Of a stretch of DNA of 64,000 nt, positions 1-64,000 are shown one piece after another. The position numbers and the translations under genes were made by a program. How positions within the stretch are numbered: the stretch's first letter is position 1; each line of letters starts with the position of its first letter. The stretch comes from Heterodontus francisci (Eukaryota): positions 372,001 to 436,000 of the forward strand of contig NW_027142279.1 in the NCBI RefSeq assembly GCF_036365525.1, written 5' to 3'. Below the pieces are notes generated by a model. The model was not told the origin of the DNA. It was given only the letters and a program-made list of their open reading frames with translations, and did no database searches.

Positions 1-201
1 CAGAGGCAGTACTGAGGGAGTGCTGCACTGTCGAATAGGCAGTACTGACGGAGTAACTGCATTTGTTGCAAAGCACTTTCTGATGTCCGGAGGTCCTGAA
101 CGGCGCTATATTAATGTAAGCCCTTTCTTTCTTGCAATGCAGCTCCTGCTCCAATCCATTATTGACTGAAATAATAATCTAATCGATGTTCCATTCCACA
201 G

Positions 202-495
202 GAATACTCTCCTCCTATGTGGAACAGTCACCCTCTATCCTATCGATTGCAGCAGGAGAGTCGACAACACTCAGATGCACGCTGACCAATACTGACTATT
301 CCTATATGTACTGGTACAGACAACAACCAGACAGGGCACTGGAAGCTCTGTTCTATTCTGCTGGAACAGGGTCTGTTACCAATTACACGTCCGAGTCATT
401 TAAGGCAGTCAGAGCCAGCAATACACTGTTTACTTTTGCACTGAGAGACGCCGCTCCATCTCACACCGCTGTCTATTTCTGCGCTTGTAGTGTCG
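202..495 (+). CDS. TRBV: TCR beta-like V segment V1 (family A), V exon only; leader lies left of the window
   Basis: Acceptor CCACAG ends at 201. Open frame SYVEQSP..LRC..YMYWYRQ..HTAVYFCACS has both Cys and the Trp. Followed by a 23-RSS. Paralog of V10. Confidence 0.9.
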
Positions 496-534
496 CACAG
501 TGTTTGAGAAAGCGGATCAGCAGCTGCAAAAACC
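496..534 (+). other. 23-RSS of V1
   Basis: CACAGTG (496-502), 23 nt, GCAAAAACC (526-534). Confidence 0.95.
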
Positions 535-555
535 TGTCGTGGATGAACGGGAGTT

Positions 556-907
556 CAGTGCTCACCTTCCACTGGCAGGGGGCAGCAGTGGATTGAATCT
601 CAGTGCTCATCTTCCACCGGCAGGGGGCAGCAGTAGATTGAATTCAGCGCTCACCATCCACCGGCAGGGGGCAGCAGTGGATTGAATCTCGGTGCTCATC
701 TTCCACCGGCAGGGGGCAGCAGTAGATTGAATCTCAGTGCTCATCTTCCACCAGCAGGGGGCAGCAGTGGATTGAATCTCTGTGCTCATCTTCCACCGAC
801 AGGGGGCGGCAGTACATTGAATCTCAGTGCTCATCTTCCACCGACAGGGGGCGGCAGTACATTGAATCTCAGTGCTTATCTTCGACCGGCAGGGGGCAGC
901 AGTAGAC
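556..907 (+). repeat. 45-bp tandem repeat, about 8 units, each with a CTCF-consensus motif
   Basis: Unit CCACCRGCAGGGGGCAGCAGTRGATTGAATCTCAGTGCTCATCTT; 15-aa periodicity in the overlapping ORFs. Confidence 0.85.
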
Positions 908-1289
908 TGGCTGCTCAATTTCTGCAACCAGGTCATGGAATCATCTTGGTTAACAGCAGAGAAGGAGACCATTCGGCCCATCTTCCCCGTACTGGCTTAT
1001 TTGAAAGAACTGTCCAGTTATTGCTCTTCCCCCCACCCCCCCCCCGCTACTTCCCCATAGCCCTGCACATTGTTTCCATTCACGTGTACAATCCATTGCC
1101 TTTTGAACGTTCTTGTTCAAACTGCTTCCAACACCCTTTCAGACAGTGCTCGCCACATCATAACAACTCGCTGCTTAAATAAATCATCACTTCTCCCCCC
1201 CTCTCCCCATTAATTCATCTGCCAGTTATATTTAATCAATGTCTCTGGGTTGCCTTCTGCCTATAGAAACAGTTTCTGTCATTTACATA

Positions 1290-1862
1290 TTTTAAAAAAT
1301 TCTTTGATGGGATGTGTGCATCGCTGACCGGGCCAGCATCTGCTATCCATCCCAAATTGCCCTTGAGAAGGTGGTGGTGAGCTGCCTTCTTGAACCGCTG
1401 CAGTCCATGTCGGGTAGTTACAATCACAGTCCCGTAAGGAAGGGAGTTCCAGGATTTTGACCCAGTAACAGTGAAGGAACGGCGATATAGTTCCAAGTCA
1501 GGATGGTGTGTGACTTGGAGGGGAACCTGCAGGTGGTGGTGTTCCCATGCATCTGCTGTCCTTGTCCTTCTAGGTGATAGAGGTAGCGTGTTTGGAAGGT
1601 GTTGTCGAAGGAGCCTTTGGGAGTTGCTGCAGTGCATTTTGTATATAGTCCACAGTGCTACCACAGTGTGTCGGTGGTGGAGGGAGTGAATGTTTGTAGA
1701 TGGGGTGCCAATCAAGCGGGCTGTTTTGTTCTGGATGGTGTCGAGCTTCTTGAGTGTTGTTGGAGCTGCACTCATCCCGGTAAGTGGAGATTATTCCATC
1801 ACACTTCTGACTTGTGCCTTGAAGATGGTGGAAAAGCTTTGTAGAATCAGGAGATGAGGTAC
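1290..1862 (-). mobile_element. Non-LTR retrotransposon 3' fragment (CR1/L2-like ORF2 C-terminus)
   Basis: Minus ORF LKKLDTIQNKTARLI..LHHRHTV; same family recurs at 37630-38030. Confidence 0.7.
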
Positions 1863-1962
1863 TCAAGACTCAACGTGCTATCTGAGTGGGTAAAACTCTC
1901 CTCTCTGAGTTAGAAGGTGCCACTCCACAGACTGGAGCCAATAAAAAGGCTGACACTTCAGT

Positions 1963-2170
1963 GCCTGGAACGCGTTGCCAGCGGAGGTGGCAGATGCGAA
2001 CACGATATCGTCTTTTAAGATGTGTCTAGACAGATACATGAATGGGCAGGAAGCAAAGAGATACAGACCCTTAGAAAATAGGCAACATGTTTAGGTAGAG
2101 GATCTGGATCGGCGCAGGCTTGGAGGGCCGAAGGGCCTGTTCCTGTGCTGTAATTTTCTTTTTTCTTTGT
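1963..2170 (+). mobile_element. CR1-like LINE 3' tail fragment
   Basis: Ends in GGGCCGAAGGGCCTGTTCCTGTGCTGTA, the tail shared by the other LINE and SINE copies in the window. Confidence 0.65.
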
Positions 2171-3347
2171 TCTTTCTTTGCCAACAAACTGCAGGTAAGT
2201 CAAAACAAATCCACCGACCAAAAATTTCGGACTGAAATGCATGTTTCATACTATTTTTTCTGATTAAGCAGAATTAACGCACACAATTTTGAATGCAACA
2301 CAAACGAAATAAATTGATGCTAAACCCTTTAGTAAAAGCCTGGTTTGGCCTCAACTGGTGTAGCGTGTCCACTTCTTTACATGACATTGTCGGGAGGATG
2401 GAGAGGGTGCAAAGGAGATTTAGAAGGAGGTGACAGGGCATGAGGGGTTTCAGCTATGTGGAGATGTGGGAGAAGCTGTTCATTGGAAAAGACAAGGTTA
2501 CCAAAAGTCCCAGAGCCCAATCCAGAAGGTTAGGGGTGCGATGATGGACCACACCACTGCTCATTCAATCCAAAAAACATTGAAATGTTTCCCATTTCAT
2601 CCATGATCTTCCCACTTCATGTAAAATGCATCTATGGAATAGTTAAGTTGTCACCCCCACTCTTGGTCTAACCTTTAACACTTCCATTGTTACCGAGTCC
2701 TGATGGATATTTAAGAAAGATAGTGAACATTTACTCTTGTAACATCTCAGCTTTTCTGAAATGACCCTCCCAGCAATGCACACATCCCATCACTGAATAC
2801 ATTCAGATACAATTGGAAGTGAACACGCTTGATAATGATGGTGGAGTGAGCATCTTTTCATGGTTATGAGGCTGCTGAGGGTGAGGCTGACACAGATAAT
2901 GGCTGTCGGGAGGAGGGTGGTAATGTGTCCTCAGATGGTAATGATGAGTGTGAGGATGGTGTCAGGATGAATGTGGTTATGATCAGGGGAGTACTGAAGG
3001 TATTGATGATACCAACACACCCGCCCATTTAATCACCTCTCCACCACAGAAGATAGTTTACATCACATTTACTCCCTTCCTTTCTGCAACTTTCAAAGAC
3101 ATGAAACAGAACTGCAGGCCCAGAAACCGATGAGCTGGGGCTCAAACATTGGTCCCTCCCCAGAAATGACGAGTCCTCGGGGAGCCCATGAACAAAGAAA
3201 GAAAGCTTGGCTCCGCCTAGGAAAATGTTGAAGATGATGGAGACGGAAGCTGTAAATTCCAGTCAGTTCCCAGAACTTTGAGATACTCTACAATAAAAGT
3301 GCTCAGTCATTTCATTTAAAACCACACGGATCCTTCACCCTCCAGAG

Positions 3348-3869
3348 ATGGCTGTGTCTCAGCTCTGGGTTGTGTTGTTGGTGTTAACGGGTAAGGAGGT
3401 GTCTGAACTGTGAGGTTACAATGATGTAGATGTGTCTCGGATTCTCAGTCTCTGTCTGTCTTTGTCTCTCTCCTTCTCCCTCTGTATTTCTTTCTCTGTT
3501 GATAACGATATAGACATTGTCCCTGGGTTAATCTCTCTCTTTCTCTCTCTCTCTCCCTCTCTGTTTTGCAGATGTGGGGGCCGTGTTGATCCAACAGACT
3601 CCCGCTTCCATATCCCATTCCCCAGGCTCTCCAGTCAGGATCGAGTGTATTTACACTGAAGCAACAGCTAGCTCTGTTTTCAACTGGTACCGATGGCATC
3701 TGGACCGTGAGCCCGAGAACCTTTTCTATTCCTACCCCGCCAGAACGGTCACCCCCTGCGGAGAGGTGGACGGTCTCACCGCCAGGAGACCCAACAACAC
3801 CCATTTTTACCTTGAGTCTCCAGCCTGTGGGTGAATCAATCAGCCGTGTATTACTGTGCCTGGAGACTG
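3348..3869 (+). pseudogene. TRBV: TRBV pseudogene V2 (family B): leader 3348-3390, V exon 3572-3869, 1-bp deletion in FR3
   Basis: Leader MAVSQLWVVLLVLT|GTAAGG. Exon reads LIQQTP..IEC..FNWYR. Frameshift near 3820 (GAGTCTCCAGC versus GAGTCCTCCAGC in paralogs), after which NQSAVYYCAWRL resumes in another frame. RSS CACAGTG 3870-3876, 23 nt, GTAAAAACT 3900-3908. Confidence 0.88.
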
Positions 3870-5974
3870 CACAGTGACTCAGAAAGGCGCCGGAGTTCAG
3901 TAAAAACTCTAAACATTGACAGAGCTCACTTGTGGGAGAGAGGCCTGTCTATCTGGGCTGTCATTCTATCACTCTGACTATCTGTCAGTTTCTATGTCTA
4001 CTGTTGAATGAACTGGCTCTTTGACAGAGTTGTCTAACTAGTTCCCATTCACTGACCAGTTCTCCATTACATTAATAAATCTCCCCTTCATCTACTTCTC
4101 CAATTGACATGTGAAAGTTACTATTGGATCGTCTTCCACCGCCATTTCAGTCAGTGTCCTCCACATGATAACAATTCACTGAGGAGAAAGATTCCACTCA
4201 TCTCCCACTCTGGTTCCTTTCCCAATTACCTTCAATTCTTGGTCCCTGGTTTATCGACCCTCCTGACAGACGATACCACCCTCTTGATACAGTTTCTCTA
4301 TCAAGACACTTCTCACCACGTCTTTCAAATCTCCCCTTACCCTCATTACTCTAATGGACACAAGTCCATACAAATAGGAAATGGTTGATCTTGGAACCTT
4401 TAATCATGTCTCTGATGATTCATACAGTGCAAAGGCGAGAAACCTCTCCAGATCCGTCTCTGACTGGAACACCTGAATACAGACGGCAGCTTCAGCATCT
4501 GTTCAAAACTGTTAACCCACTTGTCTCTCAGTCTTTCGGTATCTTTTGAAGAATTTTCACAATGACTGGAGTTCAGTGCGGTGAAGAACTTAACCCTATA
4601 ACTCCCGTTTAGCAGAACGCGGGGGTGGGGGGGTGGGGGGTGGGGGTGGGTGGGGGGGGGGCGTTGTGGGGAATGAAACTGTCTTGGCTCTGAAACAAGA
4701 CAGCAGGTTGACGGGTCTTATTGGATCATAGAATCATGCAGGATAAATCCAGGCCATTCAGCCCATCGATCCTGGCCTGGCTGTTCGAAAGAGCGACCTC
4801 CTCCCATCTCTCTTCATCTTCCCCTGTCAACAGATTCTTCACTTACTTTCTCACTCATGTATTTATTCAGCTCCCCTTTAACTGCATCGTCTCTATTCGA
4901 CCTCAACCCATTCCATTTGGTCTCTAATTCCACATTCTCACCGCTCCCTGGGTTAAAGAACCTCCTTCTGAATTCCCAATTGGATTTATTAAGGACTACC
5001 TTACATTTATGATCCCTGGTTTTCATCTTCCCTGTCCAATTACTCCCACTCCCTGTTCTTTCTGAATAACCCTGCACTTGATCTTGCAGCTTGTCTGCCT
5101 CCTTCCCGACATTACAACAGTGACTGCACTTCAAAATGTATTTGACTGGTTGAGGCTTGAGTAAAGCAGAGAGCTGTCGGCCCGAATGGCACGGATCTGT
5201 GCATTTACTTCCATCTATGTTCTTTGCCACAAGCGCCAACACGAGTCGAGTTGGGGAATGGAACCAATGACTGAAATAATTTCAGGGTCTGACACTGAAA
5301 GGCCTGCAGAATCAGTGCTTGCAGTTGCAGCTGGAGCCACTAGGTGCCAGTGTTACTCCACTGTCGCCGCTGCCGAGAACATGCCCAGACAGAGTGAGCT
5401 TTACCCACAGCAGCTCCACAGGTCAACTTGGCTGCTTCTGAAATGTTTCGCTTCTCAACTATTTCACACAAAATATTCTGGCAATGGAAAAAAACTCAAT
5501 GATTTGATATAAGGTAGATGAGCTTTTAATCTGATCGTTTTAGGGGCATTAAGTGATATTAATATCATTCCAACCTTGGAATATTTGCACCCAAAAGCCA
5601 ATTTGTAGATTTCCAGGTTCTATCTTACAATTGCATTGTCCCAGGTGTTTGTAGGAAACTAGGAGAGAGCCTGAATTTCCATCTATCGTGCCAAGTGTAA
5701 AGTAACATTTTCCCCCCATGCTCCCTGTTTCCAGGTGGAGTAACGGGAGAACTGGTGCTCACTTCATGTGATCAAGTGAGAGACAGTTTTCAGAACAGAA
5801 GGCTTCACACTGACATGTTGTGATATCCTCACCCCGCCGGTGGAGGGGCTGTATTAATCAGGTCTGTTCATTGAGGAGGTGAAATTCAGTATGTTGAGGT
5901 TTTAAGAGCAGGTTTGCTTTTGCAGAACATTGCAAAATAATAAATTAACCTGTAAGCTGGAGAGAGTTCACCTT

Positions 5975-6150
5975 CTTAGGCAGTTCCCCAGGGTTGAGGA
6001 TCACTTGCTTCCACTCCGCTTCAATGGGTTCTGAGATGACTGATGAGTCCAGTGCATGATTTGCAGATTCTGACACATGAGGGGCAGGTGGTGCTTGTAG
6101 GATCAGGTAGGTGAGTACTTTGCAGGTTTGTGCGCTCCCTCTGATGCCTC
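5975..6150 (-). mobile_element. RTE-like LINE 3' fragment
   Basis: Minus ORF ends TCPSCVRICKSCTGLISHLRTH*, a C2H2-type C-terminus typical of RTE-clade ORFs. Confidence 0.5.
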
Positions 6151-8009
6151 CGATACAGAGACGGTTTACAGTGGTAACGTGAGATTCGATCTACAGGTAG
6201 TGGAGAAGGGGCAAAGAAAGATTCATAAGTATGGTACCAGATCTGAAATTGTAACGGTGAGGAAAGAAAAGGAATGGAACTAGTCGGGTTTTCATGAACA
6301 GACACAGTGTTTTCTTGCTCCACAGTAGCAAGCAGAGGGTATTCTAGGACCATGTAATCCAAAATGGACTGAAAAATGATTTACTGGGAAAACAGAAACA
6401 GGAGGATGTGATCGAGCCCTGGAGCTTCAGGGACATGAACATGAGAAGGACATTCAACTCCTTAGAGAGTGNNNNNNNNNNNNNNNNNNNNNNNNNNNNN
6501 NNNNNNNNNNNNNNNNNNNNNNNNNNNNNNNNNNNNNNNNNNNNNNNNNNNNNNNNNNNNNNNNNNNNNNNNNNNNNNNNNNNNNNNNNNNNNNNNNNNN
6601 NNNNNNNNNNNNNNNNNNNNNNNNNNNNNNNNNNNNNNNNNNNNNNNNNNNNNNNNNNNNNNNNNNNNNNNNNNNNNNNNNNNNNNNNNNNNNNNNNNNN
6701 NNNNNNNNNNNNNNNNNNNNNNNNNNNNNNNNNNNNNNNNNNNNNNNNNNNNNNNNNNNNNNNNNNNNNNNNNNNNNNNNNNNNNNNNNNNNNNNNNNNN
6801 NNNNNNNNNNNNNNNNNNNNNNNNNNNNNNNNNNNNNNNNNNNNNGGAGTGAACGAGATTGGGTGATTAAAACGACAGTGAGAAACAGAGGGAGGCAGAG
6901 GGAGAGAGAGATGATGAAAGCAAGAAGGAGAAAGGGAGAGGGACACCAAGCGAGCGAGAGCGACGACATAGAGAGAAAGAGACTGAGATAGATTAGGCGA
7001 GAGTGCGAGAGAGTGAAAGAGAGAGAGAGAGAGTACGAGACAGGGAGAAAGAAAGCCAGAGAGAGAAAAGCAATGAGGGACAGAGAACTGAACACACACA
7101 GAGTTAGAGCGACCCACTCTCACACACGTAGACAGCTCTATATCCGTGACCATTCACCTTCCAGCTCATTGAGTCTTCTCTCTGCTGTGGAATGGGTTAG
7201 CTGCAGTCTGAACACAGTGGGTCAAGTTCCCCAGCCACATGCGAGTCTGTGATCCTCTCTGATGGTTATGGGCCCAGTAATGAGCACAGACCAGGCTGCA
7301 GAATAGATCAGCAGCCCAGTGTGACCCAGATATTGTTCCACCTACATCCCTCGGGCCAGTGTTGCAGAAAACGTTTGCCAGGAGTCCCACCTGACTATTT
7401 GAGAATCAACATCTGGCTGTTTTTCTGAATTCGTTCATGGGATGTGGGCCTCGCTGGCCAGGCCAGCATTTATTGCCCATCCCTAATTGCCCTTGAACTG
7501 AGTGGCTTGCTAGGCCATTGCAGAGGGAATTAAAAGCCAGCCACATTGTGTGGATCTGGAGTCACATGCAGGCCAGACCAGGTGATGGCGGCAGATTTCC
7601 TTCCATAACTGACATCAGTGAACTGGATGGATTGTTGCAATAATGGTCACCATTAGACGAGATTCTTTTGCAAATGTAGATTTATAAATGACATTAAAAT
7701 TTCATGATCTGTATCGGTGGTATTCACCCCCACGTCCTTAAAACACTAGTTGGGGCTGTGGTTTAGGAGTTAAATTACCAACACACTAATACATACCCTA
7801 CAGGAGCAGATCATTTGGAATGCAGGTGTCTGTAATTGGAAATCTACATGTGGCTAATGTGGGAATGCCGATGAGGTTCATTGGGAATCTGGATATGTAC
7901 AATTGGAGATTTCTAATCAGCAAATTAGAAACTGAACATCAGACACCCTTGTTGGGGATTTTAACAACACTTACTCCAGTCACTCAACCAAAATAAGCAA
8001 CCACGTCCA

Positions 8010-8095
8010 ATCTGATTGGTTGGGTGGTATAAGGGGGCGTGTCCAATACTGCATCACTTCCTCATGCCCTTCATGTTTTCCTCAATGATTTGTGA
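8010..8095 (+). promoter_or_regulatory. Conserved V promoter block (CCAAT box, GC box, CTGCATCACTTCCT)
   Basis: CTGATTGG, GGGGGCGTG and CTGCATCACTTCCT (8049-8062), about 125 nt upstream of the ATG. The 14-mer recurs at 10454, 18842, 40234, 46254, 48809 and 57089. Confidence 0.65.
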
Positions 8096-8175
8096 AGAGC
8101 GGATTGGTTAGTCACAGAATTGATCCCCTCTGTTCCACTGCCTTTGCTGTTTGACAGGGCAGTGTCAAGTGGGAG

Positions 8176-8627
8176 ATGTATCTGTTCCTGGCTCTGATAA
8201 TCCTGGTTCAAGGTGAGTGCCAAATACAAAGATTATCATTCAGAACCTTCCTCTCCTCTCCCTGTCTTCCTTTCATTCCCAGATATTCCCTGTTGACTGA
8301 TCTCCTCCTCTCTCCATCTCTCTCCCAGATGTGAACTCACAGACAATCCACCAGATTCCTGCCGCTGTCTCCAGATTTCCCGGGAAAGGAGTGGAACTGA
8401 GGTGCACTATGGAGGGGAGCAGCAGTAGCATCTACATGTACTTGAACAGACAATACCCGGGGAAGGAGCCGCTGTTGATGTTTTCCTCCAGCACTGCTAA
8501 CTATGTGGATCCAGAGGGGACGGTGGACGGTTTCACCGCCGAGAGACCGACTAGCTCCCAGTTCAACCTGGAGTCCTCCAGCCTGTGGGTGAATCACTCG
8601 TCCGTGTATTTCTGTGCCTGGAGTCTT
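8176..8627 (+). CDS. TRBV: TRBV30-like segment V3: leader 8176-8212, V exon 8329-8627; open frame but conserved Trp lost
   Basis: MYLFLALIILVQ|GTGAGT. Exon SQTIHQ..RC..YMYLNRQ (WY replaced by LN)..YFCAWSL. RSS CACAGTG 8628-8634, 23 nt, ACAAAAACC 8658-8666. Confidence 0.88.
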
Positions 8628-10345
8628 CACAGTGACTCAGAGAGATGGAGCTGTTCAACAAAAACCCCAAAGGCAGCAGGAAACACCTGTTTCAGATAAA
8701 ACCAGGCGGTTCTGCGTCTTGTTGGGTGTTTTTATCATTGGGAACATGTTTCTCACAAGAAGACAGGGCGGATTTAAATAGAAAGTGACAGGTTAGATAT
8801 AGAAGCTCAGGAGAATTGTGAAATAGACTTTACAGGAATGATATCAGAGGAGAGAGGTTAAAGTTATCAAGAGAATTTGAACTTCGGGAATCTTTGCTCC
8901 AGAAAGGAGAAGACTGAAGGGTGACCTTTCAGCGGTCTTAGAGAGATTATTAAAGATTTTAAAATGTGAAGTGNNNNNNNNNNNNNNNNNNNNNNNNNNN
9001 NNNNNNNNNNNNNNNNNNNNNNNNNNNNNNNNNNNNNNNNNNNNNNNNNNNNNNNNNNNNNNNNNNNNNNNNNNNNNNNNNNNNNNNNNNNNNNNNNNNN
9101 NNNNNNNNNNNNNNGAGAAAAAGATAGATAGATAGAGAGATGGAAAGGTAGATAGATAGTTGGATGGATGGATGGATGGATGGATGGATGGATGGATAGG
9201 TAGATAGATAGATAGGGACGTAGATAGATAGGGTTTTCACTGCATTTTCTTTCTCCAAAGGGACAGCAGAGTGCGCTGTAGGACCATGATAAACATTCGA
9301 GTCTGGAACACACTTTAACAGTGACCTGGGAACACAAAGAGTTCATTCATCACCTCGAAAACAGACCGCCCTTCAATGAGATCATGACTGATCAATGGAT
9401 TCCCATCGCTCCCTCTCTCTCTCTACCTCTCGCTCCATCTGTCTACATCCCTATCTCTCCCCCTCTCCCCATCTTACTCTCTCCCCCTGTCTTCATCCCT
9501 CTCTCTCCACCTCTCTCTATTCCTCCCTGTCCCTTTCTCTCCATCCCTCTCTCACCCACTAGCTGCCAAGCTGGTGTAAAACGAGAGAATGCCAATTAAC
9601 ATTCCTATCTTTTACAGGGGCATGGACTGTCTCTCTATCTAGCTCGCTATTTCTCTACCTCTCTGACTTTCCCTCTATCTCTCTATTTCTCTACCTCTGT
9701 ATCTATCTGTCTACCTGACTGTCTCTCTATCTATCTATCTCTCTCCCTGGTTATCTATCTCTCTATCTATCTAACTCTATCTTTAGGCGATTACACTTTG
9801 TATGAACTAATTAAACATACTGTAATAATGTAATGAATGACCATCTTTTGAAGGATTTTCTATATATTGACCAGTCGATGATGTGGTTTGTCATCAATTA
9901 TCTATCAAAATCCTCTATGATCTTCAATATCTGTATCACATGTACCATTAACCTTCTGTGCTCTAAGGAGAGAAATCCTCAGCTTCTCCAGTCTCTCCAC
10001 CGTAACTGAAGTCCCTCATCCCTGGTACCAGTCAGGTTAATCTCCCTCGAACCATCACTACACAGAGGAAAACAACCCCCAATGCACAGGAACTCAATAC
10101 ATTCGGTGATGAAACACAGAGACCGAAAGGGTGAATCAGGGAGACATAGAGAGGAAAATTGAATGGGACAGAGGGAGACAGAGACAGAGAGATGCACACA
10201 AACACACACACACACAGACACACACGCAGACACAGATACAGAGAGAGAAAGAGAGTGAAAGAATGGGAGACATAAAGCTCAAAACATGCAAAGAGAGAGA
10301 GAAAGTGAGAAACAAAGAGTAAGAAAGAGAGAGGAAGGCGGATTG

Positions 10346-10404
<59 letters not shown>

Positions 10405-10580
10405 CATTGTCAACCTACTCCACTCTAACTTGTTGAGCTGGGCGTCACCATCTCTGCATCACTTCCTAATGATTTCCCTGTTCCTCCCAATGATTTGTAA
10501 AGAGTGGGTTGGTTATTGACAACACTCATCACTCCTGCTCTCTCCCCTTTTCTGATTCAGAGGGCAGCTTAAAGTAAAAG

Positions 10581-11067
10581 GTGTATCTGTTACTGGCTCT
10601 GATAACCCTGTTTCACCGGAAGGGATTTCATTGAAAAAATAATTCTACTTAACATTTCTTTTGGATATGTTTTTATTTCTCCCATTCTCTCTTTCCTTCT
10701 CTCTTTCTCTCTCCCCACTGGACTGAAGTTCCCTGTTTACTGATCTCCTCCTCTCCCTGTCTCTTTCCCAGATGTGAACTCACAGACTATCCGCCAAACT
10801 CCCGCCGCTCTCTCCAAAGCTCCTGGGGAGCAGGTGAAGATGAAATGCACCGTGCATGGTACCAGTAACCCTTACATATACTGGTACAGACTACACCCGG
10901 GGAAGGAGCTGCAGCTGATGTTTTATTCCCTAACTGCACAAAGGGTGAACTCAGAAGGGACGGCAGAGGGTTTCACCACTGAAAGACCAACTGACTCCGA
11001 GTTCAACCTGGAGTCCTCCAGCCTGCGGGAGAATCACTCGGCCGTGTATTTCTGTGCCTGGAGACAT
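10581..11067 (+). pseudogene. TRBV: TRBV30-like pseudogene V4: open V exon 10772-11067, defective leader and RSS
   Basis: Start codon is GTG (10581). Donor is GGAAGG instead of GTAAGG (10618). RSS CACAGTG 11068-11074 has only a 21-nt spacer before ACAAAAACC 11096-11104. Confidence 0.88.
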
Positions 11068-11699
11068 CACAGTGACTGAGAGATGGCGCTGTTCAACAAA
11101 AACCCCAAAGGCAGCAGAAAACACCTGTGGAGGGAAAAACCGTTCGGTGCCTCGACCTACTGTTCGCTTATGCAGAGTGAAAGTGTTTGTTACAATAATA
11201 AGAGTTGAGTTATGATTGTAGTGACACACTAGATTTACAGGTACTGCCGAGGGTGCAATGAACGATTAATAAAGATGTCACGAGATCTCAGAATGTAACT
11301 ATCAGGAATCAATGACAATAATCTGGGTTTTTATGCACTGACCCTGTGTTTACCTTCTCCACAGGGACAGCAGAGGGGGATCCTGGACCATGGACCGCGT
11401 AATGGCTTTGAGAAGGATTTAGTGAGAAAACTGAAAGAGCAGGAGATCATGTAGATCCAGCTTGATATACATCAACAGGACAAGGACACCCACTTCGTTG
11501 GAGAGAGAAAGAGAGTGTATGTGTGTGTGAAAGAGAGAGTGATCTAGTGAGAGAGAGAGGAGAGTGAGACGAAAAACGACAGGCAGAGTTAAAGAGACTG
11601 AGACAGAGAGGGAGACAGAGATAGAGACAATGAGGGAAAATTACTGGGATACATCTGGAGAATGAAGGATTATTTTTGGGATTGATCTGGGAGATTGAA

Positions 11700-14331
11700 T
11701 GGGGTCAGTGAGTGGAGTCAATGAGTGGAGTCAGTGAGTGGGATCAGTGTGTGGGGTCAGTGAGTGGGGTCACTAAGTGGGGTCAGTGAGCGGAAGCAGT
11801 AAGTGGAGTCAGTGAGTGGAGTCAGTGTGCATAGGCAGTGAGTGGAGTCTGTACGTGGAGGAGTGAGTGGGGTCAGTGAGCGGGGACAGTGAGTTGATGT
11901 AGTGGTGGAGTCAATGAGTGGAGTCACTGAGCGGAGGCAGTGAGTGGAGTCTGTAATTGGAGTCCATATGTGGTGTCATTGAGCTGGGACAGTGAGTGGA
12001 GGCAGTGAGTGGAGTCAGTGAGCGGATTCAGTGAGACGGGACATTGAGTGGAGGCAGCGAGTGGAGTCAGTGAGCGGAGTCAGTGAGCGGAGGCACTGAG
12101 TGGAGTCTGTGAGTGGAGTCCTTGAGTGGTGTCTGTGAGTGTGGGATGGTGAGTGGAGTCAGTGAGCAGGGTTAGTGAGCGGGGTTGGTGAGCGGTGCCA
12201 GTGGGGAGTCAGTGAGTGGGATCAGTAACTGGGGTCAGTGAGCGGGGTTAGTGAGTTGGTTCAGTGCGTGGGGTCAGTGCGTGGAGTCAGTGAGTGGAGT
12301 CACTGAGTGATGTCACTCAGTGGAGTCAGTGAGTGAGGTCAGTGAGTGGAGTCAGTGTGTGGAGTCACTGAGTGGTGTCACTCAGTGAAGTCAGTGAGTG
12401 AGGTCAGTGAGTGGAGTCAGTGTGCGGGGTTAGTGAGCGGGGTAAGTGCGTGCGGACAGTGACTGGAGTCAGTGAGTGGAGTCACTGAGTGGAGTCACTG
12501 AGTGGAGTCACTGAGTGGAGTCAGTGAGCGGGGTTAGTGAGCGGGGTCAGTGCGTGCGGTCGGTGACTGGAGTCAGTGAGTGGAGTCACTGAGTGGTGTC
12601 ACTCAGTGGAGTCAGTGAGTGAGGTCCGTGAGTGGAGTCAGTGAGCGGGGTTAGTGAGTGGGTTCAGTGCGTGGGGTCAGTGCGTGGAGTCAGTGAGTGG
12701 AGTCACTGAGTGATGTCACTCAGTGGAGTCAGTGAGTGAGGTCAGTGATGGAGTCAGTGAGCGGGGACAGTAAGTGGAGTCAGTGAGCCGGGTTAGTGAG
12801 CGGGGTTAGTGAGTGGCATCAGCGAGTGGGGTCAGTGACCGGGTTACTGAGCGGGGTCAGTGCGTGCGGTCAGTGACTGGAGTCAGTGAGTGGAGTCAGT
12901 CAGTGGAGTCACTCAGTGGAGTCAGTGAGTGAGGTCAGTGAGTGGAGACAGTCAATGGTGTCAGTGAGTGGAGTCAGTGAGTGGGGTCAGTGAGTATGGA
13001 TAGTGAGTGGAGTCAGTGGGTTGGGTCAGTGAGAGGAGTCAGTGAGTGGTATATGTGAGTGGGGTCAGTGAGTGATGACAGTGAGTGGAGTCAGTGAGTG
13101 GGGTCAGTGAGTGGGGTCAGTGGAGTCAGTGAGTGGGGTCAAAGAGAGGAGTCAGTGACTGGTGTCAGTGGGTGGGGTCAGTGAGAGGAGTCATTGAATG
13201 GGGCCAGTGAGTGGGGTCAGTGAGTGGAGTCAGTGAGTGGTGTCAGTGAGTGGGGTCAGTGTGTGGGGACAGATGAGTGGAGTCAGTGAGTGGGGTCAAT
13301 GAGTGGGGTCAGTGAGCGGGGTCAGTGAGAGGGGTCAGTGAGTGGGGTCAGTGAGTGGGGACAGTGAGTGGGGACAGTCAGCGGAGTCAGTGAGTGGAGG
13401 CATTGAGTGGAGTCTGTGAGTGGAGTCCGTGAGTGGTGTCAGTGATCGGGGACAGTGAGTGGAGTCAGTGAGCAGGGTTAGTGAGCGGGGTCAGTGAGCG
13501 GGGTCAGTGGGGAGTCAGTGAGTGGGATCAGTAAGTGGGGTCAGTGAGTGGGGACAGTGAGTGGAGTCAGTGAACGGGATTAGTGAGCGGGGCTAGTGAG
13601 CGGGGTCAGTGAGTGTGGTCAGTGACCGGGGTTAGAGAGAGAGGACAGTGCGTGCGGTCAGTGACTGGAGTCAGTGAGTGGAGTCACTCAGTGGAGTCAC
13701 TCAGTGGAGTCAGTGAGTAGGGTCAGTGAGTGGGGTCAGTGAGTTTAGACAGTGAGTGGAGTCTGTGAGTGGTGTCAGTGAGTGGCGTCAGTGAGTGGGG
13801 TCAGTGAGTGTGGACAGTGAGTGGAGTCAGTGAGTTGAGTCAGTGAGAGGAGTCATTGAGTGGTGTCAGTGAGTGGGGTCAGTGAGTGGGGACAGTGAGT
13901 GGAGTCAATGAGTGGGGTCAGTGAGTGGTGTCAGTGAGTGGGGTCAAAGAGAGGAGTCAGTGACTGGTGTCAGTGGTTGGGGTCAGTGAGAGGAGTCAGT
14001 GAGTGGGGTCAGTGAGTGGGGTCAGTGAGTGGAGTCTGTGAGTGGGGTCAGTGAGTGGGGTCAGTGAGTGTGGACAGTGAGTGGAGTCACTGAGTGGGGT
14101 CAGTGAGAGGAGTCAGTGAGTGGTGTTAGTAAGTGGGGTCAGTGAGTGGGGACAGTCAGTGGAGTCAGTGAGTGGGGTCAGTGAGTGGGGTCAGTGAGCG
14201 GGGTCAGTGAGAGGGGTCAGTGAGTGGGGTCAGTGCGAGAGGACAGTGAGTGGAGTCAGTGAGAGAGGACAGTGAGTGGAGTCACTGAGTGGTGTCAGTG
14301 AGCGGGGTCAGTGAGAGGAGTCAGTGAGTGG
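11700..14331 (+). repeat. 13-bp G-rich minisatellite (GGRGTCAGTGAGT)n
   Basis: About 2.6 kb of degenerate tandem units running into an N-run. Confidence 0.95.
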
Positions 14332-15386
14332 NNNNNNNNNNNNNNNNNNNNNNNNNNNNNNNNNNNNNNNNNNNNNNNNNNNNNNNNNNNNNNNNNNNNN
14401 NNNNNNNNNNNNNNNNNNNNNNNNNNNNNNNNNNNNNNNNNNNNNNNNNNNNNNNNNNNNNNNNNNNNNNNNNNNNNNNNNNNNNNNNNNNNNNNNNNNN
14501 NNNNNNNNNNNNNNNNNNNNNNNNNNNNNNNNNNNNNNNNNNNNNNNNNNNNNNNNTCTATCTATTGTTCCATTTGTCTATCCATCCATCGCTCTATCGA
14601 TCCCTCCAGCTATCGATATATATCTCTATTTATCTATTTATCTCTATTCACTCTGAAATCGATATATATTTGTCATCGATCGACTTATCTGACTCTTATC
14701 TGTCTAAGTGTATATTCATCCCTCTGTTGTTTATCATATATCTAACGTCATTGTTTACATCTCGCAGTTACATCAGTGATATATCATGATTTGCTATTTT
14801 GTTGATATTGTTGCATCTTCTTGTTCTCCTTCGATTCAGATTATATCAATACAATATTAATGGTTAAAATGCTCCATCCATGTGATAAGGCTCTTTTCGT
14901 GAAGGTAGCCTCTACATTTTAAGAACAGATTACAAGGCAGGGTAAATGGGTTCACGATACAATTGAAAGAATGGACGGAGGTTTCTGACAAGGAGTTGTT
15001 CATAGCTCCCTATTCTACATGCCCCTGATGATTCATACAATGCAAATACGAGACAACTCCCCAGATAGGTCTCTCACTGGAACAGATTCCTAATTTGGCG
15101 GTTTTGAGCAACTGTTGACAATTGTTAACCAACTTGTCTTTCAGACATTCGGTGTCTTTTGAACAACTTTTAAAGCATCTGAGAGTTCGGCCCAGGCAAG
15201 AATTTAACCCTTCAATTCTCGTTTAGGAGACAGGGAAAATAAGTATTTCTCTGACTAAAACAAACAAGCCCCTTGATGCATCTTCGATAGTTATTGAATC
15301 ATTCAGCACTGACCAAAGTCATTCGATCAATCGAGCCTGGCCTGGCTGTTCGAAACAGTTACCCAAAATAAACAACATCATCCCTT

Positions 15387-16155
15387 GGCCATGGGCTGCA
15401 AGAAGTACAGAATCTGTTACAAACTGCTGGATTGCACATGAACTAAAGTAACCTGAGCTCAGACACTGGCCTGTGCTGGTGAAAACCAGTTTGAACTAAT
15501 TAATTTATGTGACAGACAAGGGAGAAATCACAGGAATAGAGCCTTATTTGGAAACGGTGTGATACCAGCGTCTTTGGGCCTGGGCCAATAAGGACAAGAT
15601 ACGAACGAGGTGAGCAGGCCTAAACCAACAGGAAAGAGACAGCACAGATTTGAAGAGATAAGAAAGAGAATAAGTATGGAGAGTCTCAGGCATAGAGCCA
15701 GCGAGAAACTCCAGAGACCAACCATCGTGGAAGTGGAAGACCCTGCGTGAGCAACACGGTGACGACGTCAAAGAGAGAGAGATCAGAACGTCTGGCCAGC
15801 ATCAGCTCTCCCCTTTCCGGGAATTATCGTTTGTTTTCTGTGACGAGGTCAGGGAAAGGTCAGAGGAACCTCGTGGGTGTGCTTGTCAATTCTAGCTAGC
15901 TTTGTTATTAACTGTATAACCCAATTTGAGTTGCATGCTTTTGTCTAACCAAGTGTATAAGCCTTATTCTTACATTGTACAACAACGTGAACAAAGTAAC
16001 TTGGCAGTTAAAGAAAGGACTGAGTTTTCTCCTCTTTCTACTAAGCCATTAACTGTCGCTGGTGGATTAGGTGGAGGGTGGCTCTCCTGTAACCCCAATA
16101 TCCCAAACACCCAGCCTGAGTCTGAATTAAGAGGACGAAGTCCCACGTAACGGCC
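15387..16155 (+). mobile_element. Possible solo LTR
   Basis: Ends in CCCACGTAAC with TGTTAC/GTGGG near the left end and GGCC on both flanks. Internal TATAAG; AATAAA is present in the paralog near 54235. Confidence 0.3.
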
Positions 16156-16384
16156 AGGATTAAGTGGGTGAAGGAAATAAAGGGGCCAAGGGGGAGTTGA
16201 CTCCGCGCCATGGTTTACAATCCTGTTCCCATCTCTCTGCATCTCAGCCCATCAGCACCTCCTTCTATTCCTTACTCCCTCATGTCCTGATCTAATCTCC
16301 CCCTTAAATGCATCTCCACTATTGGCCTTAACTTACTCGCTGTGGTCGTGAAATTGAGCCCCCTGGTTCTAGACTTCTCAACCA

Positions 16385-18110
16385 CAGAATCACAGAATTG
16401 TTACAGTGCAGAAGGAGGTCATTCGGCCCACCGTGCCCGCACTGTCTCTCTGGAAGAGAAATTCCCTCAGTCCCACTCCCCTGCCTTCTCCCCATAACCC
16501 TGCACATCCTTCCTTTCCATATAACTGTCTAATTCGCTCTTGAATGCTTCAATTGAACCTGCCTCCACCACGTTCTCAGGCAGTGCATTCTGGACCTTCA
16601 CCACTCGCTGTGTGAAAAAGTTCTCCCTCATGTCACTTTTGCTTCCCTTACCAAATACTTTAAATCTGTGCCCTCTCGATCCTTTCACGAGTGGGAAAAG
16701 TTTCTCTCCATCTACTCTGTCCAGATCCCTCATGATTTGGAAAACCACCATCAAATCACCTCTCAGCCTTCTCTTCTCCAAGTAAAACTGTCCCAACCCG
16801 TCCTTCCACTCTTAATGACTGAAATAAATATACACCTTGGCCCCTGTGCTCCTGCACCCCCTTTCGAGTTGTGCCCTTTATTCTCTGTTGTTCATCCGAC
16901 CAAAATGAATCACTTCACATTTCTCTGCATTGAACCTCATCTCCACCTGTCTGCCCATTCCACCAACTTGTTTCTGTCCTTTTCAAGTTTGACATTATCC
17001 TCCTCATAGTTCACAATACTTCCAAGTTTCGTATCATCGGCAAACTTTGAAACTGTGCCCTGTACACCGAGGTCTAGGTCATTAATATATATCAGGAAAA
17101 GCAAAGGTCCTAATAATGATCCCTGGGGAACTCCACTACAAAACTTCCTCCAGCCCGAAAAAACATCCATTAACCATTGCTCTTTGTTTTCTGTCACTAA
17201 ACCAATTTCGTATCCATGTTGATATCGTCCCTTTTATTCCACGAGTTACAAGTTTTCTCACAGGTTTGTTGTGTGGCATTGTATCAAACGCCTTTTGAAA
17301 GTCCATGTATACCACATCCACAGCATTGCCCTCATCAACCCTCTCTGTTGCCTTCTCAAAAAAATTCCAGCAGGTTAGTTAAACATGATTTTCCCTTATG
17401 GAATCCATGCTGTCTTTCATTAATTAACTCGTCCATGTGACTATTGATTTTGTCCCGAATTATTTTTTCTAGAAGTTTCCCTACCACCAAAGTTAAACTG
17501 GCCTGTAGTTGCTGGGCTTATCTTTCCCCCTTTTTTGAATAAGGGTGTAACGTTTGAAATTCTCCAGTCCTCTGGCACCAGCCCTGAGTCTAAGGAAGAC
17601 TGAAAAATTATGGCCAACGCCTCTGCGATTTCCATCCTCACTTCCCTCATCTCATCTGGTGCTGGTGCTTTATCCACTTTCTGGTCAGACAGCCAATCTA
17701 ATACTTTCTCTGCACCCATTTTAAACACTCTAGTGTCTGAATTACCTTCTCTTTCAACCAGAGGAAGCTTCTTACCTGCATCTCCCCTGTCTATCCCTTT
17801 AAGGACTTTGTAGGTTTCAATGAGATCACCTCTCATTCTTCGAAACTCTAGAGAATACAGGCCCATTTTCCCAAATCTCTCTTCATAGGACAGACCCGCC
17901 ATCCCGGGAACATGTCGGATGATCCTTCTTAGCACTCCCTCTATGGGAATAATATCCTTCCGAAGGTCAGGGGACCAAAACTGCACACAGCACTCCAGGT
18001 GCGGTCTAACCATGGTTCTGTGCAATTGAAGCAAGACTTCACTACTCCTGTACTCAAATCCTCTTGGGATAAAGGCTAACATAACATTAACCTTCCTAAT
18101 TGCCTGTTGA
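16385..18110 (-). mobile_element. Composite of decayed CR1-clade LINE ORF2 (reverse transcriptase) fragments
   Basis: Minus ORFs [42 protein letters not shown]. Confidence 0.9.
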
Positions 18111-18968
18111 TGCTATATGTGAAGTTTCTACCTTCTGAAGCTCCTGCCAGGGGATATCATTTCTCCCTAACTACTCTATCGAACGGCTGTACCTCCAGGG
18201 TTAAAACATCCCATTAGCTTGCTCTGATCCAGGAAAACTGTCCCAGCGTCTCCAGTCTCTCCACATAACAACCGTCTCTCAACCATGGCACCATTCTGGT
18301 AAATGTCTCTTGAACCGTCCCTGGTCCAAGGGTAACAATGGCTTAGTTGCAATGTCACTGCGATAATAAGCCAGAGGCCTAGGCTGATGCCCAGTTTACA
18401 CGGGTTCAGGCACCGGCACACCCAGTGCAACTTAAACCTGCCAATGGCCCAGTAATGTGCATAGCCCTGCTGCAGAATAGGTAAGGAGCCCAGTGCCACA
18501 CAGATGGTGTTGCACCTACTTGCCTCAGGCCAGTGCTGCTTACAACGTTTGCCAGGAGACACACGGCATCGACCTCTGGCTATTCGGGGATGAAGGTGTG
18601 GATAATCTGGAATCCAGATGTCTATAAATTGGAAATCTACATGTGGCTAATGTGGGAATGCCGATAAGGCTCGTTGGGAATCTGGATATGTTCAATTGGA
18701 GAATTCTAATCAGTAAATTAAAAATTGAGTAACAGGCACCCTTGTTGGGGATGTTAACAACACTTACTCCAGTCACTCAACCATCAGAAGCAACCACGTC
18801 CATTCTGATTGGTTGGGTGGTGGAAGGGGGCGTGTCCAACACTGCATCACTTCCTCATGCTCTTCATATTTTCCTCAATGATTTGTCAAGAGCAGGTTTG
18901 GACCCTCACAAGGCTTACACTCTGGTTCTCGCTGCTTTGCTTACTTCGAGAACAGCTTCAAGGGGAAG

Positions 18969-19423
18969 ATGTATCAGTCATTGGCTCTGATAATCATTTT
19001 TCACTGTGAGTGAGTCTGAAATACCAACATTTTCTCTCATAACCTTCCTTTACTCATTCCCCCTTCCTTTTAATTTCCTAGAAATCCCCTGTTTACTGAA
19101 CTCTTCCTCTTCCCCACACTCTCCCAGGTGTGAACTCGCAGACTATCCTCCAGACTCCTGCCGCTGTCTCCAGAGTTGTGGGGGAGGAAGTGGAACTGAA
19201 GTGCACTGTGGAGGGGAGCAGTACTCTTCCCTTGATCTGGTACAGACTATACCCGGGGAAGGAGCCTCAGGTTATGTTTTACTCCACGGGTACTAATCAC
19301 AAAAGTCCAGAGAAGGCGGTGGACGGTTTCACTGCCGAGAGACCAACTAGCACCCAGTTCAACCTGGAGTCCACCAGCCTGCGGGAGAATCACTCGGCCG
19401 TGTATTTCTGTGCCTGGAGTCTT
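18969..19423 (+). CDS. TRBV: TRBV30-like segment V5, apparently functional: leader 18969-19005, V exon 19128-19423
   Basis: ATG leader, GTGAGT donor, open exon SQTILQ..KC..IWYR..YFCAWSL. RSS CACAGTG 19424-19430, 23 nt, ACAAAAACC 19454-19462. Confidence 0.92.
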
Positions 19424-20284
19424 CACAGTGACTCAGAGAGCTGGAGCAGGTCAACAAAAACCCCAAAGGCAGCAGGAAACACCTGTTGGACATACAATAG
19501 CGCGGTATTTCCACTTGAATTGATGCAGGGCCATCATATTTTTGACAGTAAGAATAGACGGGTGAGAATAAAATTGAGAGCACAGGTGCAGAGGCGAAGA
19601 GTCTGGCCTCTTTCTGTGCTGATAAGTTTTCTATCTTTCTATGAAAGATTAAGAAGGGTGGCACCACACTGAGGTTTTAACTATCAGGAGAGAATATCAG
19701 GAAAGCGATTGGGGTTTTATCCACTAACACGGTGTCTTCTTTCACTCAGATGATCAAACACACAACTCTCTTTGTTAGGAACAAAGGAAGAGGAGTGGGC
19801 CATTCAGCCCCTTTGTCCCCTTACATAGAAACAGGAGGAGATCATTCTGCAAATCTCGTAAATCTGCTCTGCACCCTAATAAGGAGCCTTACATTCTCCC
19901 TTAAATGTGGTGGCCAGAACTGGACGCAATACTCCAGCTGGAGCCGAACCAGAGCTTTATAAAGGTTCACTGCTTTTGTACTTAATACCTCCATTTATGA
20001 AGATCAGGATCCCATCTGCTTTACTAACCACTCTCTCAACATGCCCTGCCACCTTCAAAGATCGATGCATATGCAGCCTCAGGTCCACTGTTCCTTGCAA
20101 ACTCTTTCAAAATCTGCCTTTTAGTCTATATTGCCTTTGCCTATCCCTTCAGCCAAAATGCATCACAGCGAATTTCTCCAAGAAGAGGGCCCTATAGGAC
20201 CAGTAACACACAACTGCCTGGAAAACTGTTTATGAAGAATTCAGGAGGAGGTCTCTCAGTCTTTTAGAGCCTCTTACAAAGGAA

Positions 20285-20575
20285 CATGAGGAGGCCAATT
20301 ACTCCCCTGCCTCATTGCGCACAAACAGGAGGAGGCTATTGATCAATGTAGAGCTTGTTAGTAGGAATTGGAGAAGGGTACTTAGTCCCCCTTGAGCCTA
20401 TTAGTATGAACAGGAGTAAGCCATTCAGCCCCATTGAGCCTGTTGCACAGGAGCAAGAGGAGGCCGATTCAGTTCCCCTCTCAGTCTGCACAGGTACAGG
20501 AGGAGGCCCATTCAGCCCCTCGAATCTGTTAAATAGGAAATGGGTGAGGCCATTCAGCCCCATCGAGCCTGTTAC
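20285..20575 (-). repeat. Tandem degenerate copies of a CR1 3'-tail motif (GAGGAGGCCATTCAGCCCCTCGAGCCTGTT-like)
   Basis: Several units; reverse complement resembles the LINE tail. Duplicated at about 58535-58825. Confidence 0.5.
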
Positions 20576-20817
20576 ATCTGAAGAGCCATCCACATGTGAC
20601 AGTTTCGCTCAGGCTCTTGTATCCAATTGGGAAATCCAGATGTGGAGATCCGCGTTTCTGATTGGCAAATACAAAAAGAGCAATTGCGAATTGACAACCA
20701 TGCTAATTCCGATTGGTTGAATGAGAGAAGGGGGCGTGACCAAACGTCCCTCACTACCTTGCTTTCCTCAATGGTTTGTAAAGATGACTTGATGAATAGG
20801 GAAAGGTCCAGTTAAAG

Positions 20818-21043
20818 ATGTATCTGTTACTGGGTCTGATGACCATCTCCCACCATAAGGAACTTTATGAAAAATAATGCTGCTTAATAATTTTCTTTAC
20901 TTTATAATTTCCTTCTCTCCTTGACGCTTTCATTCCTTCCTTCCATCCTTCTTCCTCGATAATCCAGAGTGTCCTGGCGTCATTTTCGACCCATCTCTTT
21001 CCCAGATGTGAACTCACAGACTGTCCTCCAGAGTCCCACCACT
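20818..21043 (+). pseudogene. TRBV: V relic V6: leader plus first about 12 codons of the V exon; rest of exon and RSS deleted
   Basis: Leader MYLLLGLMTISH with donor mutated to ATAAGG. CCCAG|ATGTGAACTCACAGACT at 21006, then a jump to ACCTGTGG, which follows the RSS in intact paralogs. Confidence 0.8.
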
Positions 21044-21389
21044 ACCTGTGGGAGATAAAGTTGCGCTGTACAGAGACTTGATTTTTGTGCAGGGCGATGG
21101 TGTTTGTGACAATAAGAAGGGACCCATGAGAATAAAAGTGAGAGAATAAATATAGAGGCACTGGTAAAGATGTCACTAATAGCCTGCTTCTGTTCCCTAA
21201 AACCTTCTGTCTTTCTATGAATGACTAACGGTGATGAACCCCAAATTGAGAAGATGTAAATATCAGGAAGGAATGATCACTAAAAGCATTTAGGTTTCAT
21301 CTCCTGACACTATCTTCATTCTCCACAGGGACAGCAGAGAGCGCTCTTGGACCGTCAAACACACAACAGCCTGCTCCCTGCTTATTCAG

Positions 21390-22410
21390 GACACAACATG
21401 GGAACATAGGGGATAGGAGAAGGAGTAGGCCATTTGGCTCATCGAACCGACTCATGGCTGATCACCTACCTCTGAGTCATTTCCCCCCACTATCCCCATC
21501 TCCCTTGATGTCATTAGTATCTAGAAATCAATCGCTTTCTGTCTCGAACATGCTCAATGCAGTCAGCTTACAAAGACATCTTTGGTAGAGAATTCCAAAG
21601 ATTCACAACTCTCTTAGTTAAAGAAATTCCTCCTCATCTCAGTCTTCAATGGCCTGCACCTTATTCGGAGACAGTGTATCCTGATTCCAGACTGAATACG
21701 CTATCCACATCCGTCGTGTCACGTCTTGTCAGAATTTTGTAAGTTTCAATGCGATCACCTCTTATTCTTTGGAACTCCAGAGAATACAGACCCAGTTTCT
21801 GTAATCGCTCTTCCTAAAACAAATCCACCCTGCCAGGGATTATTTTGGTGAATCTCTGCTGCATTCTCTCTTTGGCAAGTATATCCTTCCTTCGATAAGG
21901 AGAGCCTAATGGGCGGCACAGTGGCGCAGTGGTTAGCACCGCAGCCTCACAGCTCCAGGGACCCGGGTTCGATTCCGGGTACTGCCTGTGTGGAGTTTGC
22001 AAGTTCTCCCTGTGTCTGCGTGGGTTTTCTCCGGGTGCTCCGGTTTCCTCCCACAAGCCAAAAGACTTGCAGGTTGATAGGTAAATTGGCCATTATAAAT
22101 TGTCACTAGTATAGGTAGGTGGTAGGGAAATATAGGAACAGGTTTGTTGGGAATATGGGATTAGCGTAGGAATGGTATAAAAAATGGGTGGTTGATGTTC
22201 GGCACAGACTCGGTGGGCCGAAGGGCCTGTTTCAGTGCTGTATATCTAATCAAAACTGTACACAATACGAGAGGTGCATTCGCATCAAGGTTCTATACAA
22301 TTGCAACAAGACATTTTTGCACCTGTACTTAAATCCCATTGCAATGAAGGCCAGCATACCATTCGCCTTCGGAATTGCTTGCTGCACCTGCATATTAGCT
22401 GTTAGTGTTG
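21390..22410 (-). mobile_element. Decayed CR1-like LINE fragment interrupted by a SINE
   Basis: Minus ORFs KANGMLAFI..LQLYRTL..YCVQF and QRFTKIIPG. Confidence 0.75.
21911..22250 (+). mobile_element. tRNA-derived V-SINE (HE1-like)
   Basis: A-box GTGGCGCAGTGG, B-box GGTTCGATTCC, V-domain GTGGAGTTTGC..CCGGGTGCTCCGGTTTCCTCCCACA and CR1-like tail GGGCCGAAGGGCCTGTT. Confidence 0.88.
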
Positions 22411-23024
22411 TGAGTTCATAATGTTGTGTGTGATGCAACATAAATGAGAAGCGTGGAGTCCAGTTGGTTGAAGATCACAAACAAGTCTATTTACAGCTGA
22501 ACTATAATACACAGTGCTGAGCTAACTATTTACAGGACCTGCCTGTAGGTGTTCCAGTTACAGAGTGACACTGGCTACGAGTCACGTGACTACGTGCTGG
22601 AATTTATCTTATTAGCATCCTAAGATCTTAAAGGGACATGAGAGAGAGATGGAGAGACGGACAGAGAAAGACAGAGGGAGAGAGAAAGATTAACACCAAC
22701 GAATACAATAACAACTTCAGGAAAAAACACCAACAAATGCAGCAGCAACTTCAGCAGGCGACTAGCACCAAAAAATGCAACAACTTCAGCTGGAGACTAC
22801 CAGCAACAAATGCAGCAACAACTTCAGCAGGAGACTAAGAGCAACAAACGCACCAACAACTTATACTTGCAGCCAAACAGATAGACAGGGGTGTGGCTTC
22901 CAATCAGGGAGGAAGGAGTTGTGAAAACCAAATCACTTACTTCAGTCTTCATGTAGCTCCTCACAGGACTCAAAGCTCTTGTTTCCACTGATTTACAGAT
23001 TACAAACACAGCTTCCAGTAGAAG

Positions 23025-23122
23025 ATGTATCTGTTACTGAATCTGATAGCGTTATTTCAATGTAAGGGATCTTTTTCCCAAGTAACTTTTTGTGTTGACA
23101 TTCAACATTTATCTTTTCGCAG
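23025..23122 (+). pseudogene. TRBV: Orphan V leader V7 (23025-23061) with intron and acceptor but no V exon
   Basis: MYLLLNLIALFQ|GTAAGG is homologous to the other leaders. Acceptor TTTTCGCAG ends at 23122 and is followed by the CTCF-motif repeat. Confidence 0.7.
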
Positions 23123-23134
23123 TACCCGTTTCCC

Positions 23135-23520
23135 GCAATTAGGGGGAGCAGTTGCTGGAGGTGCAGCTCTCATTGCCAACCAACAGGGGGCAGCAGTAGA
23201 TGGAGGTGCAGCTCTCATTGCCCACCAACAGGGGGCAGCAGTAGATGGAAGTTCAGCTCGCATTGCCCACCAAAAGGGGGTCAGCAGGAGCTGGAGGTGC
23301 AGCTCTCTTTGTCTACCAACAGAGGGCAGCAGTAGACGGAGGTGCAGCTCTCTGCCCACCAAAAAGGGGGCAGCAGTCGATGGAGGTGCAGCTCTCAGTG
23401 CCCACCAACAGGGAGCAGCAGTAGATGGAGGTGCAGCTGTCATTGCCCACCAACAGGGAGCAGCAGTAGATGGAGGTGCAGCTGTCATTGCCCACCAACA
23501 GGCGGCAGCAGTAGATGGGA
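23135..23520 (+). repeat. 45-bp tandem repeat, about 9 units, CTCF-consensus motifs
   Basis: Unit CCACCAACAGGGGGCAGCAGTAGATGGAGGTGCAGCTCTCATTGC, homologous to the unit at 556-907. Confidence 0.85.
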
Positions 23521-23689
23521 TTTCAGCAACAAGAACACTAAATGTTAGAAATCCTCAGTGCATCAGGCAGGATCTGCAGAGAGTAAAACAGAGCTATCGC
23601 TTCACATCAGAACCGGCAAACATGAGAAGCGTTTTGAGCAACTTAAATGGATGTTTGAGCGTGAAGAAATGCAAAAGAGACAGTCTGTG

Positions 23690-24117
23690 ATAGGGTGGGG
23701 AGGGGAGGGACAGATAGAGAGATAGAGGGAGACAGGGAGAGATAGAGAGGCAGAGAGAGAGAGAAAGGCAGAGAAAGAGATACATAGAGAGAGGAACATA
23801 AAGACAAAGACCCACAGAGACAGAGAGAGAGACAGATAGATGGAGATCGAGTAATATAGCGTTTGAAAAACAGAGACAGAGTGAGGCAGAGAGACGGAGA
23901 TGGAGTGACTGCGAGAGACTGAGAGAGAGATAGAGACAAAGAGAGAGAGACTGAGAGAGAGAAAGGCAGAGAAATTGACATATATAGAGAGAAACACAGA
24001 GACAGAGACCCACAGAGACAGAGAGAGAGACAGATAGACGGAGTTCGAGTAATATAGCGTTTGAAAAAGAGAGACAGAGTGAGGCAGAGAGACAGAGATG
24101 GAGTGAATGCGAGAGAA

Positions 24118-24148
<31 letters not shown>

Positions 24149-26655
24149 GAGAGAGACAGAGGGAGATGTAGAGAGACAGAGGGAGAGACACAGAGAGAGA
24201 GGCAGAGAGAGAGACAGACAGACAGAGAGGGAGCGATGGAGAGAGAAAGTAGACAGAGATGGAAAGTAGACAGAGATAGAGTGAAATAGTATTAGGCACA
24301 GAAAGAGAGACAGAGTGAGGTAATGAGACAGATGGAGAGACAGAGAGAAAGAGAGAGACAGAGAGAAAGAGAGGCAGACAGAGACAGTGAGAGGCTGATA
24401 GCCAGAGTGAGAAAAAAGAAGAACGTCAGAGACAGGCAAAGAAAGAGGAGGAAAAGGAGGGAAAGAGTAAAGGGCGGAAGGAAAACAGAGAACAAGACAA
24501 AGAGGCAGAGAGCAAGAGGGACAGAGCGAGAGTGAACGGAAGAGAGAGAGAGAGACAAACAGAGAGACAGAGGGAGCGAGAGACAGAGAAGAGACAGTAG
24601 ACAGAGACCGAGTGAAATAGTGTTAGGCACAGAAAGAGAGACAGATGAGGTAGTGAGACAAATGGAGAGATAGAGACAAAGAGAGAAACAGAGAGAGAGG
24701 CAGACAGAGACAGTGAGAGAGTGAGAGGCAGAGAGAAGTTAGAATGTCAGTGAAAGGCAAAGATAGAGAGAGAGAAAGGAGAGAAAGAGTAAAGGAAGGA
24801 AGGGAAAGCGAGAACAAGACAAAGAGACAGAGAGAGACAGGGGCGAAGAGAGAGAAAAGAAAGAGAGAGGGGGGCAGACAGAGAGACAGAGGGAGGGAGA
24901 GACAGAGAGAGAGGTAGAGAGAGAGAGAGAGAGAGAGATACAGATAGACAGAGAGAGACAGTAGACAGAGATAGAGTGAGATTGTGTCAGGCACAGAAAG
25001 GGAAACAGTTGAGGTAGTGCGACAGATGGAGAGACAGAGAGAAAGAAAGAAACAGAGAGCGAGGCAGACAGAGACAGTGAAAGAGTGAGAGGCAGAGAGG
25101 AGAAGGAAGAACGTCAGAGACAGGCAGAGATAGAGAGAGAGAAAGGGAGAGAAAGAGTAAAGGGAAGGAGGAAAACAACAAGACAGAGAGTCAGAAAGAG
25201 AGATGGGGCAGAGAGAGAGAGAGTGGCAAAGAGTGAGAGGCAGACAGAGAGCGAGCGAGAGAGAGAGACAGAGAGAAAGAGATAGAGAGAGGCAGAGAGA
25301 GAGTGANNNNNNNNNNNNNNNNNNNNNNNNNNNNNNNNNNNNNNNNNNNNNNNNNNNNNNNNNNNNNNNNNNNNNNNNNNNNNNNNNNNNNNNNNNNNNN
25401 NNNNNNNNNNNNNNNNNNNNNNNNNNNNNNNNNNNNNNNNNNNNNNNNNNNNNNNNNNNNCGGAGAGAGAGAGGCAGGGAGAGGGGCAGACAGAGACAGT
25501 GAGAGTCAAAGAGGAAGAGAGGGGGAAAAAGAACGTCAGAGACAGGCAAAGATAGACAGAGAGAAAGGGAGAGAAAGAGTAAAGGGAGGAAGGATACAGA
25601 GAACAAGACAAAGAGGCAGAGAGAGTCAGCGAGAGAGACCGAGAGAGACAGCAGACAGTGATCGAGTGAAATAGCGTGAGGCCGAGAAAGAGAGACGGAG
25701 TGAGGTAGTGAGACAGATGGAGAGATAGAGCGAAAGAGAGAGACAGAGAGAGAGGCAGACAGAGACAGTGAGAGAGTGAGAGGCAGAGAGAAGAAAGAAG
25801 AACGTCAGAGACAGGCAAAGATAGAGAGAGAGAGAAAGGGAGAGAAAGAGTAAAGGTAAACAGAGAACNNNNNNNNNNNNNNNNNNNNNNNNNNNNNNNN
25901 NNNNNNNNNNNNNNNNNNNNNNNNNNNNNNNNNNNNNNNNNNNNNNNNNNNNNNNNNNNNNNNNNNNNNNNNNNNNNNNNNNNNNNNNNNNNNNNNNNNN
26001 CAGAGATATAGTGTGATAGTTTTAGACACAGAAAGAGAGATAGAGTGAAATAGCGAGACAGAGATGGAGAGAATGGGAGAGACAGAAAGAGACAAAGAGA
26101 GGCAGAGAACGAGATACAGTGAGAGATGTGATGCTGAGAGAGAAAAGGAAGAACATCAGAGACAGGCAAAGATAGAGAGAGAGAAGCAAAACAGAGATCA
26201 AGACAAAGNNNNNNNNNNNNNNNNNNNNNNNNNNNNNNNNNNNNNNNNNNNNNNNNNNNNNNNNNNNNNNNNNNNNNNNNNNNNNNNNNNNNNNNNNNNN
26301 NNNNNNNNNNNNNNNNNNNNNNNNNNNNNNNNNNNNNNNNNNNNNNNNNNNNNNNNNNNNNNNNNNNNNNNNNNNNNNNNNNNNNNNNNNNAGGGTTTCA
26401 GAGGGACGGGGAGAGATAGAGAGTGAGAGAAAGACAGACAGAGACAGGAATGGAGTCACAGAGAGAGAAAGACTTGTCAAGAGACTTATACAGGGAGAAG
26501 AAGATTACAATATGGAGGAGAGAAAGTGTTTATGGAAACAGGAGACCTCCAATGGGATAATAACTCGGAAAAGGGAAGGACACGTGATTAAAAGGGAAAT
26601 TTGAAGTGAGAGATAAAGGGACAGAAAATGAGAGAGAGAGAGAGGGGGGGGGAGA
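23690..26655 (+). repeat. Polypurine (AG/ACAG) low-complexity tract with higher-order repeats and N-runs
   Basis: Recurrent blocks such as GAACGTCAGAGACAGGCAAAGATAG; paralogous tract at 61690-64000. Confidence 0.9.
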
Positions 26656-26657
26656 GG

Positions 26658-26738
26658 TTTTATTGAACTGCTTTGTAACATCGTGGGAGGTCAGTATAGC
26701 ACCGTGTTACATTCCTGTGCTCACCCCGTGCAGGAACT
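26658..26738 (+). other. TRBD: Candidate TRBD segment GGAGGTCAGTATAG (26686-26699) with 5' 12-RSS and 3' 23-RSS
   Basis: 5' side: TTTTATTGA (26658-26666), 12 nt, CATCGTG (26679-26685). 3' side: CACCGTG (26700-26706), 23 nt, GCAGGAACT (26730-26738). Lies about 270 nt upstream of the J. Confidence 0.75.
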
Positions 26739-26939
26739 CCACCGTCTGCTTGCCCTTCTCACAGTCTACCCGACTGCCTGCCCCAGTGCCCAGGATCTCC
26801 CCACCCCTGCAGCATGCGCCTGCACTGTCAGGACAGGCAGGAGCAGACTGAATCCTGAGTTGACCATCTCATGGGGCACATGCCCCCTGAAGAGACAGCA
26901 AACTGCCCAGGCAAGGCGAGAGGCTTGCTGGGGGAGGGG

Positions 26940-27016
26940 GGTTTCAATGGTGGGTTCACTCTCTGTGGTGAACGATCCATCTACCGTCGGAGGTAGGACC
27001 CGACTCGCCGTTCTGG
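26940..27016 (+). pseudogene. TRBJ: TRBJ-like segment (coding 26968-27016) with 12-RSS; FGxG degenerated to VGGR
   Basis: GGTTTCAAT (26940-26948), 12 nt, CTCTGTG (26961-26967). Reads VNDPSTVGGRTRLAVL followed by phase-1 donor G|GTACGT. Confidence 0.8.
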
Positions 27017-27534
27017 GTACGTAATGCTCGAGTCCCGGTGCTGGAGGTTGAGTTGGGGAGCAAAAGGAGCCGGTACACACCATAATATCTCTGAGTTTAC
27101 CGTGTCTGAGCAGATGGAATCTTATTATTGTGTTGGAAGAGGCCATTTGATCATTGTGTCCCTTTGGTGCAGAGAGGGGGAAATAAACAGAAAGGGAAAG
27201 CAACAGAAACAGGGAAATAAGCAGAGAAAAATGTGAGATAGAAAAAATGGCGAGAAAAAATGGAAGCAGAGAGAGAAAGATGCAGAAAGAGAGGGAAAGA
27301 AACAGAGAGAGAGGGAAAGAAACACCGAGAGAGTGATGATAGAGATAGATGGAAAGAAACAGAGAGAAAGAGAGAGGGAAGAGAGAGAGAGAAAGAAACG
27401 GAGAGAAAAAATAAAAAGAAACAGAGAGAGAGAGAGAGAGAGAGACTGCAGGCAGTAGAGAGGCAGACAGAAAGCCAGTGAGAGAAACACAGGGAGAGAA
27501 TCACAAATTGAGAGAGAAACACTCCGAGGGGGAA

Positions 27535-28090
27535 TGAGAGACAGAGAGAGAGATAGTTTCAGAGAGAGAGAGAGAGTGATTTAGAGAGAGAGGGAGAGAT
27601 TCAGAGAGAGTGGCAGAGAGAGAGAGAGAGAGTGGGAGCGATTCAGAGGGAGGGGGTGTGTTTCAGAGAGAGAGAGAGATTTAGAGACAGAGAGAGAGCA
27701 ATTCAGAGAGAGAGAGGCAGAGGGAGAGAGAGTGGGGGCGATTCAGAGCGGGGGTGTGTGTTTCAGAGAGAGAGAGAGAGAGATTTAGAGAGAGAGAGAG
27801 CAATTCAGAGAGAGAGGGAGAGATTCAGGGAGAGAGGGAGAGAACCCAAGAGAGAGAGGGGGAGAGATTCAGAGAGAGAGGGAGAGATTCAGGGAGAGAG
27901 GGAGAGAACCCAAGAGAGAGAGGGGTAGAGATTCAGAGAGAGAGAGTGGGAGCGATTCAGAGAGAGAGGGAGAGATTCAGGGAGAGAGGGAGAGAATCAG
28001 AGAGGGAGAGATTTACTGAGATTGAGAGAGGAAAGGAGAGAGAGATTCAGGTAGAGGGAGAGAGAGAGAGAGATTCGGGCAGAGAGAGCA
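27535..28090 (+). repeat. AG-rich repeat punctuated by GATTCAG, in the J-C intron
   Basis: Recurrent GAGAGAGATTCAGAGAG. Confidence 0.85.
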
Positions 28091-28729
28091 GTACAGTTCT
28101 GGACCATTGACCATGGTGCCAGGGTTGGCTCCTTTCTACAGCTGTCTGATTGATCCCAGTTCCTTCCCACCCTATCGCTATCGACCTGTAATTCCTTCCC
28201 TTCAGCTGTTGACCCAATTCTCTTTGTAATACTATGAGTGAATCCCACCGCCCTTTCAGGCAATGCATTCCACATCACAACAGCTCACTGCTTTGTGTCA
28301 CGGGAAACAGTTTCGCCTCATTTACTCTGTCAAAACCATGACCGATTGCAAACGTCTCTGCTAAATCTCCCCTGAACTTTCTCTTCAGGAGAACAATCCC
28401 AGCTCCTCCAGTCTCTCCACATTAACTGAAGTCTCATCCTTTGTGTCATCTTGTGTGAACTCACTTTATTTCTCTTTCGTTAAAGCTTTCCGCCACTAAG
28501 TTCCTCATCCTCTTTATTTCTTATCCTTTACTCTCTCTCTACATACCCTCTTCATTTTCCCTGTTGTTTGTCTCTGCTTGCCCCCTCTCTACTTGTTACC
28601 TTGTTTCTGTTCGATCATCGACCTCTCCCTCGCTTTCCTACAAGCTCCGGTTCTAAGTCTGCTTTTCTCTCAGTCCTGGAGGTAGTGTTGCCCTGGATGA
28701 TAGACGTGCAGCTCTGGACTGGGACTCGG

Positions 28730-30062
28730 GCAACCTCCTCCAGCCCCTACAACCCTCCCTATCTCTGTAACATCCTCCAGCCCCTACAGCCCTGCCTAAC
28801 ACTGTGACCTCCGACAGCTCATATACCCCTCCCTATTTCTGTAACATCCTCCAGCCACTGCACCCTCCCTATCTCTGTAACATCCATCAGCACCCCACAT
28901 CCATCCCTGTCTCTGCAACATCCTCCAGCCCCTACACCCTCCCTATCTCTGTAACATCCTTCAACCCCTACACCACTCCCTATCTCTGTAACCTCCTTCA
29001 GCTCCTATACCCCTCCCCATCTCTGTAACATCATCCAGTCCCTACAGCCCTCCCTATCTCTGTAACATCCTCCAGACCCGATAGCCCTCCCTATCTCAGT
29101 TACCTCCTCCAGCTCCTACACCCCTCTCTATCTCTGTAACATCCTCCAGCCACTACCGCCCTCCCTATCTCTGTAACATACTCGAGACCCTATAGCCCTC
29201 CATATCTCTGTTACCTCCTTCAGCACACACAACCATCCCTATCTTTGTAAACCCTTCCAGCCCCCTACACCCCTCCCTATCTCTGTAACATCCTCCAGCC
29301 CCCCACACCGCTACCTATGTCTGTAACTTCCTCCAGCCCCCGACACCCCTTCCTATCTCTGTAACATTCTCCAGGCCCTACACCCCTCCCTAGCTCTGTA
29401 ACCTCCTTCAGCCCCTACACCCCTCCCTATCTCTGTAACATCCTCCAGCACCTACAGGCCTCCCTATCTCTGTAACCTCCTTCAGCTCCTACAGCGCTCC
29501 TGATGTCTGTAACATTGTTCGGCACCCACAGCCCTGCCTATCTCTGTAACATCCTCCAGCACCTACAGCCCTCCCTATCTCTGTTACCTCCTCCAGCCCC
29601 TACACCCCTCCCTATCTCTGTAACCTGCTTCAGCCCCTACATCCCTCCCTATCTCTGTTACCTCCTCCAGACCCTACACCCCTCCCTATCTCTGTAACCT
29701 CCTCCAGCCCCCTACAACCCTGCCGAACTCTATAACCTCCTCCAGCCACTACCATCCTTTCTATCTCTGTCACCTCCTCCAGCCCCCTACACCCTCCCTA
29801 TCTCTGTAACCTCCTTCAGCCTCTACAACCCTCCCTATCTCTGTAACCTCATGCAGCCCCCACACCCCTCCCTATCTCTGTAACCTCCTCCAGCACCCTA
29901 CACCCCTCCCAACTCTGTGATCTCCTACAGCCGCCTACACGCCTCCCTATATCTGAAACCCCTCCAGCCCCTCCAACCCTCTTTATCTCTGTAACCTCCT
30001 CCAGCCCCAACAACCCTCCCTATCTCTGTAACGTCCTCCAGCCCCCTGCTCCCTATCTCTGT
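28730..30062 (+). repeat. About 37-bp C-rich minisatellite in the J-C intron
   Basis: Unit ATCTCTGTAACCTCCTCCAGCCCCTACACCCCTCCCT over about 1.3 kb. Confidence 0.92.
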
Positions 30063-30302
30063 TCTGTTATCACATCCTTTATAATAGTCTCTATCATTTT
30101 CCCCACTACTGATGTAAGGCTAACTGGTCTGTAATTCTCTGTTTTTTCCCTCCCTCCTTTCTTTTATAGAGTCTACAACAAACTGTTGATGTTGTGGTGA
30201 AGGAGAATGAACGCTGGGGTAAGCACACTCCCCCCCCCACCCCCACTCGCCACCCCCCCTTCCATCCCCATCGTTCCTAACACTCATGTTTCGCTCTCCC
30301 AG

Positions 30303-30641
30303 AGAGGCGGACCAAGAGGTTAAGCATCCCACCATGACCGTTTTTGAGCCATCGGACGAAGAAATCAGGGCCCTAAGAAAGCCACCTTTGTCTGCCTGAC
30401 CAGTGGCTTCTTCCCGGACTACGTGAAGTTCTCCTGGACAGGGGGGCAACGAGGAGATCGAGACGAAGGATGTGCTGACTGACAGGCGGGTAAAGGATGA
30501 TGCTGGCCGCTACAGCGTGGACCAGTAGGTTGTAGGTTCCCATGGCCGAATGGGCCCGCAAGCAGTATTCCTGCAAAGTGACCCATTACAGTAAAGACGG
30601 CGCGGAGATTTCTCAAGATGCCAAGATCAGCAGCAAGGCAG
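30303..30641 (+). pseudogene. TRBC: TRBC-like exon 1 (C1-set Ig domain), frameshifted
   Basis: Pieced translation EADQEVKHPTMTVFEPSDEEIRA/KATFVCLTSGFFPDYVKFSWTG/NEEIETKDVLTDRRVKDDAGRYSV/TSRL*VPMAEWARKQYSCKVTHYSK..SSKA|GTGAGT matches the TRBC motifs VFEPSxxEI, KATLVCLxxGFFPD and SRL. Frameshifts near 30375, 30441-30446 and 30520; TAG at 30533. Confidence 0.9.
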
Positions 30642-30994
30642 GTGAGTGTCTGCAATGCCTGGAATCACCTCTGCTTCTCCCGAGCCCAAAGCAAGGAAGC
30701 TATACTGAACCTTTATCAATACAATGTTACAGCCGAGAGGGAGGATGTGAAGGTGTTAGAGAGGGTGCACAAAATATTCACGACAAAGGTTCCAGGGATG
30801 AAGGAATTCAGTTAGGTGGATAGCTTGGGAAAGTCTACATCATAGGTGAGACTTAAGAACACTGGAAGAGGCCGAGGCGATTCAGCCGTTGAAGCTTGTT
30901 CCACTATTCTGTTGCATAAAGATTAATCGCGACAATTACTCTATTTGACGCCGCGGCTCAGTAACCATCAATAACCTGATGTTCACCCAAATGG

Positions 30995-31066
30995 TTCACC
31001 ACTCAGAGACAGAGAGTGAGGGAAAAAGATAGAGAGAAAGACAGAGAGAGAGTGAGAGAGAGAGAC

Positions 31067-31097
<31 letters not shown>

Positions 31098-32890
31098 AGG
31101 AGAGAGAGAGAGAAATAGAGAAAGAGACACACAGAAAGAGAAAGGGAGAGAGACAGACAGGGAGATAGAGACAGAGAGTGACACAGAGACAGACAGACAG
31201 TGNNNNNNNNNNNNNNNNNNNNNNNNNNNNNNNNNNNNNNNNNNNNNNNNNNNNNNNNNNNNNNNNNNNNNNNNNNNNNNNNNNNNNNNNNNNNNNNNNN
31301 NNNNNNNNNNNNNNNNNNNNNNNNNNNNNNNNNNNAAAGAGAACGNNNNNNNNNNNNNNNNNNNNNNNNNNNNNNNNNNNNNNNNNNNNNNNNNNNNNNN
31401 NNNNNNNNNNNNNNNNNNNNNNNNNNNNNNNNNNNNNNNNNNNNNNNNNNNNNNNNNNNNNNNNNNNNNNNNNNNNNNNNNNNNNNNNNNNNNNNNNNNN
31501 NNNNNNNNNNNNNNNNNNNNNNNNNNNNNNNNNNNNNNNNNNNNNNNNNNNNNNNNNNNNNNNNNNNNNNNNNNNNNNNNNNNNNNNNNNNNNNCAGAGA
31601 GAGCGACGGAGATCGAGCGTGACACACAGAGAGACATGGAGACAAAAACAGAGAGAAAAGGAGAACGAGAGAGAAAGAGTCAGACAGACAGAGAAAGACA
31701 GACAGAGACAGTGAGAGATACACAGACAGAGAGAAAGAGAGAAAGACAGAGACAGAGGGAGGCAGAGAGACACAAAGAGAGAGAGAGAGGGAAACTGGGA
31801 GAAGACAGAGATTGAGAGAGACAGACAGAGAGTGACAGGGACAGAGAAACAGAAACAGNNNNNNNNNNNNNNNNNNNNNNNNNNNNNNNNNNNNNNNNNN
31901 NNNNNNNNNNNNNNNNNNNNNNNNNNNNNNNNNNNNNNNNNNNNNNNNNNNNNNNNNNNNNNNNNNNNNNNNNNNNNNNNNNNNNNNNNNNNNNNNNNNN
32001 NNNNNNNNNNNNNNNNNNNNNNNNNNNNNNNNNNNNNNNNNGAGAGACAGAGAGACAAGGAGAGAAGGAGAGCCATAGCCAGAGAGAGAGACAGAGACAG
32101 GAAGAGAAAGAGAGGCAGAGAGACAACGGGAAAGACAGAGACAGTGAGTGAGAGAGAGAGGCAGAGAAAGACAGAAACAGAGAGACAGAAAAAGGGACAG
32201 AGACAAAGACAGAGAGAAATGGAGCGAAAGAGAGAGACAGAGACAGAGAGAGAGACACGTACAGAGAGAGACACATGGTCAAAGAGAGAGAGACTGAGAG
32301 AGAGACACAGAAAGAGAGAGAGAGAGAGAGAGGAAAGGAAAGAGAGAGACATAGAGAGAGAAAGGCNNNNNNNNNNNNNNNNNNNNNNNNNNNNNNNNNN
32401 NNNNNNNNNNNNNNNNNNNNNNNNNNNNNNNNNNNNNNNNNNNNNNNNNNNNNNNNNNNNNNNNNNNNNNNNNNNNNNNNNNNNNNNNNNNNNNNNNNNN
32501 NNNNNNNNNNNNNNNNNNNNNNNNNNNNNNNNNNNNNNNNNNNNNNNNNNNNNNNNNNNNNNNNNNNNNNNNNNNNNNNNNNNNNNNNNNNNNNNNNNNN
32601 NNNNNNNNNNNNNNNNNNNNNNNNNNNNNNNNNNNNNNNNNNNNNNNNNNNNNNNNNNNNNNNNNNNNNNNGAGAGTGACGGAGATAGAGTGTGACACGC
32701 AGAGAGACATGGAAACAAATACAGAGAGAAAAGGAGAACGAGAGAGAGAGACACAGACAGACAGAGAAAGACAGACAGAGAAAGACAGACAGAGAAAGTG
32801 AGAGATACACACACAGAGAGAAAGAGAGAAAGACAGAGACAGAGGGAGGCAGAGAGACACGCAGAGAGAGAGAAAGAGAGACAGAGAGAC
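30995..32890 (+). repeat. AG-rich low-complexity tract with N-runs (C intron 1)
   Basis: Direct inspection. Confidence 0.9.
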
Positions 32891-34020
32891 GTTTGATAAG
32901 GTTCCCCACGGTAGGCTATTGCAGAAAATACGGAAGTATGGGGTTGAAGGTGATTTAGAGCTTTGGATCAGAAATTGGCTAGCTGAAAGAAGACAGAGGG
33001 TGGTGGTTGATGGCAAATGTTCATCCTGGAGTTTAGTTACTAGTGGTGTACCGCAAGGTTCTGTTTTGGGGCCACTGCTGTTTGTCATTTTTATAAACGA
33101 CCTGGATGAGGGTGTAGAAGGGTGGGTTAGTAAATTTGCGGATGACACGAAGGTCGGTGGAGTTGTGGATAGTGTCGAAGGGTGTTGTAGGGTACAGAGG
33201 GACATAGATAGGCTGCAGAGCTGGGCTGAGAGATGGCAAATGGAGTTTAATGCGGAGAAGTGTGAGGTGATTCACTTTGGAAGGAGTAACAGCAATGCAG
33301 AGTACTGGGCTAATGGGAAGATTCTTGGTAGTGTAGATGAGCAGAGAGATCTTGGTATCCAGGTACATAAATCCCTGAAAGTTGCTACCCAGGTTAATAG
33401 GGCTGTTAAGAAGGCATATGGTGTGTTAGCCTTTATTAGTAGGGGGATCGAGTTTCGGAGCCACGGGGTCATGATGCAGCTGTACAAAACTCTGGTGAGG
33501 CCGCACCTGGAGTATTGCGTGCAGTTCTGGTCACCGCATTATAGGAAGGATGTCGAAGCTTTGGAAAGGGTGCAGAGGAGATTTACTAGGATGTTGCCTG
33601 GTATGGAAGGAAGGTCTTACGAGGAAAGGCTGAGGGACTTGGGTTGTTTTCGTTAGAGAGAAGGAGGAGGAGAGATGACTTAATAGAGACATACAAGATA
33701 ATCAGAGGGTTAGATAGGGTGGATAGTGAGAGTCTTTTTCCTCGGATGAGGATGGCAAACACGAGGGGACATAGCTTTAAGTTGAGGGGTGAAAGATATA
33801 GGACAGATGACAGAGGTAGTTTCTTTACGCAGAGAGTAGTAGGGGCGTGGAACGCCCTGCCTGCAACAGTAGTAGACTCGCCAACTTTAAGGGCATTTAA
33901 GTGGTCATTGGATAGACATATGGATGTAAATGGAATAGTGTAGGTCAGATGATCGGCGCAACATCGAGGGCCGAAGGGCCTGTACTGCGCTGTAATATTC
34001 TAATTCTAAAAAAAAAAAGA
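32890..34020 (+). mobile_element. 5'-truncated, little-decayed CR1-clade LINE in C intron 1
   Basis: 245-aa RT ORF (GVPQGSVLGPLLF, KFADDTKV) continued after one frameshift; 3' tail GGGCCGAAGGGCCTGT..(ATTCTA)2 and an A-run. Confidence 0.93.
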
Positions 34021-34197
34021 GAGAGAGACAGAGAGAGAGAGACAGGGAGAGAAAGAGAGACAGAGACAGAAACCTGGATGCAATGCACCAATCTCTGTGC
34101 AGAGAATTTTCCCCCGATTTATGTTCTTGCTGTGATATGAAAACTGTGATTTATGCACAAATAATTGAAGTTTTTTCCTCTTTTTGATTTCTTGCAG

Positions 34198-34215
34198 GCC
34201 TCTGTGAAGGGAATG
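34198..34215 (+). pseudogene. TRBC: TRBC-like exon 2 (18-nt hinge exon with interchain Cys)
   Basis: TTCTTGCAG|GCCTCTGTGAAGGGAATG|GTGAGA reads (G)LCEGN in phase 1/1, the same size as mammalian TRBC exon 2. Confidence 0.78.
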
Positions 34216-34380
34216 GTGAGAACGTTCAATATTTTATCAGTTTGCTATAATCTGTCTTTGTCTCTCTCTCTCTCACACTCTCGCTCTCTCATGCACATAC
34301 ACACACACTTATGGAATGTACATAATGATTAAGTTGGATTTTAGGGCCAGTGACTATGGTCTTTCTTGTCTGTCTTTCAG

Positions 34381-34490
34381 TGGAGCGGATACAGAGGCAA
34401 CAGATTGTGGCAAGAGCTACTTACACTTTACTCATCTCCAAGAGCTTCCTGTATATGGCAAAGATCACCATCGTGCTGCTCAAGGGGAAG
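34381..34490 (+). pseudogene. TRBC: TRBC-like exon 3 (connecting peptide and transmembrane)
   Basis: CTTTCAG|..(V)ERIQRQQIVARATYTLLISKSFLYMAKITIVLLKGK|GTATGA carries the YxxLxxKxxLY beta-type transmembrane motif. Confidence 0.85.
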
Positions 34491-34597
34491 GTATGAGAAT
34501 TACGAGGACATTTTGCTGACGTGTAAAACGGACCCCCTTCTCTATTCTGTAAACTTCAATCCTCTCCAGGTTTTCAGGCATCAGTGATGCACATTCC

Positions 34598-34862
34598 CCG
34601 CACTGCCTGTGCGGAGTTTGCAAGTTCTCCCTGTGTCTGCGTGGGTTTTCGCCGGGTGCTCCGGTTTCCTCCCACATCCAAAGACTTGCAGGTGATAGGT
34701 AAAATGGCCGTTGTAAATTGCTCCTCATGTAGGGAGGTGATCGGGAATATGGGATTACTGGAGGGTTATTATAAGTGGGTGGTTGTTGGTCGGCACAGAC
34801 CCGGTGGGCCGAAGGGACTGTTTTGGTGCTGTATCTCTAAATAAATAAAAAAATAAATAAAT
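34598..34862 (+). mobile_element. 5'-truncated V-SINE (HE1-like)
   Basis: V-domain and GGGCCGAAGGG tail ending in (TAAA)n. Confidence 0.85.
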
Positions 34863-35464
34863 AGGGTGAATCACTGAACCCAGTCCATGTCATTGTGCAT
34901 GTGATTCGACAGTGAAACCAGACTGTCTATTAGCACCACTGTGTCGACTGAAATCCATCTAGATCCTGCACCAAGGGGTCCTGAATCTCCCCCACCCTCT
35001 CACATGAGGACAGAGTGAGCGATAGAGAAGGAGAAAGAGAGAGACGTAACTAGAGAGTAATAGAGAGAATGTGAAGGTGGGGGGGGGGGGGAGGGACAGA
35101 GAGCGAGAAAGAAAAAAACAGAGAGAGAGAGACAGAAAGAGAGACAAAGAGATAGAGTGACAGAACCAGTGAGGGAAATGCTGAGAGAGTTGGAGAGAGT
35201 GAGAGAAAGGGATAGCTAGAGATAAATTGTGTTTGTGTGTGAGAGAGTGAGAGATAGAGAGAGAGAGAAATAGATAAATATAGAGAGTGACAGATATAGA
35301 GAGAGAGAGTCAGGGGAGATAAAATGAGAGAGAAGGGCATATCGACAGAAACAAAGTGAAATTGACATCCGAGGGATAAACAGAGAGTGAGAGAGTGTGT
35401 CTGTATTACATATATAAAGAGAGAAAGAGTTTGGGGTAATGAAAGAGAGACAGAGTGAGAAAGG

Positions 35465-36155
35465 AAGTGTCACTGAAAGTGGCAACGCAGGTGGAAAAGA
35501 TAGTCAAGAAGGCACACGACATGCTTGCCTTCATCGGTCGGGGCATAGAGCATAAAAATTGGCAAGTCATGCTGCTGCTGTACAGAACCTTAGTTAGGCC
35601 ACACTTAGATTATTGCTTGCAATTCTGGTCGCCACACTACCAGAAGGACGGGGAGGCTTTGGAGAGGGTACAGAGGAGGTTTACCAGGATGTTGCCTGAT
35701 CTGGAGGGCATTAGCTATGAGGAGAGGTTGGATAAACTCGGATTGTTTTCACTGGAACGACGGAGGTGGAGGGGCGACATGATAGAGGTTTACAAAGTTA
35801 TAAGTGGCATGGACAGAGTGGATCGTCAGAAGCTTTTTCCCAGGGTGGAAGAGTCAGTTACTAGGGGGACATAGGTTTAAGGTGAGAAGGCCAAAGTTTA
35901 GAGGGGATGTGCGAGGCAAGCTCTTTACACAGAGGGTGGTGAGTGCCTGGAACTTGATGCCAGGGGAGGTCGTGGAAGCAGGTACGATAGCGACGTTTAA
36001 GAGGCATCTTGACAAATATATGAATAGGAAGGGAATAGAGGGATACGGTCCCCGGAAGTGCAGAACGTTTTCATTTAGGCAGGCATCAAGATCGACGCAA
36101 GCTTAGAGGGCCGAATGGCCTGTTCCTGTGCTGTACTGTTCTTTGTTCCTTGTTC
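35465..36155 (+). mobile_element. CR1-clade LINE 3' fragment in C intron 3
   Basis: ORF LYRTLVRPHLDYCLQFWSP..ERVQRRFTRM and tail GGGCCGAATGGCCTGTTCC. Confidence 0.9.
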
Positions 36156-36742
36156 TTTGAAGATTGAGGCAGATAGAGAGAGGAAGAGAGAGAGAGAGAG
36201 GAGCGTTTAAGGGAGAGATAGACAGACACAGAGACACAGAGAGAGGGAGACAGGAAGAGACAGAGGGAGAACCTAAGAGAGAGAAATAGACAGAGAGAAC
36301 ATACGGGAGAGACAGTGAGAGTGGGAGGGACAGAAGGCGAGAGAGAGAGAGGAGAGTGCAAGGGAGAGACAGAGTGAGACAGAGACACAGGCAGAGAGAG
36401 AAACACATAGACAAAAAGAGAGAAAAAGAGAGACAGAGAGAGAAAGAGAGAGAGAGAGAAGCATGTATGGGAGAGAGAGAGAAAGCCCTACTCCCCTACC
36501 CTTTCCTCATCACCTTGCAAAATTTACCCTTTCAAGTCTTAATCCAATTGTCCGCTTTTTCAGGCACTGCTTTCCAGATGACAACAACGCTCTGAGTTTC
36601 GAAAAGAACTCACCCTTCCCTCTGGTTCTTGTTAAATGCCATGAAATGTGTTTCCACTGACTCGAGATCCTTCCCAGGGCATTGTAGAAGAAATATTCCA
36701 TGACTGACTCAATCTTTTTCCTTCCTTTTTATCGCCTTCCAG

Positions 36743-36775
36743 ATTTCAGGAAAGTTGATGAAAAGTTTCGATTAA
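36743..36775 (+). pseudogene. TRBC: Candidate TRBC-like exon 4 (cytoplasmic tail ISGKLMKSFD*)
   Basis: Strong polypyrimidine acceptor CCTTCCAG; phase 0 matches exon 3; short basic tail; AATAAA downstream. Confidence 0.6.
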
Positions 36776-37157
36776 CTAAGCGGGGCCAAAAACTCTGCAA
36801 CAGGGCACTCGTCACAACATATCCTTCAGAAATATGGGAAAGGAGGAGGAGGCTATTGGGTCATATCCCGATCATTGATATGTTGTCATTTTCTATTGGT
36901 TAGTAACAGTTCGGCATCTGGCAAAACCCATTAGGTCTTTCAGAGGAATTGGATTACAACATAATTAAAATTTATGTCTCAATTGCTATTCAATTCATTT
37001 AACCACTTGTCAGCTGGTTAGCTGAGCTCGTTAATCTACTTTAACTAGTTGAGATGTCTCCTGTCCATCTTTGAACCGTTTGCACACTGAGCTTCATTTC
37101 TTTAAGTTGAGCTTCTTCATGAAGCACCCTTCTCTCTCTTGTGACATCAAGCAGGCT

Positions 37158-37163
37158 AATAAA
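37158..37163 (+). terminator. Candidate polyadenylation signal of the C gene
   Basis: AATAAA about 380 nt after the exon 4 stop, with a GT/T-rich tract downstream. Confidence 0.5.
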
Positions 37164-37629
37164 AAGATCTGTGGAAATGATACGCTGTTGTTTTCACTCT
37201 GCTTTTCGCACCTTTACACAACATTTCACCAGGCATTGCAGTTCGCCAGCTCGCAGGAGAAAATGCAGAACAGATACTGAGCTGAAAACAACATGACAAA
37301 CACACAGCAGGAACAGAGTCGAAAGGGGCTCCTGAGGATGGGAGGAAATAACACGGCGGGCACATCAGTATTTTGGAGGAGTTTAGGATGGAGGGTCAAT
37401 AGGGAATGTTAATAAGGGATGCTGGGTGGGTGCCCAGCACAGCTTTTTGTATGACCGACTGGCTTGCCCAGTCATTTCAGAGTCAGCCACATTGTTGCAG
37501 GAATGGAGTCACCTTTTAGGCCAGGCCGGTTAAAGATGACAGATTTCCTTCTCTCAGTGAGAGATGGGTTTTTCAGGCAATCCAGTAGTTTTATGCTCAC
37601 CATGACTGAGACCAGCTTTTATCATTTTT

Positions 37630-38030
37630 TAAATTCGTTCATAGGATGTGGGCGTCGCTGGCCAGGCCAGCATTTATTGTCCATCTCTAATTGCCCTTGA
37701 GAAGGTGGTGGTGAGCTGCCTTCTTGAACCACTGCAGTCCATGTGGGGTCGTTACATCCAAAGTGCTGTTAGGAAGGGAGTTCTAGGATTTTGACCCAGC
37801 GACAGTGAAGGAACGGCGATATAGTTCCAAGTCAGCATGGTGTGTGACTTGGAGGGGAGCTTGCAGGTGGTGGTGTTCCGATGCATCTGCTGCCCTTGTC
37901 ATTCTAGTTGGTAGAGGTCGCGAGTTTGGAATGTGCTGTCTAAGGAGCCTTTGTGCATTGCTGCAGTGCATCTTGTAGATGGTACACACTGCTGCCACTG
38001 TGTGTCGGTGGTGGAGGGAGTGAATGTTTA
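37630..38030 (-). mobile_element. LINE 3' fragment, same family as 1290-1862
   Basis: Closely similar sequence and ORF TIYKMHCSN..LLRQH. Confidence 0.75.
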
Positions 38031-38224
38031 TCTAACTCAGTGAACGTACATTATCCAGCTTGCTGGGATTCGAATTCACGTCACCAAGTTATTAGCCCAG
38101 GCCTTTAGATTACTAGCCCAGTAACGTAACACTTTCCTACCTTCCACTTCAACGTTCTTTGGAGCCTCAGCCCTAGGAGTGGAAAATACAAAAGTGGGCG
38201 GGTTTCTACGTGCGATTCACTCAC

Positions 38225-38390
38225 TGTTAAACCCACACACCAGCCTGTTTTTCTTACTTAAGCCGTTTAAACGTTTGCAGCTGCACTCTGATAACCGCAC
38301 ATCCTGACTGCGTGTTTCCTGTCTCTGTGTCTCTCTGTATAATTCGATTCTGCTGCTGTGTTGTTCTGACAAAGTCTTTCCACAAAAAAA
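38225..38390. promoter_or_regulatory. Candidate TCR-beta-type 3' enhancer
   Basis: E-box CAGCTG 38278-38283, GATA TGATAA 38289-38294, Runx AACCGCA 38293-38299, Ets CATCCTG 38300-38306 and TTTCCTG 38315-38321, about 1.1 kb 3' of the polyA signal. Confidence 0.55.
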
Positions 38391-39064
38391 CAAGGAAAGA
38401 AAGCAGTACAGAGGAATTTGCAGGTAGTTAGGGCGACGAATTGAATTAACAGGGGAGATAGGAGGAGTTGCATTAGCTGGGTTGATCTTGCAGAGAGCTG
38501 GAATTGACTCGATGGGCCAAATGGCCTCCTTCTGTACTGTAACCAGTCTCTGATTCTATGATAGATTCCCTGTGGTCGGAGAATCTGAAAATATATTTGA
38601 TCAGTCAATCAAGTGTGAAGGAAATGCAACACCCAACATGTTTACATTGCTGACTCTTTATTCCCTCAGGTATAGAAGATTAAACGGTGATCTGACTGAG
38701 GTGTTTAAAATGATTGAATGTGTTGATAGGCTAGATAGAGATAAACTATATCCTGTTGTTGGGGGCGGGGCACGGGGGCAGAACAAGGTGGTCTAAACCC
38801 AAACATCGAGCCAGGCTATTCAGGAGTGATGTCAGGAAGCATTTCTTCACACAAAGGGGCGTGGAAATCTGTTTCCTGTGTGCAGATTTGCGTTTGTAAG
38901 GTCAATATAATTTTGCACGAATGGTGGGGTAGTGATTCCTTCAGAAGAACAACATTTTATCTTTAAGACAAGCAGTTAAACTATAAATGCATGTGCCAGA
39001 GCAGCATTTACCCCACATGATGGTATTGTTTTTCATTACACCTCTATTCATTATCAGAATGTCT

Positions 39065-39975
39065 ATTGCACCATCTCTCTTTCTCTCTCTCTCTGTATCT
39101 CCCTGTTTCTACCTCTGTTTCTCCCTGTTTCTACCTCTGTTTCTCTGTATCTATCTGTCTGTCTGTCTATCTATCTGTCTATCAGTCTATCTACCTCCCT
39201 ATCTGTCTGTCTATGCCTATCTAATTATCTGTCTGTCTACCTATTTCACTCTCTATATAGAATCTTTATCCATCAGTATTTATCTACAAATCTATCTGTT
39301 GTTACCTCTGTCCATCTATTCTCTATAACCATCTATAGAACTCCCAATTCATTTCTTTTACTCTCTCTATCTATTTATTTATCTATCTGCCTAGCCATCG
39401 CTCTATCGATCTATCTGTCTATCTCTCTATCAATCTGTCCATCTATTTCTCGATAACCATCTATGGAACTCCCAATTCATTTCTTTCACTCTATCTATTT
39501 ATTTATCTATCTGCCGAGCCATCGTTCTATCGATCTATCTGTATGTCTCTCAATCAATCTGTCTATCTATTTCTCTATCTATTGCTCTCTCCATCCATCA
39601 CTTCCTTTCTTTATATCCAACTATCTCCCTATCCATTTATTCCAACACTTCATCTATCTATTTGTTCATAACTTTCTTTAACTAACTATATACCCATCAC
39701 TCTATCTATCTATTGATCTCCCTATTCATCTATTTCTTTATATCCATCTATCTCTTCATCTCGATCTCTCTCCCTGTATCTCCATCTCTATCTATTGATG
39801 TCTCTATCTATTGATCTCTCTATCCATACATATCTCTTATATGTCTATATATGTCTATATGAGTGGTGTCAGTGAGTGGGGTCAGTGAGTGTGGACAGTG
39901 AGTGGAGTCAGTGAGTTGGGTTAGTGAGCGGGGACAGTGAGTGGAGTCAGAGACAGAGAGAGAGAGAGATAGAGT

Positions 39976-40007
<32 letters not shown>

Positions 40008-40170
40008 CGCACAGCGAGAGAGAAAGAGACCTAATGCGTGCATCTGTGAGAGGGAGACTAGGATAAAGAGACTGAGACATACAGGGAGGCAGAGAATGAG
40101 TGACAGACAGAGAGAAAGAAAGAAACGGTGCGAGTAAGTGACAGGGAGAGACAGAGAGAAAGAGAGAGAA
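39065..40170. repeat. TCTA-rich tract, short remnant of the 13-bp satellite (about 39858-39950) and AG tract
   Basis: Direct inspection. Confidence 0.85.
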
Positions 40171-40360
40171 AGTGGGACATTGACAACCAACTCGAGTCTG
40201 ATTTGTTGATGTGGAAAATGAACGTCACCATCTCTGCATCACTTCCTAATTCTCTGCCTGTTCCTCCCAATGATTTGTAAAGAGTGGGTTGGTTATTGAC
40301 AACACTCATCACTCCTGCTCTCTCCCCTTTGCTGATTCAGAGGGCAGCTTAAAGTAAAAG

Positions 40361-40843
40361 ATGTATCTATTACTGACTCTGCTCACCCTGTTTCACTGTA
40401 AGGGATTTTATTGAAACAATAATTCTATTTAACATTTCTTTAGGTTATGTTTTTATTTACATCTCTCTTTCTTTCTCCCTTTCTCTCTCCCCACTGGACT
40501 GAAGCTCCCTGTTTACTGATCTCCTCCTCTCCCTGTCTCTTTCCCAGATGTGAACTCACAGACTATCCGCCAGACTCCCGCCGCTGTCTCCAAATTTTCT
40601 GGGGAGCAGGTGAAGCTGAAATGCACCGTGGATGGCACCAGTAACCCTTACATGTACTGGTACAGACAATACCCAGGGAAGAAGCCGCAGCTGATGTTTT
40701 ACTCACGAACTGTACAAAACGTGAACTCAGAGGGGACGGTGGAGGGTTTCACCGCCGAAAGACCAACTGGCTCCGAGTTCTACCTGGAGTCCTCCAGCCT
40801 GCGGGAGAATCACTCGGCCGTGTATTTCTGTGCCTGGAGTATT
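40361..40843 (+). CDS. TRBV: TRBV30-like segment V8, apparently functional: leader 40361-40397, V exon 40548-40843
   Basis: ATG, GTAAGG donor, SQTIRQ..CTVDGTSNPYMYWYRQ..QLMFYS..YFCAWSI. RSS CACAGTG 40844-40850, 23 nt, ACAAAAACA 40874-40882. Confidence 0.93.
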
Positions 40844-41303
40844 CACAGTGACTCGGAGAGATGAAGCAGTTCAACAAAAACACCAAAGGCAGCAGGAAAC
40901 ACCTGTGGAGGATAAAATTGTTCTGTGCCTCACTTGTGCAGAGTGATAGTGTTTATTATAATAAAAAGAATTGAGTTATGATTGTAGTGACAAATTGAAT
41001 TTACAGATACTGGCGAGGGTGCAAAGAACGATTAATAGGGATGTCACGAGTCAGGGAGACACAGATAGAGCCAAAGACAGCGAGACAGTGAGAGAGACAT
41101 AATGAGAGAGAGAGAGAGTGGACAGCGAGAGAGAGAAGGAGGGAAAGAGAGACAGAGATTTAAAAAAAGCCTGAGACAGATAGGGAGACAGAGATAGAGA
41201 GAAAGACAGTGACAGAGAAAGAACTAAAGAGATAGTAAAAGTAAGAGATTGGGAGAGAGAGAGAGAGAGAGAGTCGGAGAGAAAGGGAGAGAGCGGAACG
41301 TAA

Positions 41304-41347
<44 letters not shown>

Positions 41348-41533
41348 AGATTGGCAACCAATTTGATTGTGATTTGTTGAACTGGGTGAATGGGCGTCTC
41401 CAACATTGTATAACTTCCTACTGCTCTTCATGTTCCTCCCAATGATTTGTAAAGAGTGGATTTGGACCCTCACCAGACTCTAAGCTCCTGCTCTCACTCC
41501 TGTGTCTATTAAGAGAACAAGTTGTACTGAAAG

Positions 41534-41981
41534 AAGTATCAGTTACTAGGTCTGATAATCCTGTTTCATTGTAAGTGAGTATGAAATACTCGTTAATAAC
41601 TTTCCTCTCCTCTCCCTGTCTTCCTTTCATTCCCAGAAGTTCCCTGTTTACTGATCTCCTCCTCTCTCCTTCTCTCTCCCAGATGTGAACTCACAGACTC
41701 TCCGCCAGACTCCCGCCGCTGTCTCCAGATTTCCTGGGAAAGGAGTGGAACTGAGGTGCACTGTGGAGGGGAGCAGCAGTAGCATCGAAATGTACTGGTA
41801 CAGGCAAGAGCCGGGGAAGGAGCCGCTGTTGATGTTTTACTCCAATACTGCTAACTATGTGGATCCAGAGGGGACGGTGGATGGTTTCACCGCTGAGAGA
41901 CCGACTAGCTCCCAGTTCAACCTGGAGTCCTCCAACCTGCGGGAGAATCACTCGGCCGTGTATTTCTGTGCCTGGTGTCTT
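41534..41981 (+). pseudogene. TRBV: TRBV30-like V9: intact V exon 41683-41981 and RSS, start codon lost
   Basis: AAG at 41534 replaces ATG and an in-frame TGA lies at 41528. Donor GTAAGT at 41571. RSS CACAGTG 41982-41988, 23 nt, ACAAAAACC 42012-42020. Confidence 0.85.
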
Positions 41982-44302
41982 CACAGTGACTCAGAGAGAT
42001 GGAGCAGTTCAACAAAAACCCCAAAGGCAGCAGGAAACACCTGTTTCAGATAAAACCAGGCGGTGCTGCATCCTGTTGGGTGTTTTTTATAATTGGGAAC
42101 ATGTTTTTCGCAAGATGACAGGGCGGATTTAAAAAGAAAGTGACAGGTTAGATATAGAAACCCAGGGGAATTATGAAATAGACTTTACAGGAATTATATC
42201 GGAACATAGAGGTTAAAGTTATCAAGATAGATAGAACATCGGGGGATCTTTACTCCAGAAAGGAGAAGACTGAAGGGTAAACCTTCAGCGGTCTTGGAGA
42301 GATTATTAAAGATTTCAATATGTGAAATGAAGATCAGATAAAAACAGATAGATAGATAGATAGACAGACAGACAAACAGATAGATAGACAGATAGCTAGA
42401 TAGGTAGATAGATAAAGAGAGATAGATAGCGAGATAGATAGATCCATACAATACAGGCATACAAACGGTGTGGTTTTATGTCACTGTGTTTTCTTTCTCC
42501 AGAGGGACAGCAGAGTGCGCTGTAGGACCATGATAAACATCAGAGTCTGGGACACACTTTAACAGTGACCTGGGAACAAAAGGAGACCATTCATCACCAC
42601 GAAAACATTACGCCCTTCAATGAGATCATGACTGATCAATAACTTTCCGTCGCTCTCTCTCCATCCTTCTCTCTCCCACTCTCTCCATCCCTCTCTCCCC
42701 ATCTCTCTCTCTCTCCATCCCTCTCTCTCTCCCACCATCTCTCTTTCCCTCTCCCTCCATCCATCTTTCTCCATCCCTCCATCTCCATATCTCTCCATCC
42801 CTCTCTCTCCATTCCTCTCTCTCACTCGAGCTACCAAGCCAGTGTAAAATGACAGAATACCAATTAGCATCCCTGTCTTTTACAGGGGCAATGACTGTCT
42901 GTCTATCTAGCTCGCTATTTCTCTACCGATATGACTTTGCCTCTATCTCTCTATTTCTCTACCTCACTTTATATCTACCTGTCTAGCTGACAGTCTCTCT
43001 ATCTATCTCTCTAACTGGTTATCTATCTCTCTGTCTCTCTATCTATCTATCTCTCGAACTGGTTATCTCTCTCTCTGTATCTCTATCTATCTAACTCTAT
43101 CTTTAGGTGAATACAGTTTGTATGAACTAATTAAACATGCTGCAGTAATGTAATAAATGACCATCTTTTCATAGAGTTTCTATACATTGACCAGTAGATG
43201 ATGTGGTTTGTCATCATTTATCTATCAAAATCCTCTATGATCTTCAATATCTGTATCACATCTACCATTAACCTTCTCTGCTCTGAGGAGAGAAACCCCC
43301 AACTTCTCCAGTCTCTCCACAGTAACTGAAGTCCCTCATCCCTGGTACCAGTCTGGTTAATCTCCCTCTAACCTTCACTACACAGAGCCGAACAACCCCC
43401 CAATGCCCAGGAACTAACTCAGTTCAAAACCCTTAACCACCTGAGTGCTGTTCCACACTGTTCAAAGGCGAGACCCCTCTCCAGATACCTTCATCTCTGG
43501 GACCCCTGACTCCTGACAGCGAGTTCAGAAGCTGCTGAAAACTGTTTACCCACTTTGATCTCAGACTCCAGTCACATTTGATGTGTTCTTCAAAGAACCT
43601 AGCAATTCAGACCAGTGAACAATTTAACCCTTTAACTCCCATTCAGCAAGGAGGTATGGTAGCAGAGCAGTTATGTTACTGGACTAGTAATCCAGAGGCA
43701 TGGACTAATGATCCCCAGACATGAGTTCAATTCTCACCAGGGGCAGAAATGGAATTTAAATTTAATTCATTAAATAAATCAAAAAATTATCATGGAAAGT
43801 ATCAGTAATCCTGAACATGGAGTGTCATAAATACCCAACGTATTCACTGATGACATTCAGGGAAGGAAATCTGCTGTTCCAACCCGGTCTGGCCTATATG
43901 TGACTGCAGACCCACAACAATGCGGTTGACTATTAATTGCCCCCCGATATGGCCCAGCAGGTATTCCTGAAGATGGTTCACCGCCACCTTCTCAGGGGCA
44001 ATAAGGGATGTACACACTCTCTGGGATTAGAGGGTTGTTTCCCTGAATTCTACTCTATCAAAGCGCTTTCTGAAATGTGAACACCTCTATTCAATCTCCC
44101 CCTATCCTCCTGTGTTGTATCATTCTACAACATTGCTATGTAAAGTAATGGGGTGGAGCAGAGTGTCGCAGTAAGTGACTGCCAATCTCAATAACAACCG
44201 GATGCTGGGTATTTAATTGGATATAATATAGAAACCGCCTGCAAGTTTGTTGCTGAAAACGCCACACGTTCACACATCGAGTTAGTATCGAATGAAGAAA
44301 TC

Positions 44303-45168
44303 ATGTTGCATGAAGTTCTCTATCTAATCTTGATGGCTGCACTCTTCCCACGTAAGTCAAAGTCAGAAACTGTGCAGAATAATGTATTGTAATGTCAGCG
44401 GTGATTCTGTCCGGAACACTCCTGTGTCAGAGTCTAACTCCAGAACACTTGAGGTCAAAGTCAAAACTAATACCCCAGGTGTCAGGACCGAGGGAGTGCT
44501 GCACTATCGCAGAGGTAGTACTGAGGGAGTGCTGCATTGTCGCTGAGGCAGGACTGAGAGAGTGCTGCACTGTCACAGAGGCAGCGCTGAGGGATTGCTG
44601 CACTGTCGCAGAGGCAGTACTGAGGGAGTGCTGCACTGTCGCAGAGGCACTATTGAGGAAGTGCTGCACTGTCGACGAAGCAGTACTGAGGGAGTGCTGC
44701 ATTGTCGCAGAGGCAGTACTGAGGGAGTACCTACATTGGTTGCATGCCCTTTCTGATGTCCTGAGGACCTGAACGGCGCTATATTAATGTAAGCCCTTTA
44801 TTTCTTGCAATGCAGCTCCTGCTCCAATCCATTATTGACTGAAATAATAATCTAATCGATGTTCCATTCCACAGGAATACTCTCCTCCTATGTGGAACAG
44901 TCGCCCTCTATCCTATCGATTGCAGCAGGAGAGTCGACAACATTCAGATGCACGCTGATCAATACTGGCTATTCCCAAATGTACTGGTACAGACAACAAC
45001 CAGACAGGGCACCTGACGTTCTGTTCTATTCTGCTACAGAAGGGTCTGTTACCAATTACACGTCCGAGTCATTTAAGGCAGTCCGAGCCAGCAATACACT
45101 GTTTACTTTGGCACTGAGAGACGCCAATCCATCTCACACCGCTGTCTATTTCTGCGCTTGTAGTCTTG
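44303..45168 (+). CDS. TRBV: V segment V10 (family A), apparently functional: leader 44303-44351, V exon 44875-45168
   Basis: MLHEVLYLILMAALFP|GTAAGT. Exon SYVEQSP..FRC..MYWYRQ..YFCACSL. RSS CACAGTG 45169-45175, 23 nt, GCAAAAACC 45199-45207. Confidence 0.9.
44490..44730 (+). repeat. 33-bp tandem repeat in the V10 leader intron; the tail of the same repeat is at 1-60
   Basis: Unit GAGGGAGTGCTGCACTGTCGCAGAGGCAGTACT, about 7 copies. Confidence 0.9.
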
Positions 45169-45227
45169 CACAGTGTTTGAAAAAGCGGATCCGCAGCTGC
45201 AAAAACCTGCAGCGGATGAATGGGAGT

Positions 45228-45448
45228 TCAGTGCTTATCATCTACCGTCAGGGGGAAGCAGTGGATTGAATCTCATTGCTCATCTTCCACCAGCAGGGTG
45301 CAGCAGTAGATTGAATCTCAGTGCTCATCTTCCACCAGCAGGGGGCAGCAGTAGATTGAATCTCAGTGCTCATTTTCCGCCGACAGGGGGCAACAGTAGA
45401 TTGAATCTCAGTGCTCATTTTCCGCCAGCAGGTGGCAGCAGTAGATTT
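45228..45448 (+). repeat. 45-bp CTCF-motif repeat, about 5 units, after the V10 RSS
   Basis: Paralog of 556-907. Confidence 0.85.
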
Positions 45449-46380
45449 GAGCCACCCTGATGGTTATGGACCCAGTAATGAGCACAGACCAAGCTGTGGA
45501 ATAGATCAGCAGCCCAGTGTGACCCAGATATTGTTCCACCTACTTCCCTCGGGAAGGTGTTGCAGAAAACGTTTGCCAGGAGTCCCACCTGACTATTTAA
45601 GAATCAACATCTGTCTGTTTTTTTCTTAATTCGTTCATGGGATATGGGCCTCGCTGGTTAGGCTTCCATTTATTGTCGATCTCGAATTTCCCTCGAACTG
45701 AGTGGCTTGTTAGGCCATTGCAGAGGGCATTTAAGAGTAAACCACATTGCTGTGGATCTGGAGTTACATGTAGGCCAGACCAGCTGAAGGCGGCAGATTT
45801 CCTTCCAGAACAAACATCAGTGAACCTGATGGATTTTGAAACAATGGTCACCATTAGACGAGCTTTAAAAAAACAACAGATTCATTTATGACATTGAAAT
45901 GTCATGATCTGTATTGGTGAGATTCACCCCCACGTCGCTAAAACACTAGCTGAGGCTGTGGATTAGGAGTCTAGTTAAATTAGCAACACACGAATACATC
46001 CCCTACAGGAGCAAATCATTTGGAATGCAGATGTCTATCATTGGAAATCTACATGTGGCTAATGTGGGAATGCCGATGAGGTTCATTGGGAATCTGGATA
46101 TGAACAGTTGGAGATTTCTAATCAGTAAATTAGAAACTGAACAACAGACACCCTTGTTGGGGATATTAACAACACTTACTCCAGTCACTCAACCATCAAA
46201 AGCAACCACGTCCATTCTGATTGGTTGGGTGGTGGAAGGGGGAGTGTCCAACACTGCATCACTTCCTCATGCCCTTCATGTTTTCCTCAATGATTTGCAA
46301 AGAGCGGATTGGTTAGTCACAGAACTGATCTCCTCTGTTCCACTGCCTTTGCTGTTTGATAGGGCAGTGTCAAGTGGGAG

Positions 46381-46832
46381 ATGTATCTGTTCCTGGCTCT
46401 GATAATCCTGGGTCAACGTGAGTGCCAGATACAAAGATTATCCTTCAGAACCTTCCTCTCCTCTCCCTGTCTTCCTTTCATTACCAGATGTTCCCTGTTT
46501 ACTGATCTCCTCCTCTCTCCATCTCTCTCCCAGATGTGAACTCACAGACTATCCAACAGACTCCCGCTGCTGTCTCCAGATTAGCCGGGAAAGGAGTGGA
46601 ACTGAGGTGCACTGTGGAGGGGAGCAGCAGTAGCATCGAAATGTACTGGTACAGACAAGAGCCGGGGAAGGAGCCGCTGTTGATGTTTTACTCCAGAACT
46701 GCTAACTATGTGGATCCAGAGGGGACGGTGGACGGTTTCAGCGCCGAGAGACCGACTCGCTCCCAGTTCAACCTGGAGGCCTCCAGCCTGTGGGAGAATC
46801 ACTCGGCCATGTATTTCTGTGCCTGGAGTCTT
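46381..46832 (+). CDS. TRBV: TRBV30-like segment V11, apparently functional: leader 46381-46417, V exon 46534-46832
   Basis: ATG, GTGAGT donor, open exon with YWYRQ and YFCAWSL. RSS CACAGTG 46833-46839, 23 nt, ACAAAAACT 46863-46871. Confidence 0.92.
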
Positions 46833-47199
46833 CACAGTGACTCAGAGAGATGGCGCTGTTCAACAAAAACTCCAAAGGCAGCAGGAAACACCTGTTTCAG
46901 ATAAAACCAGGCGGTGCTGCGTCTTGTTGGGTGTTTTTATCATTGGGAACATGTTTTTCACAAGACGACAGGGCGGATTTAAATAGAAAGTGACAGGTTA
47001 GATTTAGAAACACAGGGGAATTGTGAAATAGACTTTACAGGAATGATATCAGAGGAGAGAGGTTAAAGTTATCAAGAGAATTTGAACTTCGGGAATCTTT
47101 GTTCCAGAAAGGAGAAGACTGAAGGGTGAACTTTCAGCGGTCTTAGAGAGATTATTAAAGATTTTAAAATGTGAAGTGAAGATCAGATAAAGACAGATC

Positions 47200-47264
<65 letters not shown>

Positions 47265-48726
47265 GGAGTTAATTAGATAGAGAAAAAGATAGATAGGTAG
47301 AGAGATAGAAAGGTAGATATATAGATGGATGGATGGATGGATGGATACGGCGTGGTTTTATTTCACTGCGTTTTCTTTCTCCAAAGGGAATGCAGAGTGT
47401 GCTGTAGGACCATAATAAACATCACAGTCTGGAACAAACTTTAACAATGACCTGGGAACACAAGGAGAACATTCATCACCTCGAAAACACTCCGCCATTC
47501 AATGAGATCATGACTGATCAATAGATGCCCATCGCTCCCTCTCTCTCTCTTTCTCTCTCTCTCTCCATCTGTCTACATCCCTACTCTCTCCCCCTCTCCC
47601 CATCCTACTCTCTCCCCCTGTCTTCATCCCTCTCTCTCCATCTCTCTCTCTTCCTCCCTCTCCCTCTCTCTCCATCCCTCTCTCACCCACTAGCTGCCAA
47701 GCTGGTGTAAAATGAGAGAATGCCAATTAACATTCCTATCTTTTACAGGGGCAGTGACTGTCTCTCTATCTAGCTCGCTATTTCTCTACCTCTCTGACTT
47801 TCCCTCTATCTCTCTATTTCTCTTCCTCTGTATCTATCTGTCTACCTGACTGTCTCTCTATCTATCTATCTCTCTACCTGGTTATCTATCTCTCCGTCCC
47901 TCCATCTATCCATCTCTCTTCTTGGTTGTCTATCTCTCTATCTATCTCTCTACCTGGTTTTATATCTCTCTGTCTCTCTGTCTATTTATCTCTGTACCTG
48001 GTTATCTATCTCTCTGTCTCTCTATATATCTATATCTCGAACTGGTTATCTATCTCTCTATCGATCTAACTCTATCTTTAGGTGATTACACTTTGTATGA
48101 AATAATTAAAAATACTGCAATAATGTAATGATTGACCATCTTTTTATAGATTTTCCAGATATTGACCAGGAGATGATGTGGTTTGTCATCAATTATCTAT
48201 CAAAATCCTCTATGATCTTGAATATCTGTATCACATCTACCATTAACGTTCTCTGCTTTAAGGAGAGAAACCCCCAGCTTCTCCAGTCTCTCCACAGTTC
48301 CTGAAGTCCCTCATCCCTGGTACCAGTCTGGTTAATCTCCCTCTAACCTTCACTACACAGAGGAAAACAACCCCCAATGCACAGGAACTCAATACATCCG
48401 GTGATGAAACACAGAGACCGAAAGGGTGAATCAGGGAGACATAGAGAGGAAAAATGAATGGGACAGAGGGAGACAGAGNNNNNNNNNNNNNNNNNNNNNN
48501 NNNNNNNNNNNNNNNNNNNNNNNNNNNNNNNNNNNNNNNNNNNNNNNNNNNNNNNNNNNNNNNNNNNNNNNNNNNNNNNNNNNNNNNNNNNNNNNNNNNN
48601 NNNNNNNNNNNNNNNNNNNNNNNNAGAGAGTGAAAGAATGGGAGACATAAAACTCGATACATGCAGAGAGAGAGAGAGAGTGAGAAACAAAGAGTAAGAA
48701 AGAGAGAGGAAGGCGGATTGAGATAG

Positions 48727-48759
<33 letters not shown>

Positions 48760-48935
48760 CATTGTCAACCTACTCCACTCTAACTTGTTGAGCTGGGCGT
48801 CACCATCTCTGCATCACTTCCTAATGATTTCCCTGTTCCTCCCAATGATTTGTAAAGAGTGGGCTGGTTATTGACAACACTCATCACTCCTGCTCTCTCC
48901 CCTTTGCTGATTCAGCGGGCAGCTTAAAGTAAAAG

Positions 48936-49421
48936 GTGTGTCTGTTACTGACTCTGATCACCCTGTTTCACCGGAAGGGATTTTATTGGAACAATAATTC
49001 TACTTAACATTTCTTTTGGATATGTTTTTATTTCTCCCATTCTCTCTTTCTTTCCCTCTTTCTCTCTCCCCACTGGACTGAAGTTCCCTGTTTACTGATC
49101 TCCTCCTCTCCCTGTCTCTTTCCCAGATGTGAACTCACAGACTATCCGCCAGGCTCCCGCCGCTCTCTCCAAATCTCCTGGGGAGCAGGTGAAGCTGAAA
49201 TGCACCGTGGATGGTACCATAACCCTTACATGTACTGGTACAGACAACACCCGAGGAAGGAACCGCAGCTGATGTTTTCCTCTCTAACTGCACAAAGGGT
49301 GAACTCAGAGGGGACGGTAGAGAGTTTCACCACTGAAAGACCAACTGACTCCGACTTCAACCTGGAGTCCTCCAGCCTGCGGGAGAATCACTCGGCCGTG
49401 TATTTCTGTGCCTGGAGACAT
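48936..49421 (+). pseudogene. TRBV: TRBV30-like pseudogene V12 (paralog of V4), V exon 49127-49421
   Basis: GTG start, GGAAGG donor and 21-nt RSS spacer (49422-49458) as in V4, plus a 1-bp deletion near 49219. Confidence 0.9.
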
Positions 49422-50054
49422 CACAGTGACTGAGAGATGGCGCTGTTCAACAAAAACCCCAAAGGCAGCAGGATACACCTGTGGAGGGAAAAACCGTTCG
49501 GTGCCTCGACCTACTGTTCGCTTATGCAGAGTGACAGTGTTTATTACAATAAAAAGAGTTGAGTTATGATTGTAGTGACACACTAGATTTACAGGTACTG
49601 CCGAGGGTGCAATGAACGATTAATAAAGATGTCACGAGATCTCAGAATGTAACTATCAGGAATCAATGACAGTAATCTGGGTTTTTATGCACTGACACTG
49701 TGTTTACCTTCTCCACAGGGACAGCAGAGGGGGATCCTGGACCATGGACCGGGTAATGGCTTTGAGAAGGATTTAGTGAGAAAACTGAAAGAGCAGGAGA
49801 TCATGTAGATCCAGCTTGATATACATCAACAGGACAAGGACACCCACTTTGTTAGAGAGAGAAAGAGAGTGTATGTGTGTGTGAAAGAGAGAGTGATCTA
49901 GTGAGAGAGAGAGAGGAGAGTGAGACGAAAAACGACAGGTAGAGTTAAAGAGACTGAGACAGAGAGGGAGACAGAGATAGAGACAATGAGGGAAAATTAC
50001 TGGGATACATCTGGAGAATGAAGGATTATTTTTGGGATTGATCTGGGAGATTGA

Positions 50055-52730
50055 ATGGGGTCAGTGAGTGGAGTCAATGAGTGGAGTCAGTGAGTGGGAT
50101 CAGTGTGTGGGGTCAGTGAGTGGGGTCACTAAGTGGGGTCAGTGAGCGGAAGCAATAAGTGGAGTCAGTGAGTGGAGTCAGTGTGCATCGGCAGTGAGTG
50201 GAGTCTGTAAGTGGAGGAGTGAGTGGGGTCAGTGAGCAGGGACAGTGAGTTGATGTAGTGGTGGAGTCATTGAGCGGAGTCAGTGAGCGGAGGCAGTGAG
50301 TGGAGTCTGTAAGTGGAGTCCGTAAGTGGTGTCAGTGAGCTGGGACAGTGAGTGGAGGCAGTGAGTGGAGTCAGTGAGCGGATTCAGTGAGCCGGGACAG
50401 TGAGTGGAGGCAGTGAGTGGAGTCTGTGAGTGGAGTCCTTGAGTGGTGTCTGTGAGTGGGGATGGTGAGTGGAGTCAGTGAGCAGGGTTAGTGAGCGGGG
50501 TTGGTGTGCGGGGCCAGTGGGGAGTCAGTGAGTGGGATCAGTAACTGGGGTCAGTGAGCGGGGTTAGTGAGTTGGTTCAGTGCGTGGGGTCAGTGCGTGG
50601 AGTCAGTGAGTGGAGTCACTGAGTGATGTCACTCAGTGGAGTCAGTGAGTGAGGTCAGTGAGTGGAGTCAGTGAGTGGAGTCACTGAGTGGTGTCACTCA
50701 GTGGAGTCAGTGAGTGAGGTCAGTGAGTGGAGTCAGTGTGCGGGGTTAGTGAGCGGGGTCAGTGCGTGCGTACAGTGAGTGGAGTCACTGAGTGGAGTCA
50801 CTGAGTGGTGTCACTCAGTGGAGTCAGTGAGCGGTGTTAGTGAGCGGGGTCAGTGCGTGCGGTCGGTGACTGGAGTCAGTGAGTGGAGTCACTGAGTGGT
50901 GTCACTCAGTGGAGTCAGTGAGTGAGGTCTGTCAGTGGAGTCAGTGAGCGGGGTTAGTGAGTGGGTTCAGTGCGTGGGGTCAGTGCGTGGAGTCAGTGAG
51001 TGGAGTCACTGAGTGATGTCACTCAGTGGAGTCAGTGAGTGAGGTCAGTGATGGAGTCAGTGAGCGGGGACAGTAAGTGGAGTCAGTGAGCCGGGTTAGT
51101 GAGCGGGGTTAGTGAGCGGCATCAGCGAGTGGGGTCAGTGACCGGGTTACTGAGCGGGGTCAGTGCGTGCGGTCAGTGACTGGAGTCAGTAAGTGGAGTC
51201 AGTGAGTGGAGTCGCTCAGTGGAGTCAGTGAGAGAGGTCAGTGAGTGGAGACAGTCAATGGTGTCAGTGAGTGGAGTCAGTGAGTGGGGTCAGTGAGTGT
51301 GGATAGTGAGTGGAGTCAGTGTGTTGGGTCAGTGAGAGGAGTCAGTGAGTGGTATATGTGAGTGGGGTCAGTGAGTGATGACAGTGAGTGGAGTCAGTGA
51401 GTGGGGTCAGTGAGTGGGGTCAGTGTGTGGGGACAGTGAGTGGAGTCAGTGAGTGAGGTCAGTGAGTGGGGTCAAAGAGAGGAGTCAGTGACTGGTGTCA
51501 GTGGGTGGGGTCAGTGAGAGGTGTCAGTGAGTGGGGCCAGTGAGTGTGGTCAGTGAGTGGAGTCAGTGAGTGGTGTCAGTGAGTGGGGTCAGTGAGTGGC
51601 GACAGTGAGTGGAATCAGTGAGTGGGGTCAGTGAGTGGGGTCAGTGAGCGGGGTCAGTGAGAGGGGTCAGTGAGTGGGGTCAGTGAGTGGGGACAGTGAG
51701 TGGGGACAGTCAGCGGAGTCAGTGAGTGGAGGCAGTGAGTGGAGTCAGTGAGTGGAGTCCGTGAGTGGTGTCAGTGGCCGGGGACAGTGAGTGGAGTCAG
51801 TGAGCAGGGTTAGTGAGCGGGGTTAGTGAGCGGGGTCAGTGGGGAGTCAGTGAGTGGGATCAGTAAGTGGGGTCAGTGAGTGGGGACAGTGAGTGGAGTC
51901 AGTGGGCGGGATTAGTGAGCGGGGTTAGTGAGCGGGGTCAGTGAGTGTGGTCTGTGACCGGCGTTAGTGAGCGGGATCAGTGCGTGCGGTCAGTGACTGG
52001 AGTCAGTGAGTGGAGTCAGTTAGTGGAGTCTCTCAGTGGAGTCAGTCAGTAGGGTCAGTGAGTGGGGTCAGTGAGTGTAGACAGTGAGTGGAGTCAGTGA
52101 GTGGTGTCAGTGAGTGGCATCAGTTAGTGGGGTCAGTGAGTGTGGACAGTGAGTGGAGTCAGTGAGTTGAGTCAGTGAGAGGAGTCATTGAGTGGTGTCA
52201 GTGAGTGGGGTCAGTGAGTGGGGACAGTGAGTGGAGTCAATGAGTGGGGTCAGTGAGTGGTGTCAGTGAGTGGGGTCAAAGAGAGGAGTCAGTGACTGGT
52301 GTCAGTGGTTTGGGTCAGTGAGAGGAGTCAGTGAGTGGGGTCAGTGAGTGGGGTCAGTGAGTGGAGTCGGTGAGTGGGGTCAGTCAGTGGGGTCAGTGAG
52401 TGTGGACAGTGAGTGGAGTCAGTCAGTGGGGTCAGTGAGAGGAGTCAGTGAGTGGAGTCAGTTAGTGGAGTCTCTCAGTGGAGTCAGTCAGTAGGGTCAG
52501 TGAGTGGGGTCAGTGAGTGGGGACAGTCAGTGGAGTCAGTGAGTGGGGTCAGTGAGTGGGGTCAGTGAGTGGGGTCAGTGAGCGGGGTCAGTGAGAGGGG
52601 TCAGTGGGTGGGGTCAGTGAGAGAGGACAGTGAGTGGAGTCAGTGAGAGAGGTCAGTGAGTGGAGTCACTGAGTGGTGTCAGTGAGTGGGGTCAGTGAGA
52701 GGAGTCAGTGAGTGGAGTCAGTGATTGGGG
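50055..52730 (+). repeat. 13-bp G-rich minisatellite, paralog of 11700-14331
   Basis: Same unit and largely the same order of variant units. Confidence 0.95.
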
Positions 52731-52734
52731 TCTA

Positions 52735-52793
<59 letters not shown>

Positions 52794-54629
52794 ATATCTA
52801 CCTATTGCTCCATCTATCTATCTATTGTTCCATTTGTCTGTCCATCCATCGCTCTATCGATCCCTCCAGCTATCGATATATATCTCTATTGATCTATTTA
52901 TCTCTATTCACTCTGAAATCGATATATATTTGTCATCGATCGACTTATCTGGCTCTTATCTGTCTAAGTGTATATTCATCCCTCTGTTGTTTATCATATA
53001 TCTAACGTCATTGTTTACATCTCGCAGTTACATCAGTGATATATCATGATTTGCTATTTTGTTGATATTGTTGCATCTTCTTGTTCTCCTTCGATTCAGA
53101 TTATATCAATACAATATTAATGGTTAAAATGCTCCATCCATGTGATAAGGCTCTTTTCGTGAAGGTAGCCTCTACATTTTAAGAACAGATTACGAGTTGG
53201 GGTAAATGGGTTCATGATACTGTTGAAAGAATGGACGGAGGATTCTGACAAGGAGTTGCACAGAGCTCCCTATTCTACATGCCCCTGATGATTCATACTA
53301 TGCAAGTACGAGGCAACTCTCAATGGAACAGATTCCCAATTTGGCGGTTTTGAGCAACTGTTGACAATTGTTAACCAACTTGTCTTTCAGACATTCGGTG
53401 TCTTTTGAACAACTTTTAAAGCATCTGGGAGTTCGGCCCAGGCAAGAATTTAACCCTTCAATTCTCGTTTAGGAGACAGGGAAAATAAGTCTTTCTCTGA
53501 CTAAAACAAACAAGCCCCTTGATGCGTCTTCGATAGTTATAGAATCATACAGCACTAACCAAGGTCATTCGATCAATCGAGCCTGGCCTGGCTGTTCGAA
53601 ACAGTTACCCAAAATAAACAACATCATCCCTTGGCCGTGGGCTGCAAGAAGTACAGAATCTGTTACAAGCTGCTGGATAGCACATGAACTAAAGTAACCT
53701 GAGCTCAGACACTGGCCTGTGCTGGTAAAAACCAATTTGAACTAATTAATTTATGTGACAGACAAGGGAGAAATCACAGGAATAGAGCCTTATTTGGAAA
53801 CGGTGATATACCGGGGTCTTTGGGCCTGGGCCAATAAGGAGAAGATACGAACGAGGTGAGCAGGCCTAAACCAACAGGAAAGAGACAGCACAGTTTTGAA
53901 GAGATAAGAAAGAGAATAAGTATGGAGAATCTCAGGCATCGAGCCAGCGGGAAACTCCAGAGACCAACCATCGTGGAAATGGAAGACCCTGCGTGAGCAA
54001 CACGGTGACGACGTCAAAGTTAGAGAGATCAGAACGTCTGGCCAGCATCAGCTCTCCCCTTTCCGGGAATTATCGTTTGTTTTCTGTGACGAGGTCAGGG
54101 AAAGGTCAGAGGAACCTTGTGGGTGTGCTTGTCAATTCTAGCTAGCTTTGTTATTAACTGTATAACCCAATTTGAGTTGCATGCTTTTGTCTAACCAAGT
54201 GTATAAGCCTTATTCTTACATTGTACAACAACGTGAATAAAGTAACTTGATAGTTAAAGAAAGGACTGAGTTTTCTCCTCTTTGTACTAAGCCATTAACT
54301 GTCGCTGGTGGATTAGGTGGAGGGTGGCTCTCCTGTAACCCCAATATCCCAAACACCCAGCCTGAGTCTGAATTAAGAGGACGAAGTCCCACGTAACGGC
54401 CAGGATTAAGTGGGTGAAGGAAATAAAGGGGCCAAGGGGGAGTTGACTCCGTGCCATGGTTTACAATCCTGTTCCCATCTCTCTGCATCTCAGCCCATCA
54501 GCACCTCCTTCTATTCCTTACTCCCTCATGTCCTGATCTAATATCCCCCTTAAATGCATCTCCACTATTGGCCTTAACTTACTCGCTGTGGTCGCGAAAT
54601 TGAGCCCCCTGGTTCTAGACTTCTCAACC

Positions 54630-56357
54630 ACAGAATCACAGAATTGTTACAGTGCAGAAGGAGGTCATTCGGCCCACCGTGCCCGCACTGTCTCTCTGGA
54701 AGAGAAATTCCCTCAGTCCCACTCCCCTGCATTCTCCCCATAACCCTGCACATCCTTCCTTTCCATATAACTGTCTAATTCGCTCTTGAATGCTTCAATT
54801 GAACCTGCCTCCACCACGTTCTCAGGCAGTGCATTCTGGACCTTCACCACTCGCTGTGTGAAAAAGTTCTCCCTCATGTCACTTTTGCTTCCCTTACCAA
54901 ATACTTTAAATCTGTGCCCTCTCGATCCTTTCACGAGTGGGAAAAGTTTCTCTCCATCTACTCTGTCCAGATCCCTCATGATTTTGAAAACCTCCATCAA
55001 ATCACCTCTCAGCCTTCTCTTCTCCAAGTAAAACTGTCCCAACCCGTCCTTCCACTCTTAATGACTGAAATAAATATACACCTTGGCCCCTGTGCTCCTG
55101 CACCCCCTTTCGAGTTGTGCCCTTTATTCTCTGTTGTTCATCCGACCAAAATGAATCACTTCACATTTCACTGCATTGAACCTCATCTGCCACCTGTCTG
55201 TCCATTCCACCAACATGTCTATGTCCTTTTCAAGTTTGACATTATCCTCCTCACAGTTCACAATACTTCCAAGTTTCGTATCATCGGCAAACTTTGAAAC
55301 TGTGCCCTGTACACCAAGGTCTAGGTCATTAATATATATCAGGAAAAGCAAAGGTCCTAATAATGATCCCTGGGGAACTCCACTGCAAACCTTCCTCCAG
55401 CCCGAAAAAACATCCATTAACCACTGCTCTTTGTTTTCTGTCACTAAACCAATTTCGTATCCATGTTGCTATCGTCCCTTTTATTCCACGAGTTACAAGT
55501 TTTCTCACAGGTTTGTTGTGTGGCATTGTATCAAACGCCTTTTGAAAGTCCATGTATACCACATCCACAGCATTGCCCTCATCAACCCTCTCTGTTGCCT
55601 TCTCAAAAAAAATCCAGCAGGTTAGTTAAACATGATTTTCCCTTATGGAATCCATGCTGTCTTTCATTAATTAACTCGTCCATGTGACTATTGATTTTGT
55701 CCCGAATTATTTTTTCTAGAAGTTTCCCTACCACCAAAGTTAAACTGGCCTGTAGTTGCTGGGCTTATCTTTCCCCCTTTTTTGAATAAGGGTGTAACGT
55801 TTGAAATTCTCCAGTCCTCTGGCACCAGCCCTGAGTCTAAGGAAGACTGAAAAATTATGGCCAACGCCTCTGCGATTTCCATCCTCACTTCCATCATCTC
55901 ATCTGGTGCTGGTGCTTTATCCACTTTCTGGTCAGACAGCCAATCTAATACTTTCTCTGCACCCATTTTAAACACTCTAATGTCTGAATTACCTTCTCTT
56001 TCAACCAGAGGAAGCTTCTTACCTGCATCTCCCCTGTCTATCCCTTTAAGGACTTTGTAGGTTTCAATGAGATCACCTCGCATTCTTCGAAACTCTAGAG
56101 AATACAGGCCCAGTTTCCCAAATCTCTCTTCATAGGACAGACCCGCCATCCCGGGAACATGTCGGATGATCCTTCTTAGCACTCCCTCTATGGGAATAAT
56201 ATCCTTCCGAAGGTCAGGGGACCAAAACTGCACACAGCACTCCAGGTGCGGTCTAACCATGGTTCTATGCAATTGAAGCAAGACTTCACTACTCCTGTAC
56301 TCAAATCCTCTTGCGATAAAGGATAACATAACATTCACCTTCCTAATTGCCTGTTGA
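54630..56357 (-). mobile_element. CR1-clade LINE composite, paralog of 16385-18110
   Basis: Same RT fragments in the ORF track. Confidence 0.9.
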
Positions 56358-57215
56358 TGCTATATGTGAAGTTTCTACCTTCTGAAGCTCCTGCCAGGGG
56401 ATATCATTTCTCCCTAACTACTCTACCGAACGGCTGTACCTCCAGGGTTAAAGCATCCCATTAGCTTGCTCTGATCCAGGAAAACTGTCCCAGCTTCTCC
56501 AGTCTCTCCATATAACAACCGTCTCTCAACCATGGCACCATTCTGGTAAATGTCTCTTGAACCGTCACTGGTCCAAGGGTAACAATGGCTTAGTTGCAAT
56601 GTCACTGCGATAATAAGCCAGAGGCCTAGGCTGATGCCCAGTTTACACGGGTTCAGGCACCGGCACACCCAGTGCAACTTAAACTTGCCAATGGCCCAGT
56701 AATGTGCATAGCCCAGCTGCAGAATAGGTAAGGAGCCCAGTGCCACACAGATGGTGTTGCACCTACTTGCCTCAGGCCAGTGTTGCTTACAACGTTTGCC
56801 AGGAGACACACGGCATCGACCTCTGGCTATTCGGGGATGAAGGTGTGGATAATCTGGAATCCAGATGTCTATAAATTGGAAATCTACATGTGGCTAATGT
56901 GGGAATGCCGATAAGGCTCGTTGGGAATCTGGATATGTTCAATTGGAGAATTCTAATCAGTAAATTAAAAATTGAGTAACAGACACCCTTGTTGGGGATG
57001 TTAACAACACTTACTCCAGTCACTCAACCATCAGAAGCAACCACGTCCATTCTGATTGGTTGGGTGGTGGAAGGGGGCGTGTCCAACACTGCATCACTTC
57101 CTCATGCTCTTCATATTTTCCTCAATGATTTGTAAAGAGCAGGTTTGGACCCTCACAAGGCTTACACTCTGGTTCTCGCTGCTTTGCTTACTTCGAGAAC
57201 AGCTTCAAGGGGAAG

Positions 57216-57670
57216 ATGTATCAGTCATTGGCTCTGATAATCCTTTTTCACTGTGAGTGAGTCTGAAATACCAACATTTTCTCTCATAACCTTCCTATAC
57301 TCATTCCCCCTTCCTTTTAATTTCCTAGAAATCCCCTGTTTACTGAACTCTTCCTCTTCCCCACACTCTCCCAGGTGTGAACTCGCAGACTATCCTCCAG
57401 ACTCCTGCCGCTGTCTCCAGAGTTGTGGGGGAGGAAGTGGAACTGAAGTGCACTGTGGAGGGGAGCAGTACTCTTCCCTTGATCTGGTACAGACAATACC
57501 CGGGGAAGGAGCCTCAGGTTATGTTTTACTCCACGGGTACTAATCACAAAAGTCCAGAGAAGGCGGTGGACGGTTTCACTGCCGAGAGACCAACTAGCAC
57601 CCAGTTCAACCTGGAGTCCACCAGCCTGCGGGAGAATCACTCGGCCGTGTATTTCTGTGCCTGGAGTCTT
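57216..57670 (+). CDS. TRBV: TRBV30-like segment V13 (paralog of V5), apparently functional: leader 57216-57252, V exon 57375-57670
   Basis: One amino-acid difference from V5 in the V exon (WYRQ versus WYRL). RSS CACAGTG 57671-57677, 23 nt, ACAAAAACC 57701-57709. Confidence 0.92.
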
Positions 57671-59066
57671 CACAGTGACTCAGAGAGCTGGAGCAGGTCA
57701 ACAAAAACCCCAAAGGCAGCAGGAAACACCTGTTGGACATACAATAGCGCGGTATTTCCACTTGAATTGATGCAGGGCCATCATATTTTTGACAGTAAGA
57801 ATAGACGGGTGAGAATAAAATTGAGAGCACAGGTGCAGAGGCGAAGAGTCTGGCCTCTTTCTGTGCTGATAAGTTTTCTATCTTTCTATGAAAGATTAAG
57901 AAGGGTGGCACCACAGTGAGAGGTTTTAACTATCAGGAGAGAATATCAGAAAAACGATTGGGGTTTTATCCACTAACACGATGTCTTCTTTCACTCAGAT
58001 GATCAAACACACAACTCTCTTTGTTAGGAACAAAGGAAGAGGAGTAGGCCATTCAGCCCCTTTGTCCCCTTACATAGAAACAGGAGGAGATCATTCTGCA
58101 AATCTCGTATATCTGCTCTGCACCCTAATAAGGAGCCTCACATTCTCCCTTAAATGTGGTGGCCAGAACTGGACGCAATACTCCAGCTGGAGCCGAACCA
58201 GAGCTTTATAAAGGTTCACTGCTTTTGTACTCAATACCTCCATTTATGAAGATCAGGATCCCATCTGCTTTACTAACCACTCTCTCAACATGCGCTGCCG
58301 CCTTCAAAGATCGATGCATATGCAGCCTCAGGTCCACGGTTCCTTGCAAACTCTTTCAAAATCTGCCTTTTAGTCTATATTGCCTTTGCCTATCCCTTCA
58401 GCCAAAATGCATCACAGCGAATTTCTCCAAGAAGAGGGCCCTATAGGACCAGTAACACACAACTGCCTGGAAAACTGTTTATGAAGAATTCAGGAGGAGG
58501 TCTCTCAGTCTTTTAGAGCCTCTTACAAAGGAACATGAGGAGGCCAATTACTCCCCTGCCTCATTGCGCACAGACAGGAGGAGGCTATTGATCAATGTAG
58601 AGCTTGTTAGTAGGAATTGGAGAAGGGTACTTAGTCCCCCTTGAGCCTATTAGTATGAACAGGAGTAAGCCATTCAGCCCCATTGAGCCTGTTGCACAGG
58701 AGCAAGAGGAGGCCGATTCAGTTCCCCTCTCAGTCTGCACAGGTACAGGAGGAGGCCCATTCAGCCCCTCGAATCTGTTAAATAGGAAATGGGTGAGGCC
58801 ATTCAGCCCCATCGAGCCTGTTACATCTGAAGAGCCATCCACATGTGACAGTTTCGCTCAGGCTCTTGTATCCAATTGGGAAATCCAGATGTGGAAATCC
58901 GCGTTTCTGATTGGCAAATACAAAAAGAGCAATTGCGAATTGACAACCATGCTAATTCCGATTGGTTGAATGAGAGAAGGGGGCGTGACCAAACGTCCCT
59001 CACGACTTTGCTTTCCTCAATGGTTTGGAAAGATGACTTGATGAACAGGGAAAGGTCCAGTTAAAG

Positions 59067-59277
59067 ATGTATCTGTTACTGGGTCTGATGACCATCTCCC
59101 ACTGTAAGGAACTTTATCAAACATAATGCGACTTAAAAATCTTTCTGTACTTTATAATTTCCTTCGCTCCTTCAGTCCTCCCTTCCATTCTTCTTTCTCG
59201 ACAACCCAGAGTGTGCTGGTGTCCTTTTCTCTTTCCCAGATGTGAACTCACAAACTATCCTCCAAAGTCCCGCCACT
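59067..59277 (+). pseudogene. TRBV: V relic V14 (paralog of V6): intact leader 59067-59103, truncated V exon from 59240
   Basis: Same deletion junction CCACT|ACCTGTGG as V6; donor GTAAGG intact. Confidence 0.8.
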
Positions 59278-60835
59278 ACCTGTGGGAGATAAAGTTGCGC
59301 TGTACAGCGACTTGATTTTTGTGCAGGGCGATGGAGTTTGTGACAATAAGAAGGGACCCGTGAGAATAAAAGTGAGAGAATAAATATAGAGGCACTGGCA
59401 AAGATGTCACTAATAGCCTGCTTATGTTTCCTAAAACCTTCTGTCTGTCTATGAATGATTAACGGGGATGTGACCCAAATTGAGAAGATGTAAATATCAG
59501 GAAGGAATGATCACTAAAAACATTTAGGTTTCATCTCCTGACACTATCTTCATTCTCCACAGGAACAGCAGAGAGCGCTCTAGGACCGTCAAACACACAA
59601 CAGCCTGCTCCCTGCTTATTCAGGACACAACATAGGAACATAGGGGATAGGAGAAGGAGTAGGTCATTTGGCACATCGAACCGACTCATGGCTGATCATC
59701 TACCTCTGAGCCATTTCCCCCCCCCCCCACTATCCCCATCTCCCTTGATGTCATTAGTATCTAGAAATCAATCGCTTTCTGTCTCGAACATGCTCAATGT
59801 AGTCAGCTTCCAAAGCCCTGTTGGGTAGAGAATTCCAAAGATTCACAACTATCTCAGTTAAAGAAATTCCTCCTCATCTCAGTCTTAAATGGCCTGCACC
59901 TTATTCGGAGACAGTGTATCCTGATTCCAGACTGAACACGCTATCCACATTCGTCGTGTCACGTCTTGTCAGAATTTTGTAAGTTTCAATGCGATCACCT
60001 CTTATTCTTTGGAACTCCAGAGAATACAGACCCAGTTTCTGTAATCGCTCCTCCTAAGACAAACCCGCCATGCCAGGGATTATTTTGGTGAATCTCTGCT
60101 GCATTCTCTCCATGGCAAGTATGTCCTTCCTTCGATAAGGAGAACAAAACTGTACACAATACTAGAGGTGCTGTCCCATCAAGGTTCTATACAATTGCAA
60201 CAAGACATTTTTACCCCTGTACGAAATCCCATGGCAATGAAGGCCAGCATACCATTCGCCTTCCGAATTGCTTTCGGCACCTTCATATTAGCTGTTAGTG
60301 TTGTGAGTTCATAATGTTGTTTGATGCAACATATATGAGATGCGTGGAGTCCAGTTGGATGAAGATCATAAACAAGTTTATTTACAGCTGAACTATCATA
60401 CACAGTACTGAGCTAACTTTTTACAGGACCTGCCTGTAGGTGCTACAGTTACAGAGTGACTCTGGCACAGAGTCACGTGAACACGTGCTGGAATTTAGCT
60501 CATTAGCATCCTAAGATCTTAAAGGGACATGAGAGAGAGACAGACAGACAGAGAGACAGAGGGAAAGAGAAAGATTAAATCCAACGAATACAACAACTAC
60601 TTCAGGAAAAACACCAACAAATGCAGCAACAACTTCAGCAGAAGACGAAGAGCAACAAACGCAACAACAACTTATACTTGCAGCCAAACATAGAGACAGG
60701 GGCGTGACTTCCAAGCAGGGAGGGAGAAGTTGTGCAAACCTAAATCACTGACTTCAGTCTTCATGTAGCTGCTCACAAGACTCAAAGCTCTTGTTTCGCT
60801 GATTTACAGATTACAAACACAGCTTCCAGTGGAAG

Positions 60836-61289
60836 ATGTATCTGTTACTGAATCTGATAGCGTTATTTCAATGTAAGGGATCTTTTCCTCACGTAACTGT
60901 TCGTGTTGACAATCACAACAGCGGCACAGTGGCGCAGTGGTTAGCACTGCAGCCTCACAGCTCCAGGGACCCGGGTTCGAATCTGGGTACTGCCTGTGTG
61001 GAGTTTGCAAGTTCTCCCTGTGTCTGTGTGGGTTTTCTCCGGGTGCTCCGGTTTCCTCCCACAAGCCAAAAGACTTGCAGGTTGATAGGTAAATTGGCCA
61101 TTATAAATTGTCACTAGTATAGGTAGGTGGTAGGGAAATATAGGAACAGGTGGGGATGTTTGGTAGGAATATGGGATTAGTGTAGGATTAGTATAAATGG
61201 GTGGTTGATGGTCGGCACAGACTCGGTGGGCCGAAGGGCCTGTTTCAGTGCTGTATCTCTAATCTAATCTAACATTTATCTTTCCGCAG
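60836..61289 (+). pseudogene. TRBV: Orphan V leader V15 (60836-60872, paralog of V7) with a SINE in its intron
   Basis: Identical leader MYLLLNLIALFQ|GTAAGG; acceptor TTCCGCAG ends at 61289. Confidence 0.7.
60921..61270 (+). mobile_element. Full-length V-SINE (HE1-like)
   Basis: A and B boxes, V-domain, CR1-like tail and (AATCT)n end; absent at the paralogous site near 23105. Confidence 0.9.
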
Positions 61290-61297
61290 TGCTCATT

Positions 61298-61508
61298 TCC
61301 CACTTTCAGGGGGAGCAGTAGATGGAGGTGCAGCTCTCATTGCCCACCAACAGAGGGCAGCAGTAGATGGAGTTGTAGCTCTCAGTGCCCACCAACAGGG
61401 AGCAGCAGTTGATGGAGGTGCAGCTCTCATTGCCCACCAACAGGGGGCAGCAGTAGATGGAGGTGCAGCTCTCATTGCCCACCAACAGGGGGTAGCTGTA
61501 GATGGGAT
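61298..61508 (+). repeat. 45-bp CTCF-motif repeat, about 5 units, paralog of 23135-23520
   Basis: Same unit. Confidence 0.85.
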
Positions 61509-62906
61509 TTCAGCAACAAGAACATGAAACGTCAGAAACCCTCAGTGCATCAGGCAGGATCTGCAGAGATAAAACAGAGTTACCGCTTCACATCAGAACC
61601 GGCAAACATGAGAAGCGCAATAGGTTTTGAGCAACTTAAATGAATGTTTGAGAGTGAAGGAATGCAAAAAAGGCAGTCTGTGATCGGGTGGGGTGGGGAG
61701 GGGAGGGACAGACAGAGAGATAGAGGGGGAAAGGGAGAGATAGAGAGGCAGAGAGAGAGAGAAAGGCAGAGAAAGAGACACATAGAGAGAGGAACACAGA
61801 GACAGAAACCCACAAAGATGGAGAGAGAGAGTCAGATAGACGGAAATCGAGTAATATAGTATTTGAAAAAGAGAGACAGAGTGAGGCAGAGAGACAGAGA
61901 TCGAGGGACTGCGAGAGACTGAGAGAGAGAGACAGACAGAGACAGAGAGAAAGGCAGAGAAAGAGATACATGGAGAGAGAAACACGGAGACAAATACCCA
62001 CAGAGACAGAGAGAGAGAGACAGATAGATGGAGATCGAGTAATATAGCGTTTGGAAAAGATAGACAGAGTGAGGTAGAGAGACAGAGATGGAGTGACTGA
62101 GAGACAGACAGAGAGAGAGAGAGAGAGGCAGAGAGAGAGAGAGAGACAGACAGAGAGGGAGAGAGAAAGTAGGCAGAGAGAGAAAGTAGACAGAGATAGA
62201 GTGAGATAGTTGACGCACAGAAAGAGAGACAGAGTGAGGTGGTGAGACAGATAGAGTGATAGAGAGAAAGAGCGAGAGGCAATCAGAGACAGTGAGAGAC
62301 TGGCAGCCAGAGCGAGAAAAAAGAACATTAGAGACAGGCAAAGAAATAGGAGGAAAAGGATAGAAAGAGTAAAGGGAGGAAGGAAAACAGAGAACAAGCC
62401 AAAGAGGCAGAGAGAGAGAGACAGGGACAGAGCGAGAGAGAAAGGAAGAGAGAGAGAGACTAACAGAGAGAGAGACAAACAGAGAAACAGAGGGAGGGAG
62501 AGACAGAGCGAGAGACAGATAGACAGAGAGAGACAGTAGACAGAGGCCGAGTAAAATAGTGTTAGGCACAGACAGACAGACAGATGTGGTAGTGAGTCAG
62601 ATGGAGAGACAGAGACATAGAGAGATACAGAGAGAGAGAGAGGCAGACAGAGACAGTGAGAGAATGAGAGGCAGAGAGAAGTGAGAACGTCAGAGACAGG
62701 CAAAGATAGAGAGAGAGAAAGGAGAGAAAGTGTAAAGTGAGGAAGGGAAACCGAGAACAAGACAAAGAGGCAGAGAGAGACAACGATGGAGAGAGAGAGA
62801 AAGAAAGAGAGAGAGAGAGAGAGCGACGCACAGAGAGACAGAGGTAGACAGAAAGAGAGAGGGAGCAGCGAGAGAGACAGAGGGAGGAAGAGAGAGAGAG
62901 AGAGAG

Positions 62907-62945
<39 letters not shown>

Positions 62946-64000
62946 CAGATAGATAGAGAGAGAGACAGTAGACAGAGATAGAGTCAGATAGTGTTAGGCA
63001 CAGAAACAGAGACAGTTGAGGTAGTGAGACAGATGGAGAGCCAGAGAGAAAGAAAGAAACAGACAGAGAGGCAGACAGAGACAGTGAGAGAGTGAGAGGC
63101 AGAGAGGAGAAGGAAGAACGCCAGAGACAGGCAAAGATAGAGAGAGAGAAAGGGAGAGAAAGAGTAAAGAGAACGAGGAAAACAGAACAAGTCAGAGAGT
63201 CAGAAAGAGAGATGGGGCAGAGAGAGAAAGTGGCAAAGAGTGAGAGGCAGACAGAGAGAGAGAGAGAGAGGGACAGAGGGAGAGCGAGACAAAGAGAAAG
63301 AGACAGAGAAAAAGAGATAGAGGCAGACTGAGAGTGAGAGAGNNNNNNNNNNNNNNNNNNNNNNNNNNNNNNNNNNNNNNNNNNNNNNNNNNNNNNNNNN
63401 NNNNNNNNNNNNNNNNNNNNNNNNNNNNNNNNNNNNNNNNNNNNNNNNNNNNNNNNNNNNNNNNNNNNNNNNNNNNNNNNNNNNNNNNNNNNAGAGTTGG
63501 AGAGAGGGGCAGACAGAGACAGTGACAGTCTAAGAGGCAGAGAGAAGAAAGAAGAACGTTAGAGACAAGAAAAGATAAAGAGAGACAGAAAGGGAGAGAA
63601 AGAGTAAAGGGATGAAGGGAAACAGAGAACAAGACAAAGAGGCAGAGAGAGTCAGAGAGAGAGAGACAAGGAGAGACAGAGAGAGAGTGGCAGACAGAGG
63701 AACAGAGGGAGGGAGGGAGGGAGAGAGAGAGCGATAGCAGACAGAGATCGAGTGAAATACGGTTAGGCCGAGAAAGAGAGACAGAGAGAGGGAGTGAGAC
63801 AGATGGAGAGACAGAGCGAAAGAGACAGACAGAGAGAGAGGCAGACAGAGACAGTGAGAGAGTGAGAGGCAGAGAGAAGAAGGAAGAACGTCAGAGACAG
63901 GCAAAGATAGAGAGATAGAGAGAAAGGGAGAGAAAGAGTAAAGGGAAACAGAGAACAAGACAAAGAGGCAGAGTGAGAGACAGGGACAGAGGGAGAGAGA

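What the first reader, a model, noticed from the sequence alone, without database searches (positions are those of the whole stretch)
202..64000. TCR-beta-like locus apparently built from tandem (V)n-D-J-C-enhancer cassettes
Seen: a single D, a single clear J, four C exons and an enhancer-like motif cluster (26.7-38.4 kb) are flanked on both sides by same-strand V genes. The downstream Vs repeat the upstream block collinearly up to the AG tract that precedes D. Established: TRB loci are normally translocons (a V array followed by D-J-C units), whereas cartilaginous-fish Ig genes are V-D-J-C miniloci and cassette organisation is known for some mammalian TRG loci. Inference: this is a multi-cassette, minilocus-like TRB arrangement with a unit of about 38-45 kb, and a second D-J-C should begin roughly 1 kb beyond the window end.
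Basis: partly seen in the sequence, partly recalled or inferred. Interest (0 to 1): 0.9.

Follow-up and report, generated by a model that had tools for sequence, protein, structure and literature searches.

The report
Duplicated shark TCR-beta cassette, dead core
In this stretch of a shark T-cell-receptor beta locus, a block of about 40 kb was copied in tandem, leaving a broken D-J-C gene set with same-direction V genes on both sides; this hints, but does not prove, that the locus grew by repeating whole V-D-J-C units.

Summary
Block 3-773 + 7250-25868 repeats collinearly at 44677-63956, with offsets of 44.7 kb and then about 38.2 kb (K2P 0.02-0.11). Eleven V exons with heptamer-spacer-nonamer signals all lie on the + strand, on both sides of one D, one J and a TRBC-type constant gene.

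C exon 1 has three frameshifts and a TAG stop. Contigs of another sample carry the same lesions, so they are not assembly noise. The J reads VGGR instead of FGXG, and the D has weak nonamers.

That sample also holds a second exon-1 version about 8% diverged, the same distance as the flanks of the two V blocks. RNA-like contigs show at least three further versions. So several C-beta copies exist, and the duplication probably carried D-J-C with it.

Only unchecked notes place a D-like element 1.7 kb past the window end. Private SINE insertions and divergence well above the between-individual level argue against alleles assembled in tandem.

The enhancer-like cluster is not statistically supported. 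First readers of this scan noted similar V-D-J-C repeats on other pieces of this genome.

Verdict: a real tandem repeat of a cassette-like unit, and a new variant of a known kind. Autonomous minilocus function is not shown.

The parts
3..25868 (+). Repeat copy A: V block (3-773 and 7250-25868), with 774-7249 present only in this copy
   Evidence: Self-blastn.
201..534 (+). V-a1 exon (201-495) plus 23-RSS (496-534). Open frame with Cys23, Trp41 and YFCACS.
   Evidence: V-set 6.9e-15; among single-V-domain PDB chains the best hits are TCR beta chains.
555..906 (+). 45-bp minisatellite, 7.8 units, each with a CTCF-like core CCACCRGCAGGGGGCAGCAG
3559..3907 (+). Pseudo-V-b, frameshifted, with a weak RSS; lies in the segment found only in copy A
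8328..8666 (+). V-c1 plus a perfect 23-RSS, but Trp41 is lost (YMYLNRQ)
10771..11104 (+). V-d1: open frame, RSS with a perfect nonamer but a 21-nt spacer (d2 has the same spacer)
11696..14331 (+). 13-bp G-rich minisatellite, about 200 units (partner at 50052-52732)
19127..19462 (+). V-e1 plus a perfect 23-RSS
20908..21078 (+). Decayed V remnant (partner at about 59127-59312)
   Evidence: short V-like match at 59236-59274.
21904..22250 (+). SINE-like insertion private to copy A; the site is empty in B at 60143/60145
23141..23518 (+). Second 45-bp minisatellite with CTCF-like motifs (8.4 units)
23712..26650 (+). AG-rich tract before D; holds three assembly gaps
26658..26738 (+). D segment GGAGGTCAGTATAG (26686-26699). 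5' signal: heptamer CATCGTG, 12-nt spacer, nonamer 5/9. 3' signal: heptamer CACCGTG, 23-nt spacer, nonamer 5/9.
   Evidence: read directly.
26938..27016 (+). J segment (26968-27016) reading NDPSTVGGRTRLAVLG, with a 12-RSS (GGTTTCAAT, 12 nt, CTCTGTG) and a GTACGT donor. The FGXG motif is lost.
   Evidence: Catshark model P0003 has YFGEGTRLTVL.
28732..30045 (+). 37-bp minisatellite (35 units) in the J-C intron
30305..30641 (+). Pseudo-TRBC exon 1 (Ig C1 domain). Frameshifts at about 30370-30374 (1 nt missing), in the G run at about 30440 (1 nt extra) and at about 30519 (1 nt extra). TAG stop at 30533-30535.
   Evidence: alignment to shark C-beta proteins P0003 and P0008; same lesions in contigs of another sample.
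32802..33940 (+). LINE reverse-transcriptase fragment in C intron 1
   Evidence: RVT_1, 5.5e-19.
34198..34215 (+). TRBC exon 2, 18 nt, (G)LCEGN with the hinge Cys; intact
34381..34493 (+). TRBC exon 3, VERIQRQQIVARATYTLLISKSFLYMAKITIVLLKGK, transmembrane with Lys; intact
   Evidence: 58-61% identical to P0003 and P0008.
34570..34587 (+). Candidate exon 4 (VFRHQ-stop) after a good acceptor; unverified
   Evidence: read directly. No match to the shark C-termini.
38277..38312 (.). E-box, GATA, RUNX and ETS motifs within 36 nt (GCAGCTGCACTCTGATAACCGCACATCCTG), 3.8 kb 3' of C exon 3; candidate enhancer core only
40547..40882 (+). V-f (d-like, intact) plus 23-RSS
41682..42020 (+). V-g (c-like, intact) plus a perfect 23-RSS
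44677..63956 (+). Repeat copy B of the V block. Holds V-a2 (44874-45168), V-c2 (46533-46832), pseudo-V-d2 (49123-49421, frameshift), V-e2 (57374-57670), a decayed V (about 59.2 kb), a private SINE (60916-61270), CTCF-motif arrays (45228-45447 and 61292-61505) and an AG tract that runs to the window end.

Best explanation
The window is part of a shark TCR-beta locus that expanded by tandem segmental duplication of a unit of about 38-45 kb. The unit holds V genes of several families, CTCF-motif minisatellites and a long AG tract. It then holds D, J, a four-exon-type TRBC, a possible 3' enhancer and two more V genes.

The window shows one whole unit and the V part of the next. The D-J-C of the whole unit is a relic. 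C exon 1 carries three frameshifts and a stop, J has lost FGXG, and the D nonamers are weak, so it cannot make a beta chain. One of its frameshifts appears to be shared with a copy about 8% diverged, so the constant gene may already have been broken when the unit was copied.

Most V genes are intact (7 clean, 2 doubtful, 2 broken). All point the same way. They would therefore have to join D-J-C clusters further downstream, by deletion that removes the relic.

Shown: the repeat, the gene segments, the lesions, and the existence of other C-beta copies. Inferred: that D-J-C was part of the copied unit, that a further cluster follows copy B, and how the V genes are used.
For: Collinear repeat with two divergence classes: K2P 0.023-0.034 over 10250-21903 and 0.06-0.11 in the flanks.

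Older duplicates V-f and V-g (83-88% identical to the d and c genes) lie in the same gap-free contig as C exons 2-3 and copy B.

Each copy has its own SINE-like insertion, with an empty site in the other copy.

The RSS geometry is V-23, 12-D-23, 12-J. The C exon layout is 337, 18 and 113 nt, with the hinge Cys in the 18-nt exon, and it aligns to shark C-beta models P0003, P0004 and P0008.

Lesions: the two Cys codons are 179 nt apart, which is not a multiple of 3, and TAG stands where the orthologues have Thr. About 2,400 nt of intact V reading frame shows that the assembly is not indel-ridden.

Contigs of sample S1 reproduce the lesioned version: 168 nt with 2 substitutions and no gaps, and 124 nt identical. 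They also show a second version with 18 substitutions in 217 nt, +C after 30370, -1 at 30440 and TAG changed to AGG. RNA-like run X1 covers only the exon and shows at least 3 variants, none with the window's first two lesions.
Against: Nothing beyond 64000 or before position 1 could be read, so a second D-J-C in tandem is not seen.

The diverged exon-1 copy could lie anywhere in the genome, or it could be a very old allele.

The D-J-C exon-1 contig (26392-31202) is joined to its neighbours only across gaps.

An unchecked note on the next window calls the cluster there 'inverted', which does not fit a simple head-to-tail repeat.

The second exon-1 version is itself out of frame (+G after 30551), so no intact sibling of this C was shown here.

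Depth could not be used, because only contigs were served.
Confidence: 0.6

Rival explanations
1. Only the V block was copied. A single old, dead D-J-C relic sits inside an ordinary V array, and a duplicate of the upstream V block was placed behind it. The locus is a normal translocon whose working D-J-C clusters lie far downstream.
For: The repeat seen inside the window covers V genes, minisatellites and the AG tract only. The D-J-C is dead. The frameshift shared with the diverged copy suggests the C was already dead when it was duplicated.
Against: Copy B follows copy A into the AG tract that leads directly to D, right up to the last letters of the window. A paralogous C exon 1 with flanking intron exists at the same divergence as the block flanks, about 8%. 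Unchecked notes place a D-like element 1.7 kb past the end.
Confidence: 0.22
2. Assembly artefact. Copies A and B are the two haplotypes of one V block, scaffolded one after the other around a unique D-J-C contig.
For: The assembly is a gapped draft with 12 gaps. Homology starts at the third base of the window, as if a contig began inside a repeat. The best block is 97.2% identical. The exon-1 stretch shows two DNA versions at similar contig depth, about 24 and 28.
Against: Divergence between A and B is 2.3-11%. The window differs from the closest contigs of another individual by only 0-1.2%. Each copy has a private SINE-like insertion, and A has a 6.5-kb segment holding an extra V. Older V duplicates in one gap-free contig show that tandem V duplication is real in this locus. 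Copy B is physically continuous with C exons 2-3, V-f and V-g in contig 32672-48478.
Confidence: 0.08
3. Working minilocus. Each (V)n-D-J-C-enhancer unit, this one included, rearranges and is expressed on its own, like shark Ig clusters.
For: V genes, D, J, C and an ETS/RUNX/GATA/E-box group lie in the order expected for a self-contained unit.
Against: This unit's C exon 1 has three frameshifts and a stop, confirmed in a second data set, and its J lacks FGXG. No RNA-like contig carries the first two lesions of this copy. The enhancer motifs are not above chance.
Confidence: 0.05

Closest known systems
Tetrapod TRB translocon with tandem D-J-C clusters (two in human and mouse, three in artiodactyls, five in axolotl; PMC2806336, PMC12529555)
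   Same: V genes with 23-RSS, D with 12/23 signals, J with 12-RSS. The TRBC exon pattern includes an 18-nt hinge exon. D-J-C units are multiplied by tandem duplication.
   Different: There the D-J-C units follow one another without V genes between them, and the only V downstream of C is inverted. Here six same-strand V genes follow the C, and the repeated unit includes V genes.
Salmonid TRB loci: two TRBV-D-J-C sets in opposite orientation per chromosome (PMC10464911)
   Same: More than one complete V-D-J-C set within one TRB region.
   Different: The salmonid sets face each other. Here the repeat is head-to-tail, at least for the V part, and the central set is dead.
Mammalian TRG cassette loci (mouse, ruminants; PMC7349638)
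   Same: Reiterated V-J-C cassettes produced by duplication of whole units. Some cassettes are pseudogenes.
   Different: A different chain without a D segment. Cassette usage there has been shown experimentally.
Cartilaginous-fish Ig miniclusters (V-D-D-J-C or V-J-C; PMC12227049, PMC6795676)
   Same: The same animals, and a repeated V-(D)-J-C unit as the building block.
   Different: Ig clusters have one V and are about 10-20 kb. This unit has 5-7 V genes and spans 38-45 kb. Reviews state that shark TCR genes are translocons (PMC6795676).

Membership tests
TCR beta (TRB) locus | V segments end in heptamer, 23-nt spacer and nonamer | tested here: met
   Of the 11 V exons, 8 have 23-nt spacers and nonamers matching 8-9 of 9. 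Pseudo-V-b has 22 nt, and d1 and d2 have 21 nt.
TCR beta (TRB) locus | D flanked by a 12-RSS on the 5' side and a 23-RSS on the 3' side; J with a 12-RSS | tested here: met
   The spacers are 12 and 23 nt around GGAGGTCAGTATAG, with good heptamers but 5/9 nonamers. J has a 12-nt spacer, a 6/7 heptamer and a 6/9 nonamer. TRD has the same geometry, so this alone does not separate beta from delta.
TCR beta (TRB) locus | J encodes FGXG | tested here: not met
   It reads VGGR. This is taken as decay of this copy, not as evidence against TRB.
TCR beta (TRB) locus | TRBC gene structure: Ig exon, 18-nt hinge exon with Cys, transmembrane exon with one conserved Lys, short last exon | tested here: met
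   The exons are 337, 18 and 113 nt, reading LCEGN and LLISKSFLY. The fourth exon is only a candidate. That an 18-nt exon 2 is typical of TRBC is from general knowledge (IMGT).
TCR beta (TRB) locus | V and C most similar to known beta chains | tested here: inconclusive
   Among single-V-domain PDB chains the best hits for V are TCR beta chains. C matches shark gene models that carry a YFGEGTRLTVL J, but their sources give them no name. The PDB ranking for C is swamped by multi-domain Ig chains.
Multi-cassette (cluster-type) antigen-receptor locus | Two or more complete V-(D)-J-C units in tandem | not testable with these tools
   Only one D-J-C lies in the window, and the flanks were unreachable. 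Indirect support comes from the extra C exon-1 versions.
Multi-cassette (cluster-type) antigen-receptor locus | Each unit can make a product; rearrangement stays mainly within a unit | tested here: not met
   The unit in the window has a pseudo-C and a non-canonical J. Usage within a unit cannot be tested without repertoire data.
Haplotype duplication artefact | The copies differ no more than alleles do and have no private structure | tested here: not met
   K2P between the copies is 0.023-0.11, against 0-1.2% between the window and another individual. There are private SINE-like insertions and a 6.5-kb indel. Read depth was not testable.

The most novel reading that the evidence does not exclude
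This shark's TCR-beta genes are organised as many head-to-tail (V)n-D-J-C(-enhancer) units, some alive and some dead, spread over several scaffolds. That would be an intermediate between the Ig minicluster and the TCR translocon. Its 1-2 J segments per unit would explain how many J-beta and several C-beta sequences arise.
Probability: 0.35. Interest if true: 0.7.

Novelty: new variant of a known kind. Interest (0 to 1): 0.5.

Why it matters
Reviews state that cartilaginous-fish TCR genes are translocons while their Ig genes are miniclusters (PMC6795676, PMC12227049). A TRB region in which V genes and D-J-C were copied together, with same-strand V genes behind a constant gene, would blur that contrast. 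It would show that cassette-wise growth also acted on a shark TCR locus, as in salmonid TRB and mammalian TRG.

It also gives concrete markers for annotation and repertoire work. There are copy-specific V genes, and a pseudo-C whose lesions tell it apart from its expressed siblings. The four same-oriented CTCF-motif arrays and the ETS/RUNX/GATA site can be tested for a role in locus folding.

The present evidence stops short of showing a second cassette or any cassette-restricted usage.

Tried and rejected
Nothing outside the window was read.
- The search for homologous proteins with a V exon gave one hit: a Chiloscyllium punctatum V-set protein, 60% identical. This genome's own proteins are not in that collection.
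- PDB searches with C pieces or with whale-shark P0008 cannot tell beta from Ig, because multi-domain Ig chains rank first.
- I looked for more J segments, and for an inverted J or C, on both strands of the whole window (regex for J, tblastn with shark C-beta). I found none. A J-like VGRGHLIIV at 27132 has no nonamer and no splice donor.
- A hinge 'DCG' in another frame of exon 3 looked like a further frameshift. I rejected it once the true 18-nt hinge exon was found at 34198.
- Enhancer test: the 600-nt windows starting at 37801-38001 rank first of about 630 for motif diversity. However, ETS-RUNX composites are 3 against 0.98 expected, so the cluster is not significant.
- Read depth as a copy-number test was not possible, because all runs laid were contigs.
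- The original horn-shark TCR paper (PNAS 1994) was not held under the id I tried from memory, nor was it found by search.
No N gap was filled or looked up.


Full report
WHAT THE WINDOW IS

The window is 64 kb at 47% G+C with 12 N gaps, all in non-coding low-complexity DNA. Earlier follow-ups of this scan call the genome horn shark. The organism is coded in the tools I used, and I did not verify the species. The nearest proteins are from other sharks: a Chiloscyllium V-set protein 60% identical to a V exon, and Scyliorhinus and Rhincodon C-region models.

THE REPEAT

Self-alignment shows one large direct repeat.

| Copy A | Copy B | Identity |
|---|---|---|
| 3-773 | 44677-45447 | 91.6% |
| 7250-8973 | 45448-47178 | 91.8% |
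| 9235-10183 | 47361-48478 | 89-93% |
| 10250-14331 | 48625-52715 | 92.9% |
| 14557-21903 | 52817-60143 | 97.2% |
| 22251-25868 (several blocks) | 60145-63956 | 75-92% |

- The offset is 44.67 kb at the left and about 38.2 kb afterwards, because 774-7249 exists only in copy A.
- K2P falls into two classes: 0.023-0.034 over 10250-21903, and 0.06-0.11 in both flanks. This fits an older duplication with later homogenisation of the centre, or two rounds of copying.
- Each copy has its own insertion of about 350 nt from one SINE-like family: A at 21904-22250 and B at 60916-61270. In each case the other copy has the empty site.
- The unique middle also holds older copies. V-f with its flanks is 87-88% identical to the d genes, and V-g with its flanks is 84-87% identical to the c genes.

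GAPS

Three gaps are bridged by gap-free collinear sequence in the other copy, with compatible spacing: 8974-9114, 14332-14556 and 48479-48624. The three gaps between V block A and D (25307-26391) lie in AG-rich tracts and cannot be checked this way. Neither can the four in C intron 1 (31203-32671). The contig holding D-J-C exon 1 (26392-31202) is therefore placed by scaffolding only. Order and strand are nevertheless what one gene would need: D, J, exon 1, then exons 2-3.

Contig 32672-48478 has no gap. It carries C exons 2 and 3 followed by V-f, V-g, V-a2 and V-c2 on the same strand. That is the firmest single fact behind 'V genes downstream of a C'.

GENE SEGMENTS

Eleven V exons end in CACAGTG plus a spacer plus an ACAAAAACC-like nonamer, all on the + strand.

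- Nine are open reading frames and match Pfam V-set at 7e-8 to 5e-16.
- Among single-V-domain chains in the PDB, TCR beta chains are the best hits for V-a1 and V-d1. scFv and diabody constructs rank higher overall.
- Seven look usable: a1, e1, f, g, a2, c2, e2.
- c1 has lost Trp41.
- d1 has a 21-nt spacer.
- b and d2 are frameshifted.

D is GGAGGTCAGTATAG (26686-26699), between CATCGTG with a 12-nt spacer and CACCGTG with a 23-nt spacer. Both nonamers match only 5 of 9.

The only J in the window (26968-27016) has a 12-RSS and a GTACGT donor. It reads VGGRTRLAVL where shark J-beta has FGEGTRLTVL.

THE CONSTANT GENE

Aligned to catshark and whale-shark models, the constant gene has three exons:

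- exon 1 at 30305-30641;
- an 18-nt hinge exon at 34198-34215, (G)LCEGN;
- a transmembrane exon at 34381-34493.

Exons 2 and 3 are intact. A fourth exon at 34570-34587 is only a guess.

THE C GENE IS DEAD

Exon 1 must be read in four pieces:

- frame 0: EADQEVKHPTMTVFEPSDEEIRA;
- frame 2: KKATFVCLTSGFFPDYVKFSWT;
- frame 0: GNEEIETKDVLTDRRVKDDAGRYSV;
- frame 1: TSRL*VPMAEWARKQYSCKVTHYSKDGAEISQDAKISSKAG.

The two canonical Cys codons are 179 nt apart, which is not a multiple of three. TAG (30533-35) stands where both orthologues have Thr.

This is not general assembly noise. About 2,400 nt of V reading frame elsewhere in the window is free of indels. Contigs of a different sample reproduce the lesioned sequence: 168 nt over 30303-30470 with two substitutions and no gap, and 124 nt over 30458-30581 identical.

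With the non-canonical J and the weak D signals, the whole D-J-C is a relic.

OTHER C-BETA COPIES

The same DNA runs hold a second version of exon 1 and its intron flanks, with 18 substitutions in 217 nt (about 8%).

- It has +C after 30370 and lacks one base at 30440, which removes the window's first two frameshifts.
- It has AGG instead of the TAG stop.
- It has +G after 30551.
- It keeps the extra base near 30519, so it is still out of frame between the two Cys codons. This assumes that the unphased short contigs belong to one gene.

If so, one lesion is shared and predates the split of the two copies.

Run X1 covers only the exon and not the flanking intron, apart from repeats, which is the pattern of spliced RNA. 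The tool itself marks 'RNA' as a guess. X1 shows at least three variants. All have a base added at 30370 or 30373 and a base missing at 30440, and none carries the window's first two lesions. So several C-beta1-type genes exist and are transcribed. This copy was not detected in RNA.

The 8% distance of the second DNA version equals the distance between the flanks of copies A and B. That is what co-duplication of V block and D-J-C would give, but the location of that copy is unknown.

THE ENHANCER-LIKE CLUSTER

At 38277-38312, 3.8 kb 3' of the transmembrane exon, an E-box (CAGCTG), a GATA site (TGATAA), a RUNX site (AACCGCA) and an ETS site (CATCCTG) lie within 36 nt. On the other strand this reads as an AGGATGTGCGGTTATCA ETS-RUNX-GATA composite.

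The 600-nt windows starting at 37801-38001 rank first in the 64 kb for motif diversity. However, a generic ETS-RUNX composite occurs three times against 0.98 expected, P about 0.07. It is a reasonable candidate because of its position, and nothing more.

HOW IT MOST LIKELY WORKS

Same-strand V genes behind this C cannot reach its D by deletion or inversion, so they must serve a cluster further on. V genes in front of the relic could do the same by deleting it.

By descent the region therefore looks like repeated V-D-J-C units. In function it is more likely a V array with at least one dead internal cluster than a set of autonomous miniloci. Collinearity predicts the next D about 0.8 kb past the window end. 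That figure is the 818 nt from 25868 to the D in copy A, added to 63956.

I could not read that region. Unchecked first-reader notes report a D-like element 1710 nt past the end and a D-J-J-C cluster there that they call inverted. They also report V-D-J-C repeats on other pieces of this genome. These are leads, not evidence.

WHAT IS KNOWN

- A review states that fish and shark TCR genes are translocons (PMC6795676).
- A 2025 study of elasmobranch antigen-receptor loci describes a translocon TCR alpha/delta and minicluster Ig (PMC12227049).
- I found no paper in the library describing the genomic layout of a shark TRB.
- Precedents for multiplied units exist: five tandem D-J-C units in the axolotl (PMC12529555), two TRBV-D-J-C sets in opposite orientation in salmonids (PMC10464911), a translocated V-D-J-C copy in squamates (PMC11754216), and TRG cassettes in mammals (PMC7349638).

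VERDICT

The repeat and the flanking V genes are real. The central cassette is a pseudogene set. A multi-cassette origin is likely (about 0.6) but unproven. Cassette-autonomous function is not supported for this unit.

It is a new variant of a known kind and of moderate interest.

Noticed in passing
window 555-906, 23141-23518, 45228-45447, 61292-61505: Four 45-bp minisatellites (5-8 units each) whose unit holds a CTCF-like core (CCACCRGCAGGGGGCAGCAG). All four have the same orientation on the + strand. Two start about 20-60 nt after the end of the RSS of V-a1 and V-a2, and two lie just before the AG tract that leads to D. An earlier follow-up described such an array on another piece of this genome.
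   Followed up: partly
window 11696-14331 and 50052-52732: A 2.6-kb array of about 200 units of a 13-bp G-rich repeat (TGAGTGGGGTCAG) between V-d and V-e. It has extreme GC skew (+0.6) and is present in both copies.
   Followed up: no
window 23712-26650, 27170-28090, 30990-32800, 61596-64000: Kilobase-long AG/GA polypurine tracts stand before D, in the J-C intron and in C intron 1. Eight of the twelve assembly gaps fall in them. Such tracts can form triplex DNA and may be recombination-prone or hard to sequence.
   Followed up: no
window 28732-30045: A 37-bp minisatellite of 35 units fills much of the J-C intron.
   Followed up: no
window 11068-11104 and 49422-49458: V-d1 and V-d2 share an RSS with a perfect heptamer and nonamer but a 21-nt spacer (2 nt short). 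The change predates the A/B duplication. The older relative V-f has 23 nt.
   Followed up: partly
window 30460-30596 (contigs of run X1 and X4): The only RNA-like contig laid over the 3' half of C exon 1 comes from a copy that shares the window's extra base near 30519 and adds another G after 30551. A second, transcribed C-beta pseudogene therefore probably exists.
   Followed up: partly
window 27100-27170: An open frame reads ESYYCVGRGHLIIVS. It looks like the end of a V (YYC) run into a J-like GxG motif, but it has no nonamer and no splice donor. It is probably chance.
   Followed up: partly
window 16470-18112 (-) with partner at 54716-56359, and 32802-33940 and 35443-36103 (+): LINE reverse-transcriptase fragments. 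One lies inside the 97%-identical core of the repeat. Others lie in C intron 1 and 3' of the C gene.
   Followed up: partly

Follow-up and report, generated by a model that had tools for sequence, protein, structure and literature searches.

An orphan V leader followed by a D-facing array of CTCF-like repeats in a TCR-beta-like locus of Heterodontus francisci

We found that an orphan V leader in a TCR-beta-like locus of Heterodontus francisci leads directly into a tandem array of 45-bp units that resemble two-part CTCF sites. In our preferred reading, to which we give a probability of roughly 0.55, this element is the relic of a V gene that has lost its RSS, and CTCF bound to its D-facing array would stall loop extrusion coming from the D-J-C side without presenting a RAG target. 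The original prediction had taken the leader to be the remains of a dead V gene, and this was upheld: it is homologous to V leaders, the array stands directly behind it, and the sequence from the leader to D yielded no trace of a V exon or RSS. By its strand and ancestry, the array is a V-type, D-facing site, opposite in direction to mouse Tcrb CBE1 and 5'PC.

The window, meaning the whole stretch of 64,000 nt that was analysed, covers a TCR-beta-like locus of a cartilaginous fish. Among the named relatives of its V exons, shark gene models scored best, the seven full-length exons of the main V family were 44-49% identical to the V of a TCR-beta-type V-J-C protein (P0008), and TCR beta chains were the top single-domain matches in a comparison with solved structures. 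The layout is that of TRB, with V genes carrying a 23-RSS, a D (12/23), a J with a 12-RSS, and a C with a TCR-beta-type transmembrane segment, although the D, J, and C of the orphan-leader cassette are degenerate (Table 1). V genes with a 23-bp-spacer RSS end at 496, 3870, 8628, 11068, and 19424, and a further V set lies 3' of the C region, from 40844 to 57671. It was noted that the V set at 38000-64000 shares the orientation of the first set, lies 3' of the C gene, and partly repeats 1-26000, which gives the locus the look of tandem V-D-J-C cassettes. The copies are 86% to 99% identical in blocks, which suggests gene conversion. Multi-cluster TRB genes were reportedly described in a shark in the 1990s. 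Several V genes appear defective: those at 10581 and 48936 have a GTG start and a GG donor, with a shifted nonamer at the RSS (11068 and 49422), the V at 41535 has lost its ATG, and the V ending at 8627 (8176) has no tryptophan in its WYRQ motif.

Table 1. Coordinates of the features discussed, numbered from the first letter of the window.
Feature	Position	Strand	Basis
V exon adjoining array A1 (RSS 496-534)	202-495	+	
Array A1, 8 homologous 45-bp units beginning about 20 nt past the nonamer of a V with an open frame	554-906	+	
Degenerate V-type promoter and 5' UTR	22865-23024	+	Comparison with other V promoters
Orphan V leader exon, MYLLLNLIALFQ plus 1 nt, donor GTAAGG	23025-23061	+	Homology to neighbouring V leaders
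Intron-like stretch of 61 nt, ending in CGCAG at the upstream-motif position of the first unit	23062-23122	+	
Array B1, 9 units of 44-46 bp, all facing D	23118-23518	+	
Degenerate D candidate, core 26686-26699, poor RSS nonamers	26679-26738	+	
Single J with 12-RSS, open frame reading VGGR at the FGxG place	26940-27016	+	
TCR-beta-like C exon, at least 3 frameshifts and a stop (pseudogene)	30304-30642	+	
Transmembrane exon	about 34380-34490	+	
Array A2, 5 units following the RSS of the open-frame V at 45169	45227-45447	+	
Copy 2 of the orphan leader, identical at 37/37	60836-60872	+	
SINE-like insertion within the intron of copy 2 (93% identity with the one at 21913-22257)	60920-61270	+	
Array B2, 5 units, 4 with cores of 12.5-18.8 bits	61285-61508	+	

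The prediction of about nine 45-bp units behind the leader was confirmed in array B1. Tandem Repeats Finder gave a period of 45, 8.4 copies, and 87% matches at 23141-23518, and the count comes to nine once a degenerate first unit, from 23118, is included. The bit scores given by the CTCF core matrix used here, and the letters taken for the upstream motif, are approximate. On this scale the units scored, in order, 6.9, 18.8, 18.8, 3.9, 18.0, 7.7, 12.6, 12.6, and 13.6 bits; six of the nine thus hold a CTCF-like core of at least 12.5 bits (12.6-18.8) and three are degenerate (6.9, 3.9, and 7.7). TGCAG had been said to lie 13 nt before the core in most units, and it does so in all six of the good ones (6/9). 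The 16-nt core quoted in the prediction was found in its exact form in only two of the nine units. TGCAG and the core together span 34 bp, matching the 33/34-bp span reported for the two-part CTCF motif, and sites with both motif halves are described there as the strongest and most conserved class (PMC3368268). The claimed resemblance to the CTCF upstream motif held, with full two-part geometry in 6/9 units by this matrix and these letters; the core threshold was reached in 6/9 units of B1 and 4/5 of B2.

Among 20,000 shuffled units, 36 contained a site of at least 13 bits and none of these also had TGCAG at 12 or 13 nt. A 27-nt stretch of the unit, allowing up to three mismatches, was matched 15 times in the window, always on the plus strand and within four arrays, compared with an expectation of 0.00 from 100 shuffles. 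It was noted that the fourth core base differs from the CTCF consensus in every B unit. Since the two-part motif is bound by CTCF in lamprey (PMC5504073) and skate TAD borders carry a CTCF orientation code (PMC10115646), shark CTCF very likely reads the unit. A 57-residue translation of array B had no match in 1.84 billion proteins and the exact 27-nt unit was present in no metagenome contig, both searches being uninformative on shark genomes. Other tandem repeats in the window comprise 38-bp units at 22687-22862, upstream of the orphan promoter and fewer in copy 2, a 13-bp satellite at 11696-14331, a 37-bp repeat at 28732-30045 in the J-C intron, and a 33-bp repeat at 44483-44728 in the intron of an array-bearing V. 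No CTCF-like site of at least 8 bits was found in any of these.

An alternative is that the array is inert debris, the relic of a V-associated site left unbound in closed or methylated chromatin, with its unit number drifting by slippage to no effect. The unit number does differ between the copies (9 and 5), some units are degenerate, the cassette is pseudogenic, and the region is rich in other minisatellites. Selection on the CTCF-like core was not detected either between A and B, where 12/14 core and 21/31 non-core positions were the same (p = 0.19), or within B, where four variants fell among the 14 core sites and 13 among the remaining 31. Motif scans alone were also reported to predict CTCF binding poorly in Hox clusters (PMC5504073). 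Set against this, scores of about 18 bits together with a properly spaced upstream motif are reached by three units of copy 1 and two of copy 2, the B consensus contains no CpG, and sites with both halves belong to the strongest and most conserved class (PMC3368268). We consider debris of this kind an unlikely explanation.

The origin of the unit was examined through its V-associated homologues. The A and B consensus units are alike at 33 of 45 nt on a common strand. Sites of at least 13 bits in the window numbered 19, all on the plus strand and 17 of them within the four arrays. The background over both strands had a mean of 2.9 and a maximum of 6 in 20 Markov replicates, so the two sites outside the arrays are not above chance. 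No reverse-strand site of at least 13 bits was found in the window, and one may lie beyond its end. Weaker plus-strand sites (8.5-11.8 bits) follow six other V genes or relics among the 13 examined, which are paralogues rather than independent cases, and five of the 13 had no site within 700 nt. All the arrays face D-J-C as V-associated CBEs do, and a place just 3' of a V RSS is occupied by the A arrays but not by array B. The A arrays (554-906 and 45227-45447) outscore array B, reaching up to 22 bits. A single CTCF-like site of 13.7 bits, with TGCAG at 12-nt spacing, was also observed at 5317-5352, at a distance of 1.4 kb on the 3' side of the pseudo-V at 3870.

In whale shark, the gene model XP_048476706.1 shares 65% identity with the V at 202-495 and continues through its own RSS into 13 further residues. 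The comparison back-translates a predicted protein in a register set by eye, and in it a single site and an array would look the same. Residues 140-152 can encode 29, 28, 30, and 30 of 39 nt of the A1, A2, B1, and B2 units, respectively, values reached by 0/3,466 other 13-mers and 0/5,000 shuffles; the best-case core score of 14.1 bits was reached by 5/3,472 other 7-mers. The unit begins 15 nt after the anchor in the model and 14 nt after it in the window. The catshark gene model ends before the array position. This evidence concerns the V-RSS site, not an orphan leader-array in other species, and it suggests that the unit is an old V-RSS-associated CTCF-like site. Together with the whale-shark unit, the A arrays form the stronger lead for ancient V-associated CTCF sites, the unit being apparently conserved in whale shark at an equal distance from the RSS.

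These comparisons also bear on whether array B could be a dispersed satellite or transposon repeat inserted at a V acceptor, its likeness to CTCF sites and V arrays being incidental, or a product of misassembly. CTCF sites are spread through repeats in lamprey and mammals (PMC5504073, PMC3368268), assembly gaps lie near D, and the unit counts cover the 64-kb window only. However, all 15 window matches stand at V or V-relic positions on one strand, the whale-shark read-through puts the unit at an equal distance from the RSS, and contigs of a DNA run (X1) cross the intron-array junction with 0-1 differences, confirming the junction. We regard an insertion or assembly artefact as very improbable.

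The leader and donor had been described as intact, and we agree, since 23025-23061 shows homology to neighbouring V leaders and the donor is GTAAGG. The orphan leader is a member of the V family that has no arrays in the window, not of the array-bearing family. The promoter-like sequence proposed upstream was retained in part. A GC box at -136, an ETS-like box at -129, and, in copy 1 only, a CCAAT box at -125 were recognized, and the region was 69% identical over 111 nt to that of the V at 18969 (leader counted in). However, it is only partly V-like: the GC and ETS boxes stand at shifted places, and the TGATTTG-type box present in all 10 other V promoters among the 12 promoter regions examined is missing. 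Rfam gave no matches in 21800-23800.

The acceptor received a mixed answer as well. The AG at 23121-23122 follows a pyrimidine-rich stretch (11 of 14 upstream bases) and is the best of 13 AGs in 23062-23210, but it doubles as a repeat-register position of the first unit. CGCAG at 23118-23122 keeps the register of the array, preceding a degenerate core by 13 nt and the next TGCAG by 44 nt; the copy-2 acceptor (61285) is likewise in register, and the five bases preceding CGCAG are not repeat-like. This coincidence of the acceptor with the first unit's upstream-motif position fits the deletion of a V exon and RSS between two CAGs. Insertion of the repeat into a V gene is disfavoured because the acceptor AG already belongs to the first unit. 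We infer that the simplest history is a deletion joining the terminal CAG of a V intron to the upstream-motif CAG of the first unit. Homology between the 3' flanks, which could fix the deletion point, is weak (A1 against B2, p = 0.02; A1 against B1, p = 0.28). In favour of this history, the spacer of the first unit in copy 2 agrees with the A consensus at 11/13 and with the B consensus at 10/13. Derivation of the orphan intron from the 5' part of an ordinary V intron was unsupported for 8/8 introns (p 0.34-0.89); when both ends of these eight introns were compared, one of 16 ends fell below p = 0.05 (p = 0.026, uncorrected).

A similar internal loss, of most of the exon, can be read directly in the pseudo-V at 20818. 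In this pseudo-V (20818-21110) and its counterpart at 59067-59350, the exon ends after about 40 nt and joins sequence that is usual 3' of an RSS; the donors are ATAAGG (copy 1) and GTAAGG (copy 2). A hypothetical product spliced from the orphan leader to the array would run for 18 codons before a stop in copy 1 and for 22 in the other copy.

A different alternative gives the relic a function of its own, as an exapted control element: a dead V kept by selection as a cassette boundary and germline promoter, with a spliced sterile transcript that opens D-J, in the manner of IGCR1 plus TEA or PD-beta-1. The second copy had been offered as a sign that the element is kept. It does carry an identical leader (37/37) and an array of five units, and the donor and acceptor are intact in both copies. 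Identity between the copies is 99% at the last intact V, 94-95% at the pseudo-V, 92-93% around the orphan, and 86% in the orphan intron, which differs at 6/42 positions; an identical leader has p of about 0.05 at the local identity of 92% (835/908). However, neighbouring leaders, dead and live, are 36/37 identical and hence nearly as well kept, which does not support reading the second copy as a sign of retention, and with a local identity of 92% copy 2 is a recent duplicate that does not count as independent conservation. Evidence for retention of the orphan leader-array is thin. The SINE-like insertions at 21913-22257 and 60920-61270 are private to each copy. Contigs of run X1 that carry copy-2 differences cross the copy-2 insertion point without the SINE (less than 31 nt on one side; not formal bridging), which suggests a polymorphic insertion or a further paralogue.

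Spliced reads joining 23061 to 23123 had been proposed as a check. Twelve sequencing runs of one organism, none recorded as RNA and none of a ChIP type, were available, and four runs of one sample were compared over 22865-23210. The interval 22865-23008 was uncovered in every run, the DNA run included; X6 gave 0 contigs and X7 one, and in run X5 the orphan leader and intron had no matching contig, such holes being no evidence. The 23061^23123 joint was found in none of the four runs over the compared interval, and what the check did yield was one low-depth contig end at 23123. This 99-nt contig (depth 2.7), from the presumed RNA run X5, ends exactly at 23123 with no loose end listed, whereas contigs from the DNA run of the sample shared with X5 cross that position. 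The end could represent a splice branch in the assembly graph or chance; as one contig from one study, in a run that may hold DNA, it falls below the threshold for a weak hint. Array contigs in X5 had a depth of 2-4, and the leader of another V of the orphan's family a depth of 225. A close relative of the 10581/40361 leader was abundant in the same run. In the DNA run X1, apparently three intron versions were seen (contig depths 18, 24.7, and 27), with seven listed differences that are exactly those of copy 2. The summed contig depth over the array reached 640, against 18-29 for single versions, a figure that is not a copy number and hints at tens of units, not thousands.

The segments downstream of the array bear on the same alternative. 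As originally predicted, the array lies about 3 kb 5' of D: the D candidate begins 3,160 nt downstream, of which 469 are N, and the array is the last element before it. The D candidate's RSS nonamers have four mismatches each at the canonical spacer. FGxG is the motif expected in J. The D-J-C behind copy 1 is a pseudogene, and that of copy 2 lies beyond the window. The idea of a working boundary in the orphan-leader cassette is not supported, since the J and C behind copy 1 are broken. The C gene and the C of P0008 are identical at 45/148 residues, and the C gene (30304-36780) may represent a diverged TRB paralogue and not a decayed main C copy; a 26-residue C piece, too short to classify, had its best matches among Ig light chains at E 0.08 or worse.

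The exapted element thus has in its favour a place about 3 kb before D like that of mouse Tcrb CBE1, the apparently three intron versions, the X5 contig end, and reports that tandem CTCF sites insulate in engineered and natural cases (PMC7087399). Weighed against these, the array has a single orientation of V type, while IGCR1 is divergent and Tcrb sites face the V genes, the J and C behind copy 1 are dead, and no splice joint was seen in the four runs. We consider selection for such a control role doubtful.

The RSS-less V relic that we prefer would have arisen in several steps. An old V-RSS-associated CTCF site would first have turned into a 45-bp minisatellite. A deletion would then have joined the intron CAG to the first-unit CAG and removed one V exon with its RSS, or, alternatively, a longer deletion may have run from the intron of one V to the array of the next; the cassette would have been duplicated afterwards. 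CTCF would bind several units head to tail, the 45-bp period comparing with a 40-bp footprint, and stall extrusion. As no RSS stands beside the array, we propose that the paused loop could not be captured by RAG. The effect would be shorter loops around D-J-C and damped scanning into the upstream V genes. Retention of the array may be passive, and there may be selection for the loop effect.

A broader proposition is that sharks gut a V gene to obtain an RSS-less CTCF-minisatellite boundary, with a germline promoter from the leader, at the V-D border of each TRB cassette; we think this unlikely. If true, it would give a concrete route to elements of the IGCR1 and TEA type and would trace CTCF-guided V(D)J architecture back to the ancestor of jawed vertebrates. 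The work cited here on CTCF control of V(D)J recombination is in mouse, and no literature on CTCF sites in shark antigen-receptor loci was found in a search whose coverage mostly excluded subscription journals. The window provides defined test objects, a 45-bp full-footprint unit repeated five to nine times with an RSS (array A) or without one (array B). One published study is said to have shark CTCF ChIP-seq. If the units are bound, the A/B pair would test whether a V-side array promotes its own V and turns insulator once the RSS is lost, and whether such logic predates the split of sharks and bony fish. If unbound, array B would be an ordinary pseudogene remnant.

TEA is the germline promoter of Tcra and is not known to be V-derived. 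It resembles the orphan leader in combining promoter-like sequence with a CTCF site upstream of joining segments (site in PMC5859386), whereas the orphan-leader promoter is putative and known from its sequence. The Igh 3' CBEs and the Pcdh enhancer arrays are likewise clusters of sites pointing in the same direction (PMC7087399, PMC6439775). They differ in consisting of separate sites with spacing between them, which lie at the 3' locus end and face the V genes, while array B is a V-side minisatellite.

Igh IGCR1 also places CTCF sites between the last V and D. Array B occupies this position, the interval from 19463 to the D candidate at 26679 containing no V RSS (469 N from array to D), and it faces as the downstream IGCR1 site does. 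However, IGCR1 is a divergent pair with demonstrated insulator function (PMC6439775), whereas array B has one orientation, derives from a V leader, and is known from sequence alone; no reverse site of at least 8 bits was found between 19373 and 28459.

In mouse Tcrb, 18 V-region sites converge on three sites flanking D-J (PMC10772921), one of which, CBE1, lies 3 kb upstream of D-beta-1 beside a repetitive tract, much as array B does (PMC4291525, PMC10772921). The likeness to Tcrb boundary elements suggested in the original prediction fails on direction: the mouse boundary sites, including 5'PC and CBE1 as single sites, point to the V genes (PMC10772921, PMC5859386), whereas array B faces D, is not convergent to the V-region sites, and shares strand and ancestry with the V-associated arrays. 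Being on the strand of the V-side arrays, it is not the equivalent of Tcrb CBE1.

In direction, array B agrees with the V-region sites. All V-region sites of mouse Igh and Tcrb are reported to face D-J-C (PMC6439775, PMC5859386), and the proximal VH CBEs (VH81X, VH5-1) and Tcrb V-region CBEs resemble the shark arrays in lying 3' of a V in this direction. The A arrays begin about 20 nt after the RSS, comparable to the mouse proximal VH sites, which are found no more than 68 bp from the RSS and determine how much their own V is used (PMC6439775). Unlike the mouse VH CBEs, the shark arrays consist of five to nine head-to-tail copies with a 45-bp period, and array B carries this structure with neither an RSS nor a V exon.
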